From NCBI GenBank assembly GCA_963780895.1, contig CAWAEG010000009.1, forward strand, positions 88,025-152,024: a DNA stretch of 64,000 nt. Direction: 5' to 3'. The notes under the pieces are model-generated. The model saw only the letters and a program-made list of their open reading frames with translations. It was not told where the DNA came from and searched no databases. Each line of letters opens with the position of its first letter. Positions within the stretch are counted from its first letter, which is position 1. Positions 1 to 64,000 of this stretch are shown here, in pieces. This DNA comes from an uncultured Acidobacteriota bacterium. GTDB taxonomy: Bacteria; Acidobacteriota; Vicinamibacteria; Vicinamibacterales; SCN-69-37. The position numbers were made by a program, and so were the translations under genes.

Positions 1-187
1 ACCAATCCGACCGTCGAAGGCGAAGCGACCGCGCTCTATCTGGCGCAGCTGCTCAAGCCGCTCGGCGTCCGCGTGACGCGCATCGCGATGGGCGTGCCGG
101 TCGGCAGCCGACCTCGACTACACCGACGAGTTCACGATGTCGAAGGCGATGGATGGGCGGACGGGAGATGTAGAAGGCCCTAGGTGA
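1..187 (+). pseudogene. recR: RecR recombination protein, C-terminal part (5' end outside window). Frame broken by one extra base near nt 109.
   Basis: Frame 1 from nt 1 reads [36 protein letters not shown] (RecR Toprim region). The expected continuation [17 protein letters not shown]... is readable only from nt 110 in the next frame, ending at TGA 185-187. Confidence 0.75.
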
Positions 188-203
188 AAAGCGCTCGCCG
201 AAT

Positions 204-397
204 CTGAAAAGCACATGTCGGTACGAAAGGAGTGAAAGGCGCTCGTCGGTACGACGGGTACGGCGGGTCCCTGGAACGAGACTGACGCTGGTCTTCTTAC
301 TTAAAAAAGATGACGAGCGTCAGACACGTTCCCGGACCCGCCGTACCGTCGTACCGACGAGCGCTTTTCACTCCCGTCGTACGACGGTGCTTTTCAG
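204..397. repeat. Long imperfect inverted repeat (arms ~90 nt, A/T-rich loop). GGTACG-word hairpin family, copy 1.
   Basis: Left arm ctgaaaagcac...cggtacgacgggtacggcgggtccctggaacg pairs with right arm cgttcccggacccgccgtaccgtcgtaccg...gtgcttttcag. It fills the spacer between recR and the 412 gene. Confidence 0.8.
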
Positions 398-411
398 ATA
401 TGATTTTTTGA

Positions 412-1044
412 ATGTTGCCCGCCCGCTACGCCGCGCCAGCAGCGCTGGTGCTCACCGTGGGCGGCCTGATCTCCTGTTTCGCCGGCTACCGGCTCTTCCG
501 CGTCGTCCTCGGTCTCTACGGATTCTTTCTCGGCGCCATGCTCACGACGTCCACGATGGGGACGTCGAACATGTGGTACCTCGTGCTGGCTGCCGTCGTC
601 GGCGGCCTCATCGGCGCTCTCCTCATGGTCGCGGCGTATTTCATCGGCGTCGGGCTCATCGGCGCGGGGCTCGCGGCGCTTGCCCTGAACGCGCTGTGGC
701 GGGTCGTCGGCGGCGGCGATCCGCCGACGCTCGTGCTGGTGCTCGTCTGCGTGCTGGGCGCGCTCGCCGCGCTGTCCGTCGTGCGGTACGTGGTCGTCTT
801 CGGTACCGCGATCGCGGGCGCCTGGACGACGATCGTCGGCGTGCTGGCGCTCACCGGCCGCGGCGCCATTCCGGGCGTCGGGGCGAGCGACGTCTGGGTG
901 TTGTATCCGCTCGATCCCGCGCCCGGCCGCTGGTGGGTGCTGGTGATCTGGTTCGCCCTTGCACTCGCCGGCGTCATCGTCCAGCTGTCAACGACTACGA
1001 AGACCGGGAGGAAGAAGCCCAAGGCGCGGCCGGCGGCAGCTTGA
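412..1044 (+). CDS. Polytopic membrane protein of unknown function (about six hydrophobic helices; DUF4203-like is only a guess), with a Lys/Arg-rich tail.
   Basis: 210-aa ORF with ATG at 412. It has repeated ~20-aa hydrophobic segments (LVLTVGGLISCFAGYRLFRVVLGLYGFFLGAML...). Overlapping ORFs in other frames are Arg/Pro-rich GC artefacts. Confidence 0.7.
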   Translation: MLPARYAAPAALVLTVGGLISCFAGYRLFRVVLGLYGFFLGAMLTTSTMGTSNMWYLVLAAVVGGLIGALLMVAAYFIGVGLIGAGLAALALNALWRVVGGGDPPTLVLVLVCVLGALAALSVVRYVVVFGTAIAGAWTTIVGVLALTGRGAIPGVGASDVWVLYPLDPAPGRWWVLVIWFALALAGVIVQLSTTTKTGRKKPKARPAAA

Positions 1045-1048
1045 GAAC

Positions 1049-1228
1049 GAGGCTCAAAGGCTCAAGGCCCAGAGCTCAAAGGCCGGCCCAAGATGCAAAC
1101 GATCGGAACACCTCGGATCCATTAGACAGACACGGAACGACATCAAACACCCGCGCCGGAGAGGCCGAGCATTCGGACTGACCCGAGACGATGCCTCCGG
1201 GCCTTTGAGCCCTGAGCCTCCGAGCCTC
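1049..1228. repeat. Hairpin element whose arms are degenerate 7-8-nt word repeats around a ~115-nt centre.
   Basis: Arm 1049-1084 (gaggctcaaaggctcaaggcccagagctcaaaggcc) is the approximate reverse complement of arm 1200-1228 (ggcctttgagccctgagcctccgagcctc). The element occupies the whole spacer upstream of osmC. Confidence 0.7.
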
Positions 1229-1253
1229 CCGAGCGCTTTTTCAGGAGCAAACC

Positions 1254-1694
1254 ATGCCAGCGTTTTCACGACACGCGACCGTTGATTGGAAGGGCACGCT
1301 GATGGAAGGAGGCGGCGAGCTCAAGGCCGGGACCGGGGCGTTCACGCTGCCGGTGTCGTTCCCGCGCCGGATCGGCGACCCGGAGGGCTGCACGAGCCCG
1401 GAGGAACTGATCGCGGCCGCGCACGCGACGTGCTACGCGATGGTCGTCGCCGGCGCGCTCGCGAAAGCCGGTGCTTCTACCAGGGGCACGAAGGTCACGT
1501 GCACCGTGACCGCCGACAAGAGCGACACCGGCATCAAGGTCATGACCTCGAAGCTCGACGTGGTCGCCGAAGGCCTGACCGGCATGGACGCTGCGACGTT
1601 CGAGAAAACCGCGAAGGAAGCCGAAGGACGCTGTCCCATATCGAACGCCCTAAGAGGAACGCTCGCGATTGAGGTGTTGGCGCGAGCGTCCTGA
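1254..1694 (+). CDS. osmC: OsmC family peroxiredoxin.
   Basis: 146-aa ORF with both conserved Cys contexts of the OsmC/Ohr fold (AAHATCYAM and AEGRCPISNAL). ATG at 1254, TGA at 1692-1694. Confidence 0.85.
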   Translation: MPAFSRHATVDWKGTLMEGGGELKAGTGAFTLPVSFPRRIGDPEGCTSPEELIAAAHATCYAMVVAGALAKAGASTRGTKVTCTVTADKSDTGIKVMTSKLDVVAEGLTGMDAATFEKTAKEAEGRCPISNALRGTLAIEVLARAS

Positions 1695-1703
1695 AAAACG
1701 GAG

Positions 1704-1859
1704 GTCGGTACGTCGGGTACATCAGGTACGCGGGTACGTCAGGTCCAAGGAACCTGATCCCCGTCAACTTCTTTGGTTTCATTCAAAGGAAGATGACTCC
1801 AACTCAGGTTCCAGGGACCCGACGTACCCGTCGTACCTGATGTACCCGTCGTACCCGAC
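1704..1859. repeat. Long imperfect inverted repeat. GGTACG-word hairpin family, copy 2.
   Basis: gtcggtacgtcgggtacatcaggtacgcgggtacgtcaggtcc... pairs with ...gggacccgacgtacccgtcgtacctgatgtacccgtcgtacccgac. It shares with copy 1 the words ggtacg / gggtccctggaac and the loop motif cttctt...aagatgac. Confidence 0.8.
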
Positions 1860-1872
1860 TCGCGCCAGCGCC

Positions 1873-2352
1873 TTAATGTGTTCGCGATCCCGCCGCCGTC
1901 GGCCGATGCGGCTCTGAAATCGCCGTCACCGTATTCGCCAGCAGCGTCACGGCTTCTTCACGCTGCCGGCCCGGCGTGTTGCGCGTCTGGCGCGCGACAT
2001 CGGCGAGCGACAGGATGCCGATGAGCGATCCGTCGTCGGTCACCACCGGCAGCCGGTGAATCTGTTTTTCCGCCATCACCCGTTCCGCCTGCACCACGTC
2101 ATCGTCGGCGACGCACGTGCAAACCTCGTGGGCCATCACGCCTGCGAGCGGGATGTCGCTGAGCGGCTGGTTCTGGAAATGCGCCGCCATGCAGAGGTCG
2201 CGGTCGGTGACGACGCCGACCACGCGGCCGTCGCCGTCCACGACCGGGACGATGCCGCAGTCGTGCTCCCACATGATCTGGGCCGCGGTGTTCGCGCGGT
2301 CCTGCAGGCGGCAGGTGTGAACAGGATGTGTCATGAGTTCGCTGACACGCAT
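1873..2352 (-). CDS. CBS-pair domain protein.
   Basis: 159-aa ORF with two CBS-like repeats (HDCGIVPVVDGDGRVVGVVTDRDL and IHRLPVVTDDGSLIGILSLADV). Confidence 0.8.
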   Translation of the reverse strand: MRVSELMTHPVHTCRLQDRANTAAQIMWEHDCGIVPVVDGDGRVVGVVTDRDLCMAAHFQNQPLSDIPLAGVMAHEVCTCVADDDVVQAERVMAEKQIHRLPVVTDDGSLIGILSLADVARQTRNTPGRQREEAVTLLANTVTAISEPHRPTAAGSRTH

Positions 2353-2509
2353 GTCGAGTTCCTTTCTTGGCCAGGCGGACGCGGCCGCAGGTCGCGGCGC
2401 ACGAGCAGCCTTGCGAGTTGAGGGGGGCCCAAGCCCACTCTATCAAGTCGCGCCGGCGATGGCGCGACGAGTTTGGCGGTTCGTCGGGCCGAACGGGCTG
2501 GCGGGTGGA

Positions 2510-2848
2510 TTAGCCGGGCGGCCAGGCGAGCGGTCTGCCGCCGAGGACGTGCAGGTGGATATGGAAGACGGTCTGGCCGGCTTCGGCGTTGCAGTTGAAG
2601 ACGGTCCGGTATCCACGATCGGCGTAGCCGCGTTCGGCGGCGATGGCCGCGGCGCGGCGGAGCATCTCGCCCGCCAGCGCGTCGTGGGATACGTTCAGAT
2701 CGTTCAGCGTCGGGATGTGCGTCTTGGGGACCACCAGGACGTGCATGGGCGCCTGCGGATTGATGTCGTTGAACGCAATCAACCGATCGTCTTCGAACAC
2801 CTTCGTCGCGGGGATTTCACCCGCGACGATTCGGCAGAACAGGCACAT
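2510..2848 (-). CDS. HIT family (histidine triad) nucleotide hydrolase/transferase.
   Basis: 112-aa ORF with the histidine triad HIHLHVLGG and the N-terminal CLFCRI motif. Confidence 0.85.
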   Translation of the reverse strand: MCLFCRIVAGEIPATKVFEDDRLIAFNDINPQAPMHVLVVPKTHIPTLNDLNVSHDALAGEMLRRAAAIAAERGYADRGYRTVFNCNAEAGQTVFHIHLHVLGGRPLAWPPG

Positions 2849-2851
2849 GTC

Positions 2852-5582
2852 TCAGGAATTCTGATCCGAAGACAGCCGCGTGACAAGGCCCTGCCGCCGG
2901 CGTTTCAGGAACAGGCCCTTGCGGGAGATGCCGAGCAGCTGCGCCGCATCGGCGACGCGGCCGCCGGACGATTCCATCGCGTGCTCGATGAACTTCTTCT
3001 CGAGCTCGGCCAGCGCCTGCACCAGCGGTTGATCGATGCGGACGGTGACGGCCGGGACGGTGACCGACGCGTGCGACGTCGGCCGTGAGTTCCAGGCCTC
3101 GGCGATTTCCGGCGCGAGATCTCCGGCGCCCAGCGTCTGTCCATCCGCGGCCAGCGCGACGACGCGCCTGATCTCGTTGGCGAGCTGCCGGATGTTGCCG
3201 GGCCAGTCGAAGAGCAAGAGCGCGGCGATGAAGTCGTCGCCGGGCCGCAGGCCGGTCCGCTGGCATTCGCGGCTGAATCGATCGAGAAACAGCGCGGCGA
3301 GCGCGGGAATTTCGTCTTTCCGTTCGCGAAGCGGCGGCAGGTTCAGGCGTGCGACCCCGACGCGATAGAAGAGGTCGCGCCGGAAGCGGCCCTGATCGAC
3401 GAGATCATCCAGGTCCGCGTTCGTCGCCGCGACGACGCGCACCGAGACGCGCTGGGGACGGACGTCGCCGACCGGGTGCACCTCACCGCTTTCGAGGAAG
3501 CGCAGGAGTTTGGGCTGGGTGGCCAGGTCGAGGTCGGCCAGCTCATCGAGAAAGACGGTGCCGCGCTCGGCCGCGCGGAGCACTCCGGGAAACGAGTCCA
3601 TCGCGCCGGTGAACGCGCCGCGGCGATGGCCGAACAGCTGGCTCTCCACGAGATCGCGTGGCATGGCGGAGCAGTTGAACGGCACGAAGGGCCCGCGCTT
3701 GACCTGGCTGTATTGATGGATCAGTCGCGCAATGATTTCCTTGCCCGTGCCGGTCTCGCCGGTGATGAGGACCGGCAGGTTCGTCGAGGCGAGCCGCACC
3801 GCGATGCGCAGGAGCTCGACCATCCGCGGCGATCGAAAGACGGTGTCGTCGCCGTCCTGCACGAGCGTCCGCGGCCACAGATTCTGCTCGTCGTCTTCGG
3901 ATTCCGTGTCCGCGGTCCGGTTGACGGCCGCCTGCGTCAGATCGGCGAGGCCCTTCAGCAGGGTGATTTCCTCGATCGTGTGCGCATCGCGGACATGGAT
4001 CGACACGCGCCGGTCGGATCCGTGAAGCCGGATCCGAAACACGCCGTTGGGATCGATGTCGGAGACGCTGGACGGCTCGGGCTGATATTCGCGCCCGGAC
4101 TCGCTCTGGATCTCGACCCGCGCGTTGAGCGACGTGCTCTGGAGGATCGCGGCGATCCGATGCGCCATGAGATCGATGGAGTGTCCGGCGCCGAGAATCG
4201 TCGCGACGTCGTTCAGCAGCAGTGCGGTGTCGGTCAGGTCGCGGCTCGGGCGCTCGACGGCGACGGTCGATTTCAGCGTACGGCTGATGTCGCGCCGATC
4301 GCGCTCGATCCAGGACTCGTGATAGCGGTGGCCGATGGCGCGGCACGCGGCGAGCGCGCGGTCGTAATGCACCTCGCCTTTGGCCGCGTCGCCGCGCAGG
4401 CTGAAGCAGAGCGCCTTGGATGCTTCGAGGACGATCAGCGGATCGACGGCGCCGCGCGGGCAGGAGCGGACGGCGGTCGCGAGAGCGGCATCCGCGCCGC
4501 CGTGTTTGCCCAGTCGTGCGAGCGCCCGCGCCTTCGCACAGAGCAACGAGGTGCGCACGGCTTTGAACTGCCGGCGTGCCAGCTCGGGGTCGGCCGCGTC
4601 GGCGACGGCCACCACCTCGGTCGAGTCTCCGATGGCTTCGAAGTAGGAGCACCGGGTGACGTCGATTGGCGAGGTCGTTCCAAGATCGAGCAGGCACCTT
4701 GTCGGCTGAAGCGGTGGACTGGCATTGCGCCAGCAGAGCGCGGCATTCTGCGGTGCGTCCCTGACAAAGTTCGACCAGCGCGAGGTTGTCGAGCGCGGCA
4801 AGCTTGACGTAAGTGGCTTGACCAGCGGATTTGAGAACAAAGTCGAGGTAATCGCGCGCCTTGGCGAAATCTCCGGAATGCGCCGCATTGAGCGCTAAGT
4901 TGGTTGCGGAACCCAGCTTGTAGGTCGAGAATCCCGCAGAATCGGCTCGCTCGAAACATCGCTCACCCATTTGCCTTGAGTGAACAAGGTTTCCCGTTAC
5001 CGAAGCCAGCGAGGCCTCGACCAGATCAACCGAACAAACCAATGCAGGATCTTGGACGTGACCGGAAAGCTGACGGGCAATTCCAAGGTGTCTGTGCGCA
5101 TCCGAGCACCGCCCTCGGCACCCCTCAAGACGCGCCACGGCCAAGTGAAGGCCGGCAAGTGAGCGCGCGTCCCCACTTAGGCATGCCAATTGACGCAGCC
5201 GAGTCAGCGCCGGAACCACTTCCTCCGGAGCCTGGAAATCCGTCTCTCTTACGAACAGGTTGAACGCGACGTTGAACTGAACGGCTGCGGCGCTGCGTCG
5301 GGACCCTTCAACCGCAAGCTTCAGTGTAGCGATTGAATCCACGGCGTTCCCCGAGTCAAACAACGCTTTTGCCCGAAGTACGAGCAACCGAACGGTTGAT
5401 TCGGCGTCGAGGTTCCAGCTGTCTGCTGATTCGCAATACTCAAGAGCGCTTTGTACTTGCCCCGCGCGATAAAGAGCTTCCGCACGTGACACATGCTCGT
5501 CGGGCGAACCAATGCTTTCGTGGTTCGGGAGGTGCAAATGGCGGGTGGTTCTCCGTCCCGCTCCGTCAGCTTTGTCAGCCAT
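2852..5582 (-). pseudogene. Sigma-54-dependent transcriptional activator (TPR-like N-terminus, central sensory region, AAA+ domain, Fis-type HTH). Frame break near 4690-4720.
   Basis: ORF 2852..4888 carries [22 protein letters not shown] and the C-terminal HTH AAQLLGISRKGL, but its first ~60 aa are Ser/Pro/Arg junk. The protein-like N-terminus (ATG 5582, ~290 aa of helical repeats) is in the frame of ORF 3543..5582. The codon phases of the two halves differ by one extra base. Confidence 0.8.
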
Positions 5583-5686
5583 CGTGTCCGGTCCCAGAAC
5601 GTCCGATTGGGATCCGGGACGATATCAAACCTTGACGTGCGCCGACAGCAAATGTCTGGGCAGGTCCAAAATGCGGCGGAAATCGT

Positions 5687-7622
5687 TCAGTGAATGCGGG
5701 ATCCAGGCCTCTCCGTTGGCCGGCTATCTTGGCGAGGTTCTTTTTGTCCTGAAGGACTTACAGCCGCGGCAAAGAGGGTCGCAGCACTCTCCAGCATTCG
5801 CTTGTGATCGTTATTGAAAGGGTCACTGCCGTAAGCGGTGATGACGCCAATCGGCGTCAACACAGGACCATTCAGAATCGGAACTGCCAGGGCGTACCGC
5901 AGAGGTACCGAGAAAGTTCGCGCGACTGGTCCCAATTCGAGTGCCGCGTTCGAATTCAACACGGCGTGTTTGTGAGCGTGTGCCCAGCCAGAAATCCGAT
6001 CGCCGATGGCGATCGTAAGCCCTTCGATGGTTGAGGTGCCGACGCCTGAACAGGCGATTACAGCGAGTTCATTCTTGTCATTCGGAACGAATAGGGTCAG
6101 AGTAGCAGCCGGGATAACTCTTCGAAGGTGTCTAAACAAAACGTCGGCCGCGTCCGTGACGGACGCCGTTAACGGCAGATCTCGACGAAGTTCGTTAAAC
6201 TCCCGTTCTTCAGCAGTAGTCGCAGCGATCACGTCGAGCTGAGACGGAGACAGAACCGGCGCTTCGGCGCCCGGAGTCACCAAGCTCTCCTCGGCGTCCA
6301 TCCGCTCAAGACGGTCAAGGATCCGTAGGAACTCATCCACGACCCACGGATCGTACCAAGTTCCCCGTCTCTCGCGCAGCACTTGTTCGGCATGCTGGCG
6401 AGTGTACCTTGGCCGGTATGGCCGGTCGGATGTGAGCGCATCATAACAATCGACTACGGAAAGAATTCGGGCACCGAGCGGGATGTCATGAGCCCGAAGT
6501 CCTTCAGGATATCCCGAGCCATTCCAGTTCTCATGATGATGCCGAACGATGGGTTCGACTGGATAAGGAAAATTGATTGACTTGAGAATGTCCGCGCCGA
6601 CTGCTGCATGCACCTTCATCCGCTCAAACTCGGCCGGAGTCAGCGGTCCTGGTTTATTTAGGATGTACCTCTGGGACCGCGAGCTTGCCCGTGTCATGTA
6701 GCAGTGCCGCCGCTCTCAGAGCGTCTAGCTGTTTTGGATCCTTAATCCCCAGGGCCTCCGCAAGCGTCATCGTGTAACGCTGTACGCGTCGAATGTGACC
6801 ATGAGTCACCTGGTCCTTGGCGTCGATGGCAAGCGCCAGAGCTTCGATAGTTGACAGGAACACTCTGTTCAGTTCGGCAACCTTCTGGCGTTCCGACTCG
6901 ACCCTTTTGTTTGACCATTGGTACGCCAAGAAAAGAAGAATCAATAAAGGAATGATCGCGGCAACGAAAATTGGGTCGACGGTCCGCGTGTTATATACGA
7001 GCAGAGCACCGATAGAACCGCCGGCGCCATAGTTCACAAGCAGGTCGCGGCAGTACTTCGTCCAGAGCTCATACGGACGCATCTGCCGCTGAAGAGCGAT
7101 CGCAATTGTCAAAAGCCAGCTAATCAGGAAGAAGTAGACGGTTGTGAAGATCGCGAGCTTGGCAACAAACCAGAAGTCCAGCTTCGTAACCGCTGGGTCG
7201 GTCTCAAACAGCGGCGTGATGCCTGCAATTTGGGCGGCGAGCCAGACAGCGACAGGACCAGCGGAGGCGTTAAAAATAATTTGTTTCCATTGAATGCGCC
7301 GCGAAAAACGGAGCCGCAGCGACATGAACAGCGCGTCAATCAGGATAAGGACCGTTCCACCGGCCGCACCGAAGAGAAGCGTGCCCGCAATGACGAACGT
7401 CTCGGAAATCGAAATGCTGATACTGACGTTGGGCAGCGTAACCGGGATCAGGCCACTGACAACCGTGAGCGCGACTAGCGAGAACCACTGAACGCGAAAG
7501 TCCGGGCCTTGATTGACGAGCTCAAACGTACTGAGAGAAACCACCACCGCGCCGACAGCGGCGACGACGGCCACATATGTGGAGAGAGTGCCTGAAGGAG
7601 GCGATCCTGGGGAATCCGACAT
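5687..7622 (-). pseudogene. 7TM-receptor / HD-GYP phosphodiesterase / GAF protein. Frame broken by one extra base at 6668.
   Basis: ORF 6654..7622 has about 7 hydrophobic helices followed by LLHDTGKLAVPE. ORF 5687..6697 continues in another frame with YILNKPGPLTPAEFERMKVH...HHHENWNGSGYPEGL (HD-GYP) and a C-terminal GAF-like region. Confidence 0.8.
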
Positions 7623-7667
7623 GCTGGCGGTTAAGTTCCAAGCGGCTGCCGGATTGGGACGTCAGCT

Positions 7668-7683
7668 TGGCAACCAGCTAGCT
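7668..7683 (+). promoter_or_regulatory. Sigma-54-like -24/-12 motif (TGGCAaccagcTaGCT). No obvious downstream gene on this strand.
   Basis: GG and GC are at the canonical 10-nt offset of TGGCACG-N4-TTGCW. The motif lies in the AT-rich spacer between two minus-strand genes. Confidence 0.25.
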
Positions 7684-7760
7684 CCAGACAATTATTCGGC
7701 TCTTCATTTCACACCCACTAGTCCGATTCGAGGGCTGGGGAGCGATCGAGGCAGGTCTAA

Positions 7761-7776
7761 CCCAAAAGGCGTGCCG
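7761..7776 (-). promoter_or_regulatory. Sigma-54-like -24/-12 motif (minus strand cGGCACGccttTTGg), ~140 nt upstream of the HD-GYP gene.
   Basis: GGCACG and TTG match the consensus, but the conserved -12 C is replaced by G. A sigma-54 activator gene lies adjacent. Confidence 0.3.
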
Positions 7777-7928
7777 ATGTAATTACAGAAAGGTAGGCGG
7801 TGCTAACTTGTTGGATCTGAGTGATTAAGCGCCAAGATGACCCGAAGGCTTGATTACTTAGCTCCAGATAACGATCTCTTTTGTCACCATACTCGCCTCG
7901 GCCTTACAAAACTGCTCATGGTTCGAAT

Positions 7929-9662
7929 TTAGTACCAAGGGTCGTCTTCGCGAACCGCACCGCCCCAAATCATTCCGCCACCCCAAATCATTCCCCCGCC
8001 CCAAATCATCCCCTCGCCCGAAATCGACTTGCCGCCCCAAATCATGCCGTCGCCTGAGATGGCTTCGCCGCCCCAAATCATTCCGCCGCCCCAGATCATT
8101 CCGCCACCCCAGATCATCCCGCCGCCCCAGATCATCCCGCCGCCCCAGATCATTCCGCCACCCCAGATCATTCCGCCACCCCAGATCATTCCGTTGCTCC
8201 AGACTGATCCGTCGACGAAATACAATTGACCGGCGTGGACTTCTTCTCCTCCAATGACGTTCCACGGCTGGAGTTGGGTGCCCTTAGCCTGGACAAGTGC
8301 GGCAGCCAGCGCGACGTTCACACTGCCTGCGCCTTGTTCGGCCAGACCGTAACCAGGGACAAACTGGGCGGAGATCTGCAAGGCGAACTTGGCCTCGCGC
8401 GGAGTCAGCTTCGGTTGGGCTTGGAGGATCTGCGCCACTGCGCCAGAAACTACGGCCGCTGCCATGCTAGTTCCCGACAACTTGAGGTAGGTCCCACCGG
8501 CCGACCCGTACATCCGTCTCTGTGGGTGGTCCCGCCACAACGAACTGCTCTCTGAGATAGCGGCCACGATGGCGTTTCCAGGCGCTACAACGTCTGGCTT
8601 CATCTGCCATGATTCGGGCGAATCCGGCGATCCCACCGGCCCGCGCGAGCTGAACGTCGCCAGAATGTCATCCGATCGCTCGACCGTGCCGCGCGTATTC
8701 AGTGCGCCAACCGTGAGCGCTCCGGGCGTGTAACCTGGCGAAATAATCGCCCCCACGATCGGCGTGCCATCCTCGAGCTTGCCCAGATTGCCCGCCGACG
8801 CGACGACGACGAGCCCGGCGTCCACCGCCTGCTCGACGGCCTTCGCCATCGGGTCATCCATCGGTGACCCGGACGCGGGATGGCCGAGCGACAGGTTGAT
8901 GACGCGAATCTTGAATTTGTCCCTGTTGGCGATCGTCCACTCGATCGCCTCGAGCACGTCCGAGACGTACCCCGATCCGTCTTCGCCCAGGACCTTCAGG
9001 CTGATCAGGTGCGCGCCCGGCGCCATGCCGACGTACTCGCTGCCTTCGGCCGTCCGGCTGCCGGCGCCGCTGCCCGCGATGATGCTCGCGACGTGTGTGC
9101 CGTGCCCGTACGCGTCGGCTGCGTCAACTTGCTCGGCGTTGAGCTCGCCACGGAAATCGAGCGACAGCGCCAGCCGATTCGCCAGATCCGCGTGCCGTGC
9201 GATGCCCGAATCAATGACCGCGACGCCGATGCCCTTGCCCGTGATTCCGCTGAAGTTCCCCGACTTGCCGGCCGCCTTCCAGAGCTGGCTGGCGCCCGTC
9301 GACTGCGCCGTCACCCCGCTCATCCCGACGACGCGGTCGTCCTGCGAAAGCGCCGCGACCTTGGCGTCGAGCGCGAGCAAACGGATTTGATCCGCCGACC
9401 CGCTCAGGACGGCTCCCGACCCGAGACGCTTCTCGACCCGCACCCGGTACGTCGCGGCCAGACGGTTCACCTCCGCCTGGGGCCCTTCGTACACGACATC
9501 CAGCCGGGCGGCGCCCGCCGCAAGCTGGTGCTCGAGCCCTCGTGAGAGCTTCGCCCGATGCTGTGCCGTGGCCGGTAGCGGTGCCGCAAGGATTCCCGCC
9601 ACCAGGCCGATAAACGTAATCAGCCGGGCGCGGTCGACCGTGGGGAACGGTAGGCGACTCAT
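7929..9662 (-). CDS. Secreted subtilisin-family (S8) serine protease with an I9-like propeptide and a C-terminal MIWGGG hexapeptide-repeat domain.
   Basis: Catalytic contexts VAVIDSGI (Asp), HGTHVASIIAG (His), VINLSLG (Asn) and SGTSMAAAVVSG (Ser). The signal-like start MSRLPFPTVDRARLITFIGLVAGILAAPLPATA begins at ATG 9662; the ORF track extends to 9713. Confidence 0.85.
   Translation of the reverse strand: MSRLPFPTVDRARLITFIGLVAGILAAPLPATAQHRAKLSRGLEHQLAAGAARLDVVYEGPQAEVNRLAATYRVRVEKRLGSGAVLSGSADQIRLLALDAKVAALSQDDRVVGMSGVTAQSTGASQLWKAAGKSGNFSGITGKGIGVAVIDSGIARHADLANRLALSLDFRGELNAEQVDAADAYGHGTHVASIIAGSGAGSRTAEGSEYVGMAPGAHLISLKVLGEDGSGYVSDVLEAIEWTIANRDKFKIRVINLSLGHPASGSPMDDPMAKAVEQAVDAGLVVVASAGNLGKLEDGTPIVGAIISPGYTPGALTVGALNTRGTVERSDDILATFSSRGPVGSPDSPESWQMKPDVVAPGNAIVAAISESSSLWRDHPQRRMYGSAGGTYLKLSGTSMAAAVVSGAVAQILQAQPKLTPREAKFALQISAQFVPGYGLAEQGAGSVNVALAAALVQAKGTQLQPWNVIGGEEVHAGQLYFVDGSVWSNGMIWGGGMIWGGGMIWGGGMIWGGGMIWGGGMIWGGGMIWGGEAISGDGMIWGGKSISGEGMIWGGGMIWGGGMIWGGAVREDDPWY
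7959..8199 (-). repeat. Tandem 18-bp coding repeat (about 13-14 units) encoding (G)MIWGG(G).
   Basis: Plus-strand units ccgccNccccaRatcatN recur head to tail. The translation has 12 MIWGG(G) units plus two variants (EAISGD, KSISGE), all in frame within the protease. Confidence 0.9.
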
Positions 9663-9864
9663 TTTATGCGTCCTGAACGCTAAAGACACCGAAGTGGGAG
9701 AACCGCGCGCCACTTACGAGCATGTACTGTACCAACGAATCTGTATTACAAAGCTTGGATTTCCGCTTAGTTCTTGAGCAGAAACCACTTGGAGCCTGCC
9801 TGATCACCGACAAATCCGGAAGTTTGATCACAAAACCGAAAGCCGAATCACGGACTTGGAATTC

Positions 9865-9892
9865 CCGGGAAACGCGCCAGCCCCGGTTTTTT
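9865..9892 (+). terminator. Weak terminator-like hairpin plus T6 with no upstream plus-strand gene.
   Basis: ccggg-N12-cccgg is followed by tttttt (9887-9892), in the spacer between the protease start and the ABC substrate-binding gene. Confidence 0.25.
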
Positions 9893-9942
9893 GAGGCAAG
9901 AGCCGCAGAGTCTAGTCGAAACCCACGCTTTTTGAAAGCGGA

Positions 9943-11709
9943 TTGCAGAACCGTCGGAAACGAGGTCCAGTTTTGAAATCCAGCCGTCTGCTGGCGCTTG
10001 CGCTCGTGGTCGTCGCGATCAGCGCGGGCCTCTACTGGGCCCGCACTGGCCGATCCACCGACAGATCCGTCAGCCGCGGACCCGAGGTCGGCGGACGGCT
10101 CCTCGCGTCGTACAGCTCCGAGCCCAAGAGCTTCAACCGCCTCGTCTCGACGCTCGGCGCCGACGAGCTGATCTCCCGGCTCACGCAGACGACGCTCGTG
10201 CGTGTGAACCGTGCGTCGGGGGAGGTCGAGCCGCGGCTCGCACGCGAATGGTCGTCGTCGGCCGACGGCCTGACCTGGACCTTCAAGCTTCAGGAAGGCA
10301 TCACCTTTTCAGACGGCACCGCGTTCACCTCGTCGGACGTGCTCTTCACGTTCGCGGCGCTGTACGACCCGCGGGTGAAGAGCGGGATGGCGACGACCCT
10401 CTCCGTCAATGGCCGGCCGCTCGAGGTGAAAGCGCTCGACGCGCACACCGTCACGATCAAGTTCCCGTCGGTGTTCGGGCCAGGGATCACGTTGTTCGAT
10501 ACGCTGCCGATCCTGCCGAAACACAAGCTGCAGGCCGCGCTCGACGCCGGCACGTTCCGCGACGCCTGGAGCGCGACCACGGCGCCGTCGAGCATCACCG
10601 GGCTCGGCCCGTTCGTCCTGAAGTCGTATTCGCCCGGGCAGAGTCTGCTCTTCGAGCGCAATCGCCGTTTCTGGAGACGCGACGACCAAGGCCGGACGCT
10701 GCCGTATCTCGACGAAATCCAGATCGACATCATTCCGGACATGAGCGCGCAGGTCCTGCGACTCGAGTCCGGTACGGCCGATCTCATCAGCGATTCCATC
10801 CGGCCCGAAGATCTCGCCGCGTTCCGGAAACAGGAAGCGAACGGCGTCGTGAAACTGGCCGAAGCGGGCATCAGCATCGACCCCAACGTGCTCTGGTTCA
10901 ATCTGAGGCCCGGCACACCGGCCGCGAACGGTCGGCCCTGGCTTCAGGACGAAGCGCTGCGGCACGCGATTTCGTACGCGGTCAACCGGCAGACGATTGT
11001 CGACACGGTCTACCTGGGCGCCGCCGTGCCGATTTTCGGTCCCGTGACACCTGGCTACGGGGACTGGTACCTGCCTGACTTACCGCAGACCAAACACGAT
11101 CCAGCGAGAGCCCGGACGCTGCTCCGGTCGATCGGCATTGCCGACCGGAACGGCGACGAACTGTCCGAGGACGCGGCCGGCAAACCCGCGCGGTTTTCGA
11201 TATTGACCCAGAAAGGCAGCACACAACGCGAACGGATCGCCGCGATCGTGAAAGAACAGCTCCGAATCGTCGGACTCACCGCCGACGTCGTAGCCGCCGA
11301 CCCAGGCTCGCTGTTCGCGCGCTTCCAGAAGGGCGACTACGATTCGATCCTGTTCTACGCGCCCGTCGATTCGGTCGATCCGGCGCGGACGCCCGAGTTC
11401 TGGATGAGCGCGGGCCCGTTCCACTTCTGGAATCCGAATCAGCCCCGGCCCGCGACCGACTGGGAAGCGACGATCGACGACCTGATGCGGCAACTGACCA
11501 CGACGCTCGATGGCGCCAAGCGGCGGCAGCTCTTCGAGCAGGTGCAGCGGCTGGTGTCGGCGCATCTTCCGGTGCTGCACTTCGCCGCGCCGAAAGTCAC
11601 GATTGCGATGAGCGCGCGGCTGCACGGCGCGATGCCGTCGGTCTTCGACCCGCCCGTCTTGTGGAACGCCGAGGTGCTGTCCCTTTCAGGTCCGCCCGGC
11701 GGGAAGTAG
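9943..11709 (+). CDS. ABC transporter substrate-binding protein, peptide/nickel (family 5, DppA/OppA-like).
   Basis: 588-aa ORF with an N-terminal anchor (LLALALVVVAISAGLYWA). Length and sequence character are typical of SBP family 5. It is followed by two DppBC-type permeases. The start is uncertain (TTG 9943 or TTG 9973). Confidence 0.75.
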   Translation: MQNRRKRGPVLKSSRLLALALVVVAISAGLYWARTGRSTDRSVSRGPEVGGRLLASYSSEPKSFNRLVSTLGADELISRLTQTTLVRVNRASGEVEPRLAREWSSSADGLTWTFKLQEGITFSDGTAFTSSDVLFTFAALYDPRVKSGMATTLSVNGRPLEVKALDAHTVTIKFPSVFGPGITLFDTLPILPKHKLQAALDAGTFRDAWSATTAPSSITGLGPFVLKSYSPGQSLLFERNRRFWRRDDQGRTLPYLDEIQIDIIPDMSAQVLRLESGTADLISDSIRPEDLAAFRKQEANGVVKLAEAGISIDPNVLWFNLRPGTPAANGRPWLQDEALRHAISYAVNRQTIVDTVYLGAAVPIFGPVTPGYGDWYLPDLPQTKHDPARARTLLRSIGIADRNGDELSEDAAGKPARFSILTQKGSTQRERIAAIVKEQLRIVGLTADVVAADPGSLFARFQKGDYDSILFYAPVDSVDPARTPEFWMSAGPFHFWNPNQPRPATDWEATIDDLMRQLTTTLDGAKRRQLFEQVQRLVSAHLPVLHFAAPKVTIAMSARLHGAMPSVFDPPVLWNAEVLSLSGPPGGK

Positions 11710-12629
11710 TGAGCCGCACGGTCTGGACGTTCCTGATCCGAAGGATTTTCGGCGCCGTCGTGTTCGTGGCCGTCGTCTCGACGAGTGCGCTCGTCCTCGT
11801 CCGCCTCGCGCCGGGCGATGCCGCAACGGTGCTCGCGCTCAAAGGCACCGACGCGGCGACGCTCGAGGACATCCGGCAGCGCTACAAGATTGGCCTCCCG
11901 GTGCTGGACCAGCTTGGCGACTGGGTGAGCGGCGTCGCGCGCCTGGATCTCGGCCAGTCCTATCTCTACGGCCGGCCGGTGGCGGGGCTCGTGATCGAGC
12001 GGGCCCAGCGAACGGCGCTCCTCGCCGCGATCGTGCTCGTGGTGGCGACCCTCATCGGCCTGCCGCTCGGCGTGCTCACCGGCGCTCGTCCGCGAGGTCT
12101 TCTGGCTGCGCTCGTCTCGCCGCTTTCGATCGCGCTCGTCGCCTGTCCGCCGATCGTTGGCGCCCTCGCCCTACTCCTGCTCGCGGCGACCACCGGATGG
12201 CTGCCCACGTCGCCGGGAAGTCTTGCGGTGCCGACGCTCGCCCTCGCGCTGCCGCTGGCCGCTTCACTCGAGCGGCTCCAGTCGCAGGCCACGGCCGAGT
12301 CGCTCGCGGCTCCGGACATCACGGCGACCGCGGCGCGCGGCGTCCCGCGCGCGCGGCTGATCTGGATTCACGCGGCCCGCCAGTCGCTGCGGCCGGTTCT
12401 GGGCGTCTACGGCATCGTGATCGGCACGCTCTTCAGCGGATCGCTCGCGGTCGAGGTGATCACCGGCTGGCCCGGCCTCGGGCGCCTCATGTCGGACGCG
12501 CTCGTCGGCCGCGATCTGTATCTTGCGACCGGGTGCGCGCTCGCGGGCGCGGTCCTGATCGCGTTGGGCAACACGATCGCGGACCTCACGCGGGCGATCG
12601 TCGATCCGAGGATCGAGAGCGGACCATGA
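11709..12629 (+). CDS. ABC transporter permease (DppB/OppB-like).
   Basis: GTG 11709 overlaps the upstream TAG by 1 nt. The N-terminus VSRTVWTFLIRRIFGAVVFVAVV is typical for this family, and the protein is multi-pass hydrophobic. Confidence 0.75.
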   Translation: MSRTVWTFLIRRIFGAVVFVAVVSTSALVLVRLAPGDAATVLALKGTDAATLEDIRQRYKIGLPVLDQLGDWVSGVARLDLGQSYLYGRPVAGLVIERAQRTALLAAIVLVVATLIGLPLGVLTGARPRGLLAALVSPLSIALVACPPIVGALALLLLAATTGWLPTSPGSLAVPTLALALPLAASLERLQSQATAESLAAPDITATAARGVPRARLIWIHAARQSLRPVLGVYGIVIGTLFSGSLAVEVITGWPGLGRLMSDALVGRDLYLATGCALAGAVLIALGNTIADLTRAIVDPRIESGP

Positions 12630-13630
12630 CGCGGGCGAGCGCGCGCGTCGGTCTGTCGATGCTGGCGGCCTTCGGCGCGCTGGCGCTGCTCGCGCCCGTG
12701 CTCGCCCCGAATCCGCCCGGTGAGCAGTTTGCCGACCGCGCGTATGCGCCGCCCGCCCGCGTGCGAGTGCGCGACGCGTCCGGTTTCCGCGCGCCATTCG
12801 TCTATCGCCAGGTCCTCGTCGATCGGCTGTTCCGCGAGTACCGCGAAGACACCAGCACCCCGGTCCCGCTCCGCTGGTTCGCCGGGGGACGCGTGATCTC
12901 GACGCCGCCGGAGGCCGGTCCGTTGCTGCTGCTCGGCGCGGATGCGCTCGGACGCGACATCTTCGCGCGGCTCGTCCACGGCGCACGGCGCTCGCTCGGC
13001 GTCGTGATGTTGGGCGCGTTCGGCGCGCTCGTGCTCGGCACGCTCATCGGCGGCGCGGCCGGCGGACTGGGCGGACGGATCGAATCGGCGCTGATGCGCG
13101 TGGCCGACTTCGTGATCGTGCTGCCGGGCGCGTATCTGATCCTCGTGCTGCGAGGTGTCCTGCCCGAGGTCCTGTCGTCGACCGAAGTCTTCGGGCTGAT
13201 GTCGCTGCTGTTTGCGGTGGCGGCCTGGCCGCACGTGGCGCGGGGTGTGCGGGCGATCGTCGCGGTCGAGCGCGCACGCGACTACGCGGACGCTGCGCGG
13301 GCCTCGGGCGCCGGCCCGCTGCGTGTCATCTCGCACCTGCTGCCGGCCGCGCATGGGTTTCTCGCCGTGGAGATCGTGCTGCTCGTGCCGGCGCTGCTCG
13401 TGGCCGAAGCGACCGTCTCGTATCTCGGTCTCGGCTTCCCCGAGCCCGACGCGAGCTGGGGGACGATGCTGCGCGACGCGGCGGACATCCGCGTGATGAC
13501 CGAAGCGCCGTGGATGCTCGCGCCGGTGCTCGCGCTGTTCCTCGTCGTGCTCGGCGTGCAGCTCGTCGGGTCGGCCCGCGATTCGGCGACCGTGCTGCTC
13601 CTCGGCGAGCGGCGGGCGAAGGCTACGTAG
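12626..13630 (+). CDS. ABC transporter permease (DppC/OppC-like).
   Basis: ATG 12626 forms an ATGA overlap with the upstream stop. The protein-like part of ORF 12197..13630 begins MTRASARVGLSMLAAFGALALLAPVLAPNPPGEQF. Confidence 0.75.
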   Translation: MTRASARVGLSMLAAFGALALLAPVLAPNPPGEQFADRAYAPPARVRVRDASGFRAPFVYRQVLVDRLFREYREDTSTPVPLRWFAGGRVISTPPEAGPLLLLGADALGRDIFARLVHGARRSLGVVMLGAFGALVLGTLIGGAAGGLGGRIESALMRVADFVIVLPGAYLILVLRGVLPEVLSSTEVFGLMSLLFAVAAWPHVARGVRAIVAVERARDYADAARASGAGPLRVISHLLPAAHGFLAVEIVLLVPALLVAEATVSYLGLGFPEPDASWGTMLRDAADIRVMTEAPWMLAPVLALFLVVLGVQLVGSARDSATVLLLGERRAKAT

Positions 13631-13669
13631 CGGCGGGCTTTGGAGCGTTTTGCCAGATCTGCGTAGCAT

Positions 13670-13844
13670 GTTCCTGCGGCCTCCCGCTCGCCGCTTGCCG
13701 CAAGGCAGCCGCCTTCGCTGAAGCTACGGCGGGCCAGGGCTGCGTCCGCTGAAGCTACGGCGGGCCAAGGGGCCTGCCACGCGCCCGGCGGCGCGTGTAC
13801 CAGAGAAGTCGCGCTCGCAAAGGTCGGCCTTCGGAACACGCGAC
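13670..13844. repeat. Dispersed repeat, copy A (two conserved blocks separated by a ~100-bp insert containing a direct duplication gctgaagctacggcgggcca).
   Basis: Blocks 13670-13709 and 13810-13844 are near-identical to the reverse complement of 58487-58526 and 58433-58466. Confidence 0.8.
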
Positions 13845-14092
13845 GCAGATCTGGAAAGCGCTATAGCCGCCTGACGTCTGGCCGGCTGAAGCCGGCCGCT
13901 ACGACTGGCGTGGCCGTTTGACAGCGCCGACCCCGCGCCGCTAGCCTCGCAAATAGACTGTCCGCGCGAGGAAAGCGAGTCGGCGAGCGCCGGAGCGCGG
14001 GCGAGCGGGGGTGGGCCGCCTTCGCGCCGAAGGCGCTTCGGCGAGCTTGGCCGTAGCCTTGGCGGAGGCCAGGCTCCGCGAGCAGGAGGAAA

Positions 14093-15001
14093 ATGAAGGA
14101 CCGGCTGCGCGGCATCTTTCCACCCATCCCCACGACTTTTGACGATCACGGCGACGTGGACGCGGCCGCCATCGCGTCGAACGTCCGGCAGTGGATGACG
14201 ACGGGCCTCGCGGGCATCCTCGCGCTCGGCTCGAACGGCGAGGCGGGGCTCGTCGACGACGACGAGGGCGATCGCGTCGTGCGCGCGGTCCGGCAGGCGA
14301 TGCCAGCCGGCAAACTGCTCCTTGTCGGCACCGGCCGCGAGTCCACGCGCGGGACGATCGCTGCGACGAAGCGCGCGGCCGATCTCGGCGCGGACGCGGT
14401 GCTCATTCGCACGCCCTCCTTCTTCAAGTCGCAGATGACGGTGGACGCGCTGACGAAGCACTACACCACCGTCGCCGACGCGTCGCCGGTGCCGGTGCTG
14501 CTGTACAACCTGCCGGGTCCGACCGGGATTACGCTCACGCTGCCGTTGATTCAGGCACTGGCCGGCCATCCGAACGTCATCGGCGTGAAAGAGACGAGCC
14601 CTGAACTCGATCGCCTCGGCCAGTTCGCCGCGGTCCGTCCCGAACGATTTTCCGTAATGTGCGGCTGGGCACCGGTCGTGTATCCGGCGATCGTCGCGGG
14701 CGCAACGGGCGCGATCCTGGCTGTGGCCAACGTGCTTCCCAGCGAGACGGTGACGCTCTTCGAGCACATCCAGGCCGGACGGCATGCCGAGGCGCTCGCC
14801 TTGCAGCGGCGCCTCACGCCGATCGCGCAAATGGTGAGCACCACGCACGGCGTCGCAGGGCTCAAGGCCGCGCTCGATCTGGTCGGGTACCGAGGTGGAC
14901 CGGTGCGCGCGCCACTGCTGCCGGTGCCGGATCGTGTGCGCGGCGAGATCGCGCAGGCGATCGAGGCCGTGGCGCGCCACCATCATGCTTCCGCAGGCTG
15001 A
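14093..15001 (+). CDS. DapA-family class I aldolase (dihydrodipicolinate synthase / 4-hydroxy-2-oxoglutarate aldolase-like).
   Basis: 302-aa ORF with LGSNGE and the Schiff-base lysine context NVIGVKETS. Confidence 0.75.
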   Translation: MKDRLRGIFPPIPTTFDDHGDVDAAAIASNVRQWMTTGLAGILALGSNGEAGLVDDDEGDRVVRAVRQAMPAGKLLLVGTGRESTRGTIAATKRAADLGADAVLIRTPSFFKSQMTVDALTKHYTTVADASPVPVLLYNLPGPTGITLTLPLIQALAGHPNVIGVKETSPELDRLGQFAAVRPERFSVMCGWAPVVYPAIVAGATGAILAVANVLPSETVTLFEHIQAGRHAEALALQRRLTPIAQMVSTTHGVAGLKAALDLVGYRGGPVRAPLLPVPDRVRGEIAQAIEAVARHHHASAG

Positions 15002-16073
15002 TCGACTCCTTCTCGGACCCGGGCCGTCGCCGGTGTCACCGCGCGTGCTGGCGGCCCTGGGCGCATCCCCGCGATCGCATCTCGATCCGGAGCTCGTGGC
15101 GCTTCTCGACGATATACGCACGAGACTCGCGCAGGTCTTCCGCGCGCCGTCCGGGGCGCTGACGCTCGCGATCTCCGGCACCGGCACCTCGGGGATGGAG
15201 GCCGTCGTCGGCAATCTGACTCAGCCGGGAAGCCGGGCGCTCGCGATCGTGACCGGCTACTTCGGCGCCCGTCTCGCGGATGTGCTCCGGCGCTACGGCG
15301 CCGACGTGACGACGATCGACGTCGAATGGGGCCGCGCCGTCGATCCCGCGGACGTCAAGCGTGCGCTCGAAGACGGGCGATTCGATCTCGTCGCCATCGT
15401 GCACGCGGAGACATCCACGGGCGTGCGAAATCCCATCGAGCAGATCGCCCGGCTCGCGCGCGAGCAGGACGCGATCACCATCGTCGACGCCGTGACGTCG
15501 CTCGGCGCCATGCCGCTCGAGACCGGCGAGTGGCAGGTGGACGCGTGTTATTCGTGCTCACAGAAAGGGCTTGGCGCGCCCTCGGGACTGTCACCCGTGA
15601 TGTTCGGTCCGCGCGCGCTCGAGCGCCGCGTGGCGTGCCGAAGCTTCTATCTCGATCTCGCGCTCCTCGAGGATTACTGGCTGCGGCGGAAATATCACCA
15701 CACCATCTCCGCGCCGCTCGTCTATGCGCTCGCAGCCGCGCTGGACGAAGTGGTCGAGGAGGGTCTCGAGGCGCGGTGGGCGCGGCACGAACGCGTGCAT
15801 CACACGCTGGTCACCGCGCTCGCTCCAATAGGTCTCTCACTGCTCCCGCCAGAGGCCGAACGCCTCTGGAGCCTGAACGCCGTGCGCGTGCCGGCCGGCG
15901 TGGACGAAGCGTCGGTTCGGGCATGTCTCTTGCAACGTCACGATATCGAGATTGGCGCGGGCCTCGGTCCGCTCGCCGGCAAAATCTGGCGAATCGGACT
16001 GATGGGATCGGGCGCCACGACGGCCAACGCCGAGCGCGTTTCGCACGCACTCGCGGACGCGCTCCGGACGTAG
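14985..16073 (+). CDS. Class V aminotransferase (serine-pyruvate / alanine-glyoxylate aminotransferase-like).
   Basis: The protein-like sequence starts MLPQADRLLLGPGPSPVSPRVL at ATG 14985. The PLP-lysine context is CYSCSQKGLGAPSG. It overlaps the upstream gene by 17 nt. Confidence 0.75.
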   Translation: MLPQADRLLLGPGPSPVSPRVLAALGASPRSHLDPELVALLDDIRTRLAQVFRAPSGALTLAISGTGTSGMEAVVGNLTQPGSRALAIVTGYFGARLADVLRRYGADVTTIDVEWGRAVDPADVKRALEDGRFDLVAIVHAETSTGVRNPIEQIARLAREQDAITIVDAVTSLGAMPLETGEWQVDACYSCSQKGLGAPSGLSPVMFGPRALERRVACRSFYLDLALLEDYWLRRKYHHTISAPLVYALAAALDEVVEEGLEARWARHERVHHTLVTALAPIGLSLLPPEAERLWSLNAVRVPAGVDEASVRACLLQRHDIEIGAGLGPLAGKIWRIGLMGSGATTANAERVSHALADALRT

Positions 16074-16173
16074 CGGGACCGAGCCCGCCAGGCATCGTCA
16101 GCCCGGACGGCGCGGCGGGCTTCAGCTGCTCAGCCGGCCTCTGCGACTTGTCTTTCAGAGAACAGGACGCGAC

Positions 16174-17607
16174 ATGAGATTCGCCCGCACGCTGTTGATC
16201 GTTCTCGTGGCCACCGGCTGCGCGACCAATCCCGCTACAGGGCGCCGGCAGGTCATTCTGATGTCCGAGGCCGAAGAAATCCAGCTCGGCAAGCAGACGG
16301 ATGCCGAAGTCCGGAAGCAGATGGGTCTCTACGAGGACGCCGAGCTGCAGCGGTACGTGCGCGACGTCGGCGATCGACTGGTGCGCGCGGCGCACCGGCC
16401 GAATCTTCCCTGGTCGTTCGCCGTCGTCGACGAGCCGGCCGTGAACGCGTTCGCGCTGCCTGGCGGGTACATCTATCTCACGCGCGGCATCATGCCGTTC
16501 CTGCGCGACGAAGCGGAGCTCGCCGCGGTGCTCGGCCATGAGATCGGCCACGTGGATGCGCGCCACCAGGCGGCCGCGTACTCACGGCAGACGCTCGCGG
16601 GCGGCGGCCTGGCGGTCCTGGGCATCCTCGTGCCCGAAACGCAGCCCCTGCAGGGCGTCGCGCAGGTCGCGTTCGGGATGCTGTTCCTGAAGCATGGCCG
16701 CGAGGACGAGCTCGAGTCGGATCGGCTCGGCGTGACCTATGCGGCGGCGAGCGGGTGGGATCCCGAAGGCATGAAGGGGCTGCTCAGCACGCTGGCGCGG
16801 CTCGACGAAGCATCCGGGTCCCGGCGCGGCGTGCCGAACTGGGCGCTTACTCATCCGCCGGCGGCCGACCGTGCCGTGAAAGTGGAAGAGGCCGTGACGA
16901 CCGCGCCCGCCCGCGGCACCGCGCGGAACCAGCCCGCGCTGGACAAGGTGCTCGACGGCATCGTCTTCGGCGACAGCCGCGAGAAGGGCATCGTGCGTGG
17001 CAACGAGTTCCTCCACCCGGTGCTGAGCTTCGCCTTGCGGTTCCCGCAGGGCTGGGAGATCGTCAACACGAACGAGCAGGTCGCGGCACGCGAGAACGAA
17101 GAGAGCAACGTCGCCATCGTGCTCCAGCTCGCGACGGCGACGGGATCGATCCAGCAGACGGCGCGGCTCGGTATGGCGAAGGCGGGGTTTCGGGAAGCAG
17201 CCGGCGAACGCACGGATATCAACGGTCAGCCCGCGTACGTCGGCATTTATGACGGTGCGATCAACAACACGCGCGTCAGAGTCCGCGCCGCGCATATCCA
17301 GTCGGGTGGACGGGTGTATCTCGTCGCGGGGATCGCGCCGGCCTCGCAGTTCGGCAGGGCTGACTCGCTTTTCGAGGCCGCCATCTCGTCGTTCCGTCCC
17401 CTCGCTCGCGCCGAAGCCGAGCGGGTTCAGCCCAACCGCGATCGATTTCCACACCGTGCGCGGTCGGGCGAGACGTGGGAGTCGATCGCGAAAGGCCCCG
17501 GCGGCGGTGCCGTGCGCGCCTCCACGCTGGCCATCATGAACGGCCGCGACGTCACGACCCAGCCGCGATCCGGCGAACGCATCCGGATCGTCGTCAGCGG
17601 AATGTAA
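16174..17607 (+). CDS. M48-family zinc metalloprotease lipoprotein with a LysM-like C-terminus.
   Basis: Lipobox LIVLVATGCA, zinc motif GHEIGHVDARH, and C-terminal SGETWESIAKG...LAIMNGRD...GERIRIV. Confidence 0.75.
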   Translation: MRFARTLLIVLVATGCATNPATGRRQVILMSEAEEIQLGKQTDAEVRKQMGLYEDAELQRYVRDVGDRLVRAAHRPNLPWSFAVVDEPAVNAFALPGGYIYLTRGIMPFLRDEAELAAVLGHEIGHVDARHQAAAYSRQTLAGGGLAVLGILVPETQPLQGVAQVAFGMLFLKHGREDELESDRLGVTYAAASGWDPEGMKGLLSTLARLDEASGSRRGVPNWALTHPPAADRAVKVEEAVTTAPARGTARNQPALDKVLDGIVFGDSREKGIVRGNEFLHPVLSFALRFPQGWEIVNTNEQVAARENEESNVAIVLQLATATGSIQQTARLGMAKAGFREAAGERTDINGQPAYVGIYDGAINNTRVRVRAAHIQSGGRVYLVAGIAPASQFGRADSLFEAAISSFRPLARAEAERVQPNRDRFPHRARSGETWESIAKGPGGGAVRASTLAIMNGRDVTTQPRSGERIRIVVSGM

Positions 17608-17636
17608 GGGCACACGTAGAATGAGATCGTCGTGTC

Positions 17637-18413
17637 ATGAAGAAGTGGCTGCGCAGGCTCTATCGCGGAGCCGTGGGGACTATGGCCGTGCTGTTTGCCA
17701 CGTTGTCCTACACGTGGCTCACGCTGCCCGACGTGCGGACGCTGCGCAAGGAAACACCGGCGCGGACGTCGTTCATGCTCCTCCGCGCCCGCGAAGCGGC
17801 CGACGCGGGTAAGAGCCCACGCTTCTCACACCGCTGGGTGAGCTACTCACGCATCAGCCCCACCCTCGTGCGCGCCGTCCTCGTCACCGAAGACGCCGCC
17901 TTCTACCAGCACGACGGCGTGGACCTGGACGAGATCAAAGCCTCGATGGAGATCAACTGGGCAAAGGGTGAATTCGTCCGCGGCGGCTCGACCATCACCC
18001 AGCAGCTCGCCAAGAATCTCTACCTGACGCCGTCGAAGAATCCGTATCGCAAGCTGACGGAGCTCTTCGTGACGCGCCGGCTCGAAATGGAGCTGAGCAA
18101 AGCCCGGATTCTCGAGCTCTACCTGAACCTCATCGAATGGGGCGACGGCATCTGGGGGGCGGAGGCGGCCGCGCGGGCCTATTTCGGCGTGCCGGCGAGC
18201 GCGTTGTCGGCCGAGCAGTCTGCCTTGCTCGCGGGCGCGATCATCAACCCGCGCGTCTACAGACCGTCCCATCCGAACGCCCGGCTGCGCAATCGTCAGG
18301 CGATCATCCTGGCCCGGATTGGCTATGTGACGCCGCCGTCACCCATTCCCTCACTCGATATTCCGATTGGCGTCGGACTGCCGCCGGCCACGGGCGGCTC
18401 CGGGTCCGAGTGA
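17637..18413 (+). CDS. mtgA: Monofunctional peptidoglycan glycosyltransferase (GT51).
   Basis: GT51 motifs EDAAFYQHDGVD and RGGSTITQQLAKNLYL, with a single N-terminal anchor. Confidence 0.85.
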   Translation: MKKWLRRLYRGAVGTMAVLFATLSYTWLTLPDVRTLRKETPARTSFMLLRAREAADAGKSPRFSHRWVSYSRISPTLVRAVLVTEDAAFYQHDGVDLDEIKASMEINWAKGEFVRGGSTITQQLAKNLYLTPSKNPYRKLTELFVTRRLEMELSKARILELYLNLIEWGDGIWGAEAAARAYFGVPASALSAEQSALLAGAIINPRVYRPSHPNARLRNRQAIILARIGYVTPPSPIPSLDIPIGVGLPPATGGSGSE

Positions 18414-18427
18414 CCCGTCAGTCGTCG

Positions 18428-18976
18428 TCAGAACAACCGTCGCGCGCCCAGAAACCGCGGACGCCAGTACGGCGATTCGAGCACGTCGACGCGCACCACG
18501 CCGCTGGCGCCAGGGGCGTGGACGAACGCACGTCCGGACCGACCGTCAGGTGCCTGCGCGGGATCGATCGCCATACCGACGTGCGATGCGCCGCGCGACT
18601 CCGTCTCAAAAAAGAGCAGATCGCCCACCTGGATCTCCTGCTCGCGAACTTTCCGGCCGTAGTCCCACTGCTCGCGCACGGTTCGCGGCAGTTCCCATCC
18701 CTGATCGCGGAACAGGAATCGGACGAGACCGCTGCAGTCGAACCCCGTCGACGGCGTTTCACCGCCAAGGAGGTAAGGCGTGCCCTGAAGCGCGAGGGCC
18801 GTCTGTAACAGGCGCAGGACATCCAGTGGCGCGATGGGCGCGGGCGAGACCGGTGCGGCTCGGGAGACGACGGGAGCGCCTGGGAACGCCGCTGGTCCGA
18901 CGCCCCCGGACGCCGAGGCGCAGCCGGTCGTGAGTATGCTGACGACGGTGATACAGGTGGCCCTCGGGAAGTGCAT
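18428..18976 (-). CDS. NlpC/P60 (C40) peptidoglycan endopeptidase lipoprotein.
   Basis: Lipobox LTTGCAS, catalytic Cys context GFDCSGLVRFLF, and downstream ASHVGMAI. Confidence 0.8.
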   Translation of the reverse strand: MHFPRATCITVVSILTTGCASASGGVGPAAFPGAPVVSRAAPVSPAPIAPLDVLRLLQTALALQGTPYLLGGETPSTGFDCSGLVRFLFRDQGWELPRTVREQWDYGRKVREQEIQVGDLLFFETESRGASHVGMAIDPAQAPDGRSGRAFVHAPGASGVVRVDVLESPYWRPRFLGARRLF

Positions 18977-19002
18977 GGGGTGTAGGTACTATCGGCGCGT
19001 AC

Positions 19003-19050
19003 AGACCTCGGGTTTCGTTTTAGCCAGGACGAAAAATGAAACCCGATGTC
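19003..19050. repeat. ACCTCGGGTTTC hairpin family, copy 1.
   Basis: agacctcgggtttcgtttt - loop - aaaaatgaaacccgatgtc, in the divergent spacer between the NlpC/P60 and HNH genes. Confidence 0.8.
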
Positions 19051-19138
19051 AAGGTAACTCTCTGACTACATTAGTGTTACGACCGCACCTCTCTTGACAA
19101 GGCGCGGAATTTCCAGTGAAAATGGCCCAATTTCAGTC

Positions 19139-19672
19139 ATGGAACAGACGCTGCTCCTGAACGCGACCTACGAGCCGTTGCGCGTCGTGCACTGGCAGAA
19201 GGCCATCACCCTCTGGTGCCAGGGGAAGGTGGAGATTGTCTCCAGCTACGACCGCGAGGTCCGTTCCGTCTCGTTCAGCATCCGGCTGCCCTCGGTGATC
19301 CGCCTGCTGCGGCGGATCCGGATGCGCCGGACCGTGGAGTACGTGCCGTTTTCGCGCGCCAACATCTACGCGCGCGACAACCACTCCTGCCAGTATTGCG
19401 GCGATCCGTTTCCGACGAACGAGCTGACGTTCGACCATGTCGTGCCGGTCGCGCACGGCGGCCGCAAGGACTGGGAGAACATCGTCACCTGCTGCATCGG
19501 CTGCAACCGCAAGAAGGGTGGACGCACCCCCGAGCAGGCTGGGATGCGGCTCATCCGTCATCCGCGCCGGCCGGATCGCGCGCCGGCCATTCGCATCACG
19601 TTCGGCCTGCGCAACGCGCCTGAAAGCTGGCGCGACTACGTCTACTGGAACGTCGAGCTCGACGACGCGTAA
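19139..19672 (+). CDS. HNH endonuclease (McrA-like small HNH protein).
   Basis: CQYCG...LTFDHVVPVAHGG...NIVTCCIGCNRKKG. ATG 19139 is preferred over the TTG at 19094. A possible TTGACA-N18-GAAAAT promoter lies at 19094-19123. Confidence 0.8.
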   Translation: MEQTLLLNATYEPLRVVHWQKAITLWCQGKVEIVSSYDREVRSVSFSIRLPSVIRLLRRIRMRRTVEYVPFSRANIYARDNHSCQYCGDPFPTNELTFDHVVPVAHGGRKDWENIVTCCIGCNRKKGGRTPEQAGMRLIRHPRRPDRAPAIRITFGLRNAPESWRDYVYWNVELDDA

Positions 19673-20698
19673 GTGTCTCAGGTCATCACCGACATTGTGC
19701 CGCGCTGGGTCGTCCCTGGGGCCCGCGTTGCCGTTACCGGTGTGCACCTCCCCCTCTCCGCCGACGGGCCACCGCACGTGCTCATCGGCAAGCACAACGC
19801 GCATGTCGTCGCCGCGTCCCGGCAGGGCATCCGTTTCGTCGTGCCCGCGGACGTCGAAGGCGGATCGATGCCGATCCGCATCGATGAGCTGCTCGGCGAT
19901 TCCACGACGCTCGAGGTGGCGCGAATCCTGGCGAACGGCGTCCACCAGGTGGACAGTCCGGCCTTCGATCGGCTCGGCCGTTTGTACGTCACGCAGAGCG
20001 GCAGCCGCGACACGAAAGTTCCCGTGCCGCTCTACCGGATTGGCCTCGATGGCGTCCGCGAGCCGCTCGCCGTCGAAGTCGCCAACCCGACGTCGCTCGC
20101 GCTTGGACCGGACGGGATGGTCTACATCTCGAGCCGCTTCGAAGGCCACGTTCACCGGCTGACGGCCGACGACCGCGTCGAGCTCTATGCGACGGAACTG
20201 GGCGTGCCCACCGGGCTCGCCTTCGCGCCCGACGGCACGCTGTTCGTGGGCGATCGATCGGGATCGATTCTGCGCGTTTCACCCGAGCGGCAGGTCGAGA
20301 CGTTCGCATCGCTTCCGGCAAGCGTCGCCGCGTTTCATCTCGCGTACGGTCCGGACGGGTCCCTGTACGCCACGGCGCCGACCCTCGCGACACACGATCC
20401 CGTCTATCGCATCACGCCCGACCGGCTGGTCGACGTCTTGTGCGACGGCTTCGGACGGCCGCAGGGACTTGCGTTCGATTCGAGCGGCGCGCTCTACGTG
20501 GCCGATGCGCTCGCCGGCAATGCCGGCCTCTACCGGATCGATCTCGCCGCCAAACCTCCCAAGCCCGAGCTGGTGCTGGGCGCACCGATGCTGGTGGGCG
20601 TGGCGTTCGATCCGCGCGGCGGGCTGATCCTCGCGTCGAACGACACCGTCTGGAAGCTCGACGTCGATTTGAAGCCGTTCGCAGCTCCCGCGAAGTAG
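19673..20698 (+). CDS. IPT/TIG domain fused to an NHL/SMP-30-like beta-propeller, function unknown.
   Basis: The N-terminal ~75 aa are Ig-like (VAVTGVHLP...IRFVVPADVEGGSMPIRI). Repeated blades follow: PTSLALGPDGMVYIS, PTGLAFAPDGTLFVGD, PQGLAFDSSGALYVAD. GTG 19673 directly abuts the HNH stop. Confidence 0.65.
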   Translation: MSQVITDIVPRWVVPGARVAVTGVHLPLSADGPPHVLIGKHNAHVVAASRQGIRFVVPADVEGGSMPIRIDELLGDSTTLEVARILANGVHQVDSPAFDRLGRLYVTQSGSRDTKVPVPLYRIGLDGVREPLAVEVANPTSLALGPDGMVYISSRFEGHVHRLTADDRVELYATELGVPTGLAFAPDGTLFVGDRSGSILRVSPERQVETFASLPASVAAFHLAYGPDGSLYATAPTLATHDPVYRITPDRLVDVLCDGFGRPQGLAFDSSGALYVADALAGNAGLYRIDLAAKPPKPELVLGAPMLVGVAFDPRGGLILASNDTVWKLDVDLKPFAAPAK

Positions 20699-20708
20699 AA
20701 GGCCCACC

Positions 20709-22187
20709 ATGAGCCTTCTCCGCGTGAAGCCGATCGACGCGCTCGACGTTTCGGGCGATCAGTCGCTCAAGCGTGTGCTTGGGGCCAGCGATCTCGTCAT
20801 GCTGGCGATTGGCGCGGTCATCGGCGCCGGCATCTTCGGCGCGATCGGAACGGCGGCGGCGGGGCAGACCGGACCCAACGGCGAGGTCATCCGGTACGGC
20901 GCCGGGCCGGCGCTCATCTTTTCCTTCATCCTGCTCGGCTGCGCGTGCGGCCTCGCGGCGCTCTGCTATGCGGAGCTCGCGTCGATGATTCCGCAGGCTG
21001 GAAGCGCGTACGCGTATTCGTACGCGACGCTCGGCGAGCTCGTGGCGTGGATCATCGGCTGGGACCTGATTCTCGAATACGCGGTTGGCAACGTCGCGGT
21101 CGCGATTTCGTGGGGCGACTACTTCAAGACGCTCATCGCGGGCATCGGCCTCGCGCTGCCTGACTGGCTCGCGACGGGATACCGCACCGCGCTCCTGAGC
21201 GCCAATCCCGACGTGCACGGCCTGCTCCAGACGGCGCCCCGGCTGGTGGGGATGCCGATCCTCGTGAACCTGCCGGCGTTCGCCATCGTGATGGTCGTGA
21301 CGTGGCTGCTCCTGCGAGGCGCGCGCGAGAGCTCCACCGCGAACAAGGTGATGGTGGCCCTGAAACTCGCTGCACTCACGCTCTTCATTGTCGTCGGGCT
21401 GACCAGGATCGACGCGGCGAACTACACGCCGTTCGCGCCGAACGGATTCACGGGCATCCATCAAGGCGCCGCGATCGTGTTCTTCGCGTACATCGGGTTC
21501 GACGCGATCTCGACCGCCGCCGAGGAAACCCGCAATCCGCAGCGGAACCTGCCGATCGGCATTCTGGGCGGGCTCGCGATCTGCACCGTGATCTACGTCA
21601 TCGTCGGGATCGTGCTCACCGGCATCGTGCCGTACCAGACACTCGGCGTCGCCGATCCGCTGGCGTACGCGCTCAATGCCGTCGGTCTCACCGGTGTCGG
21701 CTGGATCGTGGCGCTCGGCGCGGCGATCTCGATGACGACGGTACTGCTGGTCTTCCAATACGGCCAGCCGCGCATCTTCTTCGCGATGGCGCGCGACGGC
21801 CTGCTCCCGAAGTGGGCCGCGCGCGTCGATCCCAAGACGCGCATTCCGTACGTGACGACGCTGGTAACGGGGATCGTCGTGGCGGTGGCCTCGGCCGTCG
21901 GGGACGCGGCGGAGACCTACGACCTGACGAACATCGGAACGCTCTTCGCCTTCGCGCTCGTCTGCATCGGCGTGCTGATTCTCCGCGTGAAGGAGCCGGA
22001 CCGTCCGCGAGCGTTCAAAGTGCCGTTCGTCTGGATCGTCGCTCCGCTCGGCGCCGCGGCGTGCATCTTCATCATGCAGGGCCTGCCAAGCCAGGCATGG
22101 ACGCGCTTTGGCTGGTGGCTGCTCATCGGCATCGTGCTGTATTTCACGTACGGGTACCGGAACAGCCGGCTGCGGGGGCGGGAGTAG
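20709..22187 (+). CDS. APC-superfamily amino acid permease (cationic amino acid transporter-like).
   Basis: 492-aa intact ORF with about 12 hydrophobic helices. The N-terminus LKRVLGASDLVMLAIGAVIGAGIF is typical of the family. Confidence 0.8.
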   Translation: MSLLRVKPIDALDVSGDQSLKRVLGASDLVMLAIGAVIGAGIFGAIGTAAAGQTGPNGEVIRYGAGPALIFSFILLGCACGLAALCYAELASMIPQAGSAYAYSYATLGELVAWIIGWDLILEYAVGNVAVAISWGDYFKTLIAGIGLALPDWLATGYRTALLSANPDVHGLLQTAPRLVGMPILVNLPAFAIVMVVTWLLLRGARESSTANKVMVALKLAALTLFIVVGLTRIDAANYTPFAPNGFTGIHQGAAIVFFAYIGFDAISTAAEETRNPQRNLPIGILGGLAICTVIYVIVGIVLTGIVPYQTLGVADPLAYALNAVGLTGVGWIVALGAAISMTTVLLVFQYGQPRIFFAMARDGLLPKWAARVDPKTRIPYVTTLVTGIVVAVASAVGDAAETYDLTNIGTLFAFALVCIGVLILRVKEPDRPRAFKVPFVWIVAPLGAAACIFIMQGLPSQAWTRFGWWLLIGIVLYFTYGYRNSRLRGRE

Positions 22188-22194
22188 GCTGAAC

Positions 22195-22265
22195 GGCCAA
22201 AGGCCAAAGCCGGAGAGCGTTACCCGCCTTCAATTACCCAATTACCCGAATTACCCGATTACCCG
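22195..22265. repeat. Two short tandem word tracts (ggccaaa x2; attacccN x4).
   Basis: ggccaaaggccaaagcc at 22195-22211 and ttacccgccttcaattacccaattacccgaattacccgattacccg at 22220-22265. The second ends at the ATG of the next gene. Confidence 0.75.
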
Positions 22266-23406
22266 ATGTCGTTCCCCCTCACCGGTGTCCGCGTCCTGGA
22301 TCTCACTCGTCTCGTCCCGGGCGCCTTTGCGACGTTGATGCTCGCGGAGATGGGCGCGGAGGTGATCAAGGTCGAAGATCCCGCGGGGCGGGGATCCGAT
22401 GCGCCATTTCCCGCCTTTGCTCGACGGGCGTGGCGTCTACGATTTGCTGCTCAACCGCGGGAAGAAGAGCGTCGCGCTCGATTTGCGCGCCCCCGACAGC
22501 GCAGGCGTTCTCGATCGATTGGTCGCGCGTGCGGACATCGTCGTCGAGAGCTTCCGGCCGGCGACGGCGAAGCGGCTCGGCGTGTCGGCGGAGCAGATGC
22601 GCGCCCGGCATCCGCGGCTGATTCATTGCTCCATCACGGGGTACGGGCAAACGGGTCCCTACGCGGACCGGCCGGGTCACGATCTGAACTACGTCGCCCT
22701 GTCGGGTGTGCTCGGGCTGGATCAGCCACAGCCGGCGACGCTCCCGAGGATGTTTCTGGCGGACGTCGGCGGCGGAGCCATGAGCTCCGTTGTCGGGATC
22801 CTCGCGGCGCTTTACGGGCGCGAGCGGACCGGCGAAGGCGCGTCCATCGATCTGTCCATGCACGAGGCGGCGCTGTACTGGCTCATGCTGCCCGCCGCCC
22901 GCGAGCTGCTCGACCAGGGAGCGCGCGCGACGGGGGAGTTGCCCGTCTTCGGGGCCCACGCCTGCTACAACGTCTACGAGACGCGCGACGGAAGACACGT
23001 GGCGCTCGGCGCGCTCGAGCCGAAGTTCTGGAGCGCGTTCTGCTGTGCGCTCGGGCGCGAGGATCTGCTGTCCAGGCAGCTCACCGAAGGTGACGATCAG
23101 GCCGAGGTCATCGCCGAAGTCCGGCGGACGTTCGTCACCCGCACCCGCGACGAGTGGGTCGCGTTCTTCGAGGGCCATGACGTCGCGCTGACACCGGTCA
23201 ACGGGCCGGCTGAGGCCCTGGCCGATCCACATGTCACCGCGCGCGGGACGGTGGTACGCGGCCGGGACCTTCGCGCCGTTCGACCTCCGTTCGCGCGGGC
23301 CGTGGCCGATCTTTGCCCGGCGCCCGCGCTCGGTGAACACACGGAGGAGGTGCTTCAGGGCTGCTACAATGGCCTGTTGGGCTCAGGGCTGGAAGAGGCC
23401 ACATAA
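22266..23406 (+). pseudogene. Family III CoA-transferase (CaiB/BaiF-like). Frame break at ~22386-22389.
   Basis: The sequence starts [41 protein letters not shown] and then continues in the next frame as (G)[31 protein letters not shown]...[21 protein letters not shown]. There is one extra base in the run gcggggcgggg. Confidence 0.8.
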
Positions 23407-23411
23407 GACCG

Positions 23412-26303
<2,892 letters not shown>

Positions 26304-26495
26304 CACTTGTGGCTTCGATGACACGCGCCTTCGTGGGGTGGTGTGTCAGGATTGACACGTAGAATGGACGATCCAATCCGGAGTTCGAGGCCTTGGTCTT
26401 GCGTAAGTCCATACGGGCGAAAGGGTTAACCGCAAAAGTCCACGCCTGCCGCCAATTGGCAATCCGCTTGCTTCAAGCGTGGCGGCCTTAGACGT

Positions 26496-27407
26496 ATGTC
26501 GGCTCAACGAACGCTTCGGCGGACGGTGCATTGCACTGGAATCGGCCTCCACTCGGGTCAACGGGTCAAAGTCTTCCTCAAGCCGGCTCCAGCCGATTAC
26601 GGCATTCGATTCCAACGTACGGACCTGGCAGGGACGGAGATTCCAGCCCACATCTCACATTTGGGTGCTCAACAGCACCTCCAGACCAGCCTGGTCTCGG
26701 GACACGCGGCCGTGGACACCGTCGAGCACCTCCTGGCGGCGCTTCGCAGCCTGGGCATCGACAACGCCTGCGTGGAGCTCGACCACTCGGAAGTGCCCAT
26801 CATGGACGGCAGCTCGGCGCCCTGGGTCTACCTGATTCAGGATGCCGGCGTGAAAGAACTCGCGTCGCCCCGCAAGTCGATCCAGGTGCTGCGCCAGGTG
26901 CACGTGCAGCAGGGCGACAAGCGGATCGCGGTGTACCCGTCGGACCGCTTCAAAATCAGCTACACGATCCGGTTCGACCACCCGCTCCTCCGCCACCAGC
27001 AGAAGACGCTCGACCTCGACGAACAGGTGTTCATCGACGAAATCGCACCGGCCCGGACGTTCGGCTTTTTGAAAGAAGTCGAGATGCTCCGCCAGCGTGG
27101 CATGGCGCTCGGCGGCTCGCTCGAGAACGCCATCGTGCTCGGCGAAACGGGCGTGCTGAACCCGCTGCGGTTCGAGGACGAGTTCGTGCGCCACAAGATC
27201 CTGGACGTCCTCGGCGACCTCGCCCTTGTCGGGCATCCGATTCTCGGACACCTCGTCGTGCACCGCGGCGGTCACGCGCTGCACACCGCCTTCGCGGCCG
27301 AGCTGCTTCGTCAGCGGGACGCGTGGCGCTTCGTCGAGATTCCGGACGGCGCCGATCTCTACGGCAGCCGGGTGCCCGCGCCTCTCGGCCAGCACGTCGC
27401 GCACTGA
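26496..27407 (+). CDS. lpxC: UDP-3-O-acyl-N-acetylglucosamine deacetylase.
   Basis: GIGLHSG, VEHLLAAL, EVPIMDGSS and HKILDVLGDLAL are characteristic LpxC motifs. Confidence 0.9.
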   Translation: MSAQRTLRRTVHCTGIGLHSGQRVKVFLKPAPADYGIRFQRTDLAGTEIPAHISHLGAQQHLQTSLVSGHAAVDTVEHLLAALRSLGIDNACVELDHSEVPIMDGSSAPWVYLIQDAGVKELASPRKSIQVLRQVHVQQGDKRIAVYPSDRFKISYTIRFDHPLLRHQQKTLDLDEQVFIDEIAPARTFGFLKEVEMLRQRGMALGGSLENAIVLGETGVLNPLRFEDEFVRHKILDVLGDLALVGHPILGHLVVHRGGHALHTAFAAELLRQRDAWRFVEIPDGADLYGSRVPAPLGQHVAH

Positions 27408-27448
27408 GCGTATCAAGAAGGAAAAATCTGGCAGTCTGAGCGACGGGA

Positions 27449-27464
27449 CCGCCCGCGCGGGCGG
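27449..27464. other. GC palindrome between the convergent genes lpxC and the 93-aa ORF.
   Basis: ccgcccgcgcgggcgg is a perfect palindrome abutting the minus-strand stop at 27465-27467. No T-run follows. Confidence 0.3.
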
Positions 27465-27746
27465 CTAATCTTCAGTGGCGCGATTGGCCTTTCGCACGAG
27501 GGCCACCAACCGATCGTTTTCGAACCGGTTGAAGCTCATGAAGAGGCTCTCCTTGAGGTAGGCCTGCAGCTCTTCCGGCGTCATCTGCGACACGATGTTC
27601 TGGATCTCGTGATCCACGTCTTCGAAGCCGTAGTCGAGCCCCTTCTGCCGCGCAAGGTCTCGCGAGATGATCTCGATGATCGCGAGGGCGTCCCCGTCGA
27701 GATCCACGCGGGTGCCCGCCGTGGTCGTGATGGTACGCATCGTCAT
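27465..27746 (-). CDS. 93-aa acidic hypothetical protein, last gene of the ECF sigma / STAS operon.
   Basis: The protein-like part starts MTMRTITTTAGTRVDLDGDALAIIEIISRDL. Its ATG (27746) overlaps the STAS stop in an ATGA junction. I recognise no motif. Confidence 0.6.
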   Translation of the reverse strand: MTMRTITTTAGTRVDLDGDALAIIEIISRDLARQKGLDYGFEDVDHEIQNIVSQMTPEELQAYLKESLFMSFNRFENDRLVALVRKANRATED

Positions 27747-28084
27747 CCTCCGAAGCTCGCGAGCGCGGACGCCTGGTCGGCATGCACCTCGAGGAAGTTG
27801 TGCGCGCCCGTCATCTGCAACATCGTCTCGACGCGCTTCTGCACGCCCGTGAGCTTGAGCGACCCGCCCGCCGCCTGCGCCTGGCGGAACAGATCCATGA
27901 GGCACCCGATCGTCGCGCTGTCCACGTAGCTGACCGGCGTGAGATCGACCAGGATCTTCTTCTCGCCCGCGCCGATGAGGTTCGTGGCCGCGGTCGCGAA
28001 ATCGGCCAGGATGGGATAGGTCAGCCGGGTTTCCTTCACCAGCAGCAGGACGACGCCGTCGATGTGAGAGGTCGTGACGTTCAT
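27743..28084 (-). CDS. STAS-domain protein (anti-sigma-factor antagonist, SpoIIAA/RsbV-like).
   Basis: 113 aa with LVDLTPVSYVDSATIGCLMDLFRQAQAAGGSLKLTGV. The start overlaps the sigma gene stop by 4 nt. Confidence 0.8.
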   Translation of the reverse strand: MNVTTSHIDGVVLLLVKETRLTYPILADFATAATNLIGAGEKKILVDLTPVSYVDSATIGCLMDLFRQAQAAGGSLKLTGVQKRVETMLQMTGAHNFLEVHADQASALASFGG

Positions 28085-28704
28085 TCGGTTCCTCCGCGCG
28101 AAGCCGGCTTCACCGCCGGTCCGCGAGACTGAAGACGACGCAACTGCCGGGCGAGCTCGAGCCGCCCGCGATTGATCCGCGACTTGACCGTTCCCTCCGG
28201 CAGGTCGAGCTTGTCGGCGATCTCCTGATACGAGAACTCCTGCAGGTCGCGAAGCACCACCGCCTCCCGAAGCGCTTCGGGCAGCTCGGCCAGCGCCTGC
28301 CGGATGAGATGCCGCAAATCGAGCTGCTCCAGCTCGCCGTGCGGACCCCGGTCGCGCGACACCGGCATCAGATCGGCGGCGTCCACGTCCCGGGCCATCG
28401 TCTCACGTTCCTTGCGGACGCTGCGGTAGTGGTCGATGCAGAGGTTGCGGCTGATGCTGATCAGCCAGGTCTGGAAGTTGGCGCGCCGATCGAACGTGTG
28501 GAGCGCCCGGAAAATCTTGAGAAAAATGTCCTGGGTGAGGTCTTCGGCCTCGTCGTGACGGCCGACGAACTTGTAGGCGAGGTTGAAGACCTTGCGCCAG
28601 TGCTGGCGGACGATCTGCTCCCAGGCCTCCTGATCGCCCGAGAGACACCGCGCAATCAATTCGTCGGTGACGGTAGCCGGCGCAACATTGGGATCGGTGG
28701 ACAT
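28081..28704 (-). CDS. ECF-type RNA polymerase sigma-70 family factor.
   Basis: Region 2 is DLTQDIFLKIFRALHTFDRRANFQTWLISISRNLCIDHYRS and region 4 is SYQEIADKLDLPEGTVKSRINRGR. ATG 28704 is preferred over TTG 28737. Confidence 0.85.
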   Translation of the reverse strand: MSTDPNVAPATVTDELIARCLSGDQEAWEQIVRQHWRKVFNLAYKFVGRHDEAEDLTQDIFLKIFRALHTFDRRANFQTWLISISRNLCIDHYRSVRKERETMARDVDAADLMPVSRDRGPHGELEQLDLRHLIRQALAELPEALREAVVLRDLQEFSYQEIADKLDLPEGTVKSRINRGRLELARQLRRLQSRGPAVKPASRGGTE

Positions 28705-28736
28705 CGACGAGATCGGCGGGTCCGCGCATGATAACA

Positions 28737-28793
28737 AAGACCTCGGGTTTCGTTTTTTTGAGCCTGACGACCAAAAACGAAACCCGAGGTCTT
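28737..28793. repeat. ACCTCGGGTTTC hairpin family, copy 2 (perfect 21-bp stem).
   Basis: aagacctcgggtttcgttttt - ttgagcctgacgacc - aaaaacgaaacccgaggtctt, in the divergent sigma/lysA spacer. Confidence 0.85.
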
Positions 28794-28810
28794 ACAATGT
28801 CCGGTCCGCC

Positions 28811-30052
28811 ATGCCGTTTCGCCACGTACAGGGAACGCTCACTTGCGATGATGTCCCGCTCGACCAGATCGCGCGCGCAACGGGCACGCCCGTACACGTC
28901 TACAGCGCGGCGACGATCGTCGATCGCCATCGGGCGCTGGACGCCGCGGTGGACGCGCACCCGCACCGGCTGCACTACGCCATCAAAGCGAACTCCACCC
29001 TCGGCATCGTCCGGCTGATGCGCGAGCTCGGCGCGTCAGCCGACGCGAACTCCGGCGGCGAAATCGAAGTCGCCCTGCGCGCCGGCTTCAAGCCCGCCGA
29101 CATCGTGTTCACCGGCGTGGGCAAGACCGGCGCGGAGCTCGACCGCGCCATAGGCCTCCACCTCGGCGCAATCAACGTCGAGTCGTCCGGCGAGATGGAC
29201 CGGATCGCGGCCCGCGCGCAGACACAGAACACACGCGTGCGAACCGCCGTCCGCATCAACCCGGATGTGGACGCCGGCAGCCACCCGCACATCTCCACCG
29301 GCCGCCTCGACACCAAGTTCGGCATGACCGTCGAGGACGCGACGACCTTGATCCGAAAGATGTCGCGACACCCTCACCTGCAGGTCGTGGGCCTCCACGT
29401 CCACGTCGGCTCGCAGGTGACGACGACGGAGCCGCTTGCGCGGGCGTCGGCGACGCTGGCGGACCTCGCCCGCGCCCTCGCCGCCGAAGGCATCCACCTC
29501 GAACACCTCGATCTCGGCGGCGGCCTTGGCCTCGCCTACGAGCCCGGACAGAAGATCCTCTCCGTCGAGGAGTACGCCGAAGCCATCCTCCCGCCAATCC
29601 GCGCCGCGGGCCTGACCCTGCTTCTCGAACCCGGCCGATGGATCGTCGGACCCGCCGGCGTCCTGCTCGCCACGGTCGTGGACATCAAACCCAGACCGGC
29701 AGGCGGGTCGTTCGTCATCGTGGACGCCGGGCTGACCGATCTGTTGCGGCCCGCGCTCTACGGCGCGTGGCACGGCATCGAGCCCGTGACGCCCCGATCC
29801 GGTCCTCCCCTCGAGGCCGACATCGTCGGGCCGGTGTGCGAGACCTCGGACACGCTGGGCCGCGCACGCACACTGCCGCCGGTCTGCGTGGGGGATCTCG
29901 TCGCGATTCGCGATACCGGCGCCTATGGCGCGGTGATGGCCTCCAACTACAATCGGCGCCCGATGGCGAGCGAAGTGCTCGTCCAACACCAGACCTTCCA
30001 CACCATCCGTCGTCGTCAAACCATCGACGAGATGCTGCAGTGGGACGAGTGA
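28811..30052 (+). CDS. lysA: Diaminopimelate decarboxylase.
   Basis: HYAIKANS (PLP lysine), DLGGGLGLAY and GPVCETSDTL. ATG at 28811. Confidence 0.9.
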   Translation: MPFRHVQGTLTCDDVPLDQIARATGTPVHVYSAATIVDRHRALDAAVDAHPHRLHYAIKANSTLGIVRLMRELGASADANSGGEIEVALRAGFKPADIVFTGVGKTGAELDRAIGLHLGAINVESSGEMDRIAARAQTQNTRVRTAVRINPDVDAGSHPHISTGRLDTKFGMTVEDATTLIRKMSRHPHLQVVGLHVHVGSQVTTTEPLARASATLADLARALAAEGIHLEHLDLGGGLGLAYEPGQKILSVEEYAEAILPPIRAAGLTLLLEPGRWIVGPAGVLLATVVDIKPRPAGGSFVIVDAGLTDLLRPALYGAWHGIEPVTPRSGPPLEADIVGPVCETSDTLGRARTLPPVCVGDLVAIRDTGAYGAVMASNYNRRPMASEVLVQHQTFHTIRRRQTIDEMLQWDE

Positions 30053-30655
30053 TGCTCATCGCGTTCGAGGGACTCGATCAAAGCGGCAAAGCCACCCAGG
30101 CCCGACGGTTGAGCACACGGCTCGAACGGGACGGCTGGCGCGTCCACCTGATGTCGTTCCCCGACTACCGCACGCCAATCGGGCCAGGAGATCGCCAAGG
30201 CCCTGGCCGGCGAACGGGAGTTCGGGCCCGACGTCATGCAGCTCCTCTACATCGCCAACCGGTTCGAGTACAAGCCGCGCATCGACCAATGGCTCGCCGC
30301 CGGCGACGTCGTGATCTGCGATCGATTCCGCGCCTCGAGCATCGCGTACGGAGAAGCACAGGGCCTCGATCCGGTCTGGCTCGACGAAACACAACGGCTG
30401 CTGCCGACGCCGGCCGTGACGGTCTTTCTCGACATTCCGCCCGAAGCCGGCGTAAAACGCAAAGCCTCCGGGCGCGACGTGTACGAGAGAGACCTCGCGC
30501 TCCTCGAACGCGTACGCGAGAGCTACCGCCGACAGGCCCGGCAGGCCGACTGGGTCGTCATCGACGCGACGCCCGCCAAGGATGATGTTGCGGCGGCGGT
30601 CGAGCAGGCCGTCCTGCCTCGGCTCGGGCGACCGTCAGCGCCCGAACGCTCCTGA
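30049..30655 (+). pseudogene. tmk: Thymidylate kinase. Frame broken by one extra base at ~30184.
   Basis: (V)MLIAFEGLDQSGKATQARRL...FPDYRTPIG then continues in the next frame as QEIAKALAGEREFGPDVMQLLYIANRFE...DRFRASSIAYG. The start overlaps the lysA stop. Confidence 0.85.
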
Positions 30656-31350
30656 CGCCTGCCTCGAGCAGCGGCCGCGCACACGCCTCCACCGTCGCCC
30701 CCGTCGTCATCACATCGTCTATGAGGACGACCACGCGATTGCGCAGATCCAGCCGCTCGTGGAGGCGTGGCGCAAGCCGGGCGCGCCAGGTGAGCGCAAA
30801 CGCCGCGCGCACGTTTGCGTTGCGACGCGCCGCGGGCAGGGTGGCCTGCGGCGGTCCGTGCCGCACGCGCCGCAGGACACGCCAGACGGGCAGCCCGAGC
30901 TCGCGCGCAAGGTCGTCGGACTGGTTGAAACCGCGCTCGAGCGCGCGGAACGGATGGAGCGGAACGGGAATCACGGCGTCCGCGCCCGCCAGAAGATCCG
31001 CACCTGCGTCCCGCAGAAGCGCCGCAAGAGGCCTGGCGAGCCCGCGCCGGCCCTGGTACTTGAACGCGTGAACGATCGATCGCAGCGAGCCGTCGTACCG
31101 GCCCGGCGCTCCGCGCGCACGAGACCCGCGCCGGTACGCGGCGGCAACGCGCGCAGAGGTTGGCGGAGCTGCGCCACTGCCGCAGCGAATCACCGCACCG
31201 GTCGCAGCGCGGCGGAACGAGCGTCGGCACGTCGCGCCAGCACCGGTCGCAGACCGGACTCGCGAGCGGTCGCCACAGCAGGACACCACACGCCGCGCAG
31301 CCCGGCGCGAGCAAGACCCTGACGACGACATTGGCGGCCACGGCGAGCAC
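30558..31350 (-). pseudogene. comF: ComF-family phosphoribosyltransferase-like protein. Frame break at ~31100.
   Basis: The N-terminal Cys cluster (CAACG, CDRCW, CDRCG, CARC) is in the frame of ORF 30523..31350. YDGSLRSIVHAFKYQGRRGLA and the PRT motif VVVLIDDVMTTGATV are in ORF 30558..31331. There is one extra base in gccgggccgg. Confidence 0.75.
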
Positions 31351-31470
31351 GCGGGCTCGTCAGTGCAAACGCAGGGCCAGCGTGATGCGGCGCAAGAAAA
31401 CCGCTTTCACGCGGACGTACGCAAATTCTCAAGTGTCGCCACCGCGTGCGGGTGGCGATTTCTTCGATGT

Positions 31471-31543
31471 CCTGGGCCTTCCAGCCTTGGGCGTTGTGCC
31501 TTGTGCCTTGGGCCTTCGGCCCTCGGCCTATGGCCTTCGGCCT
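31471..31543. repeat. Heptamer tandem tract (gtgcctt / gggcctt / cggccct / tggcctt).
   Basis: Ten or so consecutive degenerate 7-nt units read by eye, between the rsfS stop and the comF start. Confidence 0.7.
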
Positions 31544-31555
31544 GACGGCCGACTC

Positions 31556-31942
31556 TTATGCGGAAACTTCAATCCGTTCGGCGTCGCCCCACAGCCGCTC
31601 GAGCGCGTAGAACTCGCGCGTCGCGGGCGTGAAGACGTGGAAGATGAAGTCGAAGTAGTCGATGAGGATCCACTCGGCGCGATCGTAGCCCTCGACGAGC
31701 GCCGGCTTCGTGCCGGCGCGCCCGAGCGCCTGCTGCACGGCGTCGGCAATCGCCTGCACCTGCCGGATGTTCGCCCCCGTGCAGATGACGAAGAAGTCGG
31801 TGAACGCCGACGCCTTCCGCAGGTCGAGGACGAGCACGTCGAGCGCTTTCTTCTCGAGCGCGGCGGTGATTCCGGCGGTCAAATCCGACGACAGGCGAGG
31901 CGTGGCGGGTCGTTTGCGCGGGCGTTTCGGCGTTGGCGTCAT
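31556..31942 (-). CDS. rsfS: Ribosomal silencing factor RsfS (iojap-like).
   Basis: LEKKALDVLVLDLRKASAFTDFFVICTGANIRQVQAIADAV...WILIDYFDFIFHVF. ATGA overlap with nadD. Confidence 0.9.
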   Translation of the reverse strand: MTPTPKRPRKRPATPRLSSDLTAGITAALEKKALDVLVLDLRKASAFTDFFVICTGANIRQVQAIADAVQQALGRAGTKPALVEGYDRAEWILIDYFDFIFHVFTPATREFYALERLWGDAERIEVSA

Positions 31943-32568
31943 GCGAGGTACAGGTTCTGCCTTTCGATGTACGTCTTGACCGCGGGCGCGACAAGGCCGT
32001 CGATGGACTCGCCGCGCGTTCGACGCTCGCGCACGTCGGTCGACGAGACCGGCGCCGTCGGAGCATCAACAAGAAAGATACCGGGTCTGGAGGGGATCTC
32101 ACACGGAGTTTCGATCATCCTTCCGGCGAGCGTGGGGAGCAGTCCCCGCAGCAGGGGCGCGGCGCAGCCGGGCCGCGAAACGACCACGAAGTGCGTGCGA
32201 TCGAGGATGGCGGGGTAGTCCTTCCACGTGGCGATGTCGCGAAACGCGTCGGCGCCCGTGATGAAAAACAGTCTCGCAGGATCGATACCGGCCGCGGCGA
32301 GCCGATCGAGCGTCGCCAGAGGTATAGGACGGACCGTCAGCCTCCATCTCGAAGTCGGACACGACCAGTCCCGGCCGGTCCTGCGCGGCCAGCGCCGCCA
32401 TCGCGAAACGGTGTGAGGCGGAGGCGGTCGGGGGGCTCCGATGCGGCGGCCAACGCGCAGGCATGACCTGCACTTCGTCGAGCCCCAGCGCCCGCCTGGC
32501 GGCTTCCGCGACGTCGAGATGACCGAGATGAATCGGATCGAACGTCCCACCGAAGATGCCCGTCCGCA

Positions 32569-32569
<1 letters not shown>
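31939..32569 (-). pseudogene. nadD: Nicotinate-nucleotide adenylyltransferase. Frame break at ~32320.
   Basis: MRTGIFGGTFDPIHLGHLDVAEAA...DFEMEADGPSYT is in the frame of ORF 32099..33502. LATLDRLAAAGIDPARLFFITGADAF...VSSTDVRER is in ORF 31939..32550. The start overlaps the obg stop. Confidence 0.85.
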
Positions 32570-33643
<1,074 letters not shown>

Positions 33644-33649
33644 TCGTGC

Positions 33650-33910
33650 TCAGTGTTCGACGGGCTCGATGCTGATGACCCGCCCGTGCGCGCCGTGATC
33701 GGAGAACTTCACCCGTCCCGCGATTTTCGCGAACAGCGTGTCGTCTTTGCCGCGGCCGACGTTCAGGCCCGGCCGGAACCGCCGCCCGCGCTGGCGGACG
33801 AGGATCGAGCCGCCGGTGACGAGGTTGCCGTCGAACCGCTTGACGCCCAGGCGCTGCGAGTTGCTGTCGCGTCCGTTCCGCGAACTGCCTTGTCCCTTTT
33901 TATGTGCCAT
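33650..33910 (-). CDS. rpmA: 50S ribosomal protein L27.
   Basis: [28 protein letters not shown]... Confidence 0.95.
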
Positions 33911-33921
33911 GACGGCTTTCC

Positions 33922-34233
33922 TTAGACGTTGATGCTCTTGACCTGGACGCGCGTCTGGTGCGAGCGGTGGCCCTTGGTCCGGCGGTACTGCTTGCGCCGC
34001 TTCATCTTGAAGACGCGGATCTTCTTGCCCTTGGTCTCTTCCAGCACGACGCCGGTCACCGAGGCGCCGGCGACGTACGGCGTGCCGACGACGACGTGGT
34101 CGCCGGTTTCGACGATGAGGACCTTGTCGAAGGTCACTTCCGAACCGGCATCGGCCCCGAGTCGGTCGACGACGACGACCGCCCCTTCCGTGACTTTTTC
34201 CTGCCGGCCGCCGGTGTCAACGATTGCGAACAT
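33922..34233 (-). CDS. rplU: 50S ribosomal protein L21.
   Basis: [25 protein letters not shown]...[24 protein letters not shown]. The internal ATG at 34233 is preferred. Confidence 0.9.
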
Positions 34234-34353
34234 GTCCCATGCTCCCGCCTGCGCCAAGGCTTCGGCGAGGCCCGCGGACGCGGGCCCTCAGACTGACGTA
34301 CGCACGGCGGCGCGTTTCCGGCCGTGCCAGAACACATAAGCGTAGCACACCCC

Positions 34354-34410
34354 CACCTCGGGTTTCCTTTTCCTGGTGGTGCTCTTCGGAGGAAAAGGAA
34401 ACCCGAGGTG
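34354..34410. repeat. ACCTCGGGTTTC hairpin family, copy 3.
   Basis: cacctcgggtttcctttt - loop - aaaaggaaacccgaggtg, upstream of rplU. A second small hairpin, ctcagttc-N8-gaactgag, follows at 34414-34437. Confidence 0.8.
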
Positions 34411-34475
34411 TTCCTCAGTTCACTGACCGGAACTGAGCGACTCCCGGCGGTGCGACAGGTGTGACGTGAAAAGAC

Positions 34476-35249
34476 CTACTTCAGCAGAATCCGCGTGCCT
34501 TTGATCTTCTGCGTGCTGAGCGTGTTCAGGAAGCCCGGCAGGAGCTTGTCCATCAGCTCGAAGTACGACGAGAGCGCCGGCGTGTTCTGGTTTTCCTGAT
34601 ACAGCGCCTCTTCGTGGAACGACTCCGAGTACAGCTGCGCGCCGGTCCGGCCGTCGATGAAGACGAACTTCGGCGTCAACGCGAAGCCTTTCATGTTGCT
34701 GAACTGCCGCTGCTCGACGTAGCGCGTGATGCCGCGGTCGTCGATGAACGGCTGGGCGCGCGAGACCATGCCGCTCTTCGCGACTTCCGTGAACAGCACG
34801 GAGCCGGTGACGATGAGCGGTCCCTGATACTCCTCGCCGATCTTCTTCCAGAACTCCACGTCCGCGAAGATCTTTTCGTACTCCTGGAGATCCTTCTCGT
34901 TCTTGATCTTCGGTTCATCGGAGGGTGTGTCGCCCTGGGGCGCCGACCCGTTGCCGGCGCCGCGCCGGCGATCCACTTCGTCGACGAGCGTCAGCACGTC
35001 GGCGTCGATGACCTTGAGCTCCGACTTCGTGCGGAGCTGGCTGCGGAGCAGCCGCGCCGTCTCGGTGTTCGGATCGATGTTCTTCGAGCCGCCGCCGAGG
35101 AAGCCGGCGACGAGCACGCGCTGGAACGGCGTGACGTCGAGCTTCGCCTGGATCGGCGTCTCGACGGCGATTTCGTAGAAGCTCAGGCACCCGGCCGACG
35201 CCAACGCGGCGACGACACTACCGATCGCGGCGACGGTTCTGACGGTCAT
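34476..35249 (-). CDS. Hypothetical lipoprotein.
   Basis: 257-aa ORF with lipobox ALASAGCLS. I recognise no motif. It overlaps the upstream TPR gene by 32 nt. Confidence 0.6.
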   Translation of the reverse strand: MTVRTVAAIGSVVAALASAGCLSFYEIAVETPIQAKLDVTPFQRVLVAGFLGGGSKNIDPNTETARLLRSQLRTKSELKVIDADVLTLVDEVDRRRGAGNGSAPQGDTPSDEPKIKNEKDLQEYEKIFADVEFWKKIGEEYQGPLIVTGSVLFTEVAKSGMVSRAQPFIDDRGITRYVEQRQFSNMKGFALTPKFVFIDGRTGAQLYSESFHEEALYQENQNTPALSSYFELMDKLLPGFLNTLSTQKIKGTRILLK

Positions 35250-35571
35250 AGATTTCCCTGAAGAGATCGTAGTTGTTGCGGATGAACGTGTTGCTCGGCT
35301 CGAGCTCCAGCGCCGTCTCGTAGGCTTTCCGCGCCTCGTCGAATCGGCCGAGCTGCTCGTACGCGATGCCGAGGTTGTTCCAGGCGCCGCCGTACGTCTT
35401 GTCGATCTCGATCGCTTTTTCGAAGCGGTACACCGCTTCCTTCCAGAGATTCTTCTGGGCGACGCGGATGCCGAAGTCCACTTGCGCTTTCGCGTCCGAC
35501 CGCCGGTCCGCCAGGGCGGGTGCCGACATGAGGGCGACGAGAGCCGCCACGAGCCAGAGCCTGGTTCTCAT
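35218..35571 (-). CDS. Small secreted TPR-repeat protein.
   Basis: Signal peptide MRTRLWLVAALVALMSAPALA, then TPR-like AWNNLGIAYEQLGRFDEARKAYETALELEP. Confidence 0.7.
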   Translation of the reverse strand: MRTRLWLVAALVALMSAPALADRRSDAKAQVDFGIRVAQKNLWKEAVYRFEKAIEIDKTYGGAWNNLGIAYEQLGRFDEARKAYETALELEPSNTFIRNNYDLFREIYDRQNRRRDR

Positions 35572-35811
35572 GGAGTCTGCTCAAAATATAGCGCCGTCGC
35601 GCTGGCGAGCGACACCAAAATCGGGTGTCGAAGGCGACGAAGATCGATGAGATTTTTGCAAGACCGCTGCCGCGGGACGTTGCAGTTTTCACGCACCGGG
35701 ACCGGCTTTGCCGGCGGATTTCACTTTCGAACCGTGGCATGGCCACTGCATTTCACGGCGCTTTCAGTGGCGGCCGACCGACTCCTTCGCCCGGGCTCCG
35801 GCATCGAAGAG

Positions 35812-36872
35812 ATGGTGGCCCTCTCGCTCCTGAGGCCGGGGCCAGACACCGCGGCCGCCCGGCACTTCAAGGATCTCGCCGAAGCCGGCGCCTTGTCACT
35901 GGGGAAACTCGCGGAACGGCTCGAAAGACGGCCCGGCGCGCGGGCCACGCTCATCCAGCGCGCCAGGCTGCTCGCCGGCCCGGCGCTGGCCGAAGCGGCC
36001 CGGCTGGGCTTGTCGATTCTGACCCAGCCGTCACCCGACTACCCGGACCGGCTTCGCCAGATTCCCGACCCGCCAATCGTCTTGTGGGTCCGCGGCGAAC
36101 GAGAGAGTGTCCACGGGCCCGCGGTGGCGATCGTCGGATCCCGGTCCGCGACCCCGACCGGCATCGCCGTGTCTGTGCGCCTGGGCCGCGAGCTGGCCGA
36201 GGCGGGGCTCGTGGTCGTCAGCGGGCTCGCGCGCGGCATCGACGGCGCGGCGCATCGCGGCGCGCTCGACGCGGGCGGCCGCACGCTCGGCGTGCTGGGG
36301 AGCGGCGTGGACGTGATCTATCCGCGCCAGCACGCGGCGCTCGCCGAGGAGATGCGCGCGCGCGGCGCGATCGTGAGCGAACTGGCGCCGGGCACTCCGC
36401 CGCGCGCGGGACACTTCCCGCTGCGCAATCGCATCATCAGCGGTCTCGCGCACGCGGTCGTCGTCGTGGAGGCGTCCGAGCGGAGCGGTTCGCTGATCAC
36501 CGCGCGCGCGGCGCTCGAGCAGGGTCGCGACGTGCTGGCCGTGCCCGGCAACGTGATCTCCGGGCGCCACCGGGGCTGCCATGCTCTCATAAAGGATGGA
36601 GCGCGACTGGTCGAGACTGTAGACGACGTACTCGACGAGCTGAAGTGGCCCGCCTCTGCCAAAGCTCGGCGAGGCTCGCCACGCCCGAACCGGCGGTGAC
36701 GTTGCAATTGAGCGGCCTGGAAGGAACAATGGCCGCCGGTGAGCCCTACAGCGTTGACGAATTGGCGCAGGCGACGGGCCGCCCCGTACACGAACTGCTC
36801 GCGGAGCTCGGGGCCCTCGAGATGGCCGGACGCGTCGCGCGACGGGCAGGCAGCGTCTTTGTCAGAACTTGA
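35812..36872 (+). pseudogene. dprA: DNA-processing protein DprA (Smf). Frame break at ~36650-36700; the start is uncertain.
   Basis: VAIVGSRSATPTGIAV, GLARGIDGAAHRGAL and FPLRNRIISGL are in ORF 35482..36699. The C-terminal winged-helix-like YSVDELAQATGRPVHELLAELGALEMAGRV is readable only in the frame of ORF 35625..36872. The phases differ as for one missing base. Confidence 0.8.
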
Positions 36873-36908
36873 CGCGTCTGGTATGGGTACTAAGAGCACG
36901 TGCAACGT

Positions 36909-37003
36909 GGAACTCAAAACTGAGAACTGAGGACTCTGCAACACTTGCCCGACGTGGGAGCATGCTCTAAGTTCTGAGTTCCAGGTTCTGAGTTCTGAGT
37001 TTC
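36909..37003. repeat. Heptamer-word hairpin (gaactca/gaactga arms) just upstream of topA.
   Basis: Left arm ggaactcaaaactgagaactgaggactc pairs with right arm aagttctgagttccaggttctgagttctgagtttc across a ~32-nt loop. Confidence 0.75.
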
Positions 37004-37032
37004 AACGACAGGGCTCCAGACAAAGGAGAGAT

Positions 37033-39483
37033 GTGGCAAAGGTACTCGTGGTCGTCGAATCGCCGGCGAAGGCGAAGACGATCAACAAATATCTCGGACG
37101 CGACTACAAAGTCATCGCGTCGATGGGCCATGTCCGCGACCTGCCCAAGAGCAAGCTCGGCGTCGACGTGGACGCCGGTTTCGAACCGGAATACGTCGTC
37201 CTTCCCGACCGCGTGAAGGTCATCAAGGAGCTCAAGGACGCGGCGAAGAGCGCCACCGACATCTACGTCGCGACCGACCCTGATCGCGAAGGCGAAGCGA
37301 TCGGCTGGCATCTGTCCGAGGAGCTCGGCGCGGCGCGCAAGAAAGTGCGCCGTCTGATGTTCAACGAGATCACGAAGAAGGCGATCCTCGAGGCGATCAA
37401 GCACCCGGGCGAGATCGACATGAAGATGGTCGACGCGCAGCAGGCGCGGCGCGTGCTCGATCGCCTGGTCGGCTACAAAATCAGCCCCATCCTCTGGGAC
37501 AAGGTGCGTCGCGGCCTCAGCGCGGGCCGCGTCCAGTCGGTCGCGCTCAAGCTCATCTGCGATCGCGAGCGCGAGATCGAAGCGTTCGTGCCCGAGGAGT
37601 ACTGGCACGTCTTCGCGCGACTGGCCGCCGACGAGCCGCCGGAGTTCGACGCGAAGCTCGTCAAGAAGGGCGAGAGCGCCGTCAAAGTCACGAACGACGC
37701 CGAGGCGCAGGCCATCCTGTCGGATCTGTCGGCGGCGACGTTCGTGGTCTCGTCGGTGACGATGAAAGAGCGGAAGAAGCACGCCGTTCCGCCGTTCATC
37801 ACCAGCAAGCTGCAGCAGGCGGCCCGTTTTCCAGTGAAGAAAACGATGATGGTCGCGCAGCAGCTCTACGAAGGCATCGAGCTGCCGGGCGAAGATGCGG
37901 CCGTCGGGTTGATCACGTACATGCGCACCGACTCCGTGCGCGTCGCGGACCAGGCGCTCGACGAGGTTCGCGGGTTCATCGGCGCGCAGTTCGGCGACGC
38001 CTACGTGCCGGAGCAGGCGAACCGCTACCGCGTGAAAGCCACGGCGCAGGACGCGCACGAAGCCATTCGCCCGACGTCGATGAAATATCACCCGGACGAG
38101 GTGCGCGCGCAGCTCACGCCCGACCAGTACTACCTGTACCGGCTGATCTGGAACCGGTTCGTCGCGTCGCAGATGACGCCCGCCACGTTCGACGACACGA
38201 CGGTCGACATCGCCGCCGGCGACTATCTCTTCCGCGCGAAGGGATCCGTGCCGAAGTTCGCAGGCTGGCTTGCCGTGTACGGCCAGGCCACGACCGAGGC
38301 CGAGGAGAGCGAGCGCACCGAGCAGCCGCTGCAGCCCCCCGCGGGACAGACCGATCAGGACGATGAGCCGTCGAGCGCGATTCTGCCGCCGATGCGCGAG
38401 GGACAGATTCTCGACGTCAAGGCCATCCGGCCTGAACAGAAGTTCACGCAGCCACCGGCGCGCTACAGCGAAGCGACGCTCGTGAAAGCGCTCGAAGAAG
38501 ACGGGATCGGCCGCCCCAGCACGTATGCGTCGATCATCTCGGTGCTGCAGGCGCGCGATTACGTGAACAAGGTCGAGAGCCGGTTCCGCCCGACGATCCT
38601 CGGCCGGCGGCTCGTCGATAAGCTGCTGCACCCCGCGTTCGACGACATCCTCGACGTCGAGTACACGGCGAAGATGGAGGAGCAGCTCGACGAGATCGAA
38701 AAGGGCAGGGCGGACTACAAGGAAACGCTCGCCGCGTTCTACCAGAAGTTCAAGAAGGACCTGAAGCGCGCGAGCAAGGAAATGCCGAACTTCAAGGAAG
38801 GGCAGCCGCTCGACCCGCCCATGCCCTGCGACAAGTGCGGGCAGGGTGAGATGGTGGAGAAGGCCGGCCGGTTCGGCATCTTCCTGGCCTGCAGCCGGTA
38901 TCCGGAGTGCGACAACACGAAGGAGCTCGAGACGGCCGAGACGTCCACCGAGGAGCTCGACGAGACGTGCGAGAACTGCGGGCGGCCGATGGTCGTCAAG
39001 CGCGGCCGCTTCGGCATGTTCCTCGCCTGCACCGGGTATCCCGAGTGCAAGACGACCAGAAAGATCATCTCGACGAAGCAGGGCGTCAAAGCCGCGCAGC
39101 CCGATCAGGTGCTCGACGAGACCTGCCCGAACTGCGGCAAGAACCTCGTCGTGAAGCACGGCCGCTTCGGCGAGTTCACGGCGTGCACGGGCTACCCCGA
39201 GTGCAAATACGTGAAGCTGAAATCGACCGGCGTGATCTGCCCGAAAGACGGTGGCGACATCGTCGAACGCAAGTCGCGCCGCGGGAAAGTGTTCTACGGC
39301 TGCGCCAACTATCCGAAGTGCGACTTCACCCTCTGGAACAAGCCCATCGCCGAGCCGTGCCCCAAATGCGGGTGGAAGTTCCTCACGGAAAAGATCACCA
39401 AGCGCTACGGCCGGCAGCTCATCTGCGCCAACGAGGCGTGCGACTACGTGCGGGCGGAGGAGCTGGCGACGGCGGAGGCGTGA
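37033..39483 (+). CDS. topA: DNA topoisomerase I.
   Basis: 816-aa intact ORF with GTG start after the RBS aaggagag. Toprim motifs VVVESPAKAKTI and DPDREGE, active-site region ITYMRTDS, and four C-terminal Cys4 ribbons. Confidence 0.95.
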   Translation: MAKVLVVVESPAKAKTINKYLGRDYKVIASMGHVRDLPKSKLGVDVDAGFEPEYVVLPDRVKVIKELKDAAKSATDIYVATDPDREGEAIGWHLSEELGAARKKVRRLMFNEITKKAILEAIKHPGEIDMKMVDAQQARRVLDRLVGYKISPILWDKVRRGLSAGRVQSVALKLICDREREIEAFVPEEYWHVFARLAADEPPEFDAKLVKKGESAVKVTNDAEAQAILSDLSAATFVVSSVTMKERKKHAVPPFITSKLQQAARFPVKKTMMVAQQLYEGIELPGEDAAVGLITYMRTDSVRVADQALDEVRGFIGAQFGDAYVPEQANRYRVKATAQDAHEAIRPTSMKYHPDEVRAQLTPDQYYLYRLIWNRFVASQMTPATFDDTTVDIAAGDYLFRAKGSVPKFAGWLAVYGQATTEAEESERTEQPLQPPAGQTDQDDEPSSAILPPMREGQILDVKAIRPEQKFTQPPARYSEATLVKALEEDGIGRPSTYASIISVLQARDYVNKVESRFRPTILGRRLVDKLLHPAFDDILDVEYTAKMEEQLDEIEKGRADYKETLAAFYQKFKKDLKRASKEMPNFKEGQPLDPPMPCDKCGQGEMVEKAGRFGIFLACSRYPECDNTKELETAETSTEELDETCENCGRPMVVKRGRFGMFLACTGYPECKTTRKIISTKQGVKAAQPDQVLDETCPNCGKNLVVKHGRFGEFTACTGYPECKYVKLKSTGVICPKDGGDIVERKSRRGKVFYGCANYPKCDFTLWNKPIAEPCPKCGWKFLTEKITKRYGRQLICANEACDYVRAEELATAEA

Positions 39484-39495
39484 GAGGCTCGCGAC

Positions 39496-39530
39496 AGGCC
39501 GAAGGCCTTGGGCCTTTAGCCTTGGGCCTG
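39496..39530. repeat. Heptamer tract (aggccga aggcctt gggcctt tagcctt gggcct) after the topA stop.
   Basis: Read by eye. It contains short self-complementary GGCC cores and may act as a terminator, but no T-run follows. Confidence 0.6.
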
Positions 39531-39555
39531 GACACCATCCCTGTATCATCATCTC

Positions 39556-40995
39556 GTGATCCACATCATCGGCGGCGGGTTGGCTGGCAGCGAGGCCGCG
39601 TGGCAGTCGGCCGCGATGGGCGTCCCGGCGACGATCCACGAGATGCGGCCGATCCAGCCGACCGCCGTCCATCAGACGGATCGGCTCGCTGAGCTCGTCT
39701 GCAGCAATTCGTTCCGCGGCGACAAGCTCGACAACGCGGTCGGGCTGCTCAAAGAGGAAATGCGGCGGCTTGGCTCGCTCGTCATGCAGGTGGCCGACCG
39801 CGTGCGCGTGCCCGCCGGGGCGGCGCTGGCGGTCGATCGCGCGAAGTTCGCGGAGGGCGTCACAGAGGCGATTGAGGCGCACCCGCTGATTCGGGTGGAG
39901 CGCGGCGAGATCGCCCGCATCCCGGCGTCAGACGAGATGTCGCCGGTCATCGTCGCGACGGGCCCGCTCACGTCGGAGGGACTCTCCGCCGGCATCGCGG
40001 CATTCGTCGGCCAAGATCACCTGGCGTTCTTCGACGCGATCAGTCCGATCGTGCTGGCCGAGACGATCGACATGTCGAAGGTGTTCCGGCAGTCGAGGTG
40101 GGACCGATCGCTGCCGTTGATTGAGGGCGCGGCCCGACGAGATAACTCAGACGCAAGATCACGGACGGGCACGTTGCCGACGTCTGGGACAGGTCTTGAA
40201 GGGCGAGACCTGTCCCCGAGCGTGCGGGATCGGATCCCACCTGAGGGGGACTACCTCAATTGCCCCCTCAGCAGAGACGAGTACCTCGCCTTCCACAACG
40301 CGATCGTGACCGCCGAAAAGGCAGCTGTACACGACTTCGATCGGACCAAGTTCTTCGAAGGCTGTCTGCCCGTCGAAGTGATGGCGCACCGCGGCGTCGA
40401 TACGCTCCGATTCGGCCCGATGAAGCCGGCCGGGTTGACCGATCCGCGCACGGGCCGCTGGCCGTACGCCGTCGTGCAGCTGAGACAAGACACGCTGGCG
40501 GGCGATCACTACAGCCTCGTCGGTTTTCAGACGCAGCTCAAATGGGGCGAGCAGGCGCGCGTGCTGCGGATGATCCCTGGACTCGAGCAGGCCGAGTTCG
40601 TCCGCTTCGGCATGATCCACCGCAACACGTACATCAACGCGCCGACGGTGCTCACCGAGACCTGGCAGACGCGGCAGCGCCCGGACCTGTTTTTCGCGGG
40701 CCAGGTGTCGGGCGTCGAAGGCTATGTCGAGTCGGCGGCGTCCGGTCTCATCGCAGGCCGCAACGCCGCCCGCCTGGTTCTCGGCAAGCCCGCGATCGCG
40801 CCGCCACGCACCACCGCCATCGGCGCCCTCGGTTACTACGTCGCGCACGCCGATCCGCGGCACTACGATCCGTCGAACATCACGTTCGGCATCATTCCGC
40901 CGCTCGCCTCGCCGCCCAGAAGCCGCCAGGAGCGCCAGCTGGCCACGAGCCGCCGCGCGCTCGCCGACCTCGAGCGATGGGCGCATCGAATGTAG
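39556..40995 (+). CDS. trmFO: Methylenetetrahydrofolate-tRNA-(uracil-5)-methyltransferase TrmFO (Gid), carrying a ~45-aa internal insertion.
   Basis: IIGGGLAGSEAAW, ELVCSNSFRGD, DYLNCPLSRDEY. Intact 479-aa ORF. Confidence 0.9.
   Translation: MIHIIGGGLAGSEAAWQSAAMGVPATIHEMRPIQPTAVHQTDRLAELVCSNSFRGDKLDNAVGLLKEEMRRLGSLVMQVADRVRVPAGAALAVDRAKFAEGVTEAIEAHPLIRVERGEIARIPASDEMSPVIVATGPLTSEGLSAGIAAFVGQDHLAFFDAISPIVLAETIDMSKVFRQSRWDRSLPLIEGAARRDNSDARSRTGTLPTSGTGLEGRDLSPSVRDRIPPEGDYLNCPLSRDEYLAFHNAIVTAEKAAVHDFDRTKFFEGCLPVEVMAHRGVDTLRFGPMKPAGLTDPRTGRWPYAVVQLRQDTLAGDHYSLVGFQTQLKWGEQARVLRMIPGLEQAEFVRFGMIHRNTYINAPTVLTETWQTRQRPDLFFAGQVSGVEGYVESAASGLIAGRNAARLVLGKPAIAPPRTTAIGALGYYVAHADPRHYDPSNITFGIIPPLASPPRSRQERQLATSRRALADLERWAHRM
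40095..40243. repeat. Structured palindromic insertion, in frame within trmFO.
   Basis: Outer inverted repeat gaggtgggaccgatcg (40095-40110) / gatcggatcccacctg (40228-40243). Inner perfect hairpin gggacaggtct-N9-agacctgtccc (40186-40216). It encodes the non-conserved LPLIEGAARRDNSDARSRTGTLPTSGTGLEGRDLSPSVRDRIPPEG. Confidence 0.7.
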
Positions 40996-41062
40996 CCTTG
41001 CGCTCCAGGCGGCCAGCTCATGACGATGTTGCTCTTCAATAGATCGATAGAGCGATAGATCG

Positions 41063-42085
41063 ATGTCAGCGCGAGACGCCGTTCAGGATCAGACGAGAAA
41101 CTTCCTGTCGTTTCTCCGCTTCAACCGGAACGTGTCTCCTCATACGCTGCGGGCCTACGAGACCGACCTCGCCCAGCTCGTCGATCACCTGGCCGGTCGC
41201 GACGGGTGCCCGCCGAGCGCGGTGACGCTCGCGCGGTTCGACGTGGACGGCGTGCGGGGGTTTCTCGAAGAGCTGCACGACCGCGGCAACAGCCGATCGT
41301 CGTCGGCGCGCCGGCTGGCGGCGTGCCGCACCTTTGCCCGGTACCTCATTCGCGAAGAGCTGATCGAGGACGACCCGACTGCGCTCGTCGGCGCGCCGCG
41401 AAAAGATCAGACGCTGCCTTCGCATCTGCCTGCCGACGACATGGAGCGGCTGCTGGCGGAGCCCGACACGGACACCGTCGGCGGCCGCCGCGATCGCGCG
41501 ATTCTGGAGCTGTTTTACGCCTCCGGTCTGCGTCTCAGCGAGCTGGTCGGGCTCGACCTCGAAGACACCAATCTTTCGAGCCGCGTCGTTCGCGTGCGCG
41601 GGAAGGGCGGCAAGGAGCGGCTGGTGCCCTTCAACAGGTCCGCCACCGACGCCATCCGCTCGATGCTGGCGGATGGGAAGGGCAAAGGGCAAAGGGCAGA
41701 GGGCAGAGGAGAGGGGAAAGGGACGAGGGAAAAGGGGAGGTTCGGACCGGGCGCGAGATTCAGCCGGCACGACCCGCGGCGCCAGCCGCTGTTCCTCAAT
41801 CTGCGCGGGCAGCGGTTGACGACCCGAAGCGTCGATCGCATCGTGCGGCGGTATGTGAAGCAGGCTGCGCTCACCGGCGCGATCAGCCCCCATGCACTGC
41901 GCCACACGTTCGCGACACATCTGCTGCAGGCCGGCGCCGATCTGCGTGCGATTCAGGAGCTGCTCGGCCATGCGCGGCTCAGCACCACGCAGCGCTACAC
42001 CCACCTCGACGTCGGACGACTGATGGAGGTCTACAAGAACGCGCACCCGCGGGCCCGGCGTTCATCGCGGCCAAGACCTGATTGA
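41063..42085 (+). CDS. xerC: Tyrosine recombinase XerC/XerD family.
   Basis: LSPHTLRAYETDL, LRLSELVGL, VRGKGGKERLVP, HALRHTFATHLL, LGHARLSTTQRYTHL. Confidence 0.9.
   Translation: MSARDAVQDQTRNFLSFLRFNRNVSPHTLRAYETDLAQLVDHLAGRDGCPPSAVTLARFDVDGVRGFLEELHDRGNSRSSSARRLAACRTFARYLIREELIEDDPTALVGAPRKDQTLPSHLPADDMERLLAEPDTDTVGGRRDRAILELFYASGLRLSELVGLDLEDTNLSSRVVRVRGKGGKERLVPFNRSATDAIRSMLADGKGKGQRAEGRGEGKGTREKGRFGPGARFSRHDPRRQPLFLNLRGQRLTTRSVDRIVRRYVKQAALTGAISPHALRHTFATHLLQAGADLRAIQELLGHARLSTTQRYTHLDVGRLMEVYKNAHPRARRSSRPRPD
41675..41740. repeat. Purine-rich heptamer tract (aagggca x3, gagggca, degenerating) in frame inside xerC.
   Basis: gggaagggcaaagggcaaagggcagagggcagaggagaggggaaaggg... encodes GKGKGQRAEGRGEGKGTREKG, in a loop that is variable in the family. 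Confidence 0.75.
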
Positions 42086-42109
42086 AGAGGTCGCGGCCCA
42101 ACACCCTTC

Positions 42110-43822
42110 ATGCGGCGTTCACCGTTCGCGCTGATCCGCAAGGTCGTGTTCCTGGCGATCGATGCGACTCTGCTTGCGCTCGTCGTCGGAATTCTGTTGA
42201 TTGTTCTCACCGGCGGCGCCGATTTCACGATCGCAGGCGTGCCCGTCAGCGTGCACTCGGCCGGAAACCCGGTCGCCATCGCACTCGCACTCGGCGCCCT
42301 TCGATACGCGGTCCGGCGACAGGCGCCGTTCCTCGGGCTTCGGCGCTTTCCACTGGACCAGGTCGATCGCGCGAGCGCACACGCGCTCGTCGCCATCACC
42401 CGCACCCTGGAGGGTCTCTCGAGGGATCAGGTCCGTCTTTTCGTGACGGCGTGCAGCCTGGCGGTCTTTGGAGTGAAGGTTGCCAACGCCATCGTGCATC
42501 CCGGATTCGTCACTGGTGACGACGTCGAAGTGCACGAAATGACGCTCGGCCGGCTGTTCGGTGAATCGTGGCTGGTGTGGGAGTTGCGGAGCGCGTTCTA
42601 CCCGATGACGTTCATCTACCCGGTCCAGGCGGCGCTGGCGGCGCTCGGGATCGAGGACTCGCGCACGTTGATCGTCGCTGGGCGTCTGGTGGTCGCCGCG
42701 CTCTCGACACTCGCGCTGCCGCTGTTGTTTCTGGCCGCGCGGCCGCACGGGACGGGTGTGGCACTGGTGAGCGTATTGTTCGCTGCAACGAGCGCGCTGC
42801 TGGTCGATTACGGCGGCACGGAGCTGCCGAGACCCGTTTCGACTGTGTTTGTGCTCGGCGCCTTCGTCTGCCTGGCGCGATCGACAACGTCGCGATCGGT
42901 GGCCGGGGGGGGATTGTTGGGTCTGGCGGCGGCGATGCGGTTCAGCGAGGCGCTTTTCGTCGTCCCCGCGATCGCGCAGCTCGCCATCGCGCGCCGATTC
43001 GGGGATGTCGCGCTCATGACCGTCGCGTGGTGTGTGGCCGCTGGCGCAATCCAGGGCGCGAGTGACTGGCTCTACTGGGGGACGCCCTTCTACAGCGCTC
43101 AACACATCGTGGACTTCACGCTGGTCCAGGGCTTGTCTTCACGTGGCTACGAGCCGCCCTGGCATTACCTGACGCACGTCACGTCCTGGACCAATTATCT
43201 GGTCTTCTTCCTCGCGCTTTGGGCGACGGCCCTGGGACACTGGCGAATTGCGGTCTGGGCCTGGATTCCACTTGGCCTGCTGTCGCTGTTCCCGCACAAA
43301 GAGGCGCGATACGTGATTCCGCTCGTGCCGTTCGTATGCCTGCTGGCGGCATTGGGATTATGGAAGTGCGTCGTGCTCATCCGAGATGAGCCGGTCGGAC
43401 CGAACGGATTCGGTGCTGTTCTTGCCGTCGGGCTGATCCTGGCATTGGCGGGTTCGGTCCTGGTCGAGGGCGCACGATTTCATGTCCGCCGGACCGACAA
43501 CGAGGCGCGGTTTGCGCTGGCGCTCGCCGCCGATGCCACGGTGAAAGTGCTGGCGATTGAACGATCGTGGCGGACAGGCGGACCGCTCTACCTCAAGGAT
43601 ATTCCGGCGCTGAGGATCCTGGACTCCGAGACGTTGTACCTGTACGCCTACGTGTCGCCGGATGCCTTGAACCAACCCGCCGCGGATACGGTCGCGATTA
43701 CGAAGAACACGTGCCGGCTGGCAGGATGCGACGAGCGTCTGCGCCTGGCGGGGTTCGTTGAAACGAGCACGCCGTTCAGCGCCGCGGCGAACTATCGGGT
43801 CTTCAGGCGCTCGGGGCCGTGA
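42110..43822 (+). CDS. GT-C fold membrane glycosyltransferase (Alg9/GT22-like mannosyltransferase family).
   Basis: 570-aa polytopic ORF with an acidic loop motif GDDVEVHE near the first loops and a FPHKEARYVIP motif resembling the HKEERF signature of GT22 enzymes. Confidence 0.5.
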   Translation: MRRSPFALIRKVVFLAIDATLLALVVGILLIVLTGGADFTIAGVPVSVHSAGNPVAIALALGALRYAVRRQAPFLGLRRFPLDQVDRASAHALVAITRTLEGLSRDQVRLFVTACSLAVFGVKVANAIVHPGFVTGDDVEVHEMTLGRLFGESWLVWELRSAFYPMTFIYPVQAALAALGIEDSRTLIVAGRLVVAALSTLALPLLFLAARPHGTGVALVSVLFAATSALLVDYGGTELPRPVSTVFVLGAFVCLARSTTSRSVAGGGLLGLAAAMRFSEALFVVPAIAQLAIARRFGDVALMTVAWCVAAGAIQGASDWLYWGTPFYSAQHIVDFTLVQGLSSRGYEPPWHYLTHVTSWTNYLVFFLALWATALGHWRIAVWAWIPLGLLSLFPHKEARYVIPLVPFVCLLAALGLWKCVVLIRDEPVGPNGFGAVLAVGLILALAGSVLVEGARFHVRRTDNEARFALALAADATVKVLAIERSWRTGGPLYLKDIPALRILDSETLYLYAYVSPDALNQPAADTVAITKNTCRLAGCDERLRLAGFVETSTPFSAAANYRVFRRSGP

Positions 43823-43830
43823 ACCGATCC

Positions 43831-43864
43831 AAAAAAAGAGAGAAGCCGGGGCTTGCGCCCCGGC
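43831..43864 (-). terminator. Rho-independent terminator of the minus-strand regulator/kinase operon.
   Basis: The minus strand reads gccggggc-gcaa-gccccggc followed by ttctctcttttttt, 40 nt after the stop at 43905. Confidence 0.7.
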
Positions 43865-43904
43865 CTCGCGGCGGCCATGGGAGGCCGTCGGGCAGGGCTC
43901 GGTC

Positions 43905-45324
43905 TTAGATCGAGTTCGTCGGGACCTGTTCCGGCACGACCTGCCGGCGGCTCCGCGGAATCTCGATGCTCAGGATCTTGATCTTGTAGTTCATGACGCG
44001 CGGGCTGATGCCCAGGAGCTCGGCCGCGTCCTTCTGCACCCAGTTGGACATGCGGAGCGCCTCGACGACCGCCTGGCGCTCGATCTCCTCGAGCGGGATG
44101 CCCGTCGGTGGAATCTTGACCGCCAGCGCGCGATCGCCGCCCGCCGACGCCGGCGCCGACTGTTCGCCGATCTGGAGGTCGGCCATGCCGACCAGCCCGC
44201 CGTCGGCCAGGAGCACCGCGCGCTCGATCACGTTCTCGAGCTCACGGATGTTGCCGGGCCAGTTGTGGCGCATCAGCACCTTGAGCGCGTCGCCATGCAC
44301 GCCTTCGATCTTCTTCTTGAGCTCGGCGGCGAACTTCTTCACGAAGAAGTCGGCGAGCGCCCCGATGTCGTCCTTGCGGTCCCGCAGCGGCGGCGTCTCG
44401 ACCGAGACGACGTTCAGACGGTAGAACGAGATCTTCACGGAAGCGGCCTTCCTGGACCATCGTCGTCAGATTGCGGTTGGTCGCCGCGATGATCCGGACG
44501 TCCACGCGCAGCGTGCGCGTGCCGCCCAGCCGCTCGAACTCGTGCTCCTGGAGCACGCGCAGGATCTTCGCCTGCGTGCTCGCGCTCATGTCGCCGATCT
44601 CGTCGAGGAACAGCGTCCCGCCGTCGGCCTGCTCGAACCGGCCGATGCGCTGTTTGTCGGCGCTCGTGAACGCGCCCTTCTCGTGACCGAAGAGCTCGGA
44701 CTCGAGCAGGTTTTCCTGGAGCGCCGCACAGTTGACCTTGACGAACGCGCGGTTCGCCCGGTGCGAGTTGTGGTGGATGGCGCCGGCGATGAGCTCCTTG
44801 CCCGTGCCCGTTTCTCCTTTGATCAGCACAGTCGAGTTGCTGCGCGCCACCTTCTTCACGATCGTGAGCACTTGCTGCAACGCGCCGCTCGCGCCGACGA
44901 TGCGGTCGAAGTCGTAGATGTCCTGCTGCTCGTGCCGGAGGTACTCGACCTGGTACTTGAGGTGCCGCAGCTCGATCGCCTTCTCGATCTTGAGCTCCAT
45001 CTCCTCGATCTCGAACGGCTTCTGGACGAAGTCGAACGCGCCGATCTTCATCGCCTCGACCGCGGTGTGGATGGACCCGAACGCCGTCATCAGGATGACG
45101 GCCGCGCTCGGCTGGATCGATCGCGTCGTGCGCAGCACGTCCATGCCATCGGCGCCGCCCATCCGCAGGTCGGTCAGGACCACGTCGAACTGGCTGTCCT
45201 GCAGCCGCTCGATAGCCACCGTGCCGTTCGGGGCCTCTTCCACGTCATGGCCGGCATTGGCCAGCGCGCGGACGAGGCCCTTGCGCAGCGAATCGTGATC
45301 GTCCACTACCAGAATGCGTCCCAT
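43905..45324 (-). pseudogene. NtrC-family sigma-54-dependent response regulator. Frame broken by one extra base at ~44428.
   Basis: REC ([11 protein letters not shown]...[11 protein letters not shown]), AAA+ ([14 protein letters not shown]) and ...GRFREDL are in ORF 44242..45324. [31 protein letters not shown] and the HTH AAELLGISPRVMNYKI are in ORF 43905..44438. Confidence 0.85.
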
Positions 45325-45327
45325 TGC

Positions 45328-46512
45328 TCATCTGCTCCGTTCAGAGGGTACGACCGGAAGAGTCACGCGGAATGTCGCCCCATGCCCACGGGCCGAGACC
45401 GCGTCGATATGTCCGTCGTGCGCGTCGACCACCTTGCGCACGATTGCCAGGCCGAGGCCGGTGCCCTGCGGCTTGGTCGTGAAAAACGGACTGAAAATCC
45501 GCTCGAGATCGTCGGGCGAGATGCCCGGACCGTTGTCCCGCACTTCGACGACGACTTGCGGCGGCTGCGGCTCCGTCGCGCCTGCGGGCTCTTCTTCGCC
45601 CGGCAGCAGCGTGCCGCGAATCTCCACGTGACCCTCGCCGCCGAGCGCTTCGAACGCGTTGGCGAGAAGGTTCGAAAACAGCTGGCGCAGCTGGTGCCCG
45701 TCGGCGAGCAGCGGCGGCACTTCGGGCGCGAGGTGCATCCCGATCGACACGGCGCCGCGGCGCATCTTGCCCTCGGCCATCGTGATGGAATCCTTGATGA
45801 CGTCGTCGAGCGCCGCGCGCTCGACCTGGAGCTGGATCGGGCGGACGAACTCGAGGACTTCGACCACGATGGCGTTGGCCATCTTGGCTTCTTTGATGAT
45901 GTCGTTGAGCGTCTCGAGCGCTTCGCCTTCGTTCGGCAGCTGGCGCTTGAGCACGCCGGCCATGACCTCGATGCTCGCGAGCGGGTTCTTGACCTCGTGC
46001 GCGATCGCCGCGGCCATCTCGCCGAGCGTCGCCAGCCGGTCGCGCAGCCGCTCGCGCTCTTCGAGCTGCTCGACGCGCGTCAGATCCTTGAAGAACAGCG
46101 TCGCGCCGACCATGCGATCGTCATCGTCGTGGATGTGCGACAGCGTGTAGCCGATGGCACGCCCCGTCTTGCGCAGACGCATCTCGGCGCGGTTCGGCAG
46201 GTCGGCGCTGTCGAACGCCTGCTGCAGGACGCGCGTCACTTCGGGGCAGTCCGTCAGGACTTCGGGAAACGGTCGGCCGATGTCCGTCGGCCGCTGCGTG
46301 AGACCGAGCAGCCGGTAGGCCATGTCGTTCATCGCCGCGACGTGACCGTCGCGCGTGATCGCCAGCACGCCCGTGCGCAGATTGAAGACGAGATGCCGGA
46401 AGAAGCGATCGCCCAACGCGTCCTCCGTTCCCGAGGCATCATTCCGGCGGGCGAGGTCCACACGGACGATTCGCCGATCTACCGGCCTGGCAGGGCTGCT
46501 CTGGCGTGACAT
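45328..46512 (-). CDS. PAS-domain sensor histidine kinase (cytoplasmic, NtrB/AtoS-like).
   Basis: H-box AAAIAHEVKNPLASI, N-box FSNLLANAFEA, DNGPGI and GTGLGLAIVRK. It ends 3 nt before the regulator start. Confidence 0.85.
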   Translation of the reverse strand: MSRQSSPARPVDRRIVRVDLARRNDASGTEDALGDRFFRHLVFNLRTGVLAITRDGHVAAMNDMAYRLLGLTQRPTDIGRPFPEVLTDCPEVTRVLQQAFDSADLPNRAEMRLRKTGRAIGYTLSHIHDDDDRMVGATLFFKDLTRVEQLEERERLRDRLATLGEMAAAIAHEVKNPLASIEVMAGVLKRQLPNEGEALETLNDIIKEAKMANAIVVEVLEFVRPIQLQVERAALDDVIKDSITMAEGKMRRGAVSIGMHLAPEVPPLLADGHQLRQLFSNLLANAFEALGGEGHVEIRGTLLPGEEEPAGATEPQPPQVVVEVRDNGPGISPDDLERIFSPFFTTKPQGTGLGLAIVRKVVDAHDGHIDAVSARGHGATFRVTLPVVPSERSR

Positions 46513-46634
46513 CGTTTAGTCTCCCGTTCGGGCGACCAGCTATAAGGCAAGGGCCGTACCCGGACGAATGGGCCTTTTACACACGAAAACTGTGAGTAAG
46601 GCGCTCGGAGACTACGTTCGTGGGGTCCAATGAT

Positions 46635-46676
46635 TACAGAACGGGTGCCGACTTACAAACTTGTAACAGTTCTGTA
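46635..46676. other. Nested palindrome directly after the ABC-F stop, in an AT-rich spacer.
   Basis: Outer arms are tacagaac ... gttctgta. The inner perfect palindrome is ttacaa-ac-ttgtaa (46653-46666). Confidence 0.5.
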
Positions 46677-46679
46677 CTA

Positions 46680-48764
46680 TTACTCTGAGACCTCCTGTGT
46701 TTGCAGTGCTTCCCACTGATTCATGAGGTCTCCGACCTCCCACATCAGGGCCTGGTGTCGGGTCACTGACGCTTCGGCCTGCTCGCGCGCGTCGTAAAAG
46801 CCCGGCTCAGCCATCTTCGCTTCGAGCTCGCGGATTTCGCTTTCCCGCGCGGCGATCCGCTCTTCGAGCTCGGCAATGCGGCGGGCCCGGTCATCGGCCG
46901 CCCGCTTTCGACGGCGATGTTCGGAGTCCGCCTTCTTTTTTTCTTCATAGGAGACTGGTGGTTGGTCCTGCCGAACGGCGGGCCGCTCGGCATGACGCCT
47001 TGCCGGCTGGCCGGGTCGCTGGGTCTCCCGGTTCCCGCCGATCGGGCGTGCCGTCCCCCTGGCTTCCCGTGTGCGGAGCTCGCGGGTTCCCAAGCCCGCG
47101 GCCGGTCCGGGCTCTTTCACCGTGACGCCGGCGGATGGCCCTGAGCTGTCAGTTTCCTGACGTCGCGCCCGGCTCCAGAGGAACTCCTCGTAGGTTCCTG
47201 GATAAACCTCGAGGGTCTCGTGACCGACCTCGATGATTTTGGTCGCGAGCTTGTCCACGAAGTAGCGGTCGTGCGACACGAAGATCAGCGTCCCGCCAAA
47301 GTCGTCGAGGGCGTCGAGCAGCACGTCCTTGGAATCGAGGTCGAGGTGGTTCGTCGGCTCGTCGAGGAGCAGGGTGTTCGCCGGACGGAGGAGCATGCGC
47401 GCGACCGCGAGCCGCGTGCGCTCGCCGCCCGAGAGGACGCCCGCGCGCTTGTAGATGTCGTCGCCCGAGAACAGGAACCCGCCGAGGATATTGCGGATCA
47501 TCGGCACCATGCCGACTGGCGAGTCGGCCTGCATGATCTCGTAGACGGTGCGGCCGGGCTCCAGGCGGGTCGCTTCGTCCTGCGCGAAGTACTGCATCAC
47601 GACCTGGTGGCCTTCGCGGCGCGCGCCTTCGTCCGGCGGTTCGACGCCGGCGAGCAGCCGCATCAGCGTGGACTTGCCGGCGCCGTTTGGCGCCACGAGC
47701 GCGATGCGATCGCCCCGCTCGACGTGAAGCCGGATGTCGTCGAGCACGACGTTCGTGCCATAGGCCTTGCGCACGCCTTCGAGCTCGATGACGGTCCGGC
47801 CGCTCTTCGGGCACGACGGAAACGTGAAGCGCACCCGCTTCCGCTCGGCTGGCACCTCGATCGGCACGACGCGGTCGAGCATCTTGATCCGGCTCTGTAC
47901 TTGCGCGGCTTTGGTCGCCTGGTAGCGAAACCGATCGATGAAGGCCTTCATGCGCGCGACTTGTTCGTCCTGCTCCTTCTTCGCCTGCCGGAGCCGTTCG
48001 AGCCTTGCGTCGCGCTCCACGAGGTACTGCGAATACGTGCCCGTGTAGTCCGTAATCGTCCGCAGCGAGATCTCGGCGATGCGCGTGACGACCGAGTCGA
48101 GGAAAAACCGGTCGTGCGAGACGAGGATCACGGCGTGCGGATAGGACGAGAGGTACCCCTCGAGCCAGTTCCGGGCGTCGAGGTCGAGATGGTTGGTCGG
48201 CTCGTCGAGCAGGAGCAGCGTCGGGCGGCCGAGCAGCAGCTTGGCGAGCGCGATGCGCATCTGCCAGCCGCCCGAAAACGTCTCGGTCGGTTTCGTGAAG
48301 TCCGCTTTGCCGAATCCGAGGCCGGCGAGCACCTGCGTCACGCGCAGGTCGATGCTGTGGCCGTCCTCACGCCGGAAGAAATCCGTGAGCTCGTGATACC
48401 GGACGAGGAGCGTCTCGTGTTCGCCCTCGGGGAGCGACGGGTCGGCGAGGTCGTGCTCGATTCGATCGATCTCGGTTTTGGCCTCGAGGAGCGGCGCGAA
48501 GGCGAGCGACGCCTCGTCGAACAGCGTGCGTCCGGAATGGTCGAGCCCGTCCTGCGGCAGATAGCCGACGGTGAGCGCCGCGGGGCGGATGATCGCGCCG
48601 CGGTCCGGCTGGTCGAGGCCGGCGAGCATGCGGAGCAGCGTCGTCTTGCCGGCGCCGTTGGGACCGGCGAGCCCGACGCGTTCGCCGCTGGTGACCTGCC
48701 ACGTCACCTCGTCGAGCAGGACCCGTTCCCCGAAGGCCTTCGTGAGGGCCTGAAGCTGGATCAA
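46680..48764 (-). CDS. ABC-F family ATPase (translation-factor type, Uup/EttA-like) with a long basic linker and coiled-coil tail.
   Basis: Two ABC modules (GPNGAGKTT, APNGAGKST), signatures FSGGWQMR and LSGGERTR, no TM domain. TTG start (MIQLQALTKAFG). Confidence 0.85.
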   Translation of the reverse strand: MIQLQALTKAFGERVLLDEVTWQVTSGERVGLAGPNGAGKTTLLRMLAGLDQPDRGAIIRPAALTVGYLPQDGLDHSGRTLFDEASLAFAPLLEAKTEIDRIEHDLADPSLPEGEHETLLVRYHELTDFFRREDGHSIDLRVTQVLAGLGFGKADFTKPTETFSGGWQMRIALAKLLLGRPTLLLLDEPTNHLDLDARNWLEGYLSSYPHAVILVSHDRFFLDSVVTRIAEISLRTITDYTGTYSQYLVERDARLERLRQAKKEQDEQVARMKAFIDRFRYQATKAAQVQSRIKMLDRVVPIEVPAERKRVRFTFPSCPKSGRTVIELEGVRKAYGTNVVLDDIRLHVERGDRIALVAPNGAGKSTLMRLLAGVEPPDEGARREGHQVVMQYFAQDEATRLEPGRTVYEIMQADSPVGMVPMIRNILGGFLFSGDDIYKRAGVLSGGERTRLAVARMLLRPANTLLLDEPTNHLDLDSKDVLLDALDDFGGTLIFVSHDRYFVDKLATKIIEVGHETLEVYPGTYEEFLWSRARRQETDSSGPSAGVTVKEPGPAAGLGTRELRTREARGTARPIGGNRETQRPGQPARRHAERPAVRQDQPPVSYEEKKKADSEHRRRKRAADDRARRIAELEERIAARESEIRELEAKMAEPGFYDAREQAEASVTRHQALMWEVGDLMNQWEALQTQEVSE

Positions 48765-48820
48765 ATGACCTCTGAGGTCATTTTATGAGAAGGAGAAAAA
48801 ATGACCTCAGAGGTCTTCTC
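48763..48820. repeat. ATGACCTCnGAGGTC double-palindrome element, copy 1.
   Basis: aaatgacctctgaggtcatttt - atgagaaggag - aaaaaatgacctcagaggtcttctc. It spans the whole spacer from the regulator stop (48819-48821) to the ABC-F TTG (48764). Confidence 0.85.
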
Positions 48821-49382
48821 AGACCGCCGCGGGTTCCCCGAGCGCACGCGCGGCGACAGCCAACACGCGCTCCATGCGGAACGGCTTGGTCAGATATCCG
48901 GACACCCCGAGGTTGATCGCTTCGATCGCACTGGCTTCCGTCGAGTAGGCCGTGATGATGATGATCGGCAGATCGGGGAAGTGCCGGCGCGTTTCGCGGA
49001 TCACCGAGAGGCCGTCCATGCCAGGCATCTTGAGATCCGTGATGAGCAGGTCGAACGGGCTGGTCGGCTGACTCGTCTGCAGGCGCTCGAGCGCCGTCGG
49101 GCCGTCTTCAGCTGTTTCCACGTCGTAGTCGGCGGTGGCGAGGTATTTCGAGACGAGATCGCGAACGGCCTGTTCGTCGTCGACCACGAGAACGCGCGGG
49201 CGCTCGCCGATCTTGCGATGTCCAGTCAGCCAGGCGTCGATGTCGCGCTTGCGGAACCGCCATTGCCGCCCGACACGGACCGCCGGAATCTTGCCGGCCT
49301 TGATCAATCGATAGATCGTGCGGAGATTGATATGGAGGTAGTCGAGCAGTTCGTCGGTGGTGAGGTAATGGTCGGCGTTCAT
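48819..49382 (-). CDS. Response regulator with an N-terminal excisionase/MerR-type HTH and a C-terminal receiver domain.
   Basis: HTH LTTDELLDYLHINLRTIYRLIKAGKIPAVRVGRQWRF, then REC RVLVVDDEQAVR...LLITDLKMPGMDG...YLTKPF. Confidence 0.8.
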   Translation of the reverse strand: MNADHYLTTDELLDYLHINLRTIYRLIKAGKIPAVRVGRQWRFRKRDIDAWLTGHRKIGERPRVLVVDDEQAVRDLVSKYLATADYDVETAEDGPTALERLQTSQPTSPFDLLITDLKMPGMDGLSVIRETRRHFPDLPIIIITAYSTEASAIEAINLGVSGYLTKPFRMERVLAVAARALGEPAAV

Positions 49383-49614
49383 ACCGATGAGGCGACCAGA
49401 CCCCCGCCAGTCCGGAGCCGGTGCCGCAGTCTAACACGCCGATTTCCCCGCTGGACCCCGGCGCCGCGTGCCGGCGTGGCCGGGCCGTGAGCGACACCGT
49501 ATACTGCAGATCTGGGCGTAATTATGTGGCGTACCGACTGGCCGACTTCACAGGCCGTCTAATCTGCAGAGCGCGCGATGGGTCGACGAGCGGGTCGCGC
49601 GGTCAGGCGCGTCA

Positions 49615-50223
49615 ATGACCCCGACGGATGAGGAACTCGTTGCCCGCGCCTCCGCGGGCGACCTGGAAAGCTTCAACCAGCTCGTTACACGCTGGGAGAG
49701 GCCGATCTATGCTCTGGCGTACCGGACGCTGGGTCGTGAAGAAGACGCTCGCGATGTCGTGCAGGAAGCCTTCCTCCGGGCCTACCGCGGCCTTCGCGGG
49801 TTCAAGGGACAGGCGAAGTTCTCGTCATGGCTGTATCGGATCACGCTGAACCTCTGCCGCGACTGGATCCGGCGCGAGCGGCGTGCGCCGCTCGTTCAGG
49901 TGCCGGAAGGCACCGATCCGGTGGAACTGGCCGATGAGCGGGTCGCGCCGACTGAATCGGTCGAGGAGCTCGTCGCACGACGCGAGCTGTCAGAGGCGGT
50001 CGCGCTGGCGATGGCCGAGCTGCCGGAGGAACAGCGCACGGCGATCATGTTGAAGGAGTACCACGGCCTGACGTTTCAGGAGATTGCGGACATGCTCGAC
50101 TGTCCGCTCAGCACCGTGAAGACGCGTCTCTATCAGGGGCTCTCTGTTCTGCGTCGCCGACTGGAGCGGAGGCAGGCGGAGGCGGCGAGCCTGAGACGCG
50201 CGACGTGGGAAAGCAGTACATGA
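49615..50223 (+). CDS. ECF-type sigma-70 family factor.
   Basis: Region 2 is DVVQEAFLRAYRGLRGFKGQAKFSSWLYRITLNLCRDW and region 4 is TFQEIADMLDCPLSTVKTRLYQG. Confidence 0.85.
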   Translation: MTPTDEELVARASAGDLESFNQLVTRWERPIYALAYRTLGREEDARDVVQEAFLRAYRGLRGFKGQAKFSSWLYRITLNLCRDWIRRERRAPLVQVPEGTDPVELADERVAPTESVEELVARRELSEAVALAMAELPEEQRTAIMLKEYHGLTFQEIADMLDCPLSTVKTRLYQGLSVLRRRLERRQAEAASLRRATWESST

Positions 50224-50342
50224 AACTTAGAACTTCAAACTTCAAACTTCGAACTTCGAACGACAGACCCGGGACGTCGAAATCGGCGTTCATGTGACCG
50301 GGTTCGAAAGTTCGAAGTTTGACGTTCGGAGTTCGAAGTTTC
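50222..50342. repeat. ~120-nt heptamer-word hairpin (gaacttc / gaagttc arms) between the sigma and anti-sigma genes.
   Basis: Left arm gaaacttagaacttcaaacttcaaacttcgaacttcgaac pairs with right arm gttcgaaagttcgaagtttgacgttcggagttcgaagtttc. The inner stem continues (acccgg/ccgggt). Confidence 0.8.
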
Positions 50343-50352
50343 CGTGAGGTAG

Positions 50353-51039
50353 ATGCCAGCTATGTGCGATGAACGCGAACGACTCATTGGGTACGTCTAC
50401 GACGACTGCGATCCTGCCGAGCGTCGGGCGATCGAGGAACACCTCGAGGACTGCGGGACGTGCCGGGCGGAGATCAGCGGGCTGCGGAGCGTGCGCCAGG
50501 ATCTGCTGGCGTGGGACGTGCCGCCGCACGAGGCGATCTGGCGTCCGCTTCCGGCAGCGCGAGTCTTGCCGTGGTATCGCCAGGTGCCCGTATGGGCGAT
50601 GGCGGCCGCGGCCGGCGTGATGTTCCTCGTCGGCGCCGCTGGCGGCGTCGTCACCCACGCCCTCGTGCCACATACGCAGCCGACGACGACGGTCGCCAAC
50701 GGTTCCCCTGAGCAGATCATTCCGGCTGGGGTCACGGAGAGCCGGCTCTCGGAAGTCGAGCAGCGGATGGTCGACATGATGCGCGCCGAGCTGGGCAAGC
50801 GTCAGGTGGTCGCGAACGGACCGGTCCCCGCTCGGGTCGTCCCGGCCTCGATGGGGCCGGATCTCCTGTCTGCGCGGATGAATGAAATCGTCGGCGCGAG
50901 TGAACAGCGTCAGTGGGAGATCGTGCGAGACGTTCAGAACGAAATTGACAGGTCGTTCCGAGCGTTGAAGCAGGAAGTCAACGGTCTGAAGGCTGCTGTT
51001 CAGGAAGTCGTCCTGATGCAGAGCGGCGGCGGCCGATGA
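50353..51039 (+). CDS. Anti-sigma factor (zf-HC2 type, single-pass membrane).
   Basis: N-terminal H-x3-C-x2-C context EEHLEDCGTCRAEISGL and one TM helix (VWAMAAAAGVMFLVGAAGGVV). Confidence 0.7.
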   Translation: MPAMCDERERLIGYVYDDCDPAERRAIEEHLEDCGTCRAEISGLRSVRQDLLAWDVPPHEAIWRPLPAARVLPWYRQVPVWAMAAAAGVMFLVGAAGGVVTHALVPHTQPTTTVANGSPEQIIPAGVTESRLSEVEQRMVDMMRAELGKRQVVANGPVPARVVPASMGPDLLSARMNEIVGASEQRQWEIVRDVQNEIDRSFRALKQEVNGLKAAVQEVVLMQSGGGR

Positions 51040-51827
51040 GGCGCGGAGGTCCGAAGGTGGGATCCCGATTCTGCGTTATTGTCGCAATCTGTGCGATGTC
51101 GGCGGGCGTGGCGGCGCAGCGGGCCGAACCGCAGGGACAGCCCCCTGCACCTGACGCCCAGCTCGAGCGAATAAAAGCGGAGGTCCGCACGTTTGAGATC
51201 GTGCTGTTCCGGTCGATCGAAACGGCCGGACAGAACCTGGCCGCGTGGGCTCAGACCAAAGTCCCGAACGTCGTGCTGTCGCCGTCGGCCGATCCCGTCG
51301 TGAACGGGTTTCCGGCGCCCAGCTCCGATCTGGTCTTCATGGTTCGGATTCCGGAACTCTCCGGCTTAACGGTCTTCAATACGGGCCAGCGATTTTTCCC
51401 GTCGCCGTCCGTCGTCGTCCAGCCTGACGCCACCGGAGGCGCGGCGCGGCCAGTCTCTACCGGGACACAAACGGGCGACCCGAAGCCGCCCGACGGCAGA
51501 GTCGCGAGCACGACAAACGTCGTCCCGGACGATCCGATGAAGGGCGGGACGGCGGGTCCGCCGAATCCGAACACCATGTATTCGGACTTCGTCCGGCTCA
51601 GTCTCATGGACGCGATGCTGGATAGCTCAGGTGTGTTGACGGTGAAGGACGGCCAGTGGCTCACCGTGGTCGCGATCCCGATCGACGTACTGGTGACCAA
51701 CCCGTACTATCGGAACACGTCACGCAAGCTCATCCTCAGTATCAAAGGGGAAGATCTGGTGGCGCTTCGCGCCGGGAAGATCACCCGGGACGAAGCGAAA
51801 CTGAAGATGGTTGAAATGCGGTTCTGA
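51036..51827 (+). CDS. Hypothetical secreted protein.
   Basis: 263-aa ORF with a signal-like N-terminus FCVIVAICAMSAGVAA. Its start overlaps the anti-sigma stop by 4 nt. I recognise no motif. Confidence 0.6.
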   Translation: MRRGGPKVGSRFCVIVAICAMSAGVAAQRAEPQGQPPAPDAQLERIKAEVRTFEIVLFRSIETAGQNLAAWAQTKVPNVVLSPSADPVVNGFPAPSSDLVFMVRIPELSGLTVFNTGQRFFPSPSVVVQPDATGGAARPVSTGTQTGDPKPPDGRVASTTNVVPDDPMKGGTAGPPNPNTMYSDFVRLSLMDAMLDSSGVLTVKDGQWLTVVAIPIDVLVTNPYYRNTSRKLILSIKGEDLVALRAGKITRDEAKLKMVEMRF

Positions 51828-51844
51828 TCTACAATCGCCCGGCC

Positions 51845-52360
51845 ATGCTGCGGCCGTCGCGCGCGCTCGTGCTTTTCCTCGTCCTGGCCGGAGCGGCCGC
51901 GACGGCCTGCGCGACGGCCGACCTCACCAAGGCCCTCCAGGTCACCGACGTCCAGGGCGGCTGGTACGACAACGGCCTCAAAGAGGGGAAGAACCATCTC
52001 GTTCCGCAGATCACCTTCCGGTTGAAGAACGTCTCGTCGGCACCGATCAACAGCGTTCAGCTCACTGTCGCGTTCTGGCCGGACGGCGCGGACGGCATGT
52101 CGGACGAGGTGCTGCTTCAGGGCATCAGCAGCACCCAGCTGCCCCCTGGCGCCTCGACCGAGCCGCTCAAGGCGCGGAGTCCGACCGGCTATACCCAGGA
52201 GCCGGGCCAGGCGCGCGCCGACCTGTTCATCCACAGCCTGTTCAAGGACATGACGGCGAGGATGTTCGCCAAGCGAGGCGGCGCGCTGTTCAAACTGGGC
52301 GAGTTCACGATCGAACGCAAGATCATTCCAACCGACCAGAGAGACGCTCCCCGTCCGTGA
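51845..52360 (+). CDS. Hypothetical lipoprotein.
   Basis: 171-aa ORF with lipobox LAGAAATACA. I recognise no motif. Confidence 0.6.
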   Translation: MLRPSRALVLFLVLAGAAATACATADLTKALQVTDVQGGWYDNGLKEGKNHLVPQITFRLKNVSSAPINSVQLTVAFWPDGADGMSDEVLLQGISSTQLPPGASTEPLKARSPTGYTQEPGQARADLFIHSLFKDMTARMFAKRGGALFKLGEFTIERKIIPTDQRDAPRP

Positions 52361-53786
52361 GCGCCCCTGCCTCTCCCGATCGCGCCGGACACGCGACGCC
52401 GACACTCGAGCGGCGTCTGGGCCCGCTTGACGCAGCCGCGATCGTCGTCTCGAACGTCATCGGCCAAGGCATTTTCTTCGTGCCGATCATCGTCGCGATG
52501 ACGGTGCCGAGCGGGCTGGCCATGCTCGGCGTCTGGCTGCTCGGCGGGTTCCTCGCATTTGCCGGCGCGATGGCGTACGCGGAACTGTCGGCCCTGCGCC
52601 CCCGCGCCGGCGGCGAATACGTGTACCTGCGCGAAGCCTACGGCCCCCTTGCCGCGTTTCTCACCGGATGGACCTCGCTTCGTCGCGGGGTTCTCCGGCG
52701 CCATTGCCGCGGGCGCGGTCGGGCTCACGGACTACGTCGGGCGGTTCCTGCCGGCCGCGGCCGATCGCACGCCGATCTTCACCGTGCCGGTTCCGTACGC
52801 GCCGCTGATCGTCACGCCGCAGGCGATCGTCGGGATCACGGCGATCGTCGGGCTCTCGCTGATTCATATCAGCGGTCTCGGTCCGGGACGGCTCGTGCAC
52901 AACGTTCTGGCGACCGGGAAGGTCCTGGCGCTGGTCCTGTTCATCGCGCTCGGCTTGTCGATTGGAACGGGCTCGTTCGATAACCTGTCGGCCAGTCACG
53001 CCGTGCCGAACCCGGCGACGGGCTGGCTGCTGGCGCTGATCCCGATCATGTTCAGCTACTCCGGCTGGAACGCCGCGGCGTACGTCGCCGAGGAGATTCG
53101 CAATCCCGGGCGCAACGTGCCCATCGCGCTGGCGGTCGGCACCGGCGCCGTGGTGGTCATCTATCTGGGCCTCAACGTTCTCTACTTGTATGCGTTGCCG
53201 CCTGCCGATCTCGCTGGGGTGATGGGCTCAGGGCAGGGCTTGACCGACGTCGTCGCGCAACGGCTCTTCGGTCCCGTGGCCGGGACGCTGCTGGCGGTCC
53301 TCACGATCGTCAGCATCGCCGCGAGCATCAGCGCGATGGTGCTCGCCGGCCCGCGCGTCTATTACGCGATGGCGCGCGACGGCGTGTTTCCGCCGATCGT
53401 GGCGCGCGTCCACCCGCGATTCCACACGCCAGCCATCGCGATCGCGATCGCAGGCGGTCTGGAGCTCCATCCTCGTCCTCTCCGGAACGCTCGCAGGACT
53501 CGTCAACTACACCGGCTTCGCCGTCATGCTGTTCGCGGGTGTCGCGGTCATGGCGGTGTTCATCCTGCGGTGGCGCGAGCCGAACGCGCCGCGTCCGTTC
53601 AGCGCGTGGGGCTATCCGTTCGCGCCGGCGATCTTCGTCCTGGCGGCCTTGTTCATGGTCGCCTACAACCTCTACAACAATCAGTTCGGCGAGCGGTACG
53701 GGCTCCTCATCATCCTCGCGGGCCTGCCGCTCTACTTCGTCTTCCGCGCGTTGGGGAAAAAATCGGACATGAACGGCCCTTCATGA
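52357..53786 (+). pseudogene. APC-superfamily amino acid permease with two frame breaks (~52678 and ~53450).
   Basis: Three consecutive frames each carry protein-like membrane sequence. The first reads LGPLDAAAIVVSNVIGQGIFF...FLTGWTS. The second reads FVAGFSGAIAAGAV...FSYSGWNAAAYVAEEIRNPGRNVP...HPRFHTPAIAIA. The third reads QAVWSSILVLSGTLAGLVNYTGFAVMLFAG...FRALGKK. Confidence 0.8.
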
Positions 53787-54233
53787 AGGATCTTTTCTGA
53801 TCAACGCTGCGAGCGTCGCGATCGCGAGCGCGCCATCCGTCAATGCAAATAGCAGGAACGACGCCGGCGACGCGTTCACGAAGTAGTCGACGATGAAGAG
53901 CAGGGCGCCGGCGCCTTTGAGCAGGGGGCCGAACACCCACAGGTAGGCCCGATAGCGGACCGGATCGTACAGCGGCATCAGGTATCCGATGCCGACCGCG
54001 ATCAGGAACAGACCGTTGAGCTTGGCGAAGATGACGGGATGGGGTGCTGGAACGCCGAACCAGCCGGCCATGCTGTCGGTCGCCGCGAGCAAGAGGAGCC
54101 CCGCGGAGAGGTCGTACGCGAGCGAGATGCCCGCGACGATTCTTAGTCCGGGGGACTTTCGTCCCGCCGGACCCCCTTGCACGCTCGCTCGCGGGGGCCC
54201 CACAGCCCCGCTCCGCTCGCGTGGCTCACTCAC
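53781..54233 (-). CDS. Hypothetical small membrane protein (3-4 helices); start uncertain.
   Basis: The ORF has hydrophobic segments IVAGISLAYDLSAGLLLLAA, LNGLFLIAVGIGYLM, GAGALLFIVDYF and FLLFALTDGALAIATLAAL. The first ~30 aa look non-native. Confidence 0.45.
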   Translation of the reverse strand: MSEPRERSGAVGPPRASVQGGPAGRKSPGLRIVAGISLAYDLSAGLLLLAATDSMAGWFGVPAPHPVIFAKLNGLFLIAVGIGYLMPLYDPVRYRAYLWVFGPLLKGAGALLFIVDYFVNASPASFLLFALTDGALAIATLAALIRKDPS

Positions 54234-54254
54234 TTTCGTTCGTTCGCTCTGAAC

Positions 54255-55226
54255 TTACTTGTTCAGCTTCTTCAGCGACACTCGCTCCGTCAACGTCTTG
54301 CCGACTTTGACGTCGATCTCGCCGCGGTAGGTCTGATAGCCTTCCGCGCGGAGCTCGATCGTGTGTTTCCCGCCGTCGAGCTCGAGGTGGTCGGAGAAAC
54401 CATCGAAGTCGTCAGCGGTCCCGACGAGCGCGCCGTCCACGTAGACCTGCGCCGAGCTCGGACTGACCTTGAGCCGGATGGAGCCCACCATACTCTTCGG
54501 CTCGTCGTAGTCCCGGCCACCCCCGCCCGAGCTGTAGCCGCCGCCTCCATAGCCGTAGTAGTACGGGTCGTACATAAATGGATCGTAGATGAACGGGTCG
54601 TACCAGAGGCCGTAGCGTCCCCAGTACCAACGCGCCGCGCCGTAATGCCACGGGTTGTACGTGACGAACCCGAGGTTCCAGCCGAAACCGCTGCCGTACC
54701 AGGGATACCAGCGGCCCCATGGACCGTAGAGCGGGAACGAAACCAGGGTCGTGTCCGGCGCGCGCCGCGGCACGGCGATGCCGCTCAAGGAACGGCCGTC
54801 ACGATCGCGGCTGACGGCCACCACGCCGTTCGGCAGCGAGCTGGACCGTGTCGAGTTCGACTCGGTGCTTGCGGTCAGCATCGGACGGCCGGGGCCGGTC
54901 ACGACGCCGCCCGGCTGGGGCGCGGGTGCCGATCGCGATCCGCTGCTCACGCGCGACGAGCTCGGAATGCGGCTCGGGGAGCGGGAGACACTGGACCTGG
55001 AGCTGCCAGAACTGGATGACTCTCCAGCACTCGATCCGGAACTGCTCGAGCCGGAGCTGCCGCTCGAACTCGATCCGGACGACCCGGAGGAGCCGGACGA
55101 ACCCGAAGAACCGGACGACCCGGAGGAACCGCTGCCTCGAGGCACCGCCTGAGCGCCCGCGACGGTTGGAGCAGTGAGGGCGATCGAAACGACGAGACTG
55201 AGTGCGAGACGTGTCGACCTGGCCAT
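54255..55226 (-). CDS. Secreted PEGA-domain protein with a (GSS)n tract and an aromatic/Gly-rich region.
   Basis: Signal peptide LALSLVVSIALTAPTVAGA, then GSGSSGSSGSSGSSGSSGSSGSSSS..., then YGPWGRWYPWYGSGFGWNLGFVTYNPWHY...YYYGYGGGGY. The C-terminal PEGA-like segment is GSIRLKVSPSSAQVYVDGALVG...IELRAEGYQTY. Confidence 0.7.
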   Translation of the reverse strand: MARSTRLALSLVVSIALTAPTVAGAQAVPRGSGSSGSSGSSGSSGSSGSSGSSSSGSSGSSSSGSSAGESSSSGSSRSSVSRSPSRIPSSSRVSSGSRSAPAPQPGGVVTGPGRPMLTASTESNSTRSSSLPNGVVAVSRDRDGRSLSGIAVPRRAPDTTLVSFPLYGPWGRWYPWYGSGFGWNLGFVTYNPWHYGAARWYWGRYGLWYDPFIYDPFMYDPYYYGYGGGGYSSGGGGRDYDEPKSMVGSIRLKVSPSSAQVYVDGALVGTADDFDGFSDHLELDGGKHTIELRAEGYQTYRGEIDVKVGKTLTERVSLKKLNK

Positions 55227-55374
55227 GACGCGTACTCCCGAGGTCTCAAGACCTCTGCGGTAGACTCAAGTGCAACTCTACTGCCACGCGACCGTGCCCG
55301 TAAATACCTTAGTTTCTATTGACTTGAGCCGGATCTGTCCTCTGGCCTTGCCCTCCTGTGCAGACGGCACTACG

Positions 55375-55920
55375 ATGCGAAAAGTGTCACCGGCCCACGC
55401 GACGACCGTTCTCGCCGTCCGCCACCAGGGCAAGGTCGTCATGGCGAGCGACGGCCAGGTCACGCTCGGGCAGACGGTCGTGAAACATCAGGCGAAAAAA
55501 GTGCGTCGCTTGTACCACGACCGCGTGCTCGCGGGCTTCGCCGGATCGGCCGCGGACGGGTTTGCGCTCTACAGCCGTTTCGAGAGCAAACTCGAGGAGC
55601 ACCGCGGCAACCTCGAGCGCGCGGCGGTGGAGCTGGCGCGTGACTGGCGCACGGATCGAATCCTCCGGCGCCTCGAAGCCATGCTCCTCGTTGCGGACAC
55701 GCGCGCCATGTATCTGCTCTCGGGCACGGGCGATCTCATCGAGCCCGACGACGGCGTGATGGGGATCGGGTCGGGCGGCGCGTTTGCGATGGCTGCCGCG
55801 CGGGCGCTCGTCAAGCACAGCTCGCTCGAGGCGCGCGCGATTACCGAGCAGGCGATGGCGATCGCGGCCGAGATCTGTGTTTACACCAACGCGCGGATCG
55901 TCGTGGAAGAACTCGCATGA
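55375..55920 (+). CDS. hslV: ATP-dependent protease subunit HslV.
   Basis: [25 protein letters not shown]...[19 protein letters not shown] 55375 is preferred over the upstream start in the track. Confidence 0.9.
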
Positions 55921-57308
55921 CACCCATCTCCCTTCCGGAATCCGCGCTCTCGCTGGCCGGGACGCTCACGCCGCGTGAGATCGTCTCCGAGCTCGACAAG
56001 TACGTCGTCGGCCAGGCGAAGGCCAAACGCGCCGTCGCCATCGCGCTCCGCAACCGGTACCGCCGGCAGCGGCTCGCGTCCGACATGGCCGAGGAGGTCG
56101 CGCCGAAGAACATCCTGATGATCGGGCCGACGGGCGTCGGCAAGACGGAGATCGCGCGGCGCCTGGCGCGCCTCGCGCAGTCGCCCTTCCTCAAGATCGA
56201 GGCGTCGAAGTTCACCGAGGTCGGCTACGTCGGCCGCGACGTCGAATCGATGGTCCGCGATCTCGTCGAGATCGCCGTCAAGATGGTGCGCGAGGAGCGC
56301 GAAAAGGAAGTGCACGACAAGGCCCAGCAGGCCGCCGAGGAGCGCCTGCTCGATCTGCTCCTGCCGCCCGTCACGCCGTCGCCGCTCGGCGACTCGTCGA
56401 CGGACGCGACGCTCGCGCGCGATCAGGCGACCAACACCCGCGAGCGTCTGCGTGAGCAGCTTCGCGCCGGCCGGCTCGACTCGAAGTCCGTCGAGATCGA
56501 AACGCGCGAGCGTCAGATGCCGTCGTTCGAGATCATCGCGGGGTCGTCGATCGAGGAAATCGGCGTCAACCTGCGCGACATGCTGCCCGGATTCTTTCCC
56601 GGCAAGACGCGCCGGCGGAAGCTGCCCGTGTCCGAGGCGCTGGATCAGCTGATGCAGGAAGAGTCGCAGAAGCTCATCGACATGGAAGGGGTCGCGAAAT
56701 CGGCCATCCATCGGGTGGAGCAGGCGGGCATCATCTTCCTGGACGAGATCGACAAGATCGCCGGCCGCGAGGGCGGACACGGGCCCGATGTCAGCCGCGA
56801 AGGCGTCCAGCGCGACATCCTGCCCATCGTCGAGGGCACCACGGTGAATTCCAAGTACGGGATGGTCCGGACGGACCACATTCTCTTCATCGCCGCGGGC
56901 GCTTTCCATGTCTCGAAGCCGTCGGATCTGATTCCCGAGCTTCAGGGCCGTTTCCCGATTCGCGTCGAGCTCGAAGCGCTCGGGCGCGACGATTTCGTCC
57001 GGATTCTGACCGAGCCGCGCAACGCGCTCATCAAGCAGTACATGGCGCTCATGGCGACGGAAGGGCTGACGCTCGAGTTCGTTCCCGACGCGATCGACCG
57101 GATCGCGGAGCTTGCGTCGCTCGTGAACGAACGCACCGAGAACATCGGCGCGCGCCGCCTCCACACCGTCATGGAGCGGCTGCTCGACGAAGTGTCGTTT
57201 CACGCCCCCGAGCTCGACGGGCATTCCATCCGCATCGACGGCGCCTACGTGGATCGCATGCTGGCCGATATCGTGAAGAGCGACGACCTGTCGCGCTACA
57301 TCCTGTGA
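55917..57308 (+). CDS. hslU: ATP-dependent protease ATPase subunit HslU.
   Basis: [47 protein letters not shown] overlap with hslV. Confidence 0.95.
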
Positions 57309-58414
57309 CGTGCCGCCGGAGCGGCCTGGTCATCGCCGCGATCCTCGTCGCGATCGTCCTGGCGGCCTGCGGCAAGAAGGGCGCGCCGCAGGCGCCGCTG
57401 CGCCGGGTGCCGGCCCGCGTCGCCGACGCCGCAGCGCAGCGGCTCGCCGATCGCGTCGAGCTGCGATTCACGATTCCCGGGACGAACTCGGACGGATCGT
57501 CACCGCCGACGATCGAGCGCGTCGAGGTCTACCGTCTGACGCTCGGCGCAAAGGCGACGCCGCCCACGATCGCGCAGGTCACCGCGGCGGGCAATCTGAA
57601 GGCGACCGTACTCGTGCGCCCGCCGGCTGAAGAAGGCGCGCCGCCACCGGCGAAGCCCGATCCGCGCCCGGGCGCCGGCGAAGCGACGACCGTCGTCGAC
57701 ACATTGACGGGCGATCAGACCGGTTCGCCAGACGCGCCCGTGGCCCACTACGTCATCGTCGGCGCCACCGGGCGGCGGAGGGGCCCGGCGTCGCCCATCG
57801 TCAGCGTCCCGCTCGGCGCGCTGCCCGCCGCGCCGACCGACCTCAAGCCGACCCACGACGAGAAGACGCTCACGCTGGCGTGGTCGCCCGGCTCGCCCGA
57901 TCAGAAGTTCCGCGTGTACCTGATTCCCAACCAGGCGACCCCGGCGGAGCGCAAGCTGCTCACCGCCGAACCGCTCGCAACGCCGACGTTCGCGCAGCCG
58001 GTCGAGCTGGGCAAGGAACAGTGCTTCACGATCACGGCCGTCGAAACCCTCGGCAAGGCGATGGTCGAAGGTCCCGGGCTGGGGCCGGCGTGCATCACGC
58101 CCGAAGACAAGTTTCCACCGCCGGCGCCGCAAAAATTGCGCCCGACGTTGAGCGGCGGGGCCGTCCTTCTCGACTGGACGCCCGTCGACGTTTCCGATCT
58201 CGGCGGGTACATCGTCTTGCGCACCGACGGCACGAATGACACACTTCAGCCGCTCACGCGCGAGCCCATTGCGGAAACCACCTACGAAGACAAGAATGTG
58301 CAGGCTGGCGTGACGTACGTCTACGCCGTGATCGCCGTCGATCGGGCGACGCCGCCCAATCCGAGCCCGCCGTCCGAACGGGTGACGTACACCGTTCGCG
58401 AGCCCATCCGCTAG
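57305..58414 (+). CDS. Lipoprotein with fibronectin-III-like repeats, function unknown.
   Basis: Lipobox VLAACGKK and two segments of Fn3 character ([19 protein letters not shown]; [17 protein letters not shown]...YVYAVIAVD). Its start overlaps the hslU stop. Confidence 0.6.
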
Positions 58415-58432
58415 GGCGTTCGGCCGGTCGGT

Positions 58433-58526
58433 GTCGCGTGTTCCGGAGCCCGACCTTTGCGAGCGCCGCGAGGCAGGCCGGATCACGCTGCCTTGCGGCA
58501 AGCGGCGAGCGGGAGGGCGCAGGAAC
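58433..58526. repeat. Dispersed repeat, copy B (inverted relative to copy A at 13670-13844).
   Basis: gtcgcgtgttccggagcccgacctttgcgagcgc and gctgccttgcggcaagcggcgagcgggagggcgcaggaac match the reverse complement of the two blocks of copy A. Confidence 0.8.
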
Positions 58527-58603
58527 TCGCGACACCGACCGACCGAACCAACGTTCTTGGCTTCGGCGCGGCGGCGCGAAAACGTTGGAGGAGCGCTTCG
58601 TCC

Positions 58604-59368
58604 ATGGTGCGTCTGTATCGAGTCGAGGACAACGGCACGCCGCGCTACGCCGCGGAACGCGAAGGGCGCTGGCGGCTCGTCGACGGCGACATCTTCGGGA
58701 AGTTCACCGAGGGCGCGGAGATTCCGTCCGAAGGTCTCCAGTTCCTGGCGCCGGTCTCGCCGTCGAAGGTCGTCTGCGTCGGCCTGAACTACAAGGACCA
58801 CGCGGCCGAGCAGAACAAGCCGCTCCCCGAGGAGCCGCTCCTGTTCATCAAACCTTCGACCGCGGTCATCGGCCCTGACGCGCCGATTGAAGTACCGCTC
58901 TGGGCCGGCCGGATCGACCACGAAGCGGAGCTCGGCATCGTCATCGGCAAGAAGGCGTCACGCGTTCCGATGAATCGCGCGAGCGACCACATCCTCGGAC
59001 TCATCGGCTTCAACGACGTCACGGCCCGCGACCTGCAGAACCGGGAAAGCCAGTACACCCGCTGCAAGGGGTTCGACACGTTCGCGCCCATCGGGCCGTG
59101 CATCGCGGTGGGCCTGGACGGTCGCGATCTGCAGGTGCGCGCCTACGTCAACGGTGCGCTGCGGCAGGATTCGAGGACGCGCGAGCTGATCTTCACGATT
59201 CCCGAGCTGGTGCAGTTCATTTCGACCGTCATGACGCTCCTGCCGGGCGATATCATCGCGACAGGGACGCCGTCGGGGATTGGCCCCATCAAGCCCGGCG
59301 ATCAGGTCACGATTCACGTCGAAGGCGTGGGCGCGCTGACCAATTCCGTCGTCGCGCGCCAGGAATGA
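58604..59368 (+). CDS. Fumarylacetoacetate hydrolase (FAH) family protein.
   Basis: MVRLYRVEDNG...KVVCVGLNYKDHAAE...LLFIKPSTAVIGP...IDHEAELGIVIGK...TGTPSGIG. ATG at 58604. Confidence 0.8.
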   Translation: MVRLYRVEDNGTPRYAAEREGRWRLVDGDIFGKFTEGAEIPSEGLQFLAPVSPSKVVCVGLNYKDHAAEQNKPLPEEPLLFIKPSTAVIGPDAPIEVPLWAGRIDHEAELGIVIGKKASRVPMNRASDHILGLIGFNDVTARDLQNRESQYTRCKGFDTFAPIGPCIAVGLDGRDLQVRAYVNGALRQDSRTRELIFTIPELVQFISTVMTLLPGDIIATGTPSGIGPIKPGDQVTIHVEGVGALTNSVVARQE

Positions 59369-59374
59369 GGCACC

Positions 59375-60040
59375 ATGAAGATCTTCATTGATTCCGGCAA
59401 TCTTCGCGAAATCGAGTCGCTCGTTCCGCTCGGCATCATCGACGGGATCACGACCAATCCCTCGCTGCTCGCGAAGGAGTCCGGCGATCCGCAGCAGATC
59501 ATCAAGCAGATTTGCCGACTCGTCAGGGGTCCGGTGAGCGCGGAGGTCGTGACGACGGACGCCGCCAGCATGATCGCCGAAGGCCGCGAGCTGGCGCGTA
59601 TCGACGAGCACGTCGTCGTCAAGATTCCGTTCACGCGCGAAGGCGTGAAGGCCGTGAAGACGCTCACCGAAGGAGGGATTCGCGTGAATGTCACGCTGAT
59701 CTTCTCGGCCACCCAGGCCCTCTTCGCCGCCAAGGTTGGGGCGTCCTACGTGAGCCCGTTCGTCGGGCGGCTCGACGACATCGCGTCTGACGGCATGGGT
59801 CTCATCGGGCAGCTCGTGGACGTCTTCGGCCACTACGACTATCCGACGGAAATCCTCGTCGCGAGCGTCCGCCACCCGATGCACATCGTCGAAGCGGCGC
59901 GGATGGGCGCGGACATCTGCACGTGCCCGGCGGCCGTGATCGAGGCCTGCTTCAAGCATCCGCTCACCGACATCGGTCTCGAGAAGTTCCTCAAGGACTG
60001 GGAGAAGGCCCAGGAGAAGTCCGCGGTCGCGGAGCGCTGA
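59375..60040 (+). CDS. tal: Transaldolase / fructose-6-phosphate aldolase (short type 3B).
   Basis: MKIFIDSGNLREIE...GITTNPSLL...VVKIPFTREGVKAVK...VNVTLIFS. Confidence 0.9.
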   Translation: MKIFIDSGNLREIESLVPLGIIDGITTNPSLLAKESGDPQQIIKQICRLVRGPVSAEVVTTDAASMIAEGRELARIDEHVVVKIPFTREGVKAVKTLTEGGIRVNVTLIFSATQALFAAKVGASYVSPFVGRLDDIASDGMGLIGQLVDVFGHYDYPTEILVASVRHPMHIVEAARMGADICTCPAAVIEACFKHPLTDIGLEKFLKDWEKAQEKSAVAER

Positions 60041-60061
60041 GGCGCCCGCGACCCGATCCGC

Positions 60062-61609
60062 ATGACGATGAATCCCCGCGATCATCTGACCGAGCTCGAG
60101 CGCCTGGCCGAGCTCGGCGGCGGAGACGAACGTCTGCGCCGCCAGCGCGAGGCCGGCAAGCTGACGACGCGCGAGCGTGTGGACCTGCTCTTCGATGCCG
60201 GCACGTTCGAAGAGGTCGACAAGTTCGTCACGCACCGCTGCCGGGACTTCGGCATGGAAAAAGAGGTCATCCCCGGCGACGGCGTCGTCGCCGGCCACGG
60301 ACGCGTGGACGGCCGTCAGGTCTACGCCTTCGCGCAGGACTTCACGGTGTTCGGCGGATCGCTCTCGGAGACGAACGCCGCGAAGATCGTGAAGGTGATG
60401 GATCTGGCCGTGCGCATGGGTGCGCCGATCGTCGGGCTGAACGACTCGGGCGGCGCGCGCATCCAGGAAGGCGTCGTCTCGCTCGCGGGCTACGCGGACA
60501 TCTTTCTTCGGAACACGCTCGCGTCAGGGGTCGTCCCGCAGATCTCCGCCATCATGGGGCCGTGCGCCGGCGGCGCGGTCTATTCGCCGGCCATTACCGA
60601 TTTCAACATCATGGTCGAGGGCACGAGCTACATGTTCGTGACCGGGCCGGACGTCATCAAGACCGTCACCCAGGAGGAAGTGACCAAGGAAGAGCTCGGC
60701 GGCGCGATGGCGCACAACATGAAGAGCGGCGTCGCGCACTTCGCGGTGGGGGACGACCGCGAGTGCCTCGCGCTCATCCGCGAGCTGCTCGGCTACCTGC
60801 CGTCGAACAACCTCGACGACCCGCCGCGCCGGACGACCAGCGACCCCGTTGACCGGTCGGACCCGGCGCTCGACTCGCTCGTACCGGAGCAGCCGAACCA
60901 GCCGTACGACATGCACGAGCTCATCGGCGCAGTGGTCGACGACGGCGTGTTTCTCGAGGTACATCGCCACTTCGCGCAGAACATCGTCGTCGGCTTCGCG
61001 CGGCTCGGCGGCCGGCCGGTGGGGGTCGTCGCGAATCAGCCGGCGGTCCTGGCCGGGTGTCTCGACATCGACGCGTCGGTGAAGGGCGCGCGGTTCGTGC
61101 GGTTCTGCGACGCGTTCAACATTCCGCTCATCACGTTCGAGGACGTTCCGGGCTTTCTGCCAGGCGTCCGGCAGGAGCACGGCGGAATCATCCGCGCGGG
61201 CGCGAAGCTGCTGTACGCGTTCGCCGAAGCGACCGTGCCGAAGATCACGGTCATCACCCGGAAGGCGTATGGCGGCGCCTACTGCGTGATGTCGAGCAAA
61301 CACATCCGCACGGACTTCAACTACGCCTTTCCGACGGCCGAGATTGCGGTGATGGGTCCCGAAGGCGCGGTGAACATCCTTTATCGCCGCGAACTGCAGG
61401 CGGCCGCCGATCCGGCGTCGCTCCGCGCGACGCTCGTCAGCGAGTTCCGCGAAAAACTCGCCAACCCGTTCGTCGCCGCCGCGCGCGGCTATGTGGACGA
61501 GATCATCCATCCGCGCTCGACGCGCCCGAAGCTCATCGCGGCGCTCGCGAGCTGCGACAACAAGCGGGACAAAAACCCCGCGAAAAAGCACGGAAACATC
61601 CCGTTGTAG
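60062..61609 (+). CDS. pccB: Acyl-CoA carboxylase carboxyltransferase subunit (propionyl-CoA carboxylase beta / methylmalonyl-CoA carboxyltransferase family).
   Basis: 515-aa intact ORF with [22 protein letters not shown]...[13 protein letters not shown]...[13 protein letters not shown]...[11 protein letters not shown]. Confidence 0.85.
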
Positions 61610-61667
61610 AGATGACCTCCGAGGTCATTTTCCTGAGCGCAAATAAAATGACCTCGGAGGTCTTAAG
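61610..61667. repeat. ATGACCTCnGAGGTC double-palindrome element, copy 2. The first palindrome plus tttt looks like the pccB terminator.
   Basis: agatgacctccgaggtcatttt - cctgagcgcaaat - aaaatgacctcggaggtcttaag, in the same plus-strand orientation as copy 1. Confidence 0.85.
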
Positions 61668-61882
61668 AAAGGAGCACTCAAGTACCGGAGGAAAAGGCCG
61701 CGAGGTACCATGCCAAGATCTCGAACTCGATCCGCCGGCTTTTCGGACGATGACCGTCATTGCCGTGTTCGAAGAACGAGGAATACTGGACGCGACAGGG
61801 GCGAACGACCAGCGGCAGTGCCGTACTTCTCCGTCAGTTCCGGACTTCGAGCGCATGTAACCCCGTACTTCCTCCGACCTTC

Positions 61883-63388
61883 ATGAAGGTTCTCATTGCC
61901 AACCGTGGAGAAATCGCAGTCCGTGTGATACGCGCGTGCCGCGAGCTCGGTTTGGGAGCGGTCGCCGTGTACTCCGATTGCGACCGCGCGGCGCTGCACG
62001 TGCGGCTGGCGGACGAAGCGCATCACATCGGGCCGAGTCCCGCGGTCGAAAGCTATCTGCGAATCGACAAGATCGTCGACGTCGGGAAGCGGGCGGGCGT
62101 GTCGCTGGTCCATCCCGGATACGGCTTTCTCGCGGAGAACGAAGACTTTGCGCGGGCGTGCGCCGACGCCGGGCTGACGTTCGTCGGCCCGAGTCCCGAG
62201 GCGATGGCGGTCATGGGCAGCAAGACGGCGGCGCGCGACGCGGCCGTGCGCGCCGGCGTACCCATCGTGCCCGGCAGCGCGGCCCCGTTCGAGGCGGACG
62301 TGCCCGACGCCACGATTGCAACCGAAGCGAAACGCATCGGGTTCCCGTTGCTCGTCAAGGCCGTCGCCGGCGGCGGCGGCAAGGGCATGCGGACCGTGGC
62401 GGCTGAAGCCGATCTCGGTTCCGCCATTCGTGCCGCGAGATCCGAGGCGCAGTCGGCCTTCGGCGACGCCGCGATCTATCTCGAGCGGCGAATCGTCGCG
62501 CCGCGGCACATCGAGATCCAGCTCATGGCCGACGCGCACGGCACGGTCGTGCCGTTCGTCGAACGCGAGTGCTCGATCCAGCGCCGGCATCAGAAGGTCG
62601 TCGAGGAGTCACCGTCCATCGCGCTCGACGCGAAGACGCGCGCCGAGATGGCCGAGTGCGCCGCCCGCATCGCGCGCGACGTCGGCTACACGAACGCGGG
62701 CACGATCGAGTTCCTGCTCGACCCGGACGGCCGGTTCTACTTTCTCGAGATGAATACGCGCCTGCAGGTCGAACACCCGATCACCGAGATGGTCACGGGC
62801 GTCGATCTCGTGCACTGGCAGCTCCGGATTGCGCGCGGCGAGCGGCTGACCGTGCCGCCCGAGCGTGCGCTCACCCCGCGATCACACGCGATCGAATGCC
62901 GCATCTACGCCGAGGATCCGGACTCGGGCTTCATGCCGTCGCCGGGCCTCGTGCGCGCGATCTCGACGCCGGGCGGACCCGGGATTCGCGACGATCGCGG
63001 CGTCGCGCCGGGGTTCGAGATCCCGGTGTACTACGACTCGATGATCGCCAAGCTCATCGCGTGGGGCGACACACGGGCGGATGCAATCGTCCGGCTCGGC
63101 CGCGCGCTCGACGAATACCGCGTCGCCGGCGTCAAGACGACCGTGCCGTTTTTCCGCTGGCTGATTCGCCAGCCGTCGTTTCACGAGGCGCGTTTCGATA
63201 CGACCTATCTCGATCGGATCCTCGCGGAGCGCGCGGGCGCTCCGTTCGTCGCGCCGACCGATGAGGAAACGATCGACGCCGCGATCGCCGCCGCGATCAG
63301 CGCCTGGCGCCGGCAGTCGACGACGGCGCCGCCTGCCGTGGTGAACGGAGAGTGGCGACGCGCCGCGCGGATCGAGGGCCTGCGATGA
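61883..63388 (+). CDS. accC: Biotin carboxylase subunit of an acetyl/propionyl-CoA carboxylase.
   Basis: MKVLIANRGEIAVRVIRACRELG...HPGYGFLAEN...GGGGKGMR...EMNTRLQVEHPITE. ATG at 61883. Confidence 0.9.
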   Translation: MKVLIANRGEIAVRVIRACRELGLGAVAVYSDCDRAALHVRLADEAHHIGPSPAVESYLRIDKIVDVGKRAGVSLVHPGYGFLAENEDFARACADAGLTFVGPSPEAMAVMGSKTAARDAAVRAGVPIVPGSAAPFEADVPDATIATEAKRIGFPLLVKAVAGGGGKGMRTVAAEADLGSAIRAARSEAQSAFGDAAIYLERRIVAPRHIEIQLMADAHGTVVPFVERECSIQRRHQKVVEESPSIALDAKTRAEMAECAARIARDVGYTNAGTIEFLLDPDGRFYFLEMNTRLQVEHPITEMVTGVDLVHWQLRIARGERLTVPPERALTPRSHAIECRIYAEDPDSGFMPSPGLVRAISTPGGPGIRDDRGVAPGFEIPVYYDSMIAKLIAWGDTRADAIVRLGRALDEYRVAGVKTTVPFFRWLIRQPSFHEARFDTTYLDRILAERAGAPFVAPTDEETIDAAIAAAISAWRRQSTTAPPAVVNGEWRRAARIEGLR

Positions 63389-63894
63389 CCTTCGAAATCG
63401 AAATCAACGGCGGCGTCAAATCGGTCGTGCTCGAGCCCGTTCCCGGCGGGGCCGGCACGACTCTCCGTGCGACCGTCGACGGGCGCGTCCAGGAACTGGA
63501 CGTCACGGCGACGGAGCTGGGCTGGTCGCTGCTGTTCGCCGGCGGCCGGTCGGTTGACGTCGCCGTCACGGAACGGACACCCGGCGAGTGGCTCATCCAG
63601 CTTCCGAAGGTAGACGTCACCGCCACGGTGAACGGCCGCCGGTTCGGGCGCGGCCGCCCGGGCGACGCGTCGGCCCCGGGCGAGCGGCGGGTTTCGGCGC
63701 CGATGCCCGGCCGAATCGTCCGCGTCCTCGTCAGAGCGGGCGATGCCGTCGCCGCCGGGCAGCCGCTGGTCGTCGTCGAAGCCATGAAGATGGAGAACGA
63801 GCTGAAGTCTCCAAAGGCCGGCCGGGTCAAAGAGGTGTCCGTCGCCGAGGGCACGTCCATCGAAGCCGGCCGCTTGCTCGTCGTGGTCGAGTAA
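63385..63894 (+). CDS. Biotin carboxyl carrier protein (biotinyl domain with an N-terminal extension).
   Basis: C-terminal MPGRIVRVLVRAGDAVAAGQPLVVVEAMKMENEL, with the biotin-lysine motif EAMKME. ATGA overlap with the upstream gene. Confidence 0.85.
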   Translation: MTFEIEINGGVKSVVLEPVPGGAGTTLRATVDGRVQELDVTATELGWSLLFAGGRSVDVAVTERTPGEWLIQLPKVDVTATVNGRRFGRGRPGDASAPGERRVSAPMPGRIVRVLVRAGDAVAAGQPLVVVEAMKMENELKSPKAGRVKEVSVAEGTSIEAGRLLVVVE

Positions 63895-64000
63895 CGGCAC
63901 GGCGGTTGCTTGAGCCCTTGATAAGCTGACTCCCGTGGACGCCTCTCCACATTCGGCGCCGCCTCCCGAGTCCGAACCTACGCCACAAGAACTCGTGCCC

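Follow-up and report, generated by a model that had tools for sequence, protein, structure and literature searches.

Spacers in genomes of the Vicinamibacterales, an order of the Acidobacteriota, hold tandem tracts of 7-nt words, some of them arranged as the two arms of a hairpin just past a stop codon, and comparison of orthologous loci indicates that these tracts form, expand, contract and are replaced in situ. The explanation that we favor, and to which we give somewhat better than an even chance, is that they are hypermutable heptanucleotide microsatellites of the STRR/long-SSR class, which turn over in spacers and have in addition an RNA role in operon punctuation.

The window, as we call the whole 64,000-nucleotide stretch analyzed, comes from the genome of a soil bacterium of the Vicinamibacterales and was compared with 2.1 Mb of related loci of about 22 kb each, consisting of 1.5 Mb of genome loci and an independent set of metagenome loci totaling 0.62 Mb. 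Sequences were scanned for self-matches in a 21-nt window with cut-offs of at least 18/21 or at least 15/21 matches, and dinucleotide shuffles served as the control. At the stricter cut-off the window contains five tracts at lag 7, one each at lags 8 and 12, and none at lags 4–6 and 9–11, with approximately none in 30 dinucleotide shuffles; at the looser cut-off there are nine lag-7 tracts compared to 1.2 in shuffles. Tandem Repeats Finder (TRF) likewise reports period 7 for eight arrays in the window. The preference for a lag of 7 extends to the genome loci (159 tracts, against 1–36 at other lags within 4–13) and to the metagenome loci (51 tracts, against 23 or fewer at other lags). The sequence-only reading that first drew attention to these elements had predicted an excess in spacers, and this is borne out by lag-7 tract densities of 872/Mb in non-coding and 41/Mb in coding DNA, a roughly 20-fold difference over 1.56 Mb, with the proviso that the gene models are rough and that these counts, like the start-codon distances given below, are approximate. 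Tracts in non-coding DNA comprise 4–11 units of the 7-nt word and are AT-richer than their surroundings, with 54% GC compared to 63% in spacers. There are many words (106 word classes among 230 tracts). The suggestion that the word changes with the locus is nevertheless only partly true, since a single word family dominates in each genome, and the AAGGCY(N) family or its complement accounts for five of the nine window loci. Words like those at window position 36909 (NAACTGA) recur in two relatives, L030 and L049.

Every element described in the sequence-only reading lies where that reading placed it or no more than a few bases away, and its expectation of stable folding held for all three inverted pairs, whose z-scores range from −3 to −7 with no shuffle folding as well. 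The first, at 1049–1234, has a left arm (1049..1084) of AAGGCTC/AAGGCCC-type units lying 4 nt past the stop codon of a TM198-like gene (412–1044), a unique center of 108 nt (1085..1192), and a right arm (1193..1234) of GAGCCTN units with a period of about 8 and indels; TTTTT follows the right arm at 1236–1240, and an OsmC-like gene starts at 1254. TRF assigns 4.5 copies of period 7 to 1050–1083 and 5.2 copies of period 8 to 1193–1234; the units of these arms, read earlier as about 7 nt long, are 7–8 nt with indels. Arms 1049–1084 and 1195–1220 are 73–90% complementary, and the plus-strand RNA of 1040–1245 folds at −79.2 kcal/mol (z −4.0), beaten by no shuffle; its antisense (minus strand) folds much better, at −104 compared to −79 kcal/mol.

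The second hairpin (36904–37005) occupies the dprA-topA spacer. Its left arm (36904..36940) consists of the words GAACTCA, AAACTGA, GAACTGA and GGACTCT, and its right arm (36966..37005) of five (TCTGAGT)n units that stop 27 nt short of the GTG start of topA (37033); TRF finds period 7 in both, with 3.7 copies at 36910–36935 and 5.1 copies at 36966–37001. The arms beginning at 36904 and 36966 are 86% complementary over 22 nt, and RNA of 36900–37010 folds at −41.1 kcal/mol (z −3.05), again beaten by no shuffle. The third (50217–50342) separates a sigma factor gene from its anti-sigma neighbor. The left arm (50217..50269), of (GAACTTC/AAACTTC)n, overlaps the TGA stop of the ECF sigma factor gene (49615–50223), and the right arm (50302..50342), of (GAAGTTC)n, ends 10 nt short of the ATG (50353) that opens the zf-HC2 anti-sigma gene. 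Period-7 arrays are reported at 50223–50261 (5.6 copies) and 50302–50340 (5.4 copies), arm complementarity (50222/50308) is 89% over 35 nt, and the RNA of 50215–50345 folds at −60.3 kcal/mol (z −6.86), a value that no shuffle beats. Arms and loops of the three hairpins are mutually unrelated in sequence.

The remaining window tracts vary in form. What had been read as a single heptamer tract at 22195–22265 is really two short unrelated ones, GGCCAAA x2 and AATTACCCG x4 with a period of 8–9: on the plus strand, the former (22195..22209) follows an amino-acid permease stop codon at a distance of 8 nt, and the latter, AATTACCC(G) x4 at 22232..22266, runs straight into the ATG of a CoA-transferase III gene, which no Shine-Dalgarno sequence precedes. 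A one-armed (GCCTTGG)n tract of 8.6 units (31480..31544; TRF 31484–31543, period 7, 8.6 copies) sits between convergent genes, 12 nt past the stop codon of rsfS (minus strand) and after a terminator-like hairpin at 31440–31470. The rpmA-obg spacer holds a short minus-strand hairpin, GAGAATCTGAAG / CTTCAGATTC at 33617..33645, whose word is found in multi-unit (GAATCTR)n hairpins at the same spot in relatives. In the topA-trmFO spacer, 39495..39532 contains AGGCCGAAGG followed by CCTTGGG, CCTTTAG, CCTTGGG and CCTGG (TRF 39504–39529, period 7, 3.7 copies); it can be listed as a collapsed palindrome or a one-armed tract, and to call it simply one-armed overlooks the collapsed palindrome AGGCCGAAGG+CCTTGGGCCT. 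Tracts also enter tolerant protein loops in frame, and two such cases had escaped the sequence-only reading: (GGCCNAA)n within uvrA (24483..24529, plus strand), which encodes a low-complexity loop, and (AAGGGCA/GAGGGCA)n within a xerC-like recombinase gene (41671..41740, plus strand), which encodes GKGKGQRAEGRGEGKG. Also missed were two palindromes of 8–9 nt words, a long near-perfect one at 181..400 with arms holding GGTACGNCN words (−162 kcal/mol as RNA, z −18) and a second GGTACGNCN-word palindrome at 1700..1860, after the OsmC-like gene (TRF period 9 in both arms; −113 kcal/mol, z −13). These are of related architecture with another period, and are much stronger than the three hairpins above.

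Pairing in inverted orientation is common across the related loci. Words that are reverse complements of each other occur in 23 of the 42 pairs of neighboring tracts, with gaps of 0–135 nt, compared to 6.5% of distant pairs; for 65 of the 230 tracts (about 28%) a reverse-complement partner lies no more than 220 nt away, whereas the control gives 12, and the metagenome loci give 17/69 against 2. Overall, roughly one tract in three or four is paired, and the pairs are predicted to give hairpins of 60–200 nt. The hairpins begin a median of 3 nt past the upstream stop codon (28/34 within 16 nt) and have a median loop of 24 nt (n=34). By spacer type, tract density is 1.35/kb between co-oriented genes, 0.81/kb between convergent genes and 0.23/kb in divergent, promoter-containing spacers. 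Nearly all rpmA-obg spacers longer than 20 nt, across the order, contain a hairpin of one kind or another, built either of heptamers or of plain GC sequence, and the 70 nt past stop codons have more structure than the 70 nt ahead of start codons, tract-free cases included. The hairpins thus fill a post-gene slot where relatives have ordinary stem-loops, and we therefore propose operon punctuation as the most likely role for those that are transcribed, as their location between co-oriented genes suggests that they are.

Intrinsic, Rho-independent termination is rejected as that role: only 1/34 hairpins precedes a run of at least four T, the median loop of 24 nt contrasts with the short loop of such terminators, and a consensus terminator scan of the window did not call the heptamer hairpins, though canonical terminators are present there. 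Sense RNA folds better than antisense in 25/34 hairpins, with an energy gap that averages only 0.9 kcal/mol over sites that are not independent. The much better antisense fold of the 1040–1245 element, and the lack of a sense-strand preference for G.U among mispairs, speak against an RNA role. The purine- or A-rich arm comes first and the pyrimidine- or T-rich arm second in 34/40 hairpins (8/10 in the metagenome loci), which is the layout of bidirectional terminators.

An alternative places the elements at the level of DNA, where the tandem words, alone or in inverted pairs, would serve as cruciforms or as sites for nucleoid or architectural proteins in chromosome organization, replication or recombination. 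Palindromes are identical on both strands, mispairs show no sense-strand preference for G.U (40 G.U, 43 A.C), some hairpins are very stable as DNA too (z −6 to −9), and a strain-level rearrangement breakpoint between L134 and the window falls exactly at tract 39495..39532. There is moreover a precedent in Geobacter metallireducens, where pairs of sites on opposite strands at variable distance, made of five heptamers (MTYCTGA) or three 8–9 nt units, were read as IHF/HU-type binding sites (Aklujkar et al. 2009, PMC2700814); some of the paired sites separate genes of a single operon (proB-proA), elements of four heptamers occur within genes, and each class is a multicopy family found by BLAST with one consensus (PMC2700814). 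The opposite-strand heptamer runs at variable distance that we see in 23/42 adjacent pairs resemble these, but in place of a single consensus the words here vary by locus and genome and the hairpin is the common denominator, which makes a sequence-specific protein unlikely. The dprA-topA hairpin folds stably as RNA but only weakly as DNA (z −1.3), and the strong association with stop codons, together with the avoidance of divergent spacers, points to the transcription unit; we regard a DNA-level explanation as very improbable.

For the one-armed tracts, a further proposal is that they are RNA or DNA arrays for a periodic binder (S1, Csp, CsrA or Rho) or G-quadruplexes that regulate a neighboring gene, a role suggested earlier for TAACTGA and GGGNATC repeats. 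The commonest word class of one clade, (A/G)GGGATT (14 exact, and 59/230 tracts within one mismatch), belongs to the quadruplex-forming class of Nostoc (PMC4692102), and in this family the C-rich strand is the sense strand in 21 cases compared to 8. GGGNATC and GGGGA(C/T)T heptamers in Xanthomonas and Nostoc form quadruplexes and are enriched in spacers (PMC4692102), and the spacer bias in Xanthomonas matches that described here in its preference for co-oriented pairs, its avoidance of divergent spacers and genes, and its few units per tract (PMC4692102). Some tracts also adjoin start codons with no Shine-Dalgarno sequence. However, no G-runs of three or more occur in the window's intergenic words (AAGGCCN, GAACTNN, GAACTTC), such runs occurring only in the (A/G)GGGATT relatives; the quadruplex work on Xanthomonas and Nostoc describes no complementary arms, word diversity speaks against a single binder, and the two-armed form and joint change of the arms go unexplained. 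As a general account this seems very improbable.

Evidence for turnover comes from orthologous spacers. The dprA-topA hairpin is limited to the window, to L001 (90% TopA identity), and to L081 and L147 (99% strains); this spacer measures 18–60 nt in other relatives, and the loop differs entirely between the window and L001. In some relatives the topA-trmFO and rpmA-obg spacers span 0–20 nt, and in others heptamer tracts or hairpins fill them, with at least eight unrelated words, or none, across these orthologous positions. Complementarity between arms within a genome is 0.79, compared to 0.51 identity of orthologous arms between genomes. On a shorter time scale, the strains with 99% TopA identity lack exactly one 7-nt unit in the dprA-topA left arm (an indel at 36916, in the comparison with L081). 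Substitutions relative to a 99% strain reach 8% and 20% in the arms of this hairpin (the right arm having 20%), against 2–2.6% in flanking genes (2% in topA) and 0/31 in the adjacent spacer. The xerC-like tract is 24 nt longer in L081, an in-frame change. That the same orthologous spacer holds different words or none, and that strains differ by a single unit, argues for hypermutability and in-place turnover, and agrees with the earlier proposal of a generating process rather than descent from one sequence.

Presence and absence between relatives, and the dominant word family in each genome, might instead suggest small mobile elements (MITE- or REP-like) or cassette boundaries, the heptamer arms being terminal inverted repeats. 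The most suggestive case is in the topA-trmFO spacer of L134, where 32-nt perfect inverted (AGGCCCA)n copies flank a 650-nt segment, absent from the window, that contains a secreted-protein gene; the window junction nonetheless lies in GGCC microhomology, as expected for slippage deletion across the hairpin base. No transposase was found near the elements, loops are mutually unrelated, and arm lengths and words vary continuously, with changes by single 7-nt units. A MITE is rejected for the topA-upstream insertion, at whose junctions no direct repeat, and hence no target-site duplication, was found, and whose loop is wholly different in L001. REP/BIME sequences of enterobacteria and pseudomonads are imperfect palindromes located after stop codons in spacers that are transcribed, often as inverted pairs, that stabilize upstream mRNA and attenuate read-through; REPs form one conserved family per genome and are mobilized by RAYT transposases. 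The elements described here differ in lacking shared sequence, in their tandem-unit substructure and in changing by 7-nt steps, and REP/BIME membership is disfavored for the three window hairpins, which have no conserved palindromic consensus. Mobility of either kind is accordingly hard to credit, and we consider it highly unlikely.

A more serious alternative, which we judge possible though rather unlikely, is that the tracts and their palindromic derivatives are a functionless mutational by-product that piles up where selection fails to clear it, post-stop sites being merely unconstrained. Consistent with this are the fast decay and replacement between 99% strains (the left arm of the topA hairpin is partly decayed in L081, a change that looks neutral), the lack of asymmetry between G.U and A.C mispairs, the one-armed state of about 63% of tracts, their occurrence in protein loops, and a density so patchy that related genomes have from 0 to 14 tracts per 22 kb; many relatives, furthermore, have no tract at the same spacer but a gap of 0–20 nt. 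Against it, the rpmA-obg spacer nearly always retains some hairpin across the order, and neither purine-first polarity nor the mild sense-strand stability bias is expected from neutral slippage. Useless DNA is usually lost from bacterial genomes. Arms also stay complementary as words change, although template switching could achieve this without selection.

Nostoc, Xanthomonas, Burkholderia, Geobacter and Haemophilus were known before to carry heptamer repeats, and what we report is a known class in a new phylum. The analogy to the STRR sequences of heterocystous cyanobacteria drawn by the sequence-only reading is well founded: both comprise tandem 7-nt units that are dispersed, mostly intergenic, and built of a few dominant words per genome, and 250 kb sampled from a plasmid of Nostoc PCC 7120 show the same lag-7 excess, with three inverted pairs among 11 tracts, one of which begins at a stop codon. 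In the RNase P RNA of cyanobacteria, helix P12 is reported to be extended by STRR units (Vioque 1997). The present tracts differ in their Acidobacteriota hosts of 62–70% GC and in their words, with 1/11 Nostoc-plasmid words common to both and no exact match seen among tracts to the STRR1–3 words, though the GGGGATT class is shared; also, the two-armed, post-stop-codon form is frequent and quantified here.

The novelty in GC-rich bacteria that the sequence-only reading implied does not survive comparison with LSSRs (Mrazek et al. 2007), for which summaries of the survey give heptamers as the commonest among 5–11 nt repeats, polymerase slippage as the proposed origin, and large, high-GC, non-pathogen genomes, such as Burkholderia, Xanthomonas and Actinobacteria, as repeat-rich (PMC4679880, PMC4692102). 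Runs here are likewise longer than composition predicts, and copy number varies between close strains. Acidobacteria are not among the repeat-rich genomes in those summaries (PMC4679880, PMC4692102), and the survey as summarized there does not address inverted pairing, stop-codon position and orthologous word turnover, which are addressed here. TAACTGA repeats of marine Beggiatoaceae, cyanobacteria and Bacteroidetes use one fixed word, in 169 direct sets compared to one indirect, and lie near coding-sequence boundaries, upstream of starts (some without a Shine-Dalgarno sequence) and occasionally in genes (PMC4679880); here there are many words, inversion is frequent, and the anchor is the upstream stop codon. 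Nor is the paired form without precedent, given the opposite-strand heptamer pairs of G. metallireducens (PMC2700814) and an experimentally studied heptamer hairpin arm in Haemophilus influenzae (PMC12721329). In the latter, (ATCTTTC)n in the hmw 5'-UTR is an arm of a long imperfect hairpin, which is an RNase III substrate setting expression and is required for repeat-number change (PMC12721329). However, hmw is a single contingency locus of a pathogen, in a 5'-UTR and with a G-rich right arm, whereas here there are many post-stop loci with repeats in both arms and hairpins that are predicted.

Returning to hypermutable microsatellites with a role in punctuation, the patterns above suggest that strand slippage would gain and lose 7-nt units, and that intramolecular template switching, by quasi-palindrome correction or fold-back copying, would create the second arm and keep its match. 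Selection would purge tracts from genes and divergent promoter spacers, hairpins may often build or lengthen post-gene stem-loops, and one-armed tracts would be hairpin precursors or decayed hairpins. The RNA could form a barrier to decay from the 3' end, be cut by RNase III, or work as a terminator-like attenuator that lacks a U-tract, and gain or loss of units would tune stem length. Slippage and template switching leave the favored unit length of 7 nt unexplained.

Finally, it is conceivable, though distinctly unlikely, that a structure-directed process rather than plain slippage rewrites heptamer palindromes after stop codons throughout the order. Such a process could depend on transcription and RNase III, as in H. 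influenzae hmw, or on hairpin repair, and its signature would be purine-arm-first polarity together with concerted change of both arms. If this were true, operon punctuation in these bacteria would be made by a mutational machine, and not inherited, and palindrome centers would also be sites of small-gene gain and loss.

Runs of degenerate 7-nt words, here called tracts, lie in the window where the sequence-only reading had placed them. TRF reports period-7 arrays at 1050-1083, 36910-36935, 36966-37001, 50223-50261 and 50302-50340, all belonging to elements in that reading's list, and at 31484-31543 and 39504-39529, which it had listed as one-armed (tracts lacking a reverse-complement partner); two further arrays, at 24494-24522 in uvrA and at 41678-41738 in a xerC-like gene, are additions to the list. 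A self-match scan of the window (21-nt windows, cut-offs of at least 18/21 and at least 15/21, and 30 dinucleotide shuffles as a control) finds five tracts at an offset, or lag, of 7 nt at the stricter cut-off, with none at lags 4-6 and 9-11 and approximately zero in the shuffles; at the looser cut-off there are nine lag-7 tracts against 1.2 expected. Of the elements read as one-armed, that at 22195-22265 resolves into two unrelated short tracts, one with a period of 8-9 nt, and that at 39495-39532 is instead a collapsed palindrome. The proposal that each locus has its own words holds in part, but the AAGGCY(N) family or its complement is present at five of the nine window loci.

The co-oriented spacers that contain these elements are flanked, according to Pfam, by genes for TM198-like and OsmC-like proteins, an amino-acid permease and a CoA-transferase III, dprA and topA, topA and trmFO, and an ECF sigma factor and its zf-HC2 anti-sigma factor. 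One tract is in a convergent spacer, directly past the rsfS stop codon, and uvrA and the xerC-like recombinase gene each hold an internal, in-frame tract that encodes a low-complexity loop. The window has no Rfam matches at gathering thresholds, and no tRNA or tmRNA was found in it. In the CoA-transferase III gene, which begins at 22266, the reading frame shifts somewhere before 23093, a second frame being open from 22366 to 23406; this change (22266-23406) reflects a frameshift, a pseudogene or an error of assembly. Repeats of other kinds are also present: thirteen copies of an 18-nt repeat at 7960-8193 specify a C-terminal (GMIWGG)n stretch in a protein of 594 residues (ORF 7929-9713, minus strand), and a 9/18/36-nt repeat at 55047-55132 (CGAACCGGA), lying within ORF calls of both strands (54255-55226, minus, and 54751-55152, plus, among them), is probably a coding low-complexity repeat.

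The closest TopA relatives of the window are Vicinamibacterales MAGs (Acidobacteriota), with 90% identity at genome locus L001 and 99% at metagenome contig L081. TopA neighbourhoods of 80 species (1.5 Mb) contain 159 lag-7 tracts as compared with 1-36 per lag at lags 4-13, the signal at lag 14 being a harmonic of lag 7, and a further, independent set of metagenome loci (0.62 Mb) contains 51 as compared with at most 23 at other lags; as all of the related loci were drawn from the TopA neighbourhood, these counts include orthologous sites repeatedly. With a rough self-trained gene model, whose start codons and some of whose coding calls are approximate, lag-7 tracts occur at 872/Mb in non-coding and 41/Mb in coding DNA, an enrichment in spacers on which the sequence-only reading had staked its claim; the remaining lags, multiples of three excluded, give 5-120/Mb and 4-8/Mb respectively. 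In some Vicinamibacterales genomes a heptamer tract occupies one third to two-thirds of the spacers of at least 40 nt, and tracts account for 8-19% of spacer bases. Tracts, at 54% GC, are richer in AT than the sequence around them (spacers, 63% GC), and their density is very patchy, ranging from 0 to 14 per 22 kb, with a peak in a clade at ~70% TopA identity and a minimum in Thermoanaerobaculia. An assembly artefact is ruled out by recurrence of the pattern in ~100 independent assemblies, complete chromosomes included. In the ~70% clade (L022-L030, L041, L049-L051 and L063) the dominant word is (A/G)GGGATT, which belongs to the class of G4-forming GGGGA(C/T)T repeats of Nostoc, and in its one-armed tracts the C-rich strand is the sense strand in 21 cases and the antisense strand in eight.

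The three inverted pairs of the window have complementary arms, and their RNA folds are long imperfect stems of the stability that the sequence-only reading supposed, with values of -41.1 kcal/mol (z -3.05) at 36900-37010, -60.3 kcal/mol (z -6.86) at 50215-50345 and -79.2 kcal/mol (z -4.0) at 1040-1245; the folding of the one-armed tracts is unremarkable (z between -1.2 and -2.5). Among related loci, adjacent tracts carry reverse-complement words (at most one mismatch) in 23 of 42 pairs and the same word in seven, and 6.5% of distant pairs within a locus are inverted. In a sensitive search, 65 of 230 tracts prove to have a complementary partner no more than 220 nt away, as compared with 12 in a reversed-sequence control, and so do 17 of 69 tracts in the metagenome loci, as compared with two. 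The typical hairpin is ~94 nt long with a 24-nt loop, and at a single site stems range from 20 to 51 pairs. Arm complementarity is 86% in the best register and 73% after a 7-nt shift, a comparison that is biased by the choice of best register and supports only pairing in several registers; the stems are slippery in this sense, and a mirror order of variant units was dropped because of the same bias. Two far stronger palindromes, very long, near-perfect and with common sequence motifs, lie either side of the TM198-like/OsmC gene pair (181-400, with an RNA fold of -162 kcal/mol and z -18, and 1700-1860, with -113 kcal/mol and z -13), and since their arms use 8-9 nt GGTACGNCN words the architecture is not strictly bound to 7 nt.

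Hairpins in co-oriented spacers start a median of 3 nt past the upstream stop codon (16 nt or less in 28 of 34), which often belongs to the first unit, and end a median of 29 nt ahead of the next start codon; one-armed tracts show a like but looser trend toward the stop codon. A large minority of tracts form palindromes whose position is tied to stop codons. Co-oriented spacers hold 1.35 tracts/kb, convergent spacers 0.81/kb and divergent spacers 0.23/kb, the same bias among spacer classes as that of Xanthomonas heptamer repeats, and there is no overall purine or G/C strand bias relative to transcription. Canonical terminators were rejected as an identity for the hairpins, since a T-run follows only one of 34 and a consensus scan, which finds canonical terminators elsewhere in the window, does not call them. 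In spacers without tracts, 15% of 70-nt stretches after a stop codon have z < -2, as compared with 8% of those before a start codon; the share in spacers with tracts is 32%. The hairpins fill the slot of the ordinary post-gene stem-loops of relatives, and we therefore think it most likely, with modest confidence, that when transcribed they would act as operon punctuation, whether as a barrier to decay, a substrate of RNase III or a U-tract-free attenuator.

The main rival to operon punctuation is that hairpins and tracts alike are tolerated junk. A signature of the RNA strand was sought and rejected: stem mispairs show no sense-strand G.U excess (40 G.U and 43 A.C) and are uninformative as to the strand, sense RNA folds better than antisense in 25 of 34 hairpins with a mean gain of only 0.9 kcal/mol and sites that are not independent, and 1040-1245 is strongly contrary (-104 kcal/mol antisense, -79 sense). 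The topA hairpin is stable as RNA and weak as DNA (z -1.3), and other hairpins are stable as either. The purine/A-rich arm is 5' and the pyrimidine/T-rich arm 3' in 34 of 40 hairpins from the genome loci and the window, in roughly 17 versus three when orthologous sites are merged by eye, and in eight versus two in the metagenome loci. A palindrome has the same sequence on either strand, so this unexpected polarity does not reflect strand; bidirectional terminators of the A-tract/stem/T-tract type have the same layout, and might conceivably be its cause.

Comparison of orthologous spacers reveals turnover in place. Between dprA and topA most relatives have 18-60 nt, usually holding a small GC hairpin, and the heptamer hairpin is found, between conserved flanks, only in the window, L001, and L081 and L147 (strains with 99% TopA identity); relative to the window its loop is nearly identical in the 99% strains and wholly different in L001, where unit counts also differ. 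The topA-trmFO spacer is 0-20 nt in some genomes and in others contains tracts or hairpins of unrelated words (GGCCTTG, AGGGCAA/TTGCCCT, GAGCCNT, GGTTCTG/CAGAACC, CAGTCGT/ACTGACA, CACAAAG/CTTTGTG, AGGGATT, GAACCCC and GAAGT/ACTTC). At rpmA-obg a short GAGAATCTGAAG/CTTCAGATTC hairpin is seen in the window, hairpins of several (GAATCTR)n, (GAAAGTR)n or (CAGTCGW)n units in one clade, and hairpins of the TTGGTGA, AAGGCTN or plain GC type in other genomes, with none in very few; arm complementarity within a genome averages 0.79, as against a mean identity of 0.51 between orthologous arms. CTCCC or CACCC rather than a Shine-Dalgarno sequence precedes the obg start across the order (window 33597-33611 and orthologues), and hairpins often finish 1-9 nt ahead of this start codon. 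The hairpin upstream of topA is short of exactly one 7-nt unit in its left arm in L081, and substitutions between L081 and the window amount to 8% and 20% in the arms, 2-2.6% in the flanking genes and 0/31 in the spacer alongside. In L081 the xerC tract exceeds that of the window by 24 nt, and the XerC loop between GKGGKER..PF and LFLN.RG has 57-60 residues in Thermoanaerobaculia and is hypervariable, of low complexity and 64-95 residues long in all Vicinamibacterales (window 41600-41845 and orthologues in L001-L160). GQRAEG(K/R)G peptides from (AGGGCAR)n recur in XerC loops of distant clades. An Alg9/GT22-like membrane glycosyltransferase ORF (570 aa) at 42110-43822 of the window is missing from L081, which joins xerC straight to the downstream terminator region, with no repeats at the junctions.

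The topA-trmFO site has also been rearranged. In L134, another strain with 99% TopA identity, an (AGGCCCA)n tract at one end and a perfect inverted copy of it, 32 nt long, at the other (1661-2376) bracket 650 nt with a gene on the minus strand, whose product, a secreted protein of ~185 residues, has no Pfam match. L081 (3666-4244) has this gene and has lost the left tract arm, and in the window (39495-39532) the gene is absent and the two arms are joined at a GGCC microhomology. The window junction fits a slippage deletion across the hairpin base; gene capture at the palindrome centre is an alternative that these configurations would also allow. A MITE or transposon origin of the hairpins was rejected, as there is no target-site duplication, common core or nearby transposase, and readings as mobile elements, protein-binding sites or G-quadruplexes account at best for parts of the data. 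Small perfect-stem palindromes with ACCTCGGGTTTC or GACCTC(C/T)GAGGTC form a family, at 28737-28793, 34354-34410, 61614-61662 and 48803-48815; the 57-nt copy at 34354-34410 is cleanly missing from L147, and this precise absence suggests that the ACCTCGGGTTTC family may be a small mobile palindromic element.

The heptamer elements are hypervariable microsatellites that arise and are replaced in place. We propose that strand slippage would alter unit number, that intramolecular template switching would make the second arm and keep the arms matched, by the quasi-palindrome mechanism established in E. coli genetics, and that selection would limit tracts to transcribed, promoter-free spacers and tolerant protein loops.

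The STRR heptamers to which the sequence-only reading likened these elements are classical in heterocystous cyanobacteria. In 250 kb of a plasmid of Nostoc PCC 7120, six of 11 lag-7 tracts are in three inverted pairs; a heptamer vocabulary common across phyla was rejected, the Nostoc resemblance being by eye only, with one of 11 consensus classes shared, the GGGGATT class aside. According to published summaries (Mrazek 2007, in PMC4679880 and PMC4692102), heptamers are the commonest long SSRs in many bacteria, among them the GC-rich Xanthomonas, Burkholderia and Actinobacteria, and slippage with a ~7-nt polymerase footprint has been proposed as the cause. GGGNATC and GGGGA(C/T)T repeats form G-quadruplexes (PMC4692102), TAACTGA repeats of Beggiatoaceae are located ahead of start codons (PMC4679880), and in Geobacter metallireducens sites of five tandem heptamers each are paired across opposite strands, and heptamer elements also occur within genes (PMC2700814). 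In Haemophilus influenzae (ATCTTTC)n is an arm of a 5'-UTR hairpin that is cut by RNase III, and change in repeat number needs the hairpin (PMC12721329). Our search of the literature available to us found no account of such repeats in Vicinamibacteria or Acidobacteria. Heptamer tracts themselves are thus already known in other bacteria, and what is new here is the phylum Acidobacteriota, the unusually clean two-armed, stop-codon-anchored form, and the comparative evidence that words turn over while arms stay matched.

Vicinamibacterales rank with the most abundant bacteria in soil, and to our knowledge their genetics has received almost no study. The tracts will have consequences for the calling of genes and the prediction of operons, for strain typing, and for assembly and binning from short reads. 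One spacer in many genomes, with differing words and matched arms, provides natural replicates for the old question of why 7-nt units dominate long bacterial microsatellites, and the system could test the generality of the dependence of repeat change on an RNA hairpin in Haemophilus. If the hairpins are length-tunable stem-loops, they would offer a cheap and fast-evolving reset of relative expression inside operons, for which the hairpin separating the ECF sigma factor and anti-sigma genes would be a candidate case.

Follow-up and report, generated by a model that had tools for sequence, protein, structure and literature searches.

The DNA analysed here is a stretch of 64,000 nucleotides (the window), in which a gene for a subtilisin-family (S8) protease with a repetitive C-terminus is encoded on the minus strand. 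The features of the locus are collected in Table 1. The host ORF matched the Pfam family PF00082 (Peptidase_S8) with 174.7 bits against a cut-off of 21.8 (E 3.5e-51, aa 159-449), and the catalytic triad and the oxyanion asparagine were found in subtilisin order (D168, H204, N309 and S416 in ORF numbering) within the motifs DSG, HGTH, AGN and GTSM. All four columns were invariant in an alignment of 65 sequences (A1). By profile threshold and triad alike, the host protein is assigned to peptidase family S8 (subtilases). The ATG at 9662 was preferred as start codon over a GTG at 9713, which is unlikely, since the orthologues L001 and L005 begin at the equivalent Met and a candidate promoter overlaps the longer frame. 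An N-terminal Sec signal peptide is predicted, and the same segment is kept in L001. The propeptide-like domain that follows is covered by a Foldseek alignment of 439-456 columns with ProN-Tk-SP (PDB 3afg), which includes the propeptide of the latter. Between the catalytic domain and the repeats a hairpin is located, which reads NVIGGEEV...LYF in the window and was modelled by AlphaFold2 with strands at tail-model residues 4-7, 10-13 and 17-20; its positions I7 and E10 are nearly invariant in alignment A3.

The protease lies at the same orthologous genomic position as in L002, L003, L004 and L008, and its context of importer, HD-GYP protein and sigma-54 activator is conserved down to 41% identity. 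In the window the HD-GYP/GAF gene is broken by a +1 frameshift at 6668/6669, and an intact orthologue of 641 aa is present in L002. The sigma-54 activator gene is syntenic with L002, L003 and L004, and the same divergent importer neighbour was found in L004 and L008; in L001 this place is taken by a similarly sized ORF. The position of the candidate sigma-54 promoter is kept in L001, L002 and L004 but not in L003; matches to such promoters in the whole window were as frequent as expected by chance. Enzymes of the RiPP-modifying type were not found among the conserved neighbours. This genomic context fits a nutritional role of the protease.

Table 1. Features of the protease locus and its neighbours (positions in the window)
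Feature	Position	Strand	Basis or remark
S8 (subtilisin-family) protease gene, 577 aa from ATG 9662	7929..9662	-	ORF list and translation
Predicted Sec signal peptide MSRLPF...LAAPLPATA	9564..9662	-	hydrophobic core followed by A-T-A, by eye from sequence
N-terminal propeptide-like domain	9324..9554	-	AlphaFold2 strand/helix elements, model residues 37-113, pLDDT >90
Catalytic S8 domain	8367..9239	-	Pfam, aa 159-449
Catalytic residues	Asp 9210-9212, His 9102-9104, oxyanion Asn 8787-8789, Ser 8466-8468	-	
Conserved pre-repeat hairpin LQPWNVIGGEEVHAGQLYFVD	8211..8273	-	family consensus I-[AG]-G-E-x-V-x-x-G-x-x-A-F
Degenerate lead unit GSVWSN, directly upstream of array	8193..8210	-	also kept in 97%-identical L005
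Array of 13 in-frame hexads: 7 GMIWGG, EAISGD, GMIWGG, KSISGE, 3 GMIWGG	7959..8192	-	codon-by-codon reading
Variant unit EAISGD	8049..8066	-	in register with RGVSGD in P0008 and relatives; remnant, second half of family 12-mer
Variant unit KSISGE	8013..8030	-	remnant, second half of family 12-mer
Non-repeat C-terminus AVREDDPWY (9 residues) and stop codon	7929..7958	-	
HD-GYP/GAF membrane protein gene, downstream, conserved neighbour	5687..7622	-	Pfam HD profile split over two ORFs
Sigma-54 enhancer-binding protein gene, conserved neighbour	2852..4888	-	Pfam Sigma54_activat, E 7.4e-61
Divergent peptide-type ABC importer, SBP_bac_5 binding protein and first permease	9943..12629	+	Pfam
Candidate sigma-54 (-24/-12) promoter TGGTACAGTACATGC	9720..9734	-	72 bp upstream of ATG

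The C-terminal repeat array

The initial annotation described fourteen hexapeptide units, twelve of them near-identical, at the C-terminus of the protease. That a repeat array exists and is in frame with the S8 protease was borne out by Tandem Repeats Finder (7960-8193, period 18, 13.0 copies, score 263), by codon-by-codon reading and by the PF00082 match. The two variants EAISGD and KSISGE were also found as described; the number of exact GMIWGG hexads is 11 of 13 and not twelve, and fourteen units are reached only if GSVWSN is counted. An end of the array at 8199, as initially given, would lie within this GSVWSN unit. The array does terminate the protease, except that the nine residues AVREDDPWY come after it; they had a pLDDT below 50 in the full-length and in the tail-only models. 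Downstream of the hairpin, 12 Trp motifs were counted in the window protein, and a second array of the same kind was not found in any frame of the window. Two further ORFs over the array, a 'PPQII' ORF on the plus strand (8029-8229) and an out-of-frame ORF on the minus strand (7858-8265), were rejected as by-products of the repeat.

Eleven identical hexapeptides cannot be due to chance. At the DNA level the GMIWGG units differ at 0-4 of 18 bases, in agreement with the near-identical 18-bp copies noted before. Only four sites are variable among them, all of them synonymous third positions, and none of the 13 other sites varies; the chance of such a site pattern is 5/3060 (0.0016) if variable sites were placed at random. 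Since no DNA difference between these units changes an amino acid, the peptide is under selection.

A repeat family in related proteases

As membership criterion for the repeat tail, at least three hydrophobic-hydrophobic-Trp-Gly motifs were required downstream of both the catalytic domain and the I-[AG]-G-E...A-F hairpin. The window protein shows this layout, and it recurs in 76 of the 120 best homologues, which are essentially all of the non-truncated ones. Almost every full-length orthologue is thus a carrier, both in Vicinamibacterales and in other Acidobacteriota. In the homologues the motifs are spaced by 6, 8 or 10-16 residues, and the family consensus is [DN]-[TNS]-[IL]-[VI]-W-G, usually in units of 12-14 residues in which a half-unit x-x-[VL]-x-[GA]-[DN] usually follows. 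According to the positional consensus the Trp is invariant and beta-branched Ile or Val occupies fixed positions in both half-units.

The window segment GMIWGG-KSISGE is in register with the common 12-mer TIVWGG-RGVSGD. By this alignment EAISGD and KSISGE, initially listed as variants, are not random but the surviving second half of an ancestral 12-mer, and the Trp-bearing half-unit was probably amplified alone in the lineage of the window. Judged by sequence comparison, the array is not unique: it derives from a widespread family repeat, of which it is a local form rich in Gly and Met.

A profile search with the repeat, which the initial annotation had proposed, was run with an in-register profile of 48 columns and returned 545 representatives (50%-identity clusters) at E<=1e-3 among 1.84 billion proteins; these were mostly S8 proteases. 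Among the matches listed, 73 of the new repeat-bearing hits had S8 evidence and most others were fragments; complete carriers other than S8 proteases were P0150 and P0184, the latter with a signal peptide. Profile hits without Trp were known beta-solenoids, namely the YdcK repeat, bactofilin, trimeric autotransporter heads and ice-binding rolls. When the tail alone was searched with a phmmer-type procedure against a set of 5.8 billion proteins, 951 word-sharing candidates and none at E<=1e-3 were obtained, which is probably due to composition-bias correction. An exact copy of the window protein was not found in the contig index.

The initial annotation could not assign the repeat to any known class of sorting signals, wall-binding repeats or beta-helices, and this held in searches of Pfam, NCBIfam, PDB sequences and PDB folds. 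Pfam gave no family for the tail even at E<=10, and Pfam and NCBIfam gave only S8-type models for the host protein at E<=1. A full-text search of the literature for IVWG-type motifs and for a subtilase combined with a beta-solenoid brought up nothing relevant. The Trp-Gly tail is absent from the domain databases and solved structures searched and is hence an undescribed repeat module.

Structure and possible function of the tail

AlphaFold2 modelling of the tail alone predicted one strand per hexad, alternately of three and four residues, which gives a rhythm of 12 residues with pLDDT 84-88 over the repeat; two of the five tail-only models were poor (mean pLDDT 62.8 and 54.3). In the full-length model the tail reached a pLDDT of only 50-63, and a hinge with pLDDT ~35 separates the hairpin from the array. 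The models suggest a narrow beta-solenoid, and the weak Foldseek hits of the tail were all beta-helices. Of the initial proposal of a Gly/Trp hexapeptide solenoid, the solenoid-like fold is thus retained as a suggestion of AlphaFold2, but the hexapeptide is not a one-off and represents a widespread repeat of usually 12-14 residues. The strand pattern is predicted, and we infer the solenoid geometry, with its handedness, coil size and in/out pattern, as well as the function. One fixed coil geometry does not accommodate the spacings seen in relatives (8, 10, 13 and 15 residues). If Trp and Met were exposed on both faces, the solenoid would be highly hydrophobic and might not occur as a soluble monomer. 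As functions, the initial annotation had proposed a surface anchor, a self-association module or an autoinhibitory plug.

With a probability of roughly 0.5, we read the array as the C-terminal domain of a secreted S8 protease that forms a short-strand solenoid and acts as a multivalent attachment or self-association module. Most likely, each hexad would form one short beta-strand, and the strands would probably stack to a narrow beta-solenoid with about 12 residues per turn, in which the central Ile points inward and ladders of Trp and Met point outward. Such an avidity-type module might tether the protease to a polymeric surface, be it the cell envelope, the matrix or an insoluble substrate, or might let it self-associate. 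The peptides that it releases would then remain close to the cell and could be taken in by the peptide ABC importer encoded next to it. The tail probably serves the attachment or self-association of a nutritional protease.

Alternatively, the tail could be a disordered low-complexity region with Ile-Trp 'stickers' and glycine 'spacers', that is, a flexible tether or a sticky, aggregation-prone segment. The array consists of 45% glycine, spacers differ freely in length and composition between family members, and the low pLDDT of the tail in the full-length model and the fold search, in which Foldseek found no match for the tail among PDB folds (best E 1.1, TM 0.25), would be expected of such a segment. 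The invariant Trp, the Ile and Val at fixed positions in both half-units, the regular strands at pLDDT 84-88 in the tail-only model and the cross-hits of the repeat profile to proven beta-solenoid families argue for an ordered fold instead, and we regard disorder as unlikely, though as the foremost of the competing explanations.

Somewhat less likely still, the tail would be a C-terminal pro-region which aids secretion or folding, or acts as a competing substrate or plug, and which the protease removes itself after export. Subtilisins cleave after large hydrophobic residues, and each unit offers one Trp-Gly or Met-Ile site; C-terminal extensions are processed in many subtilases, as this explanation would have it here. 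The low-confidence hinge, a copy number that is apparently free to vary and sub-threshold matches of tails with 13-residue units to the lysostaphin tandem-repeat pro-region are in line with it. These matches are probably a periodicity effect, and strict purifying selection on the peptide, conservation of the motif across deep divergence and the existence of stand-alone secreted repeat proteins speak for a role of the repeat as such. A pro-region of this kind is compatible with the attachment or self-association module.

The comparison of close relatives bears on the origin of the array as well as on its reliability. In L001 (78% identical) the units read GVVWGG and are identical in DNA, while those of L005 (97% identical) read GMIWGG, as in the window. 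Arrays with diverged units are constant in length; among proteins that are at least 90% identical and share both termini, the copy number ranges from 2 to 15 in steps of 12 aa. Homogenisation of the units within each genome, i.e. concerted evolution, is shown at the sequence level along with instability of the copy number. The variation in length expected by the initial annotation is thereby found as copy-number differences inside 90%-identity clusters. The near-identity of the copies had also been taken as a sign of recent expansion, for which the homogenised units in relatives speak; selection on the peptide accounts for it as well, given that every difference is synonymous. Slippage or unequal recombination probably drives the array DNA, with a copy number that shifts fast and a peptide that selection holds constant.

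Copy-number differences between assemblies could, however, be collapse artefacts and not biology, and the array, or at least its copy number, might be an assembly artefact altogether. The assemblies of L001 and L005, the only two close relatives found and independent of each other, both stop inside the array; the wide differences among near-identical cluster members could result from short-read collapse, and the first two units of the window array do not differ in DNA. Against this, the array start GSVWSN-GMIWGG-G is reproduced in L005, which comes from an independent metagenome, and hundreds of homologues possess such arrays. The unique flanks on both sides, the internal landmarks (two variant units and synonymous differences) and this independent recurrence make the existence of the array secure, so that only the number 13 is doubtful and an artefact is improbable.

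In a further and quite improbable explanation, the array would be a peptide cassette and the protease would chop its own tail into many copies of a short hydrophobic peptide, e.g. GGGMIW. The protease should then cut after Trp or Met following export, and the peptide would differ from species to species (GVVW in L001, IVW-type cores elsewhere). Uptake by the divergent ABC importer would signal to the HD-GYP protein and the sigma-54 activator, and the whole would form a protease-plus-pheromone unit. An analogue is provided by the Phr peptides of Bacillus, which are excised by subtilisin-family proteases and imported by Opp. The three-way synteny and homogenisation within species with divergence between species are compatible with such a cassette; the predicted beta-solenoid, together with a core that is conserved and spacers that vary, suits a structural repeat better.

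It is very improbable that the tail belongs to a known fold family, be it the left-handed beta-helix hexapeptide, the RTX beta-roll or the YadA-head beta-roll: the six-residue period with an aliphatic residue every six positions, weak Foldseek hits that include LpxD, PglD and gamma-carbonic anhydrase (TM 0.15-0.21), and sub-threshold NCBIfam hits of the homologue P0028 to BimA and YadA models (29 and 16 bits, with cut-offs of 800 and 750) are outweighed by the lack of a Pfam match at E<=10, by TM-scores of at most 0.25, by a family spacing that is not fixed at 6, 9 or 14 residues, by 11 of 13 units without Asp and hence without RTX-type calcium sites, and by an N-terminal signal peptide, which substrates of type I secretion lack.

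Soil Acidobacteria occur in large numbers and are difficult to cultivate, and the proteases that they secrete play a part in the turnover of nitrogen. In these bacteria a whole orthologous group of S8 proteases carries at its end a module without description in domain databases or solved structures, present in at least 545 representatives of 50%-identity clusters, and defining this module would improve annotation and would explain assembly breaks at the protease gene. If the narrow solenoid with an exposed Trp ladder is true, it would represent a new short-repeat beta-solenoid and possibly a new way for diderm bacteria to hold an exoenzyme on their surface. The conserved neighbours of the protease gene, which encode a sigma-54 activator, an HD-GYP protein and a peptide importer, provide a regulatory context that is open to testing.

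Comparison with known systems

Envelope anchors and sorting signals (choline-binding/CW_binding, GW, SLH, LysM, LPXTG and PEP-CTERM), the type IX secretion C-terminal domain and an autotransporter barrel were not found by Pfam and NCBIfam on the host protein, and the C-terminal AVREDDPWY comprises neither a hydrophobic helix nor a basic tail. The lysostaphin N-terminal pro-region (PF25533) likewise consists of short tandem repeats on a secreted hydrolase, but at the opposite end of the protein and, apart from the period, with unrelated sequence. Two homologues with 13-residue units scored 56.5 and 41.2 bits with this family; as these values are below the cut-off of 60 bits and the match is absent from the window tail, they were rejected as a periodicity effect.

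The left-handed beta-helix repeat Hexapep ([LIV]-[GAED]-X2-[STAV]-X) shares with the tail the six-residue period and the spaced aliphatic residue and dominates the weak Foldseek list. In the tail, by contrast, a Trp stands beside the aliphatic residue, spacings in relatives are 8-16, the predicted rhythm is 12 and not 18, and no Hexapep profile match was obtained by Pfam at E<=10. The RTX beta-roll of serralysin-type proteases is also a Gly-rich C-terminal tandem repeat on a secreted protease, and the family consensus has Gly-Asp/Asn turns, but the unit of the tail is 6 or 12 residues and not 9, most window units have no Asp, the N-terminus is signal peptide-like and the window protein gave no HemolysinCabind match in Pfam. 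Narrow beta-solenoids and rolls (YadA head, antifreeze, YdcK and bactofilin) were cross-hit by the profile and resemble the pattern predicted for the tail, with one short strand per half-unit and a period of about 12 residues. YadA-head rolls have 14 residues and insect and grass antifreeze rolls 12-15 residues per repeat. These families show no homology to the tail (no Pfam match, TM <=0.25), have neither the invariant Trp-Gly core nor the position at the end of an S8 protease, and the YadA_head profile matched neither the window tail nor five homologues.

Among proteases, Tk-SP of Thermococcus kodakarensis (3afg) was the best PDB sequence match (E 1.4e-45) and the best fold match (E 1.9e-29, 31-32% identity over the aligned columns given above). 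Propeptide, S8 catalytic domain and an extra C-terminal beta domain are common to both proteins, that of the window protein being predicted. The match stops with the catalytic domain at query residue 454, and the C-terminus of Tk-SP is a globular beta-jelly-roll, to which a stabilising role is ascribed, and not a tandem repeat. Bacillus Vpr (PDB 8jmw) is an extracellular S8 peptidase that forms active fibrils, in which C-terminal 'assembly domains' mediate self-association, and its authors propose that self-association enriches protease activity around the cell (PMC10657474). The assembly domains of Vpr are globular and not short tandem repeats. The catalytic domains of both proteins are homologous, and Vpr is an earlier example of S8 activity that C-terminal assembly domains retain close to the cell; a role of this kind is the one favoured for the tail of the window protein, which may or may not polymerise itself.

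Array sequence and host protease

The 18-bp tandem repeat forms the last part of the protease ORF and was read codon by codon as 13 hexads, flanked by a degenerate unit and a short non-repeat end (see the table). The initial annotation had described the array and its 18-bp repeat as found here, but it counted twelve instead of 11 identical units and placed the array at the extreme C-terminus, where nine non-repeat residues come after it. Its description of the DNA copies as near-identical holds, since the 11 GMIWGG units differ at 0-4 of 18 bases. Four sites are variable, all of them synonymous third positions, and the other 13 sites are identical in all units (P = 0.0016 under random placement of variable sites); the array peptide is under purifying selection. 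The Ile codon is ATC in the first six GMIWGG units and ATT in the last five, which suggests that the array was built by at least two local amplification rounds.

Comparable arrays were found elsewhere in no frame of the 64-kb window. A second low-complexity secreted protein carries a signal peptide, a (GSS)n run from a 9-bp repeat, a segment rich in Trp, Tyr and Gly (WYPWYGSGFGWNLGF...YYYGYGGGGY) and, at its C-terminus, a beta-rich domain, and short 7-bp tandem repeats are present at three positions.

Pfam Peptidase_S8 matched aa 159-449 (E 3.5e-51), NCBIfam returned only S8-type models, all sub-threshold, and an alignment of 65 sequences shows Asp, His, Ser and the oxyanion Asn as invariant columns. 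The ATG at 9662 is probably the true start: the equivalent Met is where the orthologues begin in L001 and L005, loci of relatives with 78% and 97% identity. Read by eye, the N-terminus from this codon looks signal-peptide-like and ends in A-T-A. In the AlphaFold2 model the catalytic domain and a propeptide-like domain both have pLDDT >90.

Coordinates of the described features in the window and in loci of relatives
Feature	Locus	Position	Strand	Detail
Protease ORF	window	7929-9713	minus	594 codons
Tandem repeat (TRF)	window	7960-8193		period 18, 13.0 copies, score 263
13 hexads	window	7959-8192	minus	7x GMIWGG, EAISGD, GMIWGG, KSISGE, 3x GMIWGG
Degenerate unit	window	8193-8210	minus	GSVWSN, directly ahead of the 13 hexads
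Non-repeat end	window		minus	AVREDDPWY and stop codon, directly after the array
Candidate sigma-54 -24/-12 promoter	window	9720-9734	minus	GG-N10-GC, TGGTACAGTACATGC, 72 bp upstream of ATG
HD-GYP/GAF gene, split	window	6654-7622 and 5687-6697	minus	extra G at 6668/6669
Overlapping ORFs	window	2852-4888 and 3543-5582	minus	~680 aa each, different frames
Synteny span	window	2852-12629		shared with L002, L003, L004, L008
Second low-complexity protein	window	54255-55226	minus	tandem repeat at 55047-55132
7-bp tandem repeats	window	31484-31543, 41678-41740, 50223-50340		GCCTTGG x 8.6; AAGGGCA x 4.6; AAACTTC / GTTCGAA x 5-6
Contig end within array	L001	7480-7568
Contig end within array	L005	4470-4491
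P0184 gene	L006	848-1312

A family-wide Trp-Gly repeat

The GMIWGG array is genuine and is one version of a so far undescribed repeat that runs through the whole family. A full-length search yielded 4200 S8 relatives, the best-named of which come from Vicinamibacterales and other Acidobacteriota metagenome-assembled genomes. At least three hydrophobic-hydrophobic-Trp-Gly motifs lie C-terminal to the catalytic domain in 76 of the best 120 of these, and most of the best-120 homologues with fewer are truncated ahead of that region. Motif spacing is most often 12, 6 or 14 residues, then 13, 8, 11, 15, 10 and 16. The positional consensus is [DN]-[TNS]-[IL]-[VI]-W-G-[NSD], to which the 12-mers add x-x-[VL]-x-[GA]-[DN]; ~1% of family units have Met at position 2, as the window units do. 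All members have a conserved hairpin, I-[AG]-G-E-x-V...A-F, ahead of the repeats. Since GMIWGG-KSISGE of the window aligns without gaps to TIVWGG-RGVSGD of the homologue P0008 as well as to 16 further 12-mer arrays, EAISGD and KSISGE are remnants of the second half-unit of the 12-mer. Only the Trp-bearing half-unit was amplified in the window lineage.

In agreement with the initial annotation, which recognised no known family, the window tail had no Pfam match and the repeat profile no match to PDB sequences (both at E<=10), and a full-text literature search for the repeat motif strings returned no relevant match. Kinship to Lysostaphin_N was rejected, as the scores of homologues with 13-residue units (56.5 and 41.2 bits) fall short of the 60-bit cut-off and were read as an effect of periodicity.

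Four 12-mers aligned in register were the basis of a 48-column profile (A2); among 1.84 billion cluster representatives it matched 545 proteins at E<=1e-3, 82 of them at E<=1e-10. Among the 147 new matches listed, 73 combined the repeat with S8 evidence, 41, mostly short fragments, had the repeat without such evidence, and 33 lacked Trp. Ten matches were scanned, and the Trp-less proteins among them carried known beta-solenoid domains (YdcK repeat, bactofilin, trimeric-autotransporter domains, ice-binding rolls) or no domain; this link is treated as similarity of a periodic pattern, not homology. A family of ~150-250 aa (P0123, P0128, P0140, P0145, P0146 and similar) starts with MKKYELT...GDLGGYIE..NLS and continues in G[ND]AxV[YWS] hexads, the bactofilin-like Pfam YdcK beta-solenoid repeat. 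Its members reach E 1e-23 against the Trp-Gly profile through shared periodicity alone, a warning for searches with repeat profiles.

No Pfam domain was found in 24 of the 27 scanned repeat proteins without S8 evidence. The module is in the great majority of cases, but not in all, an appendage of S8 proteases, because complete non-S8 carriers exist: P0184 (154 aa, signal peptide), encoded between a LigD-like gene on one side and GNAT and QueA genes on the other, and P0150, with a signal-like N-terminus, repeats and a weak sub-threshold TPR match (22 bits, cut-off 27). In the lineage of P0184, which also includes P0226, P0135 and P0225, small stand-alone secreted proteins carry DDNIVWGT-type repeats only. 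The GNAT acetyltransferase gene comes next after the P0184 gene; in P0226 the repeats lead into a GNAT domain, and in P0135 and P0225 into a similar MEKM... segment.

Copy number and genomic neighbourhood

The closest genome relative, L001, a Vicinamibacterales metagenome-assembled genome, has the same hairpin followed by GVVWGG units from identical 18-bp copies, and the metagenome contig L005 reads GSVWSN-GMIWGG-G. As both contigs stop inside the array, short-read metagenome assemblies break systematically at the protease gene, and such truncation is probably behind many "partial S8 peptidase" records. Other orthologues likewise have near-identical DNA repeats, of 36 bp (9.8 copies, 93% matches) and 42 bp (10.7 copies, 97%). 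Units are alike within a genome and unlike between genomes; this within-genome homogenisation is concerted evolution.

Copy number was compared among complete proteins sharing both termini, within clusters at >=90% identity. Motif number is unstable in assemblies: the P0008 cluster has 2, 3, 4, 6, 7, 8, 9, 10, 14 or 15 motifs, each step being exactly 12 aa, the P0012 cluster 2, 4, 7 or 11, the P0036 cluster 2, 4, 5 or 11, and the P0013 cluster 16, 17 or 18. Clusters with diverged units have constant length. These differences support the length variation expected by the initial annotation; slippage or unequal exchange predicts this pattern, and short-read assembly collapse would produce the same one.

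The gene neighbourhood of the protease is kept in relatives with protein identity as low as 41%. A divergent upstream peptide-type ABC importer (SBP_bac_5 and permeases) is found in the window, L004 and L008, with an ORF of similar size at its position in L001, and M48 peptidase and aminotransferase genes lie beyond it. On the protease side, an HD-GYP/GAF membrane protein and a sigma-54 enhancer-binding protein are encoded downstream in the window, L002, L003 and L004. This arrangement hints at a regulated unit joining proteolysis, peptide uptake and cyclic-di-GMP signalling. Four of five orthologous loci have a candidate promoter, TGGTAC-N5-ATGC, 72-94 bp ahead of the start codon (position kept in L001, L002 and L004, not L003), and a sigma-54 activator is encoded in the same cluster; because the GG-N10-GC pattern occurs in the window as a whole no more often than chance predicts, the site is a lead only. 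The HD-GYP/GAF gene is split, with GAG-G-TAC in place of GAG-TAC in the intact 641-aa L002 orthologue (..LAVPEYILNKPG..), and is either a real pseudogene or bears a one-base sequencing error. The sigma-54 activator domain matches fall on ORF 2852-4888, the one scanned; the overlapping ORF 3543-5582 may be a high-GC shadow ORF.

Predicted structure and proposed function of the tail

In the full-length AlphaFold2 model the tail has a pLDDT of 50-63 and the preceding hinge ~35, and a disordered sticky segment is one rival reading. Modelled alone, with 20 homologous tails as alignment, the tail reached a mean pLDDT of 76 (repeats 84-88; five models spanning 76 to 54), with the repeats predicted as short stacked strands. 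We infer a narrow beta-solenoid, each turn of which would take up roughly one long unit, or two hexads; position-3 Ile/Val and position-9 Val would point inside, with Trp lined up as a ladder on the outer face. Family spacings of 8, 10, 13 and 15 residues mean that loops must vary.

The favoured reading is that the tail would act as a multivalent attachment or self-association module holding a nutritional exoprotease near the cell. Variable copy number, the conserved aromatic residue and stand-alone secreted versions argue for it, as do the peptide importer encoded next to the protease and the example of Vpr, whose C-terminal assembly domains form active extracellular fibrils (PMC10657474). 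Alternatively, the tail could be a C-terminal pro-region or a self-substrate of the protease. Least likely is a self-processed peptide cassette feeding the adjacent importer and regulators.

The array as first observed is confirmed, and its interpretation is supported in part. The nearest solved protein, both by sequence and by fold, is ProN-Tk-SP (3afg), whose match to the window protease ends where the catalytic domain ends. The Trp-Gly repeat family merits a name and a structure; no new principle is indicated, and the class of the tail is already known, that of short-repeat beta-solenoid-like C-terminal extensions of secreted enzymes.

Follow-up and report, generated by a model that had tools for sequence, protein, structure and literature searches.

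A conserved STAS/small-protein pair encoded with an ECF sigma factor in Vicinamibacteria looks like an undescribed mode of sigma control

Three minus-strand genes at positions 27465–28704 of the 64-kb stretch of soil acidobacterial DNA that we analyzed (the window) had been described by a first-pass annotation as an ECF sigma factor, a STAS protein and a small acidic protein. All three open reading frames were present, and searches of Pfam and NCBIfam confirmed the first two identities. The sigma gene (28081–28704, start ATG at 28704) encodes a 207-aa, stress-type group 4 protein that contains regions 2 and 4 only, matching Sigma70_r2 (9e-21), Sigma70_r4_2 (1e-18) and Sigma70_ECF (2e-8) in Pfam and scoring 118 bits with the TIGR02937 sigma70-ECF model (cutoff 42.9). 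Its start, ATGTCC, is kept in relatives, and the solved structures closest to it are SigW, M. tuberculosis SigE and RpoE. The STAS gene (27743–28084) encodes a 113-aa, STAS-domain-only protein of the SpoIIAA/RsbV type (PF01740, 2e-13; TIGR00377 anti-sigma antagonist, 1e-13), whose PDB relatives are SpoIIAA, RsbV and TM1442, with an alignment that spans the DS motif (DSA). The phosphorylatable serine in a DS(x)G motif by which partner-switching antagonists are recognized lies here in VDSATIG and is present in every intact copy of the protein (77 loci). An MlaB-type identity was considered and rejected, as the NF033618 score of 26 bits falls below the cutoff of 90 and no Mla genes lie near the operon. 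The third gene (27465–27740) encodes the founder of an unannotated Acidobacteriota protein family, and the product is indeed acidic (pI 4.7, with 17 D+E vs 11 K+R; family median pI 5.0) and contains no Cys.

The genes had been described as chained by two ATGA overlaps, and both strings are present, but only one is conserved. The stop/start overlap of sigma and STAS (28081–28084, minus strand), indicative of translational coupling, is preceded by a Shine-Dalgarno GGAGG within the 3' end of the sigma gene (28091–28095), 6 nt before the ATG; the GGAGG is kept in relatives, and overlap and GGAGG occur together in 55 of 61 related loci. The ATGA between the STAS and small genes (27743–27746), by comparison with related sequences, is peculiar to the window. 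STAS/small junctions are very tight: in most loci the two genes overlap slightly or are separated by up to about 14 nt. Since most homologues of the small protein are 91 aa long and start with MRT, and since the small gene begins 2–10 nt past the STAS stop codon with no overlap in 60/61 related loci, the likely start in the window is the second ATG, at 27740, giving a protein of 91 aa rather than the 93 aa (from ATG 27746) first proposed. This start leaves a 2-nt gap after the STAS gene and has its own GGAGG 6 nt upstream (27747–27751, minus strand), formed by the last two Gly codons of the STAS gene in a conserved FGG-stop context.

A probable extended −10 element, TGTTATCAT (28728–28736, minus strand), precedes the sigma ATG by 23 nt. 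Most of 49 related loci likewise carry a TATGAT/TATCAT hexamer 13–31 nt ahead of the sigma gene, usually in the form TGnTATGAT, in surrounding DNA of roughly 66% GC. A generic sigma-70 promoter scan did not call TGTTATCAT because a −35 element is absent. We looked for an ECF autoregulatory promoter upstream of the sigma gene and saw none; the conserved sigma-A-like TGnTATGAT that stands there instead fits control at the protein level. At the other end of the operon, a GC-rich palindrome read from the sequence, CCGCCCGCGCGGGCGG (27449–27464), follows directly on the stop codon of the small gene, between it and the convergent lpxC, and is a possible terminator common to both genes; it lacks a T-run, and a terminator scan did not call it.

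The small protein has 772 close homologues, and a profile search gave at least 7,899 hits. Clustering of the family at 50% identity yielded 224 clusters. Most hits came from soil metagenomes, in which Vicinamibacteria are prominent, and the organism-named ones were all from Acidobacteriota except for one MAG labelled Chlorobiales. The family, for which the window protein served as query, was delimited by a profile match together with an adjoining upstream STAS gene in the same orientation. Its members are about 88–120 aa long, share the motif LDGD...E..Q...YLxESLF...(F/Y)EN with the invariant polar residues D15, D17, E23, D41, E45, Q52, Y61, E74 and N75, and are conserved along their entire length. 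Thousands of homologues under purifying selection indicate that the small ORF is a real gene. The labels that some homologues carry ('phage gp29-like', 'shikimate kinase', 'M32 carboxypeptidase') were supported by no search, and longer 'fusion' proteins among the cluster representatives, considered as Rosetta-stone fusions, turned out to be frameshifted or chimeric calls.

An initial AlphaFold model of the small protein, built on 15 sequences, had an insufficient pLDDT of 68 and was replaced with an AlphaFold2 model from a 137-sequence alignment, which predicts a beta-hairpin and three helices with a pLDDT of 93.8. The protein matched no known anti-sigma family. It had no match in Pfam or NCBIfam (hmmscan, E <= 1), in PHROGs or among PDB sequences, where the best results of a sequence-profile search, vinculin and Vipp1, were noise (E about 0.07). 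Foldseek with the model found no match in the PDB (best E-value 2.6) or BFVD, FlgM was not matched in Pfam, and hhalign gave a probability of 1% against the window's zf-HC2 anti-sigma.

Conservation of the gene order proved strong. The STAS gene stands immediately upstream of the small gene in 146/146 loci with room for both, and each of the 65 species-level genomes identified has the sigma-STAS-small triad, provided that its contig is long enough to show it, a recurrence that puts the arrangement far beyond chance. The triad was also seen in 50/52 metagenome loci with room and in three further loci (L066, L067 and L076). In degree of conservation the three proteins are roughly on a par with UvrA or LpxC and, judged from their sequences, are under strong purifying selection. 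Among the 146 loci surveyed, 120 are sigma-linked and 11 are sigma-less; the latter span four small-protein subfamilies and have no sigma within about 5 kb of the pair. Since the STAS/small pair is always present while the sigma is sometimes absent, the pair, which recurs throughout the phylum, is the invariant unit. The 11 sigma-less loci also imply that the pair needs no adjacent sigma and that its primary target could be something else. The invariant residues of the small protein are identical with and without a sigma, which suggests a protein dedicated to STAS and not an anti-sigma specific to ECF factors.

The absence of a kinase and of an anti-sigma domain from the operon, noted at first reading, was borne out. 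By Pfam, the operon encodes no HATPase_c_2/RsbW-type kinase, SpoIIE/PP2C phosphatase or anti-sigma domain, and the STAS and small proteins matched none of the anti-sigma families (ASDI, zf-HC2, RskA, NepR, CnrY etc.) by hmmscan at E <= 1. No RsbW-type kinase or SpoIIE/PP2C phosphatase was found among the likely genes Pfam-scanned across the 64-kb window, and the sole zf-HC2 protein among them (50353–51039) lies 21 kb away beside a second ECF sigma (49615–50223). RsbW-type kinases, PP2C phosphatases and anti-sigma domains were also absent from 15 annotated related contexts. Kinases of STAS proteins may be encoded elsewhere in a genome, as for Anabaena All4160 (bioRxiv 10.64898/2026.04.08.717354), and the STAS protein keeps its serine, so the absence of a kinase applies to the neighbourhood, and one may be encoded elsewhere in the genome.

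To compare the evolution of the three proteins, we correlated their pairwise distances over 74 triads; because such distances are not independent, the correlations carry no p-value. The sigma-STAS correlation was 0.93–0.94 (0.81 and 0.92 within two subgroups), compared to 0.69–0.73 for sigma-small and 0.62–0.69 for STAS-small, with split-half reliabilities of 0.94, 0.93 and 0.89. With LpxC/LysA/UvrA distances removed, partial correlations were 0.46 for sigma-STAS, 0.03 for sigma-small and 0.13 for STAS-small. The weaker covariation of the small protein with either partner suggests that it is not obviously a hub like a classical anti-sigma. STAS-small is the weakest of the correlations despite the obligate adjacency of the two genes, and mirror-tree comparison may just not be informative for a protein of 91 aa. 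Of lineage-specific conserved positions, the STAS protein has 15 when sigma-linked vs 4 when sigma-less, the 15 clustering in DSATIGCLMD and KRVETML.MTG, and the small protein has 5 in either case. The sigma-specific positions of the small protein are L19, L35, F39 and E40, with no patch beyond them.

Several known systems resemble parts of this arrangement. The RsbV-RsbW-SigB and SpoIIAA-SpoIIAB-SigF switches of Bacillus likewise use a single-domain STAS protein with a conserved Ser that is co-operonic with the sigma and with its presumed binding partner. Unlike in Bacillus, no GHKL kinase/anti-sigma or PP2C phosphatase is found nearby, the sigma is ECF (group 4) rather than group 3, the order is sigma-STAS-partner, and the partner belongs to an unannotated family and is 91 aa long. 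The sigma itself resembles those of class I pairs such as SigW-RsiW, RpoE-RseA and the window's own sigma/zf-HC2 pair (49615–51039), and the ATGA-coupled gene immediately downstream of it takes the usual position of the anti-sigma. Here, however, that gene encodes a STAS protein instead of an ASDI or zf-HC2 protein, neither downstream protein matches anti-sigma models, and both are cytoplasmic, with no membrane span. In Alphaproteobacteria, the ECF15 sigma EcfG is under a cytoplasmic partner switch, EcfG-NepR-PhyR (PMC8999054). In that system a response regulator bearing a sigma-like domain serves as antagonist, whereas the STAS and small proteins contain no Response_reg or PhyR_sigma-like domain (Pfam) and the small-protein family showed no sigma mimicry (hhalign against the sigma, 0.5% probability). 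The partner switchers of Bordetella act on type III secretion and are not known to serve as an anti-sigma of the ECF sigma BtrS. The btrS locus encodes BtrS and the STAS protein BtrV with a conserved Ser but, unlike the locus described here, also the RsbW-like kinase BtrW and the PP2C phosphatase BtrU (PMC8256260, PMC7498569).

The reading we prefer, to which we assign a probability of about 0.4, is that the STAS and small proteins form an obligate two-protein switch that controls the RpoE/SigW-like ECF sigma post-translationally, with no kinase encoded nearby. The gene identities, the tight gene coupling, the conservation of pair and triad, the absence of a nearby kinase, phosphatase or known anti-sigma, the retention of the serine and the sigma-STAS covariation are observed; every physical interaction, the direction of control and the signal are inferred. 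In this lineage the switch would be built into one translationally coupled operon with the sigma, and a housekeeping-type extended −10 promoter would drive the operon, so that the cell would co-produce the three proteins at a constant ratio. The pair, cytoplasmic and made of two parts, would keep the sigma inactive in place of the missing anti-sigma, and the sigma would be freed from it upon a change in the state of the STAS protein. Such a change might be triggered in one of two ways: by phosphorylation of the conserved Ser in VDSATIG through a kinase/phosphatase encoded elsewhere, or by a signal that the small protein reads via its invariant polar cluster (D15...N75). The sequence comparisons point weakly to the STAS protein as the component next to the sigma, possibly contacting it via the canonical alpha2/alpha3 face, and equally weakly to the small protein as a universal STAS partner that acts as input or modulator. 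STAS proteins are known to partner with GHKL kinases, FlgM, diguanylate cyclases, ATPases and transporters; to our knowledge, there is no precedent for direct binding of a STAS domain to a sigma.

A possible though less probable arrangement is the classical wiring, along the lines of the first-pass annotation, in which the small protein would be a kinase-less anti-sigma that sequesters the sigma and the unphosphorylated STAS protein would bind the small protein and thus free the sigma. Such an anti-sigma has a precedent in Pseudomonas aeruginosa, where the STAS protein HsbA switches with the small, non-kinase anti-sigma FlgM to control FliA (PMC6482189). FlgM, however, is unrelated to the small protein, is largely disordered and controls a group-3 sigma, and HsbA is phosphorylated by the adjacently encoded HsbR, whereas no such kinase is encoded here. 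In favor of this wiring, the order of STAS and partner resembles rsbV-rsbW, the Ser of the STAS protein is conserved, and the small protein is the sole operon member without an assigned role and is acidic, all-helical after the hairpin and cytoplasmic, as soluble anti-sigmas are. An anti-sigma hub would be expected to co-vary with both of its partners, but the small protein co-varies least with both; it is unlike known anti-sigmas by HMM, hhalign and Foldseek; and sigma-less lineages share its invariant residues, leaving four sigma-specific positions. Anti-sigmas are rarely encoded apart from their sigma, and the 11 loci that lack a sigma further count against this wiring.

It is unlikely that the pair has a job unrelated to the sigma, acting on c-di-GMP enzymes, a sensor kinase or another universal target and being merely co-transcribed with the sigma here. 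This explanation draws on the 11 sigma-less loci, where the pair stands alone or adjoins GGDEF, HDOD-HD-HATPase-REC, CDF or Crp/CsgG genes, and on the conserved residues of the small protein, which are independent of sigma linkage. The neighbouring GGDEF and HD-type genes recall HsbA, which also acts on the diguanylate cyclase HsbD, one of the documented non-sigma outputs of STAS proteins (PMC6482189) along with that of All4160 (bioRxiv 10.64898/2026.04.08.717354). However, the ATGA coupling of sigma and STAS is kept across five subfamilies and 120 linked loci (ATGA counted in 55/61), sigma-STAS covariation exceeds the housekeeping background, and an unrelated job would leave the ECF sigma without any adjacent regulator.

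Ordinary partner switching, with an RsbW-type kinase/anti-sigma and a PP2C phosphatase elsewhere in the genome and the small protein as an accessory, appears more improbable still. The canonical SpoIIAA-like STAS protein does retain its Ser, remotely encoded STAS kinases are known (bioRxiv 10.64898/2026.04.08.717354), and our view of the genome spans 64 kb. Nevertheless, no such kinase was seen nearby in about 150 loci (15 of them annotated contexts), and the strict pairing of STAS and small genes would be left unexplained. We know of RsbW-type anti-sigmas for group-3 sigmas, RpoS and sigma-66 but of none for RpoE-like ECF sigmas. Lastly, the notion that the small ORF is a RiPP precursor or no real gene, suggested by a radical SAM/SPASM gene directly after it in one subfamily (L066, L067), is effectively refuted by the absence of this maturase from the window and most lineages, the lack of Cys, conservation over the whole length rather than a leader and variable core, the confident fold (pLDDT 94) and the thousands of homologues under purifying selection.

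With no match to a known anti-sigma and a conserved triad, it is fair to read the genes as a STAS module of a new kind linked to an ECF sigma, as proposed, modified in that the invariant unit is the STAS/small pair and that the small protein is not an obvious anti-sigma hub. The pair beside an ECF sigma looks like an undescribed mode of sigma control. We found no description of the sigma-STAS-small module in the literature, and control of an ECF sigma via a STAS protein is absent from the main text of the 2021 reclassification (PMC7826278) and from a review of non-canonical mechanisms published in 2022 (PMC8999054). One candidate prior description, ECF270 of 'Acidobacteria bacterium SCN 69-37', was rejected, as that group is ZAS-regulated and therefore a different sigma. 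More tentatively, the small protein might found a new class of sigma-regulatory proteins and, with the SpoIIAA-like STAS protein and no kinase gene beside them, form a switch for a near-housekeeping ECF sigma throughout Vicinamibacteria. On this view the STAS protein may make the first direct STAS-sigma contact, in which case the small protein would be the subunit that reads the signal through its invariant acidic/polar cluster.

ECF sigmas are the largest alternative sigma family, and their regulators define bacterial stress sensing. The module described here has near-housekeeping conservation and fixed synteny across a whole class of abundant, poorly studied soil bacteria, and an unannotated protein family of thousands of members belongs to it. 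If our reading is correct, it would add a new class of anti-sigma or adaptor, broaden STAS partner switching to include ECF sigmas with no kinase gene beside them, and give a function to a phylum-wide gene that has had none assigned.

A further element lies outside the conserved module. The intergenic region between sigma and lysA contains a perfect palindromic element (28739–28791; folding energy −42 kcal/mol, z = −6.8) where the −35 would be. A search of Rfam returned no match. The element was considered as an operator and rejected, since it is a repeated element whose position is not conserved in relatives; three copies are present in the window.

The three genes lie tightly packed on the minus strand, from 28704 down to 27465, in a window of ~66% GC. 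The first (28081-28704) encodes a 207-aa ECF sigma factor (Pfam Sigma70_r2 9e-21, Sigma70_r4_2 1e-18, Sigma70_ECF 2e-8) whose TIGR02937 score exceeds the model cutoff and whose closest solved structures are SigW, M. tuberculosis SigE and RpoE. The second (27743-28084) encodes a 113-aa protein consisting only of a STAS domain (PF01740 2e-13; TIGR00377 anti-sigma antagonist model 1e-13), which aligned with SpoIIAA, RsbV and TM1442 over the phospho-acceptor motif, VDSATIG in the window copy. The third (27465-27740) encodes a small acidic protein with a pI of 4.7 and no cysteine. The operon is convergent with lpxC (26496-27407) and divergent from lysA (about 28811-30052), with uvrA farther out past lpxC and tmk past lysA. 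The first-pass annotation had described the genes as chained by two ATGA overlaps. Both strings were located, and the sigma/STAS overlap is conserved, accompanied by GGAGG 6 nt upstream in 55 of 61 related loci, whereas the STAS/small overlap is peculiar to the window sequence. Homologues of the small protein are mostly 91 aa long with the N-terminus MRT, and in 60/61 loci the small gene begins 2-10 nt past the STAS stop, its ribosome-binding site in related loci being the GGAGG of the two Gly codons that end STAS. Based on this start and spacing, the true start of the window gene is almost certainly the ATG at 27740, with the ATGA at 27743-27746 arising by chance in the window sequence. Even so, coupling in the window is tight, with a 2-nt gap.

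No meaningful match to the small protein was found in Pfam, NCBIfam, PHROGs or PDB sequences, in agreement with the first-pass annotation, which had recognised no motif in it. It nonetheless belongs to a genuine family that is large and unannotated. With the single sequence as query, 772 homologues were returned, the top ones from Vicinamibacterales; a profile run against 1.84 billion cluster representatives gave 224 clusters at E <= 1e-3, and at least 7,899 significant matches to a profile were found in a 5.8-billion-sequence set, where candidates were capped at 8,000, with 3,515 additional matches to a profile built from the most distant members. Organism-named matches were all Acidobacteriota except for one MAG labelled Chlorobiales. 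Public records list the protein as "hypothetical protein" and its neighbours as "ECF subfamily sigma" and "anti-sigma B factor antagonist". The family is recognised by an N-terminal hairpin that closes in LDGD and, after it, by E45, Q52 and Y61-L-x-E-S-L-F...(F/Y)-E74-N75. An AlphaFold2 model based on 137 diverse sequences was confident (pLDDT 93.8, pTM 0.73), with a predicted beta-hairpin (3-13), two helices (18-33 and 39-51) and a long helix (55-90). Several subfamilies (cluster representatives P0250, P0237, P0192 and P0171; locus L110) have tails at the N- or C-terminus that are rich in Lys/Arg and probably disordered, owing to which about 30% of the family has a pI >6; these tails hint that the proteins associate with nucleic acid, RNA polymerase or membrane.

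The three-gene order described by the first-pass annotation held up in a survey of one genome per species, which gave 65 loci, each with the triad wherever its contig extends far enough. Nearly all of these loci are labelled Acidobacteriota or Vicinamibacterales/Vicinamibacteria, with a few MAGs labelled otherwise, and most share the wider synteny of a divergent lysA and a convergent lpxC followed by uvrA. In more distant sigma-linked subfamilies, the triad occupies the same neighbourhood and a fourth gene comes after the small gene, either a 453-aa radical SAM/SPASM enzyme directly following it (L066 6368-7729; L067 6267-7628) or a DUF1573 protein (L076 5303-5728); neither is present in the window, and they may be sigma targets or lineage-specific additions. 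Members more distant again supplied nine contexts in which STAS lies directly 5' of the small gene with no sigma nearby; the neighbours there encode proteins of the GGDEF, cation-efflux or SSF-transporter type, DnaB, or an HDOD-HD-HATPase-REC hybrid. Some sigma-less pairs adjoin c-di-GMP-type or sensor genes, with a GGDEF protein directly upstream or the hybrid on the same strand downstream (L069 4401-5633; L072 5589-8546; L075 5470-8415; L077 5629-8556), an arrangement reminiscent of HsbA-HsbD in Pseudomonas. In sigma-less locus L068, a 440-bp gap 5' of STAS (about 5210-5650) is filled with tandem-like repeats whose peptide-like translation recurs in all three frames. A metagenome scan added 80 further loci, and HMMs from in-house alignments were run on all loci. 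STAS was directly upstream of the small gene in 146/146 loci with room, while the sigma gene was upstream of the pair in 120, absent from 11 and undetermined in 15, so the invariant unit is the STAS/small pair. Sigma-linked and sigma-less loci correspond to separate small-protein subfamilies (five vs four); sigma linkage is the majority arrangement, coherent within lineages and not universal.

Purifying selection on all three proteins is strong, their mean distances being similar to those of UvrA and LpxC. In the STAS DS motif, the Ser is present in every intact copy, sigma-linked or sigma-less. Likewise, G9, L14, D15, G16, D17, E23, D41, E45, Q52, Y61, F67, E74 and N75 of the small protein are invariant in both kinds of lineage. 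When positions conserved in only one group were counted in matched locus sets, STAS had 15 in sigma-linked vs 4 in sigma-less loci, compared to 5 vs 5 for the small protein. The 15 STAS positions are concentrated in DSATIGCLMD and KRVETML.MTG, which we take to be the canonical partner-binding face of SpoIIAA in the SpoIIAA-SpoIIAB complex. Across 74 triads, distances correlated at 0.93-0.94 for sigma-STAS, 0.69-0.73 for sigma-small and 0.62-0.69 for STAS-small (0.81, 0.60 and 0.57 in subgroup FMS; 0.92, 0.73 and 0.66 in subgroup FLN). With LpxC, LysA and UvrA distances removed (29 loci), partial r was 0.46, 0.03 and 0.13, respectively. Split-half reliability was high (sigma 0.94, STAS 0.93, small 0.89), so noise in a short protein does not explain the gap. 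Since pairwise distances are non-independent, these correlations carry no p-value and are suggestive only.

As the first-pass annotation had stated, neither a kinase nor an anti-sigma domain accompanies the operon: a Pfam scan of likely genes picked across the 64-kb window detected no RsbW-type HATPase or PP2C, and no kinase or phosphatase was found nearby in any annotated related context. The sole zf-HC2 (ZAS-type) anti-sigma among the scanned genes (50353-51039, +) adjoins a second ECF sigma (49615-50223, +), a canonical pair that provides an internal contrast to the STAS-linked sigma. Because no kinase or phosphatase was found nearby, the module falls outside the RsbV/RsbW/RsbU family; the lack of an anti-sigma domain separates it from ECF/class I anti-sigma pairs, and the lack of a receiver domain and of sigma mimicry from EcfG-NepR-PhyR. 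A STAS-linked ECF group is mentioned neither in the main text of the ECF reclassification (PMC7826278) nor in a review of non-canonical ECF mechanisms (PMC8999054). The module is a real, conserved, undescribed variant of putative STAS-based sigma control, centred on a new protein family.

The safest statement is that STAS and the small protein form an obligate pair which, in most lineages including that of the window, is co-expressed at a constant ratio with an RpoE/SigW-like ECF sigma without other adjacent regulators. We estimate a probability of about 0.6 that the pair controls the adjacent sigma after translation, in a mode proposed to resemble partner switching. The first-pass annotation had suggested that the small protein may be a new type of anti-sigma or adaptor in an ECF partner-switching module; this is supported in part, by the conserved triad and the new family, but the unit is the STAS/small pair, and the small protein shows neither hub behaviour nor sigma-specific constraint. 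The shared small-protein core, the extra constraint on STAS, the covariation and a STAS gene placed as an anti-sigma gene would be lead us to lean, slightly and tentatively, towards a wiring in which STAS would contact sigma by its canonical face, with the small protein as universal partner or input subunit. We are aware of no reported case of a STAS domain that binds a sigma. A classical wiring, which we find rather doubtful, would make the small protein a kinase-less anti-sigma and STAS its antagonist, as in HsbA-FlgM-FliA (PMC6482189), and would suit a small acidic helical protein. However, it predicts that the small protein is a co-evolutionary hub under sigma-specific constraints, and neither the distance correlations nor the shared invariants and equal numbers of group-only positions bear this out. 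It is unlikely that the output of the pair is unrelated to the adjacent sigma, and a distant RsbW-type kinase as the true anti-sigma is more improbable still, though there are documented cases of a STAS protein whose kinase gene lies elsewhere in the genome (bioRxiv 10.64898/2026.04.08.717354). It is highly improbable that the small ORF encodes a RiPP precursor or is artefactual.

Upstream of the sigma gene, a TATGAT/TATCAT hexamer lies 13-31 nt before the ATG in most of 49 loci, usually in the extended -10 form TGnTATGAT; the window copy is TGTTATCAT (28728-28736, minus strand). This promoter looks housekeeping-like rather than ECF autoregulatory, which is compatible with protein-level control. 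Beyond it lies one of three intergenic copies of a near-perfect palindromic element (19004-19050, 28739-28791 and 34354-34410), with the form GACCTCGGGTTTCG-T5...A5-CGAAACCCGAGGTC, compared to 0.14 matches expected by chance. The copy beside the sigma gene folds at -42 kcal/mol (z = -6.8) and is not conserved at this position in the related genomes compared; the element resembles a REP element or bidirectional terminator. Elsewhere in the window, two minus-strand genes are seemingly split into overlapping ORFs: an NtrC-type regulator (43905-45324), with REC and Sigma54_activat in 44242-45324 and AAA_lid and HTH_8 in 43905-44438, and an HD-GYP/GAF protein (5687-7622), with its HD domain spread over 6654-7622 and 5687-6697. 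Both are frameshifts, from pseudogenes or assembly errors.

What the first reader, a model, noticed from the sequence alone, without database searches (positions are those of the whole stretch)
40095..40243. Palindromic ~135-150-bp element inserted in frame into trmFO
TrmFO proteins, as I recall the family, run directly from the S-R-[YW]-x-[KR]-G motif into Y-L-N-C-P. Here about 45 non-conserved residues (LPLIEGAARRDNSDARSRTGTLPTSGTGLEGRDLSPSVRDRIPPEG) intervene.

The DNA encoding them is bounded by an inverted repeat (gaggtgggaccgatcg / gatcggatcccacctg) and contains a perfect internal hairpin (gggacaggtct-N9-agacctgtccc). The reading frame stays open.

This is the pattern known from Rickettsia palindromic elements, which insert in frame into protein-coding genes. 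Combined with the heptamer tracts in uvrA and xerC, it suggests that this genome tolerates structured repeats inside conserved genes.
Basis: partly seen in the sequence, partly recalled or inferred. Interest (0 to 1): 0.7.

Follow-up and report, generated by a model that had tools for sequence, protein, structure and literature searches.

The report
In-frame palindromic repeat inside trmFO
A conserved tRNA-methylase gene of a soil acidobacterium carries, in frame, a decayed copy of a small hairpin-forming repeat that also sits inside other genes and between genes in related genomes; this is the pattern known from Rickettsia, now seen in a different phylum.

Summary
trmFO (39556-40995) has about 44 extra residues between SRWDRSL and GDYLNCP relative to the solved Thermus enzyme. 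The DNA holds a perfect 13-bp-stem hairpin (40186-40216) and folds far better than shuffles (z = -4).

It is a truncated copy (about 40108-40245) of a roughly 200-nt palindromic doublet. The full doublet has two inverted hairpin units, GGGACAGG(G/T)CTTG-N5-C(G/A)A(C/G)(C/A)CCTGTCCC, each with conserved flanks. Compared with a relative whose TrmFO is 89% identical, the window copy has lost its first hairpin through a 48-nt deletion between CGTT direct repeats.

The same doublet lies intergenically in another Acidobacteriota MAG. The lone hairpin lies in frame in nadA, selB, a DUF1302 gene and an NHL-propeller gene of Vicinamibacterales MAGs. Filled and empty alleles occur among close relatives at trmFO, nadA and selB.

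The TrmFO loop is hypervariable (6-114 aa). 43 of the 120 closest homologues carry one to several units, in both orientations.

No second copy exists in the 64-kb window. No transposase was found, and the copies lack the GTAG/CGTC tags of classical REPs.

Verdict: a new member of a known kind (intragenic REP / RPE-like repeats), with an unusual recurrent site in trmFO. The mobilisation mechanism is unknown.

The parts
39556..40995 (+). trmFO coding sequence (479 aa, GTG start). It hosts the element and lies in the conserved order topA-trmFO-xerC.
   Evidence: The same gene order is seen in relatives.
40096..40110 (+). Host codons R-W-D-R-S (AGGTGGGACCGATCG). They act as the left arm of the outer inverted repeat but are not part of the inserted DNA.
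   Evidence: The same residues and near-identical DNA are present in the insert-free allele L144 and others. They pair with 40228-40242 in the fold.
40108..40245 (+). The whole element remnant (about 138 nt, 46 codons). It is a truncated copy of a roughly 200-nt palindromic doublet made of unit A, a spacer and inverted unit B.
   Evidence: Alignment to the full doublets in L001, L143 and L142 and to the empty allele L144. nhmmer L001 element against window 40109-40244, E = 2e-15.
40108..40134 (+). The remains of unit A: left-end remnant TCGCTGCCG plus the 3' flank TTGATTGAGGGCGCGGCC. Hairpin A (48 nt, encoding VQQGTGLDLQDLSPPS in L001) has been deleted between CGTT direct repeats; the junction is at 40114-40119.
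   Evidence: Codon-by-codon comparison with L001 and L143.
40135..40185 (+). Central spacer and 5' flank of unit B. The central CGTGATC/GATCACG stem is decayed, and the flank is 9 nt shorter than in L001.
   Evidence: Alignment.
40186..40216 (+). Hairpin B: GGGACAGGTCTTG-AAGGG-CGAGACCTGTCCC, a 13-bp stem with a 5-nt loop, translated as GTGLEGRDLSP. This is the conserved core of the repeat family.
   Evidence: Covariance model R1 scores 40182-40220 at 49.9 bits, E = 5e-9, and it is the only hit in the window.
40217..40245 (+). 3' flank of unit B and right end of the element (CCGAGCGTGCGGGATCGGATCCCACCTGAG). Positions 40228-40242 form the right arm of the outer inverted repeat.
   Evidence: Homologous right ends (..GATCGGATC(A/C)GTCCTGAG) are found in L001, L143, L142, L083, L112 and in the intergenic copy L120.

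Best explanation
Positions 40108-40245 are a decayed, in-frame copy of a small non-autonomous palindromic repeat family of Vicinamibacterales (Acidobacteriota).

The basic unit is a GC-rich hairpin of 31-39 nt: GGGGACAGG(G/T)CTTG-N5-C(G/A)A(C/G)(C/A)CCTGTCCCC. The full form is a doublet of two inverted units with conserved flanks, about 190-210 nt, which folds into one long hairpin. This is the architecture of REP doublets (REPINs) and of Rickettsia palindromic elements.

Proposed history:
1. Copies reach new sites at a low rate by an unidentified mechanism. A single-strand hairpin intermediate handled by a transposase acting in trans is the most likely. Microhomology-driven template switching is the alternative.
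2. Inside genes, only copies that keep the frame, lack stop codons and fall in permissive loops survive. The doublet has one long open frame, which reads GTG..LSP through each stem.
3. The loop of TrmFO between SRWDRSL and GDYLNCP is such a permissive site and has been occupied repeatedly or for a long time.
4. Once resident, the palindrome is unstable. Slippage across hairpins between short direct repeats deletes or duplicates units. This produced the window's copy, in which hairpin A was lost between CGTT repeats, and produced loops of 6-114 aa in relatives.
5. The remnant is translated as a Pro/Ser/Gly/Arg-rich, probably disordered surface loop with little effect on the enzyme.

Shown: the anatomy, homology to copies elsewhere, filled and empty alleles, the deletion junction and the open frame. 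Inferred: the mode of mobilisation, translation and neutrality.
For: Insertion relative to solved TrmFO.

Loop length is 6-114 aa in the 120 closest homologues. 43 carry the hairpin peptide GTG....LSP, 3 carry the alternative-frame peptide DRGR..SPVP, and 9 carry two or more units.

Units occur in both orientations. The reverse complement of unit A gives the unit B peptide.

The full doublet in the L001, L143, L142 and L002 trmFO genes aligns end to end with an intergenic copy in L120 (E = 5e-19), and no trmFO flank homology surrounds that copy. A 5-copy alignment gives a 64-pair long hairpin in which 9 pairs are kept through changes on both sides.

A scan of 185,579 species genomes with the core pattern gave 57 loci. 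About 22 of them come from Acidobacteriota or Vicinamibacterales MAGs: 9 in trmFO and 13 elsewhere. The genic copies among those 13 are in frame in nadA (L104, L135), selB (L094), a DUF1302 gene (L139) and an NHL propeller gene (L125).

Filled versus empty alleles:
- nadA: 114/120 empty, 5 filled, and the closest empties are 90-91% identical.
- selB: only 1 of 120 is filled, and the 86%-identical relative is empty.
- trmFO: filled and empty alleles are interleaved on the tree, and the P0092/P0110 pair shows a clean 24-aa indel.

The intergenic L120 copy keeps the same open frame as the TrmFO copies, while the other five frames have stops.

The deletion junction is flanked by CGTT repeats.
Against: There is no second copy in the 64-kb window, even with a covariance model and filters off. 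There is none outside trmFO in 674 kb of metagenomic trmFO neighbourhoods. Copy number is therefore low, at 2-4 exact-core copies per MAG. That is far below typical REP or RPE families.

No transposase was seen next to any copy (ORF inspection only). No clean target-site duplication was found. At all three loci the insertion replaces 12-24 nt of host loop rather than simply adding DNA.

A peptide-profile search of 1.84 billion representative proteins found the long units in frame in essentially no other protein.

The rest of the source genome could not be examined, so dispersal within this organism is unproven.
Confidence: 0.72

Rival explanations
1. The structure is locus-born rather than a transposable element. 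The TrmFO loop is an indel hot spot where local inverted duplication (template switching) and slippage built and keep reshaping a palindrome. The few copies elsewhere arose by rare ectopic gene conversion or template switching from the trmFO 'master' copy.
For: trmFO is by far the most consistent host (43/120 homologues). The long units occur in frame in almost no other protein. Copy number is very low, and no transposase or TSD was found. The host W-D-R codons can read TGGGACAGG, which contains the hairpin arm GGGACAGG (L005, L020, L129). The loop also accumulates unrelated tandem repeats in other relatives. The intergenic copy keeps the TrmFO reading frame.
Against: Empty-allele loops show no significant similarity to the element: only L144 reached 1/200 shuffles, which is not significant over 29 tests. 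Complementarity between host flanks is not a general feature of copies. Solitary hairpins with identical 13-bp stems sit at at least 6 unrelated loci in several genomes, which needs a copying mechanism that is in effect mobility.
Confidence: 0.15
2. The hairpin is a functional cis-acting nucleic-acid structure kept by selection, for example an mRNA stability, processing or ribosome-pausing signal in the topA-trmFO-xerC operon, or a protein-binding site. It would not be selfish or neutral DNA.
For: Perfect stems with compensatory changes between lineages (GGTCT/AGACC, GGGCT/ACCCC, GACCT/AGGTC). The loop is variable but the stem is invariant. Strong folding z-scores. Arms of the doublet co-vary.
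Against: Presence/absence polymorphism among relatives 88-91% identical at three loci. Decayed copies exist (L003, L014, P0126, P0135). Both orientations occur and the hosts are unrelated genes and spacers. No Rfam family matches. The covariation counts come from copies selected for pairing, so they are biased.
Confidence: 0.07
3. It is a lineage-specific protein insertion selected at the amino-acid level, such as a linker or interaction motif of TrmFO. On this view the DNA palindromy is incidental.
For: The frame is open and the peptide motif GTG..LSP recurs in many TrmFO homologues.
Against: The motif is the translation of a perfect DNA palindrome and appears in three different frames: GTG..LSP, GDRGR..SPVP and GQV..TCP. 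The same DNA lies in intergenic regions. The insert is absent from close relatives. The AF2 model gives the segment the lowest confidence and no secondary structure, although the model as a whole is poor.
Confidence: 0.03

Closest known systems
Rickettsia palindromic elements (RPE; Ogata et al. 2000 Science, 2002 Genome Res, as summarised in PMC10969869)
   Same: Palindromic repeats of about 100-200 nt that fold into a long hairpin. They are inserted in frame in unrelated housekeeping genes, carry one conserved open frame that adds a peptide, and also occur between genes.
   Different: A different phylum (Acidobacteriota against Rickettsiales) and a different sequence. Copy number appears much lower. 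This family is built from two inverted 31-39-nt hairpins that also occur alone. One site (the TrmFO loop) is occupied in a large share of a whole order, with multiple units. No sequence comparison with RPE consensus sequences was possible here.
REP elements and REP doublets (REPINs) mobilised by RAYT tyrosine transposases (PMC3116915, PMC3337134); intragenic GTAG/CGTC REPs (Di Nocera et al. 2013, PMC3733652)
   Same: Short GC-rich hairpins occurring as singletons and as inverted dimers that can fold into one large stem-loop. Di Nocera et al. already report single, dimeric and clustered REPs inside known genes such as uvrA and uvrB, encoding 20-82 aa, in Opitutus terrae, R. conorii and Thauera.
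   Different: No GTAG or CGTC tag at the foot of the hairpin. Stems are longer (13-15 bp). The spacer between the two units is about 90 nt. There are few copies per genome. No RAYT/TIRYT gene has been linked to the family.
MITEs that make in-frame fusions (intragenic ERIC, Anabaena MITEs, Coxiella QMITE1; review PMC10969869)
   Same: Small non-autonomous elements with inverted termini that sometimes survive inside ORFs as in-frame fusions.
   Different: No target-site duplication and no parent IS were identified. The element is palindromic throughout rather than only at its ends.

Membership tests
Rickettsia palindromic elements (RPE) | Palindromic repeat of about 100-150 bp with hairpin-forming potential | tested here: met
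   138-nt remnant with z = -4. Full doublets of 190-210 nt fold at -129 to -164 kcal/mol. A 64-pair consensus hairpin is found.
Rickettsia palindromic elements (RPE) | In-frame insertion in several unrelated protein-coding genes, with the ORF preserved | tested here: met
   trmFO, nadA, selB, DUF1302 and NHL-propeller genes.
Rickettsia palindromic elements (RPE) | Dispersed multi-copy family within one genome (tens to hundreds of copies) | tested here: inconclusive
   One copy in this 64-kb window. Related MAGs have 2-4 exact-core copies on different contigs. Whole genomes could not be scanned.
Rickettsia palindromic elements (RPE) | Sequence homology to RPE-1..10 consensus sequences; Rickettsiales host | not tested
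   No RPE sequences were available to the tools. The hosts here are Vicinamibacterales according to the record titles, so membership in the strict sense is unlikely.
Rickettsia palindromic elements (RPE) | Insert falls in a surface loop compatible with the protein fold | tested here: inconclusive
   Loop length varies from 6 to 114 aa among homologues, and Thermus has only 2 residues there. The AF2 model is too poor to use (pLDDT 58.9).
REP / REPIN-RAYT | 20-40-nt imperfect palindrome present as singletons and inverted doublets | tested here: met
REP / REPIN-RAYT | Conserved unpaired GTAG or CGTC tag at one end (PMC3733652) | tested here: not met
   The flanks of 29 copies read nGCG/nCCG on the left and CTnn/CGnn on the right. 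No conserved GTAG or CGTC is present.
REP / REPIN-RAYT | High copy number, predominantly extragenic | tested here: not met
   No other copy in 64 kb. None outside trmFO in 674 kb of related loci. A large share of known copies lie inside genes.
REP / REPIN-RAYT | Cognate RAYT (Y1 transposase) gene flanked by the repeats | not testable with these tools
   Only 8-kb neighbourhoods were available. No obvious candidate ORF lies near copies.
MITE | Terminal inverted repeats plus target-site duplication | tested here: inconclusive
   The ends are inverted-complementary. No consistent direct repeat was found, and 12-24 nt of host loop is replaced at trmFO, nadA and selB.
Intein / self-splicing intron | Splicing domains (intein blocks, at least about 130 aa) or a group I/II intron RNA structure | tested here: not met
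   The insert is 45 aa of low-complexity sequence. There are no Rfam matches, even at E <= 1.

The most novel reading that the evidence does not exclude
The hairpin family may not be passive junk scattered at random. It could be a homing or host-recognised element for which the TrmFO loop is the preferred safe harbour, or even the master copy. On this reading, insertion is guided by similarity between the hairpin arm GGGACAGG and G-rich host sequence, such as the W-D-R codons TGGGACAGG, the AGGGACAGA next to the L015 insert, and the G-runs at the nadA and selB sites. The intact stems and the conserved open frame would then be maintained by a sequence-specific factor. That would explain why one site in one gene is occupied across much of an order while genomes hold only a handful of copies.
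Probability: 0.12. Interest if true: 0.75.

Novelty: new member of a known kind. Interest (0 to 1): 0.5.

Why it matters
Protein-coding palindromic repeats were first described as a Rickettsia peculiarity. Intragenic REPs were later reported in a few Proteobacteria and Verrucomicrobia. This finding adds a sequence-distinct family in abundant, mostly uncultured soil Acidobacteriota (Vicinamibacterales).

It provides three loci with filled and empty alleles, and a natural series of TrmFO variants whose loop runs from 6 to 114 residues. That series is useful for three questions:
- how much foreign peptide a flavoenzyme loop tolerates;
- how palindromes decay inside genes;
- how new peptide segments are born.

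There are practical consequences too. Such inserts split domain hits (GIDA matched in two stretches), inflate apparent divergence of a conserved marker gene, can break or mis-join assemblies, and could serve as strain-level markers.

Tried and rejected
1. Second copy in the window. blastn, nhmmer, peptide-motif, regex and covariance-model (filters off) searches all found only 40182-40220.

2. Known RNA family. Rfam gave nothing at gathering threshold or at E <= 1, apart from a chance mir-1266 match at E = 0.37.

3. In-frame hosts through a peptide profile of units A+B against 1.84 billion representative proteins. There were three hits: two eukaryotic repeat proteins (spurious) and one spurious ORF over an intergenic copy.

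4. 'Empty loops are remnants of the element, or the element was born from the host loop'. Only L144 shares a 13-nt match with a hairpin loop (1/200 shuffles), which is not significant over 29 tests.

5. 'Insertion creates inverted copies of the host flanks'. Flank complementarity is significant only for L110 and L118, where the hairpin is nested in a larger palindrome. It is not significant for 20 other copies.

6. 'Intergenic copies are trmFO fragments'. No host-flank homology was found.

7. Transposase near copies. ORF inspection found none. No Pfam scan of all ORFs was done.

8. AlphaFold model of the window TrmFO. It was too poor (mean pLDDT 58.9) to place the loop.

9. Phage carriage. There were 0 matches in viral contigs.

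10. Provenance of the source contig. The exact-protein look-up found no record, and no source gives the protein a name or accession.
Full report
**What is at the coordinates**

The ORF 39556-40995 (+) lies between topA (37033-39483) and a xerC-type recombinase gene (41063-42085). It is TrmFO: Pfam GIDA E = 9e-96 and T. thermophilus TrmFO 3g5q E = 1.7e-136.

In the alignment to the solved enzyme the match breaks at query residue 185 and resumes at 230, while the Thermus chain runs on without a gap (residue 183 on both sides). So about 44 residues (LPLIEGAARRDNSDARSRTGTLPTSGTGLEGRDLSPSVRDRIPPE) are extra.

It really has a 13-bp stem and a 5-nt loop. The outer inverted repeat pairs 40096-40110 with 40228-40242. 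Folding of 40090-40250 is far stronger than for dinucleotide shuffles: RNA z = -4.05, DNA z = -4.28, and 0 of 200 shuffles do as well. G+C content is like the surroundings (0.65 against 0.66).

**The site in relatives**

The 120 closest TrmFO proteins (72-89% identity) differ strikingly at exactly this place. The stretch between SRWxR and DYLNCP is 6 to 114 residues long, with a median of 33.

43 of them contain one or more copies of a peptide GTG(L/V)xxxx(L/P)SP, and 3 contain DRGRxxSPVP. These peptides are translations of the hairpin in two frames:
- GGG ACA GGT ... CTG TCC CC reads GTG...LSP.
- Because the stem is its own reverse complement, either orientation gives GTG...LSP in that frame. 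The loop then reads L(G/E)E(R) in one orientation and (V/L)ALQ in the other.

Other relatives have quite different low-complexity inserts at the same spot: (GAT)n, SDPG repeats, and a GQRAEDR heptamer-type tract in P0071. The loop is therefore a generally permissive indel hot spot.

**Anatomy of the element**

DNA of relatives shows the complete form. After the host codons for R-S-L come:
- a left end, GAC(A/G)AGATCnTCGCCCGTTCAGCAG;
- hairpin A;
- the flank CGCCCTCGTTGATTGAGGGC...;
- a central CGTGATC...GATCACG stem;
- the inverted flank ...GCCnCAATCAnCGACAGCG;
- hairpin B;
- a right end, CTCTCGGTCRAGATCSGATCAGTCCTGAG.

Unit B is the reverse complement of unit A. The whole 190-210 nt folds into one long hairpin, at -129 to -164 kcal/mol. 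A five-copy alignment gives 64 consensus pairs, 9 of which are kept through changes on both sides.

The window's copy is a remnant, judged against L001, whose TrmFO (P0002) is 89% identical:
- it lacks 27 nt at the left end;
- it lacks 48 nt comprising hairpin A (VQQGTGLDLQDLSPPS), deleted exactly between two CGTT direct repeats;
- it lacks 9 nt in unit B.

Deletion between short direct repeats that bracket a hairpin is the classical outcome of slipped mispairing across palindromes (established knowledge). The foreign DNA is therefore about 40108-40245.

**Is it a dispersed repeat?**

Inside the window the answer is no. blastn, nhmmer, motif searches and a covariance model run without filters find only this copy. 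In 674 kb of metagenomic trmFO neighbourhoods the hairpin occurs only at the trmFO site.

A scan of one genome per species (185,579 genomes) for GGGACAGGNNTN9ANNCCTGTCCC returned 57 loci. About 22 of these are from Acidobacteriota or Vicinamibacterales MAGs. Nine are in trmFO and thirteen are elsewhere.

The copies outside trmFO are:
- nadA (L104 and L135, two genomes);
- selB (L094);
- the C-terminal region of a DUF1302 protein (L139);
- the linker of an NHL-propeller protein (L125);
- several intergenic sites (L086/L114/L139a, L132, L110, L118, L111, L120).

Host identities rest on PDB and Pfam matches. All the genic copies are in frame.

L120 holds a complete A+B doublet upstream of a TonB-dependent-receptor-like ORF. 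It aligns over its full length with the trmFO doublets (E = 5e-19 to L001, 3e-17 to L002), and no trmFO flank homology surrounds it. Several MAGs have copies on two or three contigs.

Two subtypes are visible:
- Type I, GGGACAGGGCTTG..CGACCCCTGTCCC, has a conserved C.C mismatch and conserved flanks. It is the doublet unit.
- Type II, GGGACAGGTCTTG..CAAGACCTGTCCC, has a perfect stem, a variable loop and no conserved flanks. It is the solitary form found in nadA, selB and elsewhere.

The window and L001 copies have type I flanks with a type II-like stem. Pair counts on 29 copies show 95.6% pairing with changes on both sides at 5 of 14 pairs. Those copies were selected by a pattern that demands pairing, so this is descriptive and not a test.

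**Filled and empty alleles**

nadA: 114 of the 120 closest homologues read FRKQHPGGRVIVHPEC. Five, plus the two genome loci, read FRKQW-GTGLGVQDLSP-RVIAHPEC or decayed versions of it. The nearest empties are 90-91% identical. At the DNA level CATCCGGGGGGG is replaced by TGGGGGACAGGTCTTGGGAAGCAAGACCTGTCCCCCGTG.

selB: only the L094 protein carries GTGLEVQGLSP, and the 86%-identical relative does not.

trmFO: on a tree built with the loop masked, filled and empty alleles are interleaved. Examples are P0002/P0005, P0028/P0029, P0021/P0040 and P0018/P0020. The P0092/P0110 pair differs by a clean 24-aa indel.

Identical 13-bp stems at unrelated loci, with presence/absence among close relatives, require a copying process. 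I read this as mobility, although it is rare.

**What could not be shown**

No consistent target-site duplication exists. At all three loci 12-24 nt of host loop are replaced rather than simply interrupted.

The hairpins lack the GTAG or CGTC tags that define the two REP superfamilies (PMC3733652). Copy number is far below that of REP or RPE families.

A peptide profile of the doublet found practically no other protein carrying the long units in frame among 1.84 billion representatives. Outside trmFO it is therefore mostly the bare hairpin that is found inside genes.

The AlphaFold model built from a shallow alignment is poor (pLDDT 58.9). It shows only that residues 186-229 have the lowest confidence and no secondary structure. 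No Rfam family matches, and no viral contig carries the pattern.

**Most likely mechanism**

This is a selfish or neutral, non-autonomous palindromic repeat that spreads rarely. Selection filters it so that inside genes only in-frame, stop-free copies in tolerant loops persist.

The doublet has exactly one long open frame, and the intergenic L120 copy keeps that frame (VQQGTGVALQALSPLSLIE...SRSRTGLLHTSARAGTGLGKRALSPLGGERI) while the other five frames contain stops. This is also an RPE trait.

After insertion, hairpin-promoted slippage deletes and duplicates units. That yields the length series seen in TrmFO and the truncated copy in the window. Translation and neutrality are inferred from the intact frame and the conservation of the rest of the enzyme.

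**Rivals**

(i) A locus-born palindrome in a hot-spot loop with rare ectopic copying. The low copy number, the dominance of trmFO as host and the GGGACAGG match to the W-D-R codons in some relatives favour it. The lack of similarity between empty loops and the element, the lack of general flank complementarity and the spread to at least 6 unrelated loci count against it.

(ii) A selected RNA or DNA structure. The invariant stems favour it. Polymorphism, decayed copies and heterogeneous hosts count against it.

(iii) A protein-level adaptation. The three reading frames and the intergenic copies count against it.

**Comparison with what is known**

In-frame palindromic repeats are known: RPEs in Rickettsia (Ogata 2000 and 2002, via PMC10969869) and intragenic GTAG/CGTC REPs. 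The latter occur as singles, dimers and clusters encoding 20-82 aa, many of them in uvrA, uvrB and other repair genes of Opitutus terrae, R. conorii and Thauera (PMC3733652). REP doublets that fold into long hairpins are the REPINs mobilised by RAYTs (PMC3116915, PMC3337134).

The present family works like these. It fails the tag and copy-number criteria of REPs, and it cannot be assigned to an RPE family.

I found no description of such elements in Acidobacteriota in the searchable literature. That paper only mentions TIR-associated tyrosine transposases in four Acidobacteria.

I therefore rate it a new member of a known kind. Its one unusual trait is the recurrent or persistent occupation of a single loop of TrmFO across much of an order.

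**Organism**

The window's own record could not be identified. Its closest relatives in the reference genomes are labelled Vicinamibacterales or Acidobacteriota MAGs.

Noticed in passing
window 19004-19050, 28737-28793, 34354-34410, 48767-48815, 61614-61662: A second, unrelated family of long palindromes: (A)GACCTCGGGTTTCGTTTT-loop-AAAACGAAACCCGAGGTC, and a variant GACCTCYGAGGTCATTTT-N13-AAAATGACCTCRGAGGTC. There are five copies in 64 kb, folding at -31 to -52 kcal/mol. They look like intergenic REP-like elements or bidirectional terminators.
   Followed up: partly
window 24487-24522, 41678-41740, 31484-31543, 39500-39535, 1050-1083, 36966-37001, 50223-50340: Tandem heptamer tracts (GGCCNAA, AAGGGCA, GCCTTGG, AAACTTC and others). 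One is in frame in a 988-aa ORF (23337-26300, probably uvrA). One is in xerC, where it reads GKGKGQRAEGRGEGKG. One is in the topA-trmFO spacer. A similar tract fills the TrmFO loop of relative P0071.
   Followed up: partly
window 7960-8193 (- strand ORF 7932-9713): An 18-nt unit repeated 13 times that encodes (GGMIWG)n inside a 594-aa ORF.
   Followed up: no
L085, L096, L100, L105, L106, L133 (Spirochaetota MAGs): A different repeat family shares the same outer stem, GGGACAGGGCTTCAGTCGCCAGCCCTGTCCC, and has conserved flanks. It occurs on several contigs of low-GC Spirochaetota MAGs.
   Followed up: no
L110 5950-6070; L118 6930-7060: In these two Acidobacteriota loci the GGGACAGG hairpin sits exactly in the centre of a longer, near-perfect palindrome (flank duplex -38 kcal/mol, z about -10 and -13). 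This suggests nested insertion into the loop of another palindrome.
   Followed up: partly
window 40228-40242 compared with L001, L143 and L142 right ends: The right end of the window copy reads TCCCACCT where relatives read TCCGTCCT or TCAGTCCT. The two changes make it perfectly complementary to the host codons AGGTGGGA at 40096-40103. This may be palindrome 'correction' after the left-end deletion, or it may be chance.
   Followed up: partly
L129 4465-4501 (MAG MFD02979.bin.2.72): A further hairpin copy lies upstream of the trmFO start in this relative, in addition to the one inside the gene.
   Followed up: no
L144 (empty trmFO allele), loop GGCGGCGGTCCCTCGGAGAGCGAC: It shares an exact 13-nt string, CTCGGAGAGCGAC, with the loop and 3' arm of hairpin B of L142. 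The match is nominally 1/200 shuffles but is not significant after 29 tests. It remains unexplained.
   Followed up: yes
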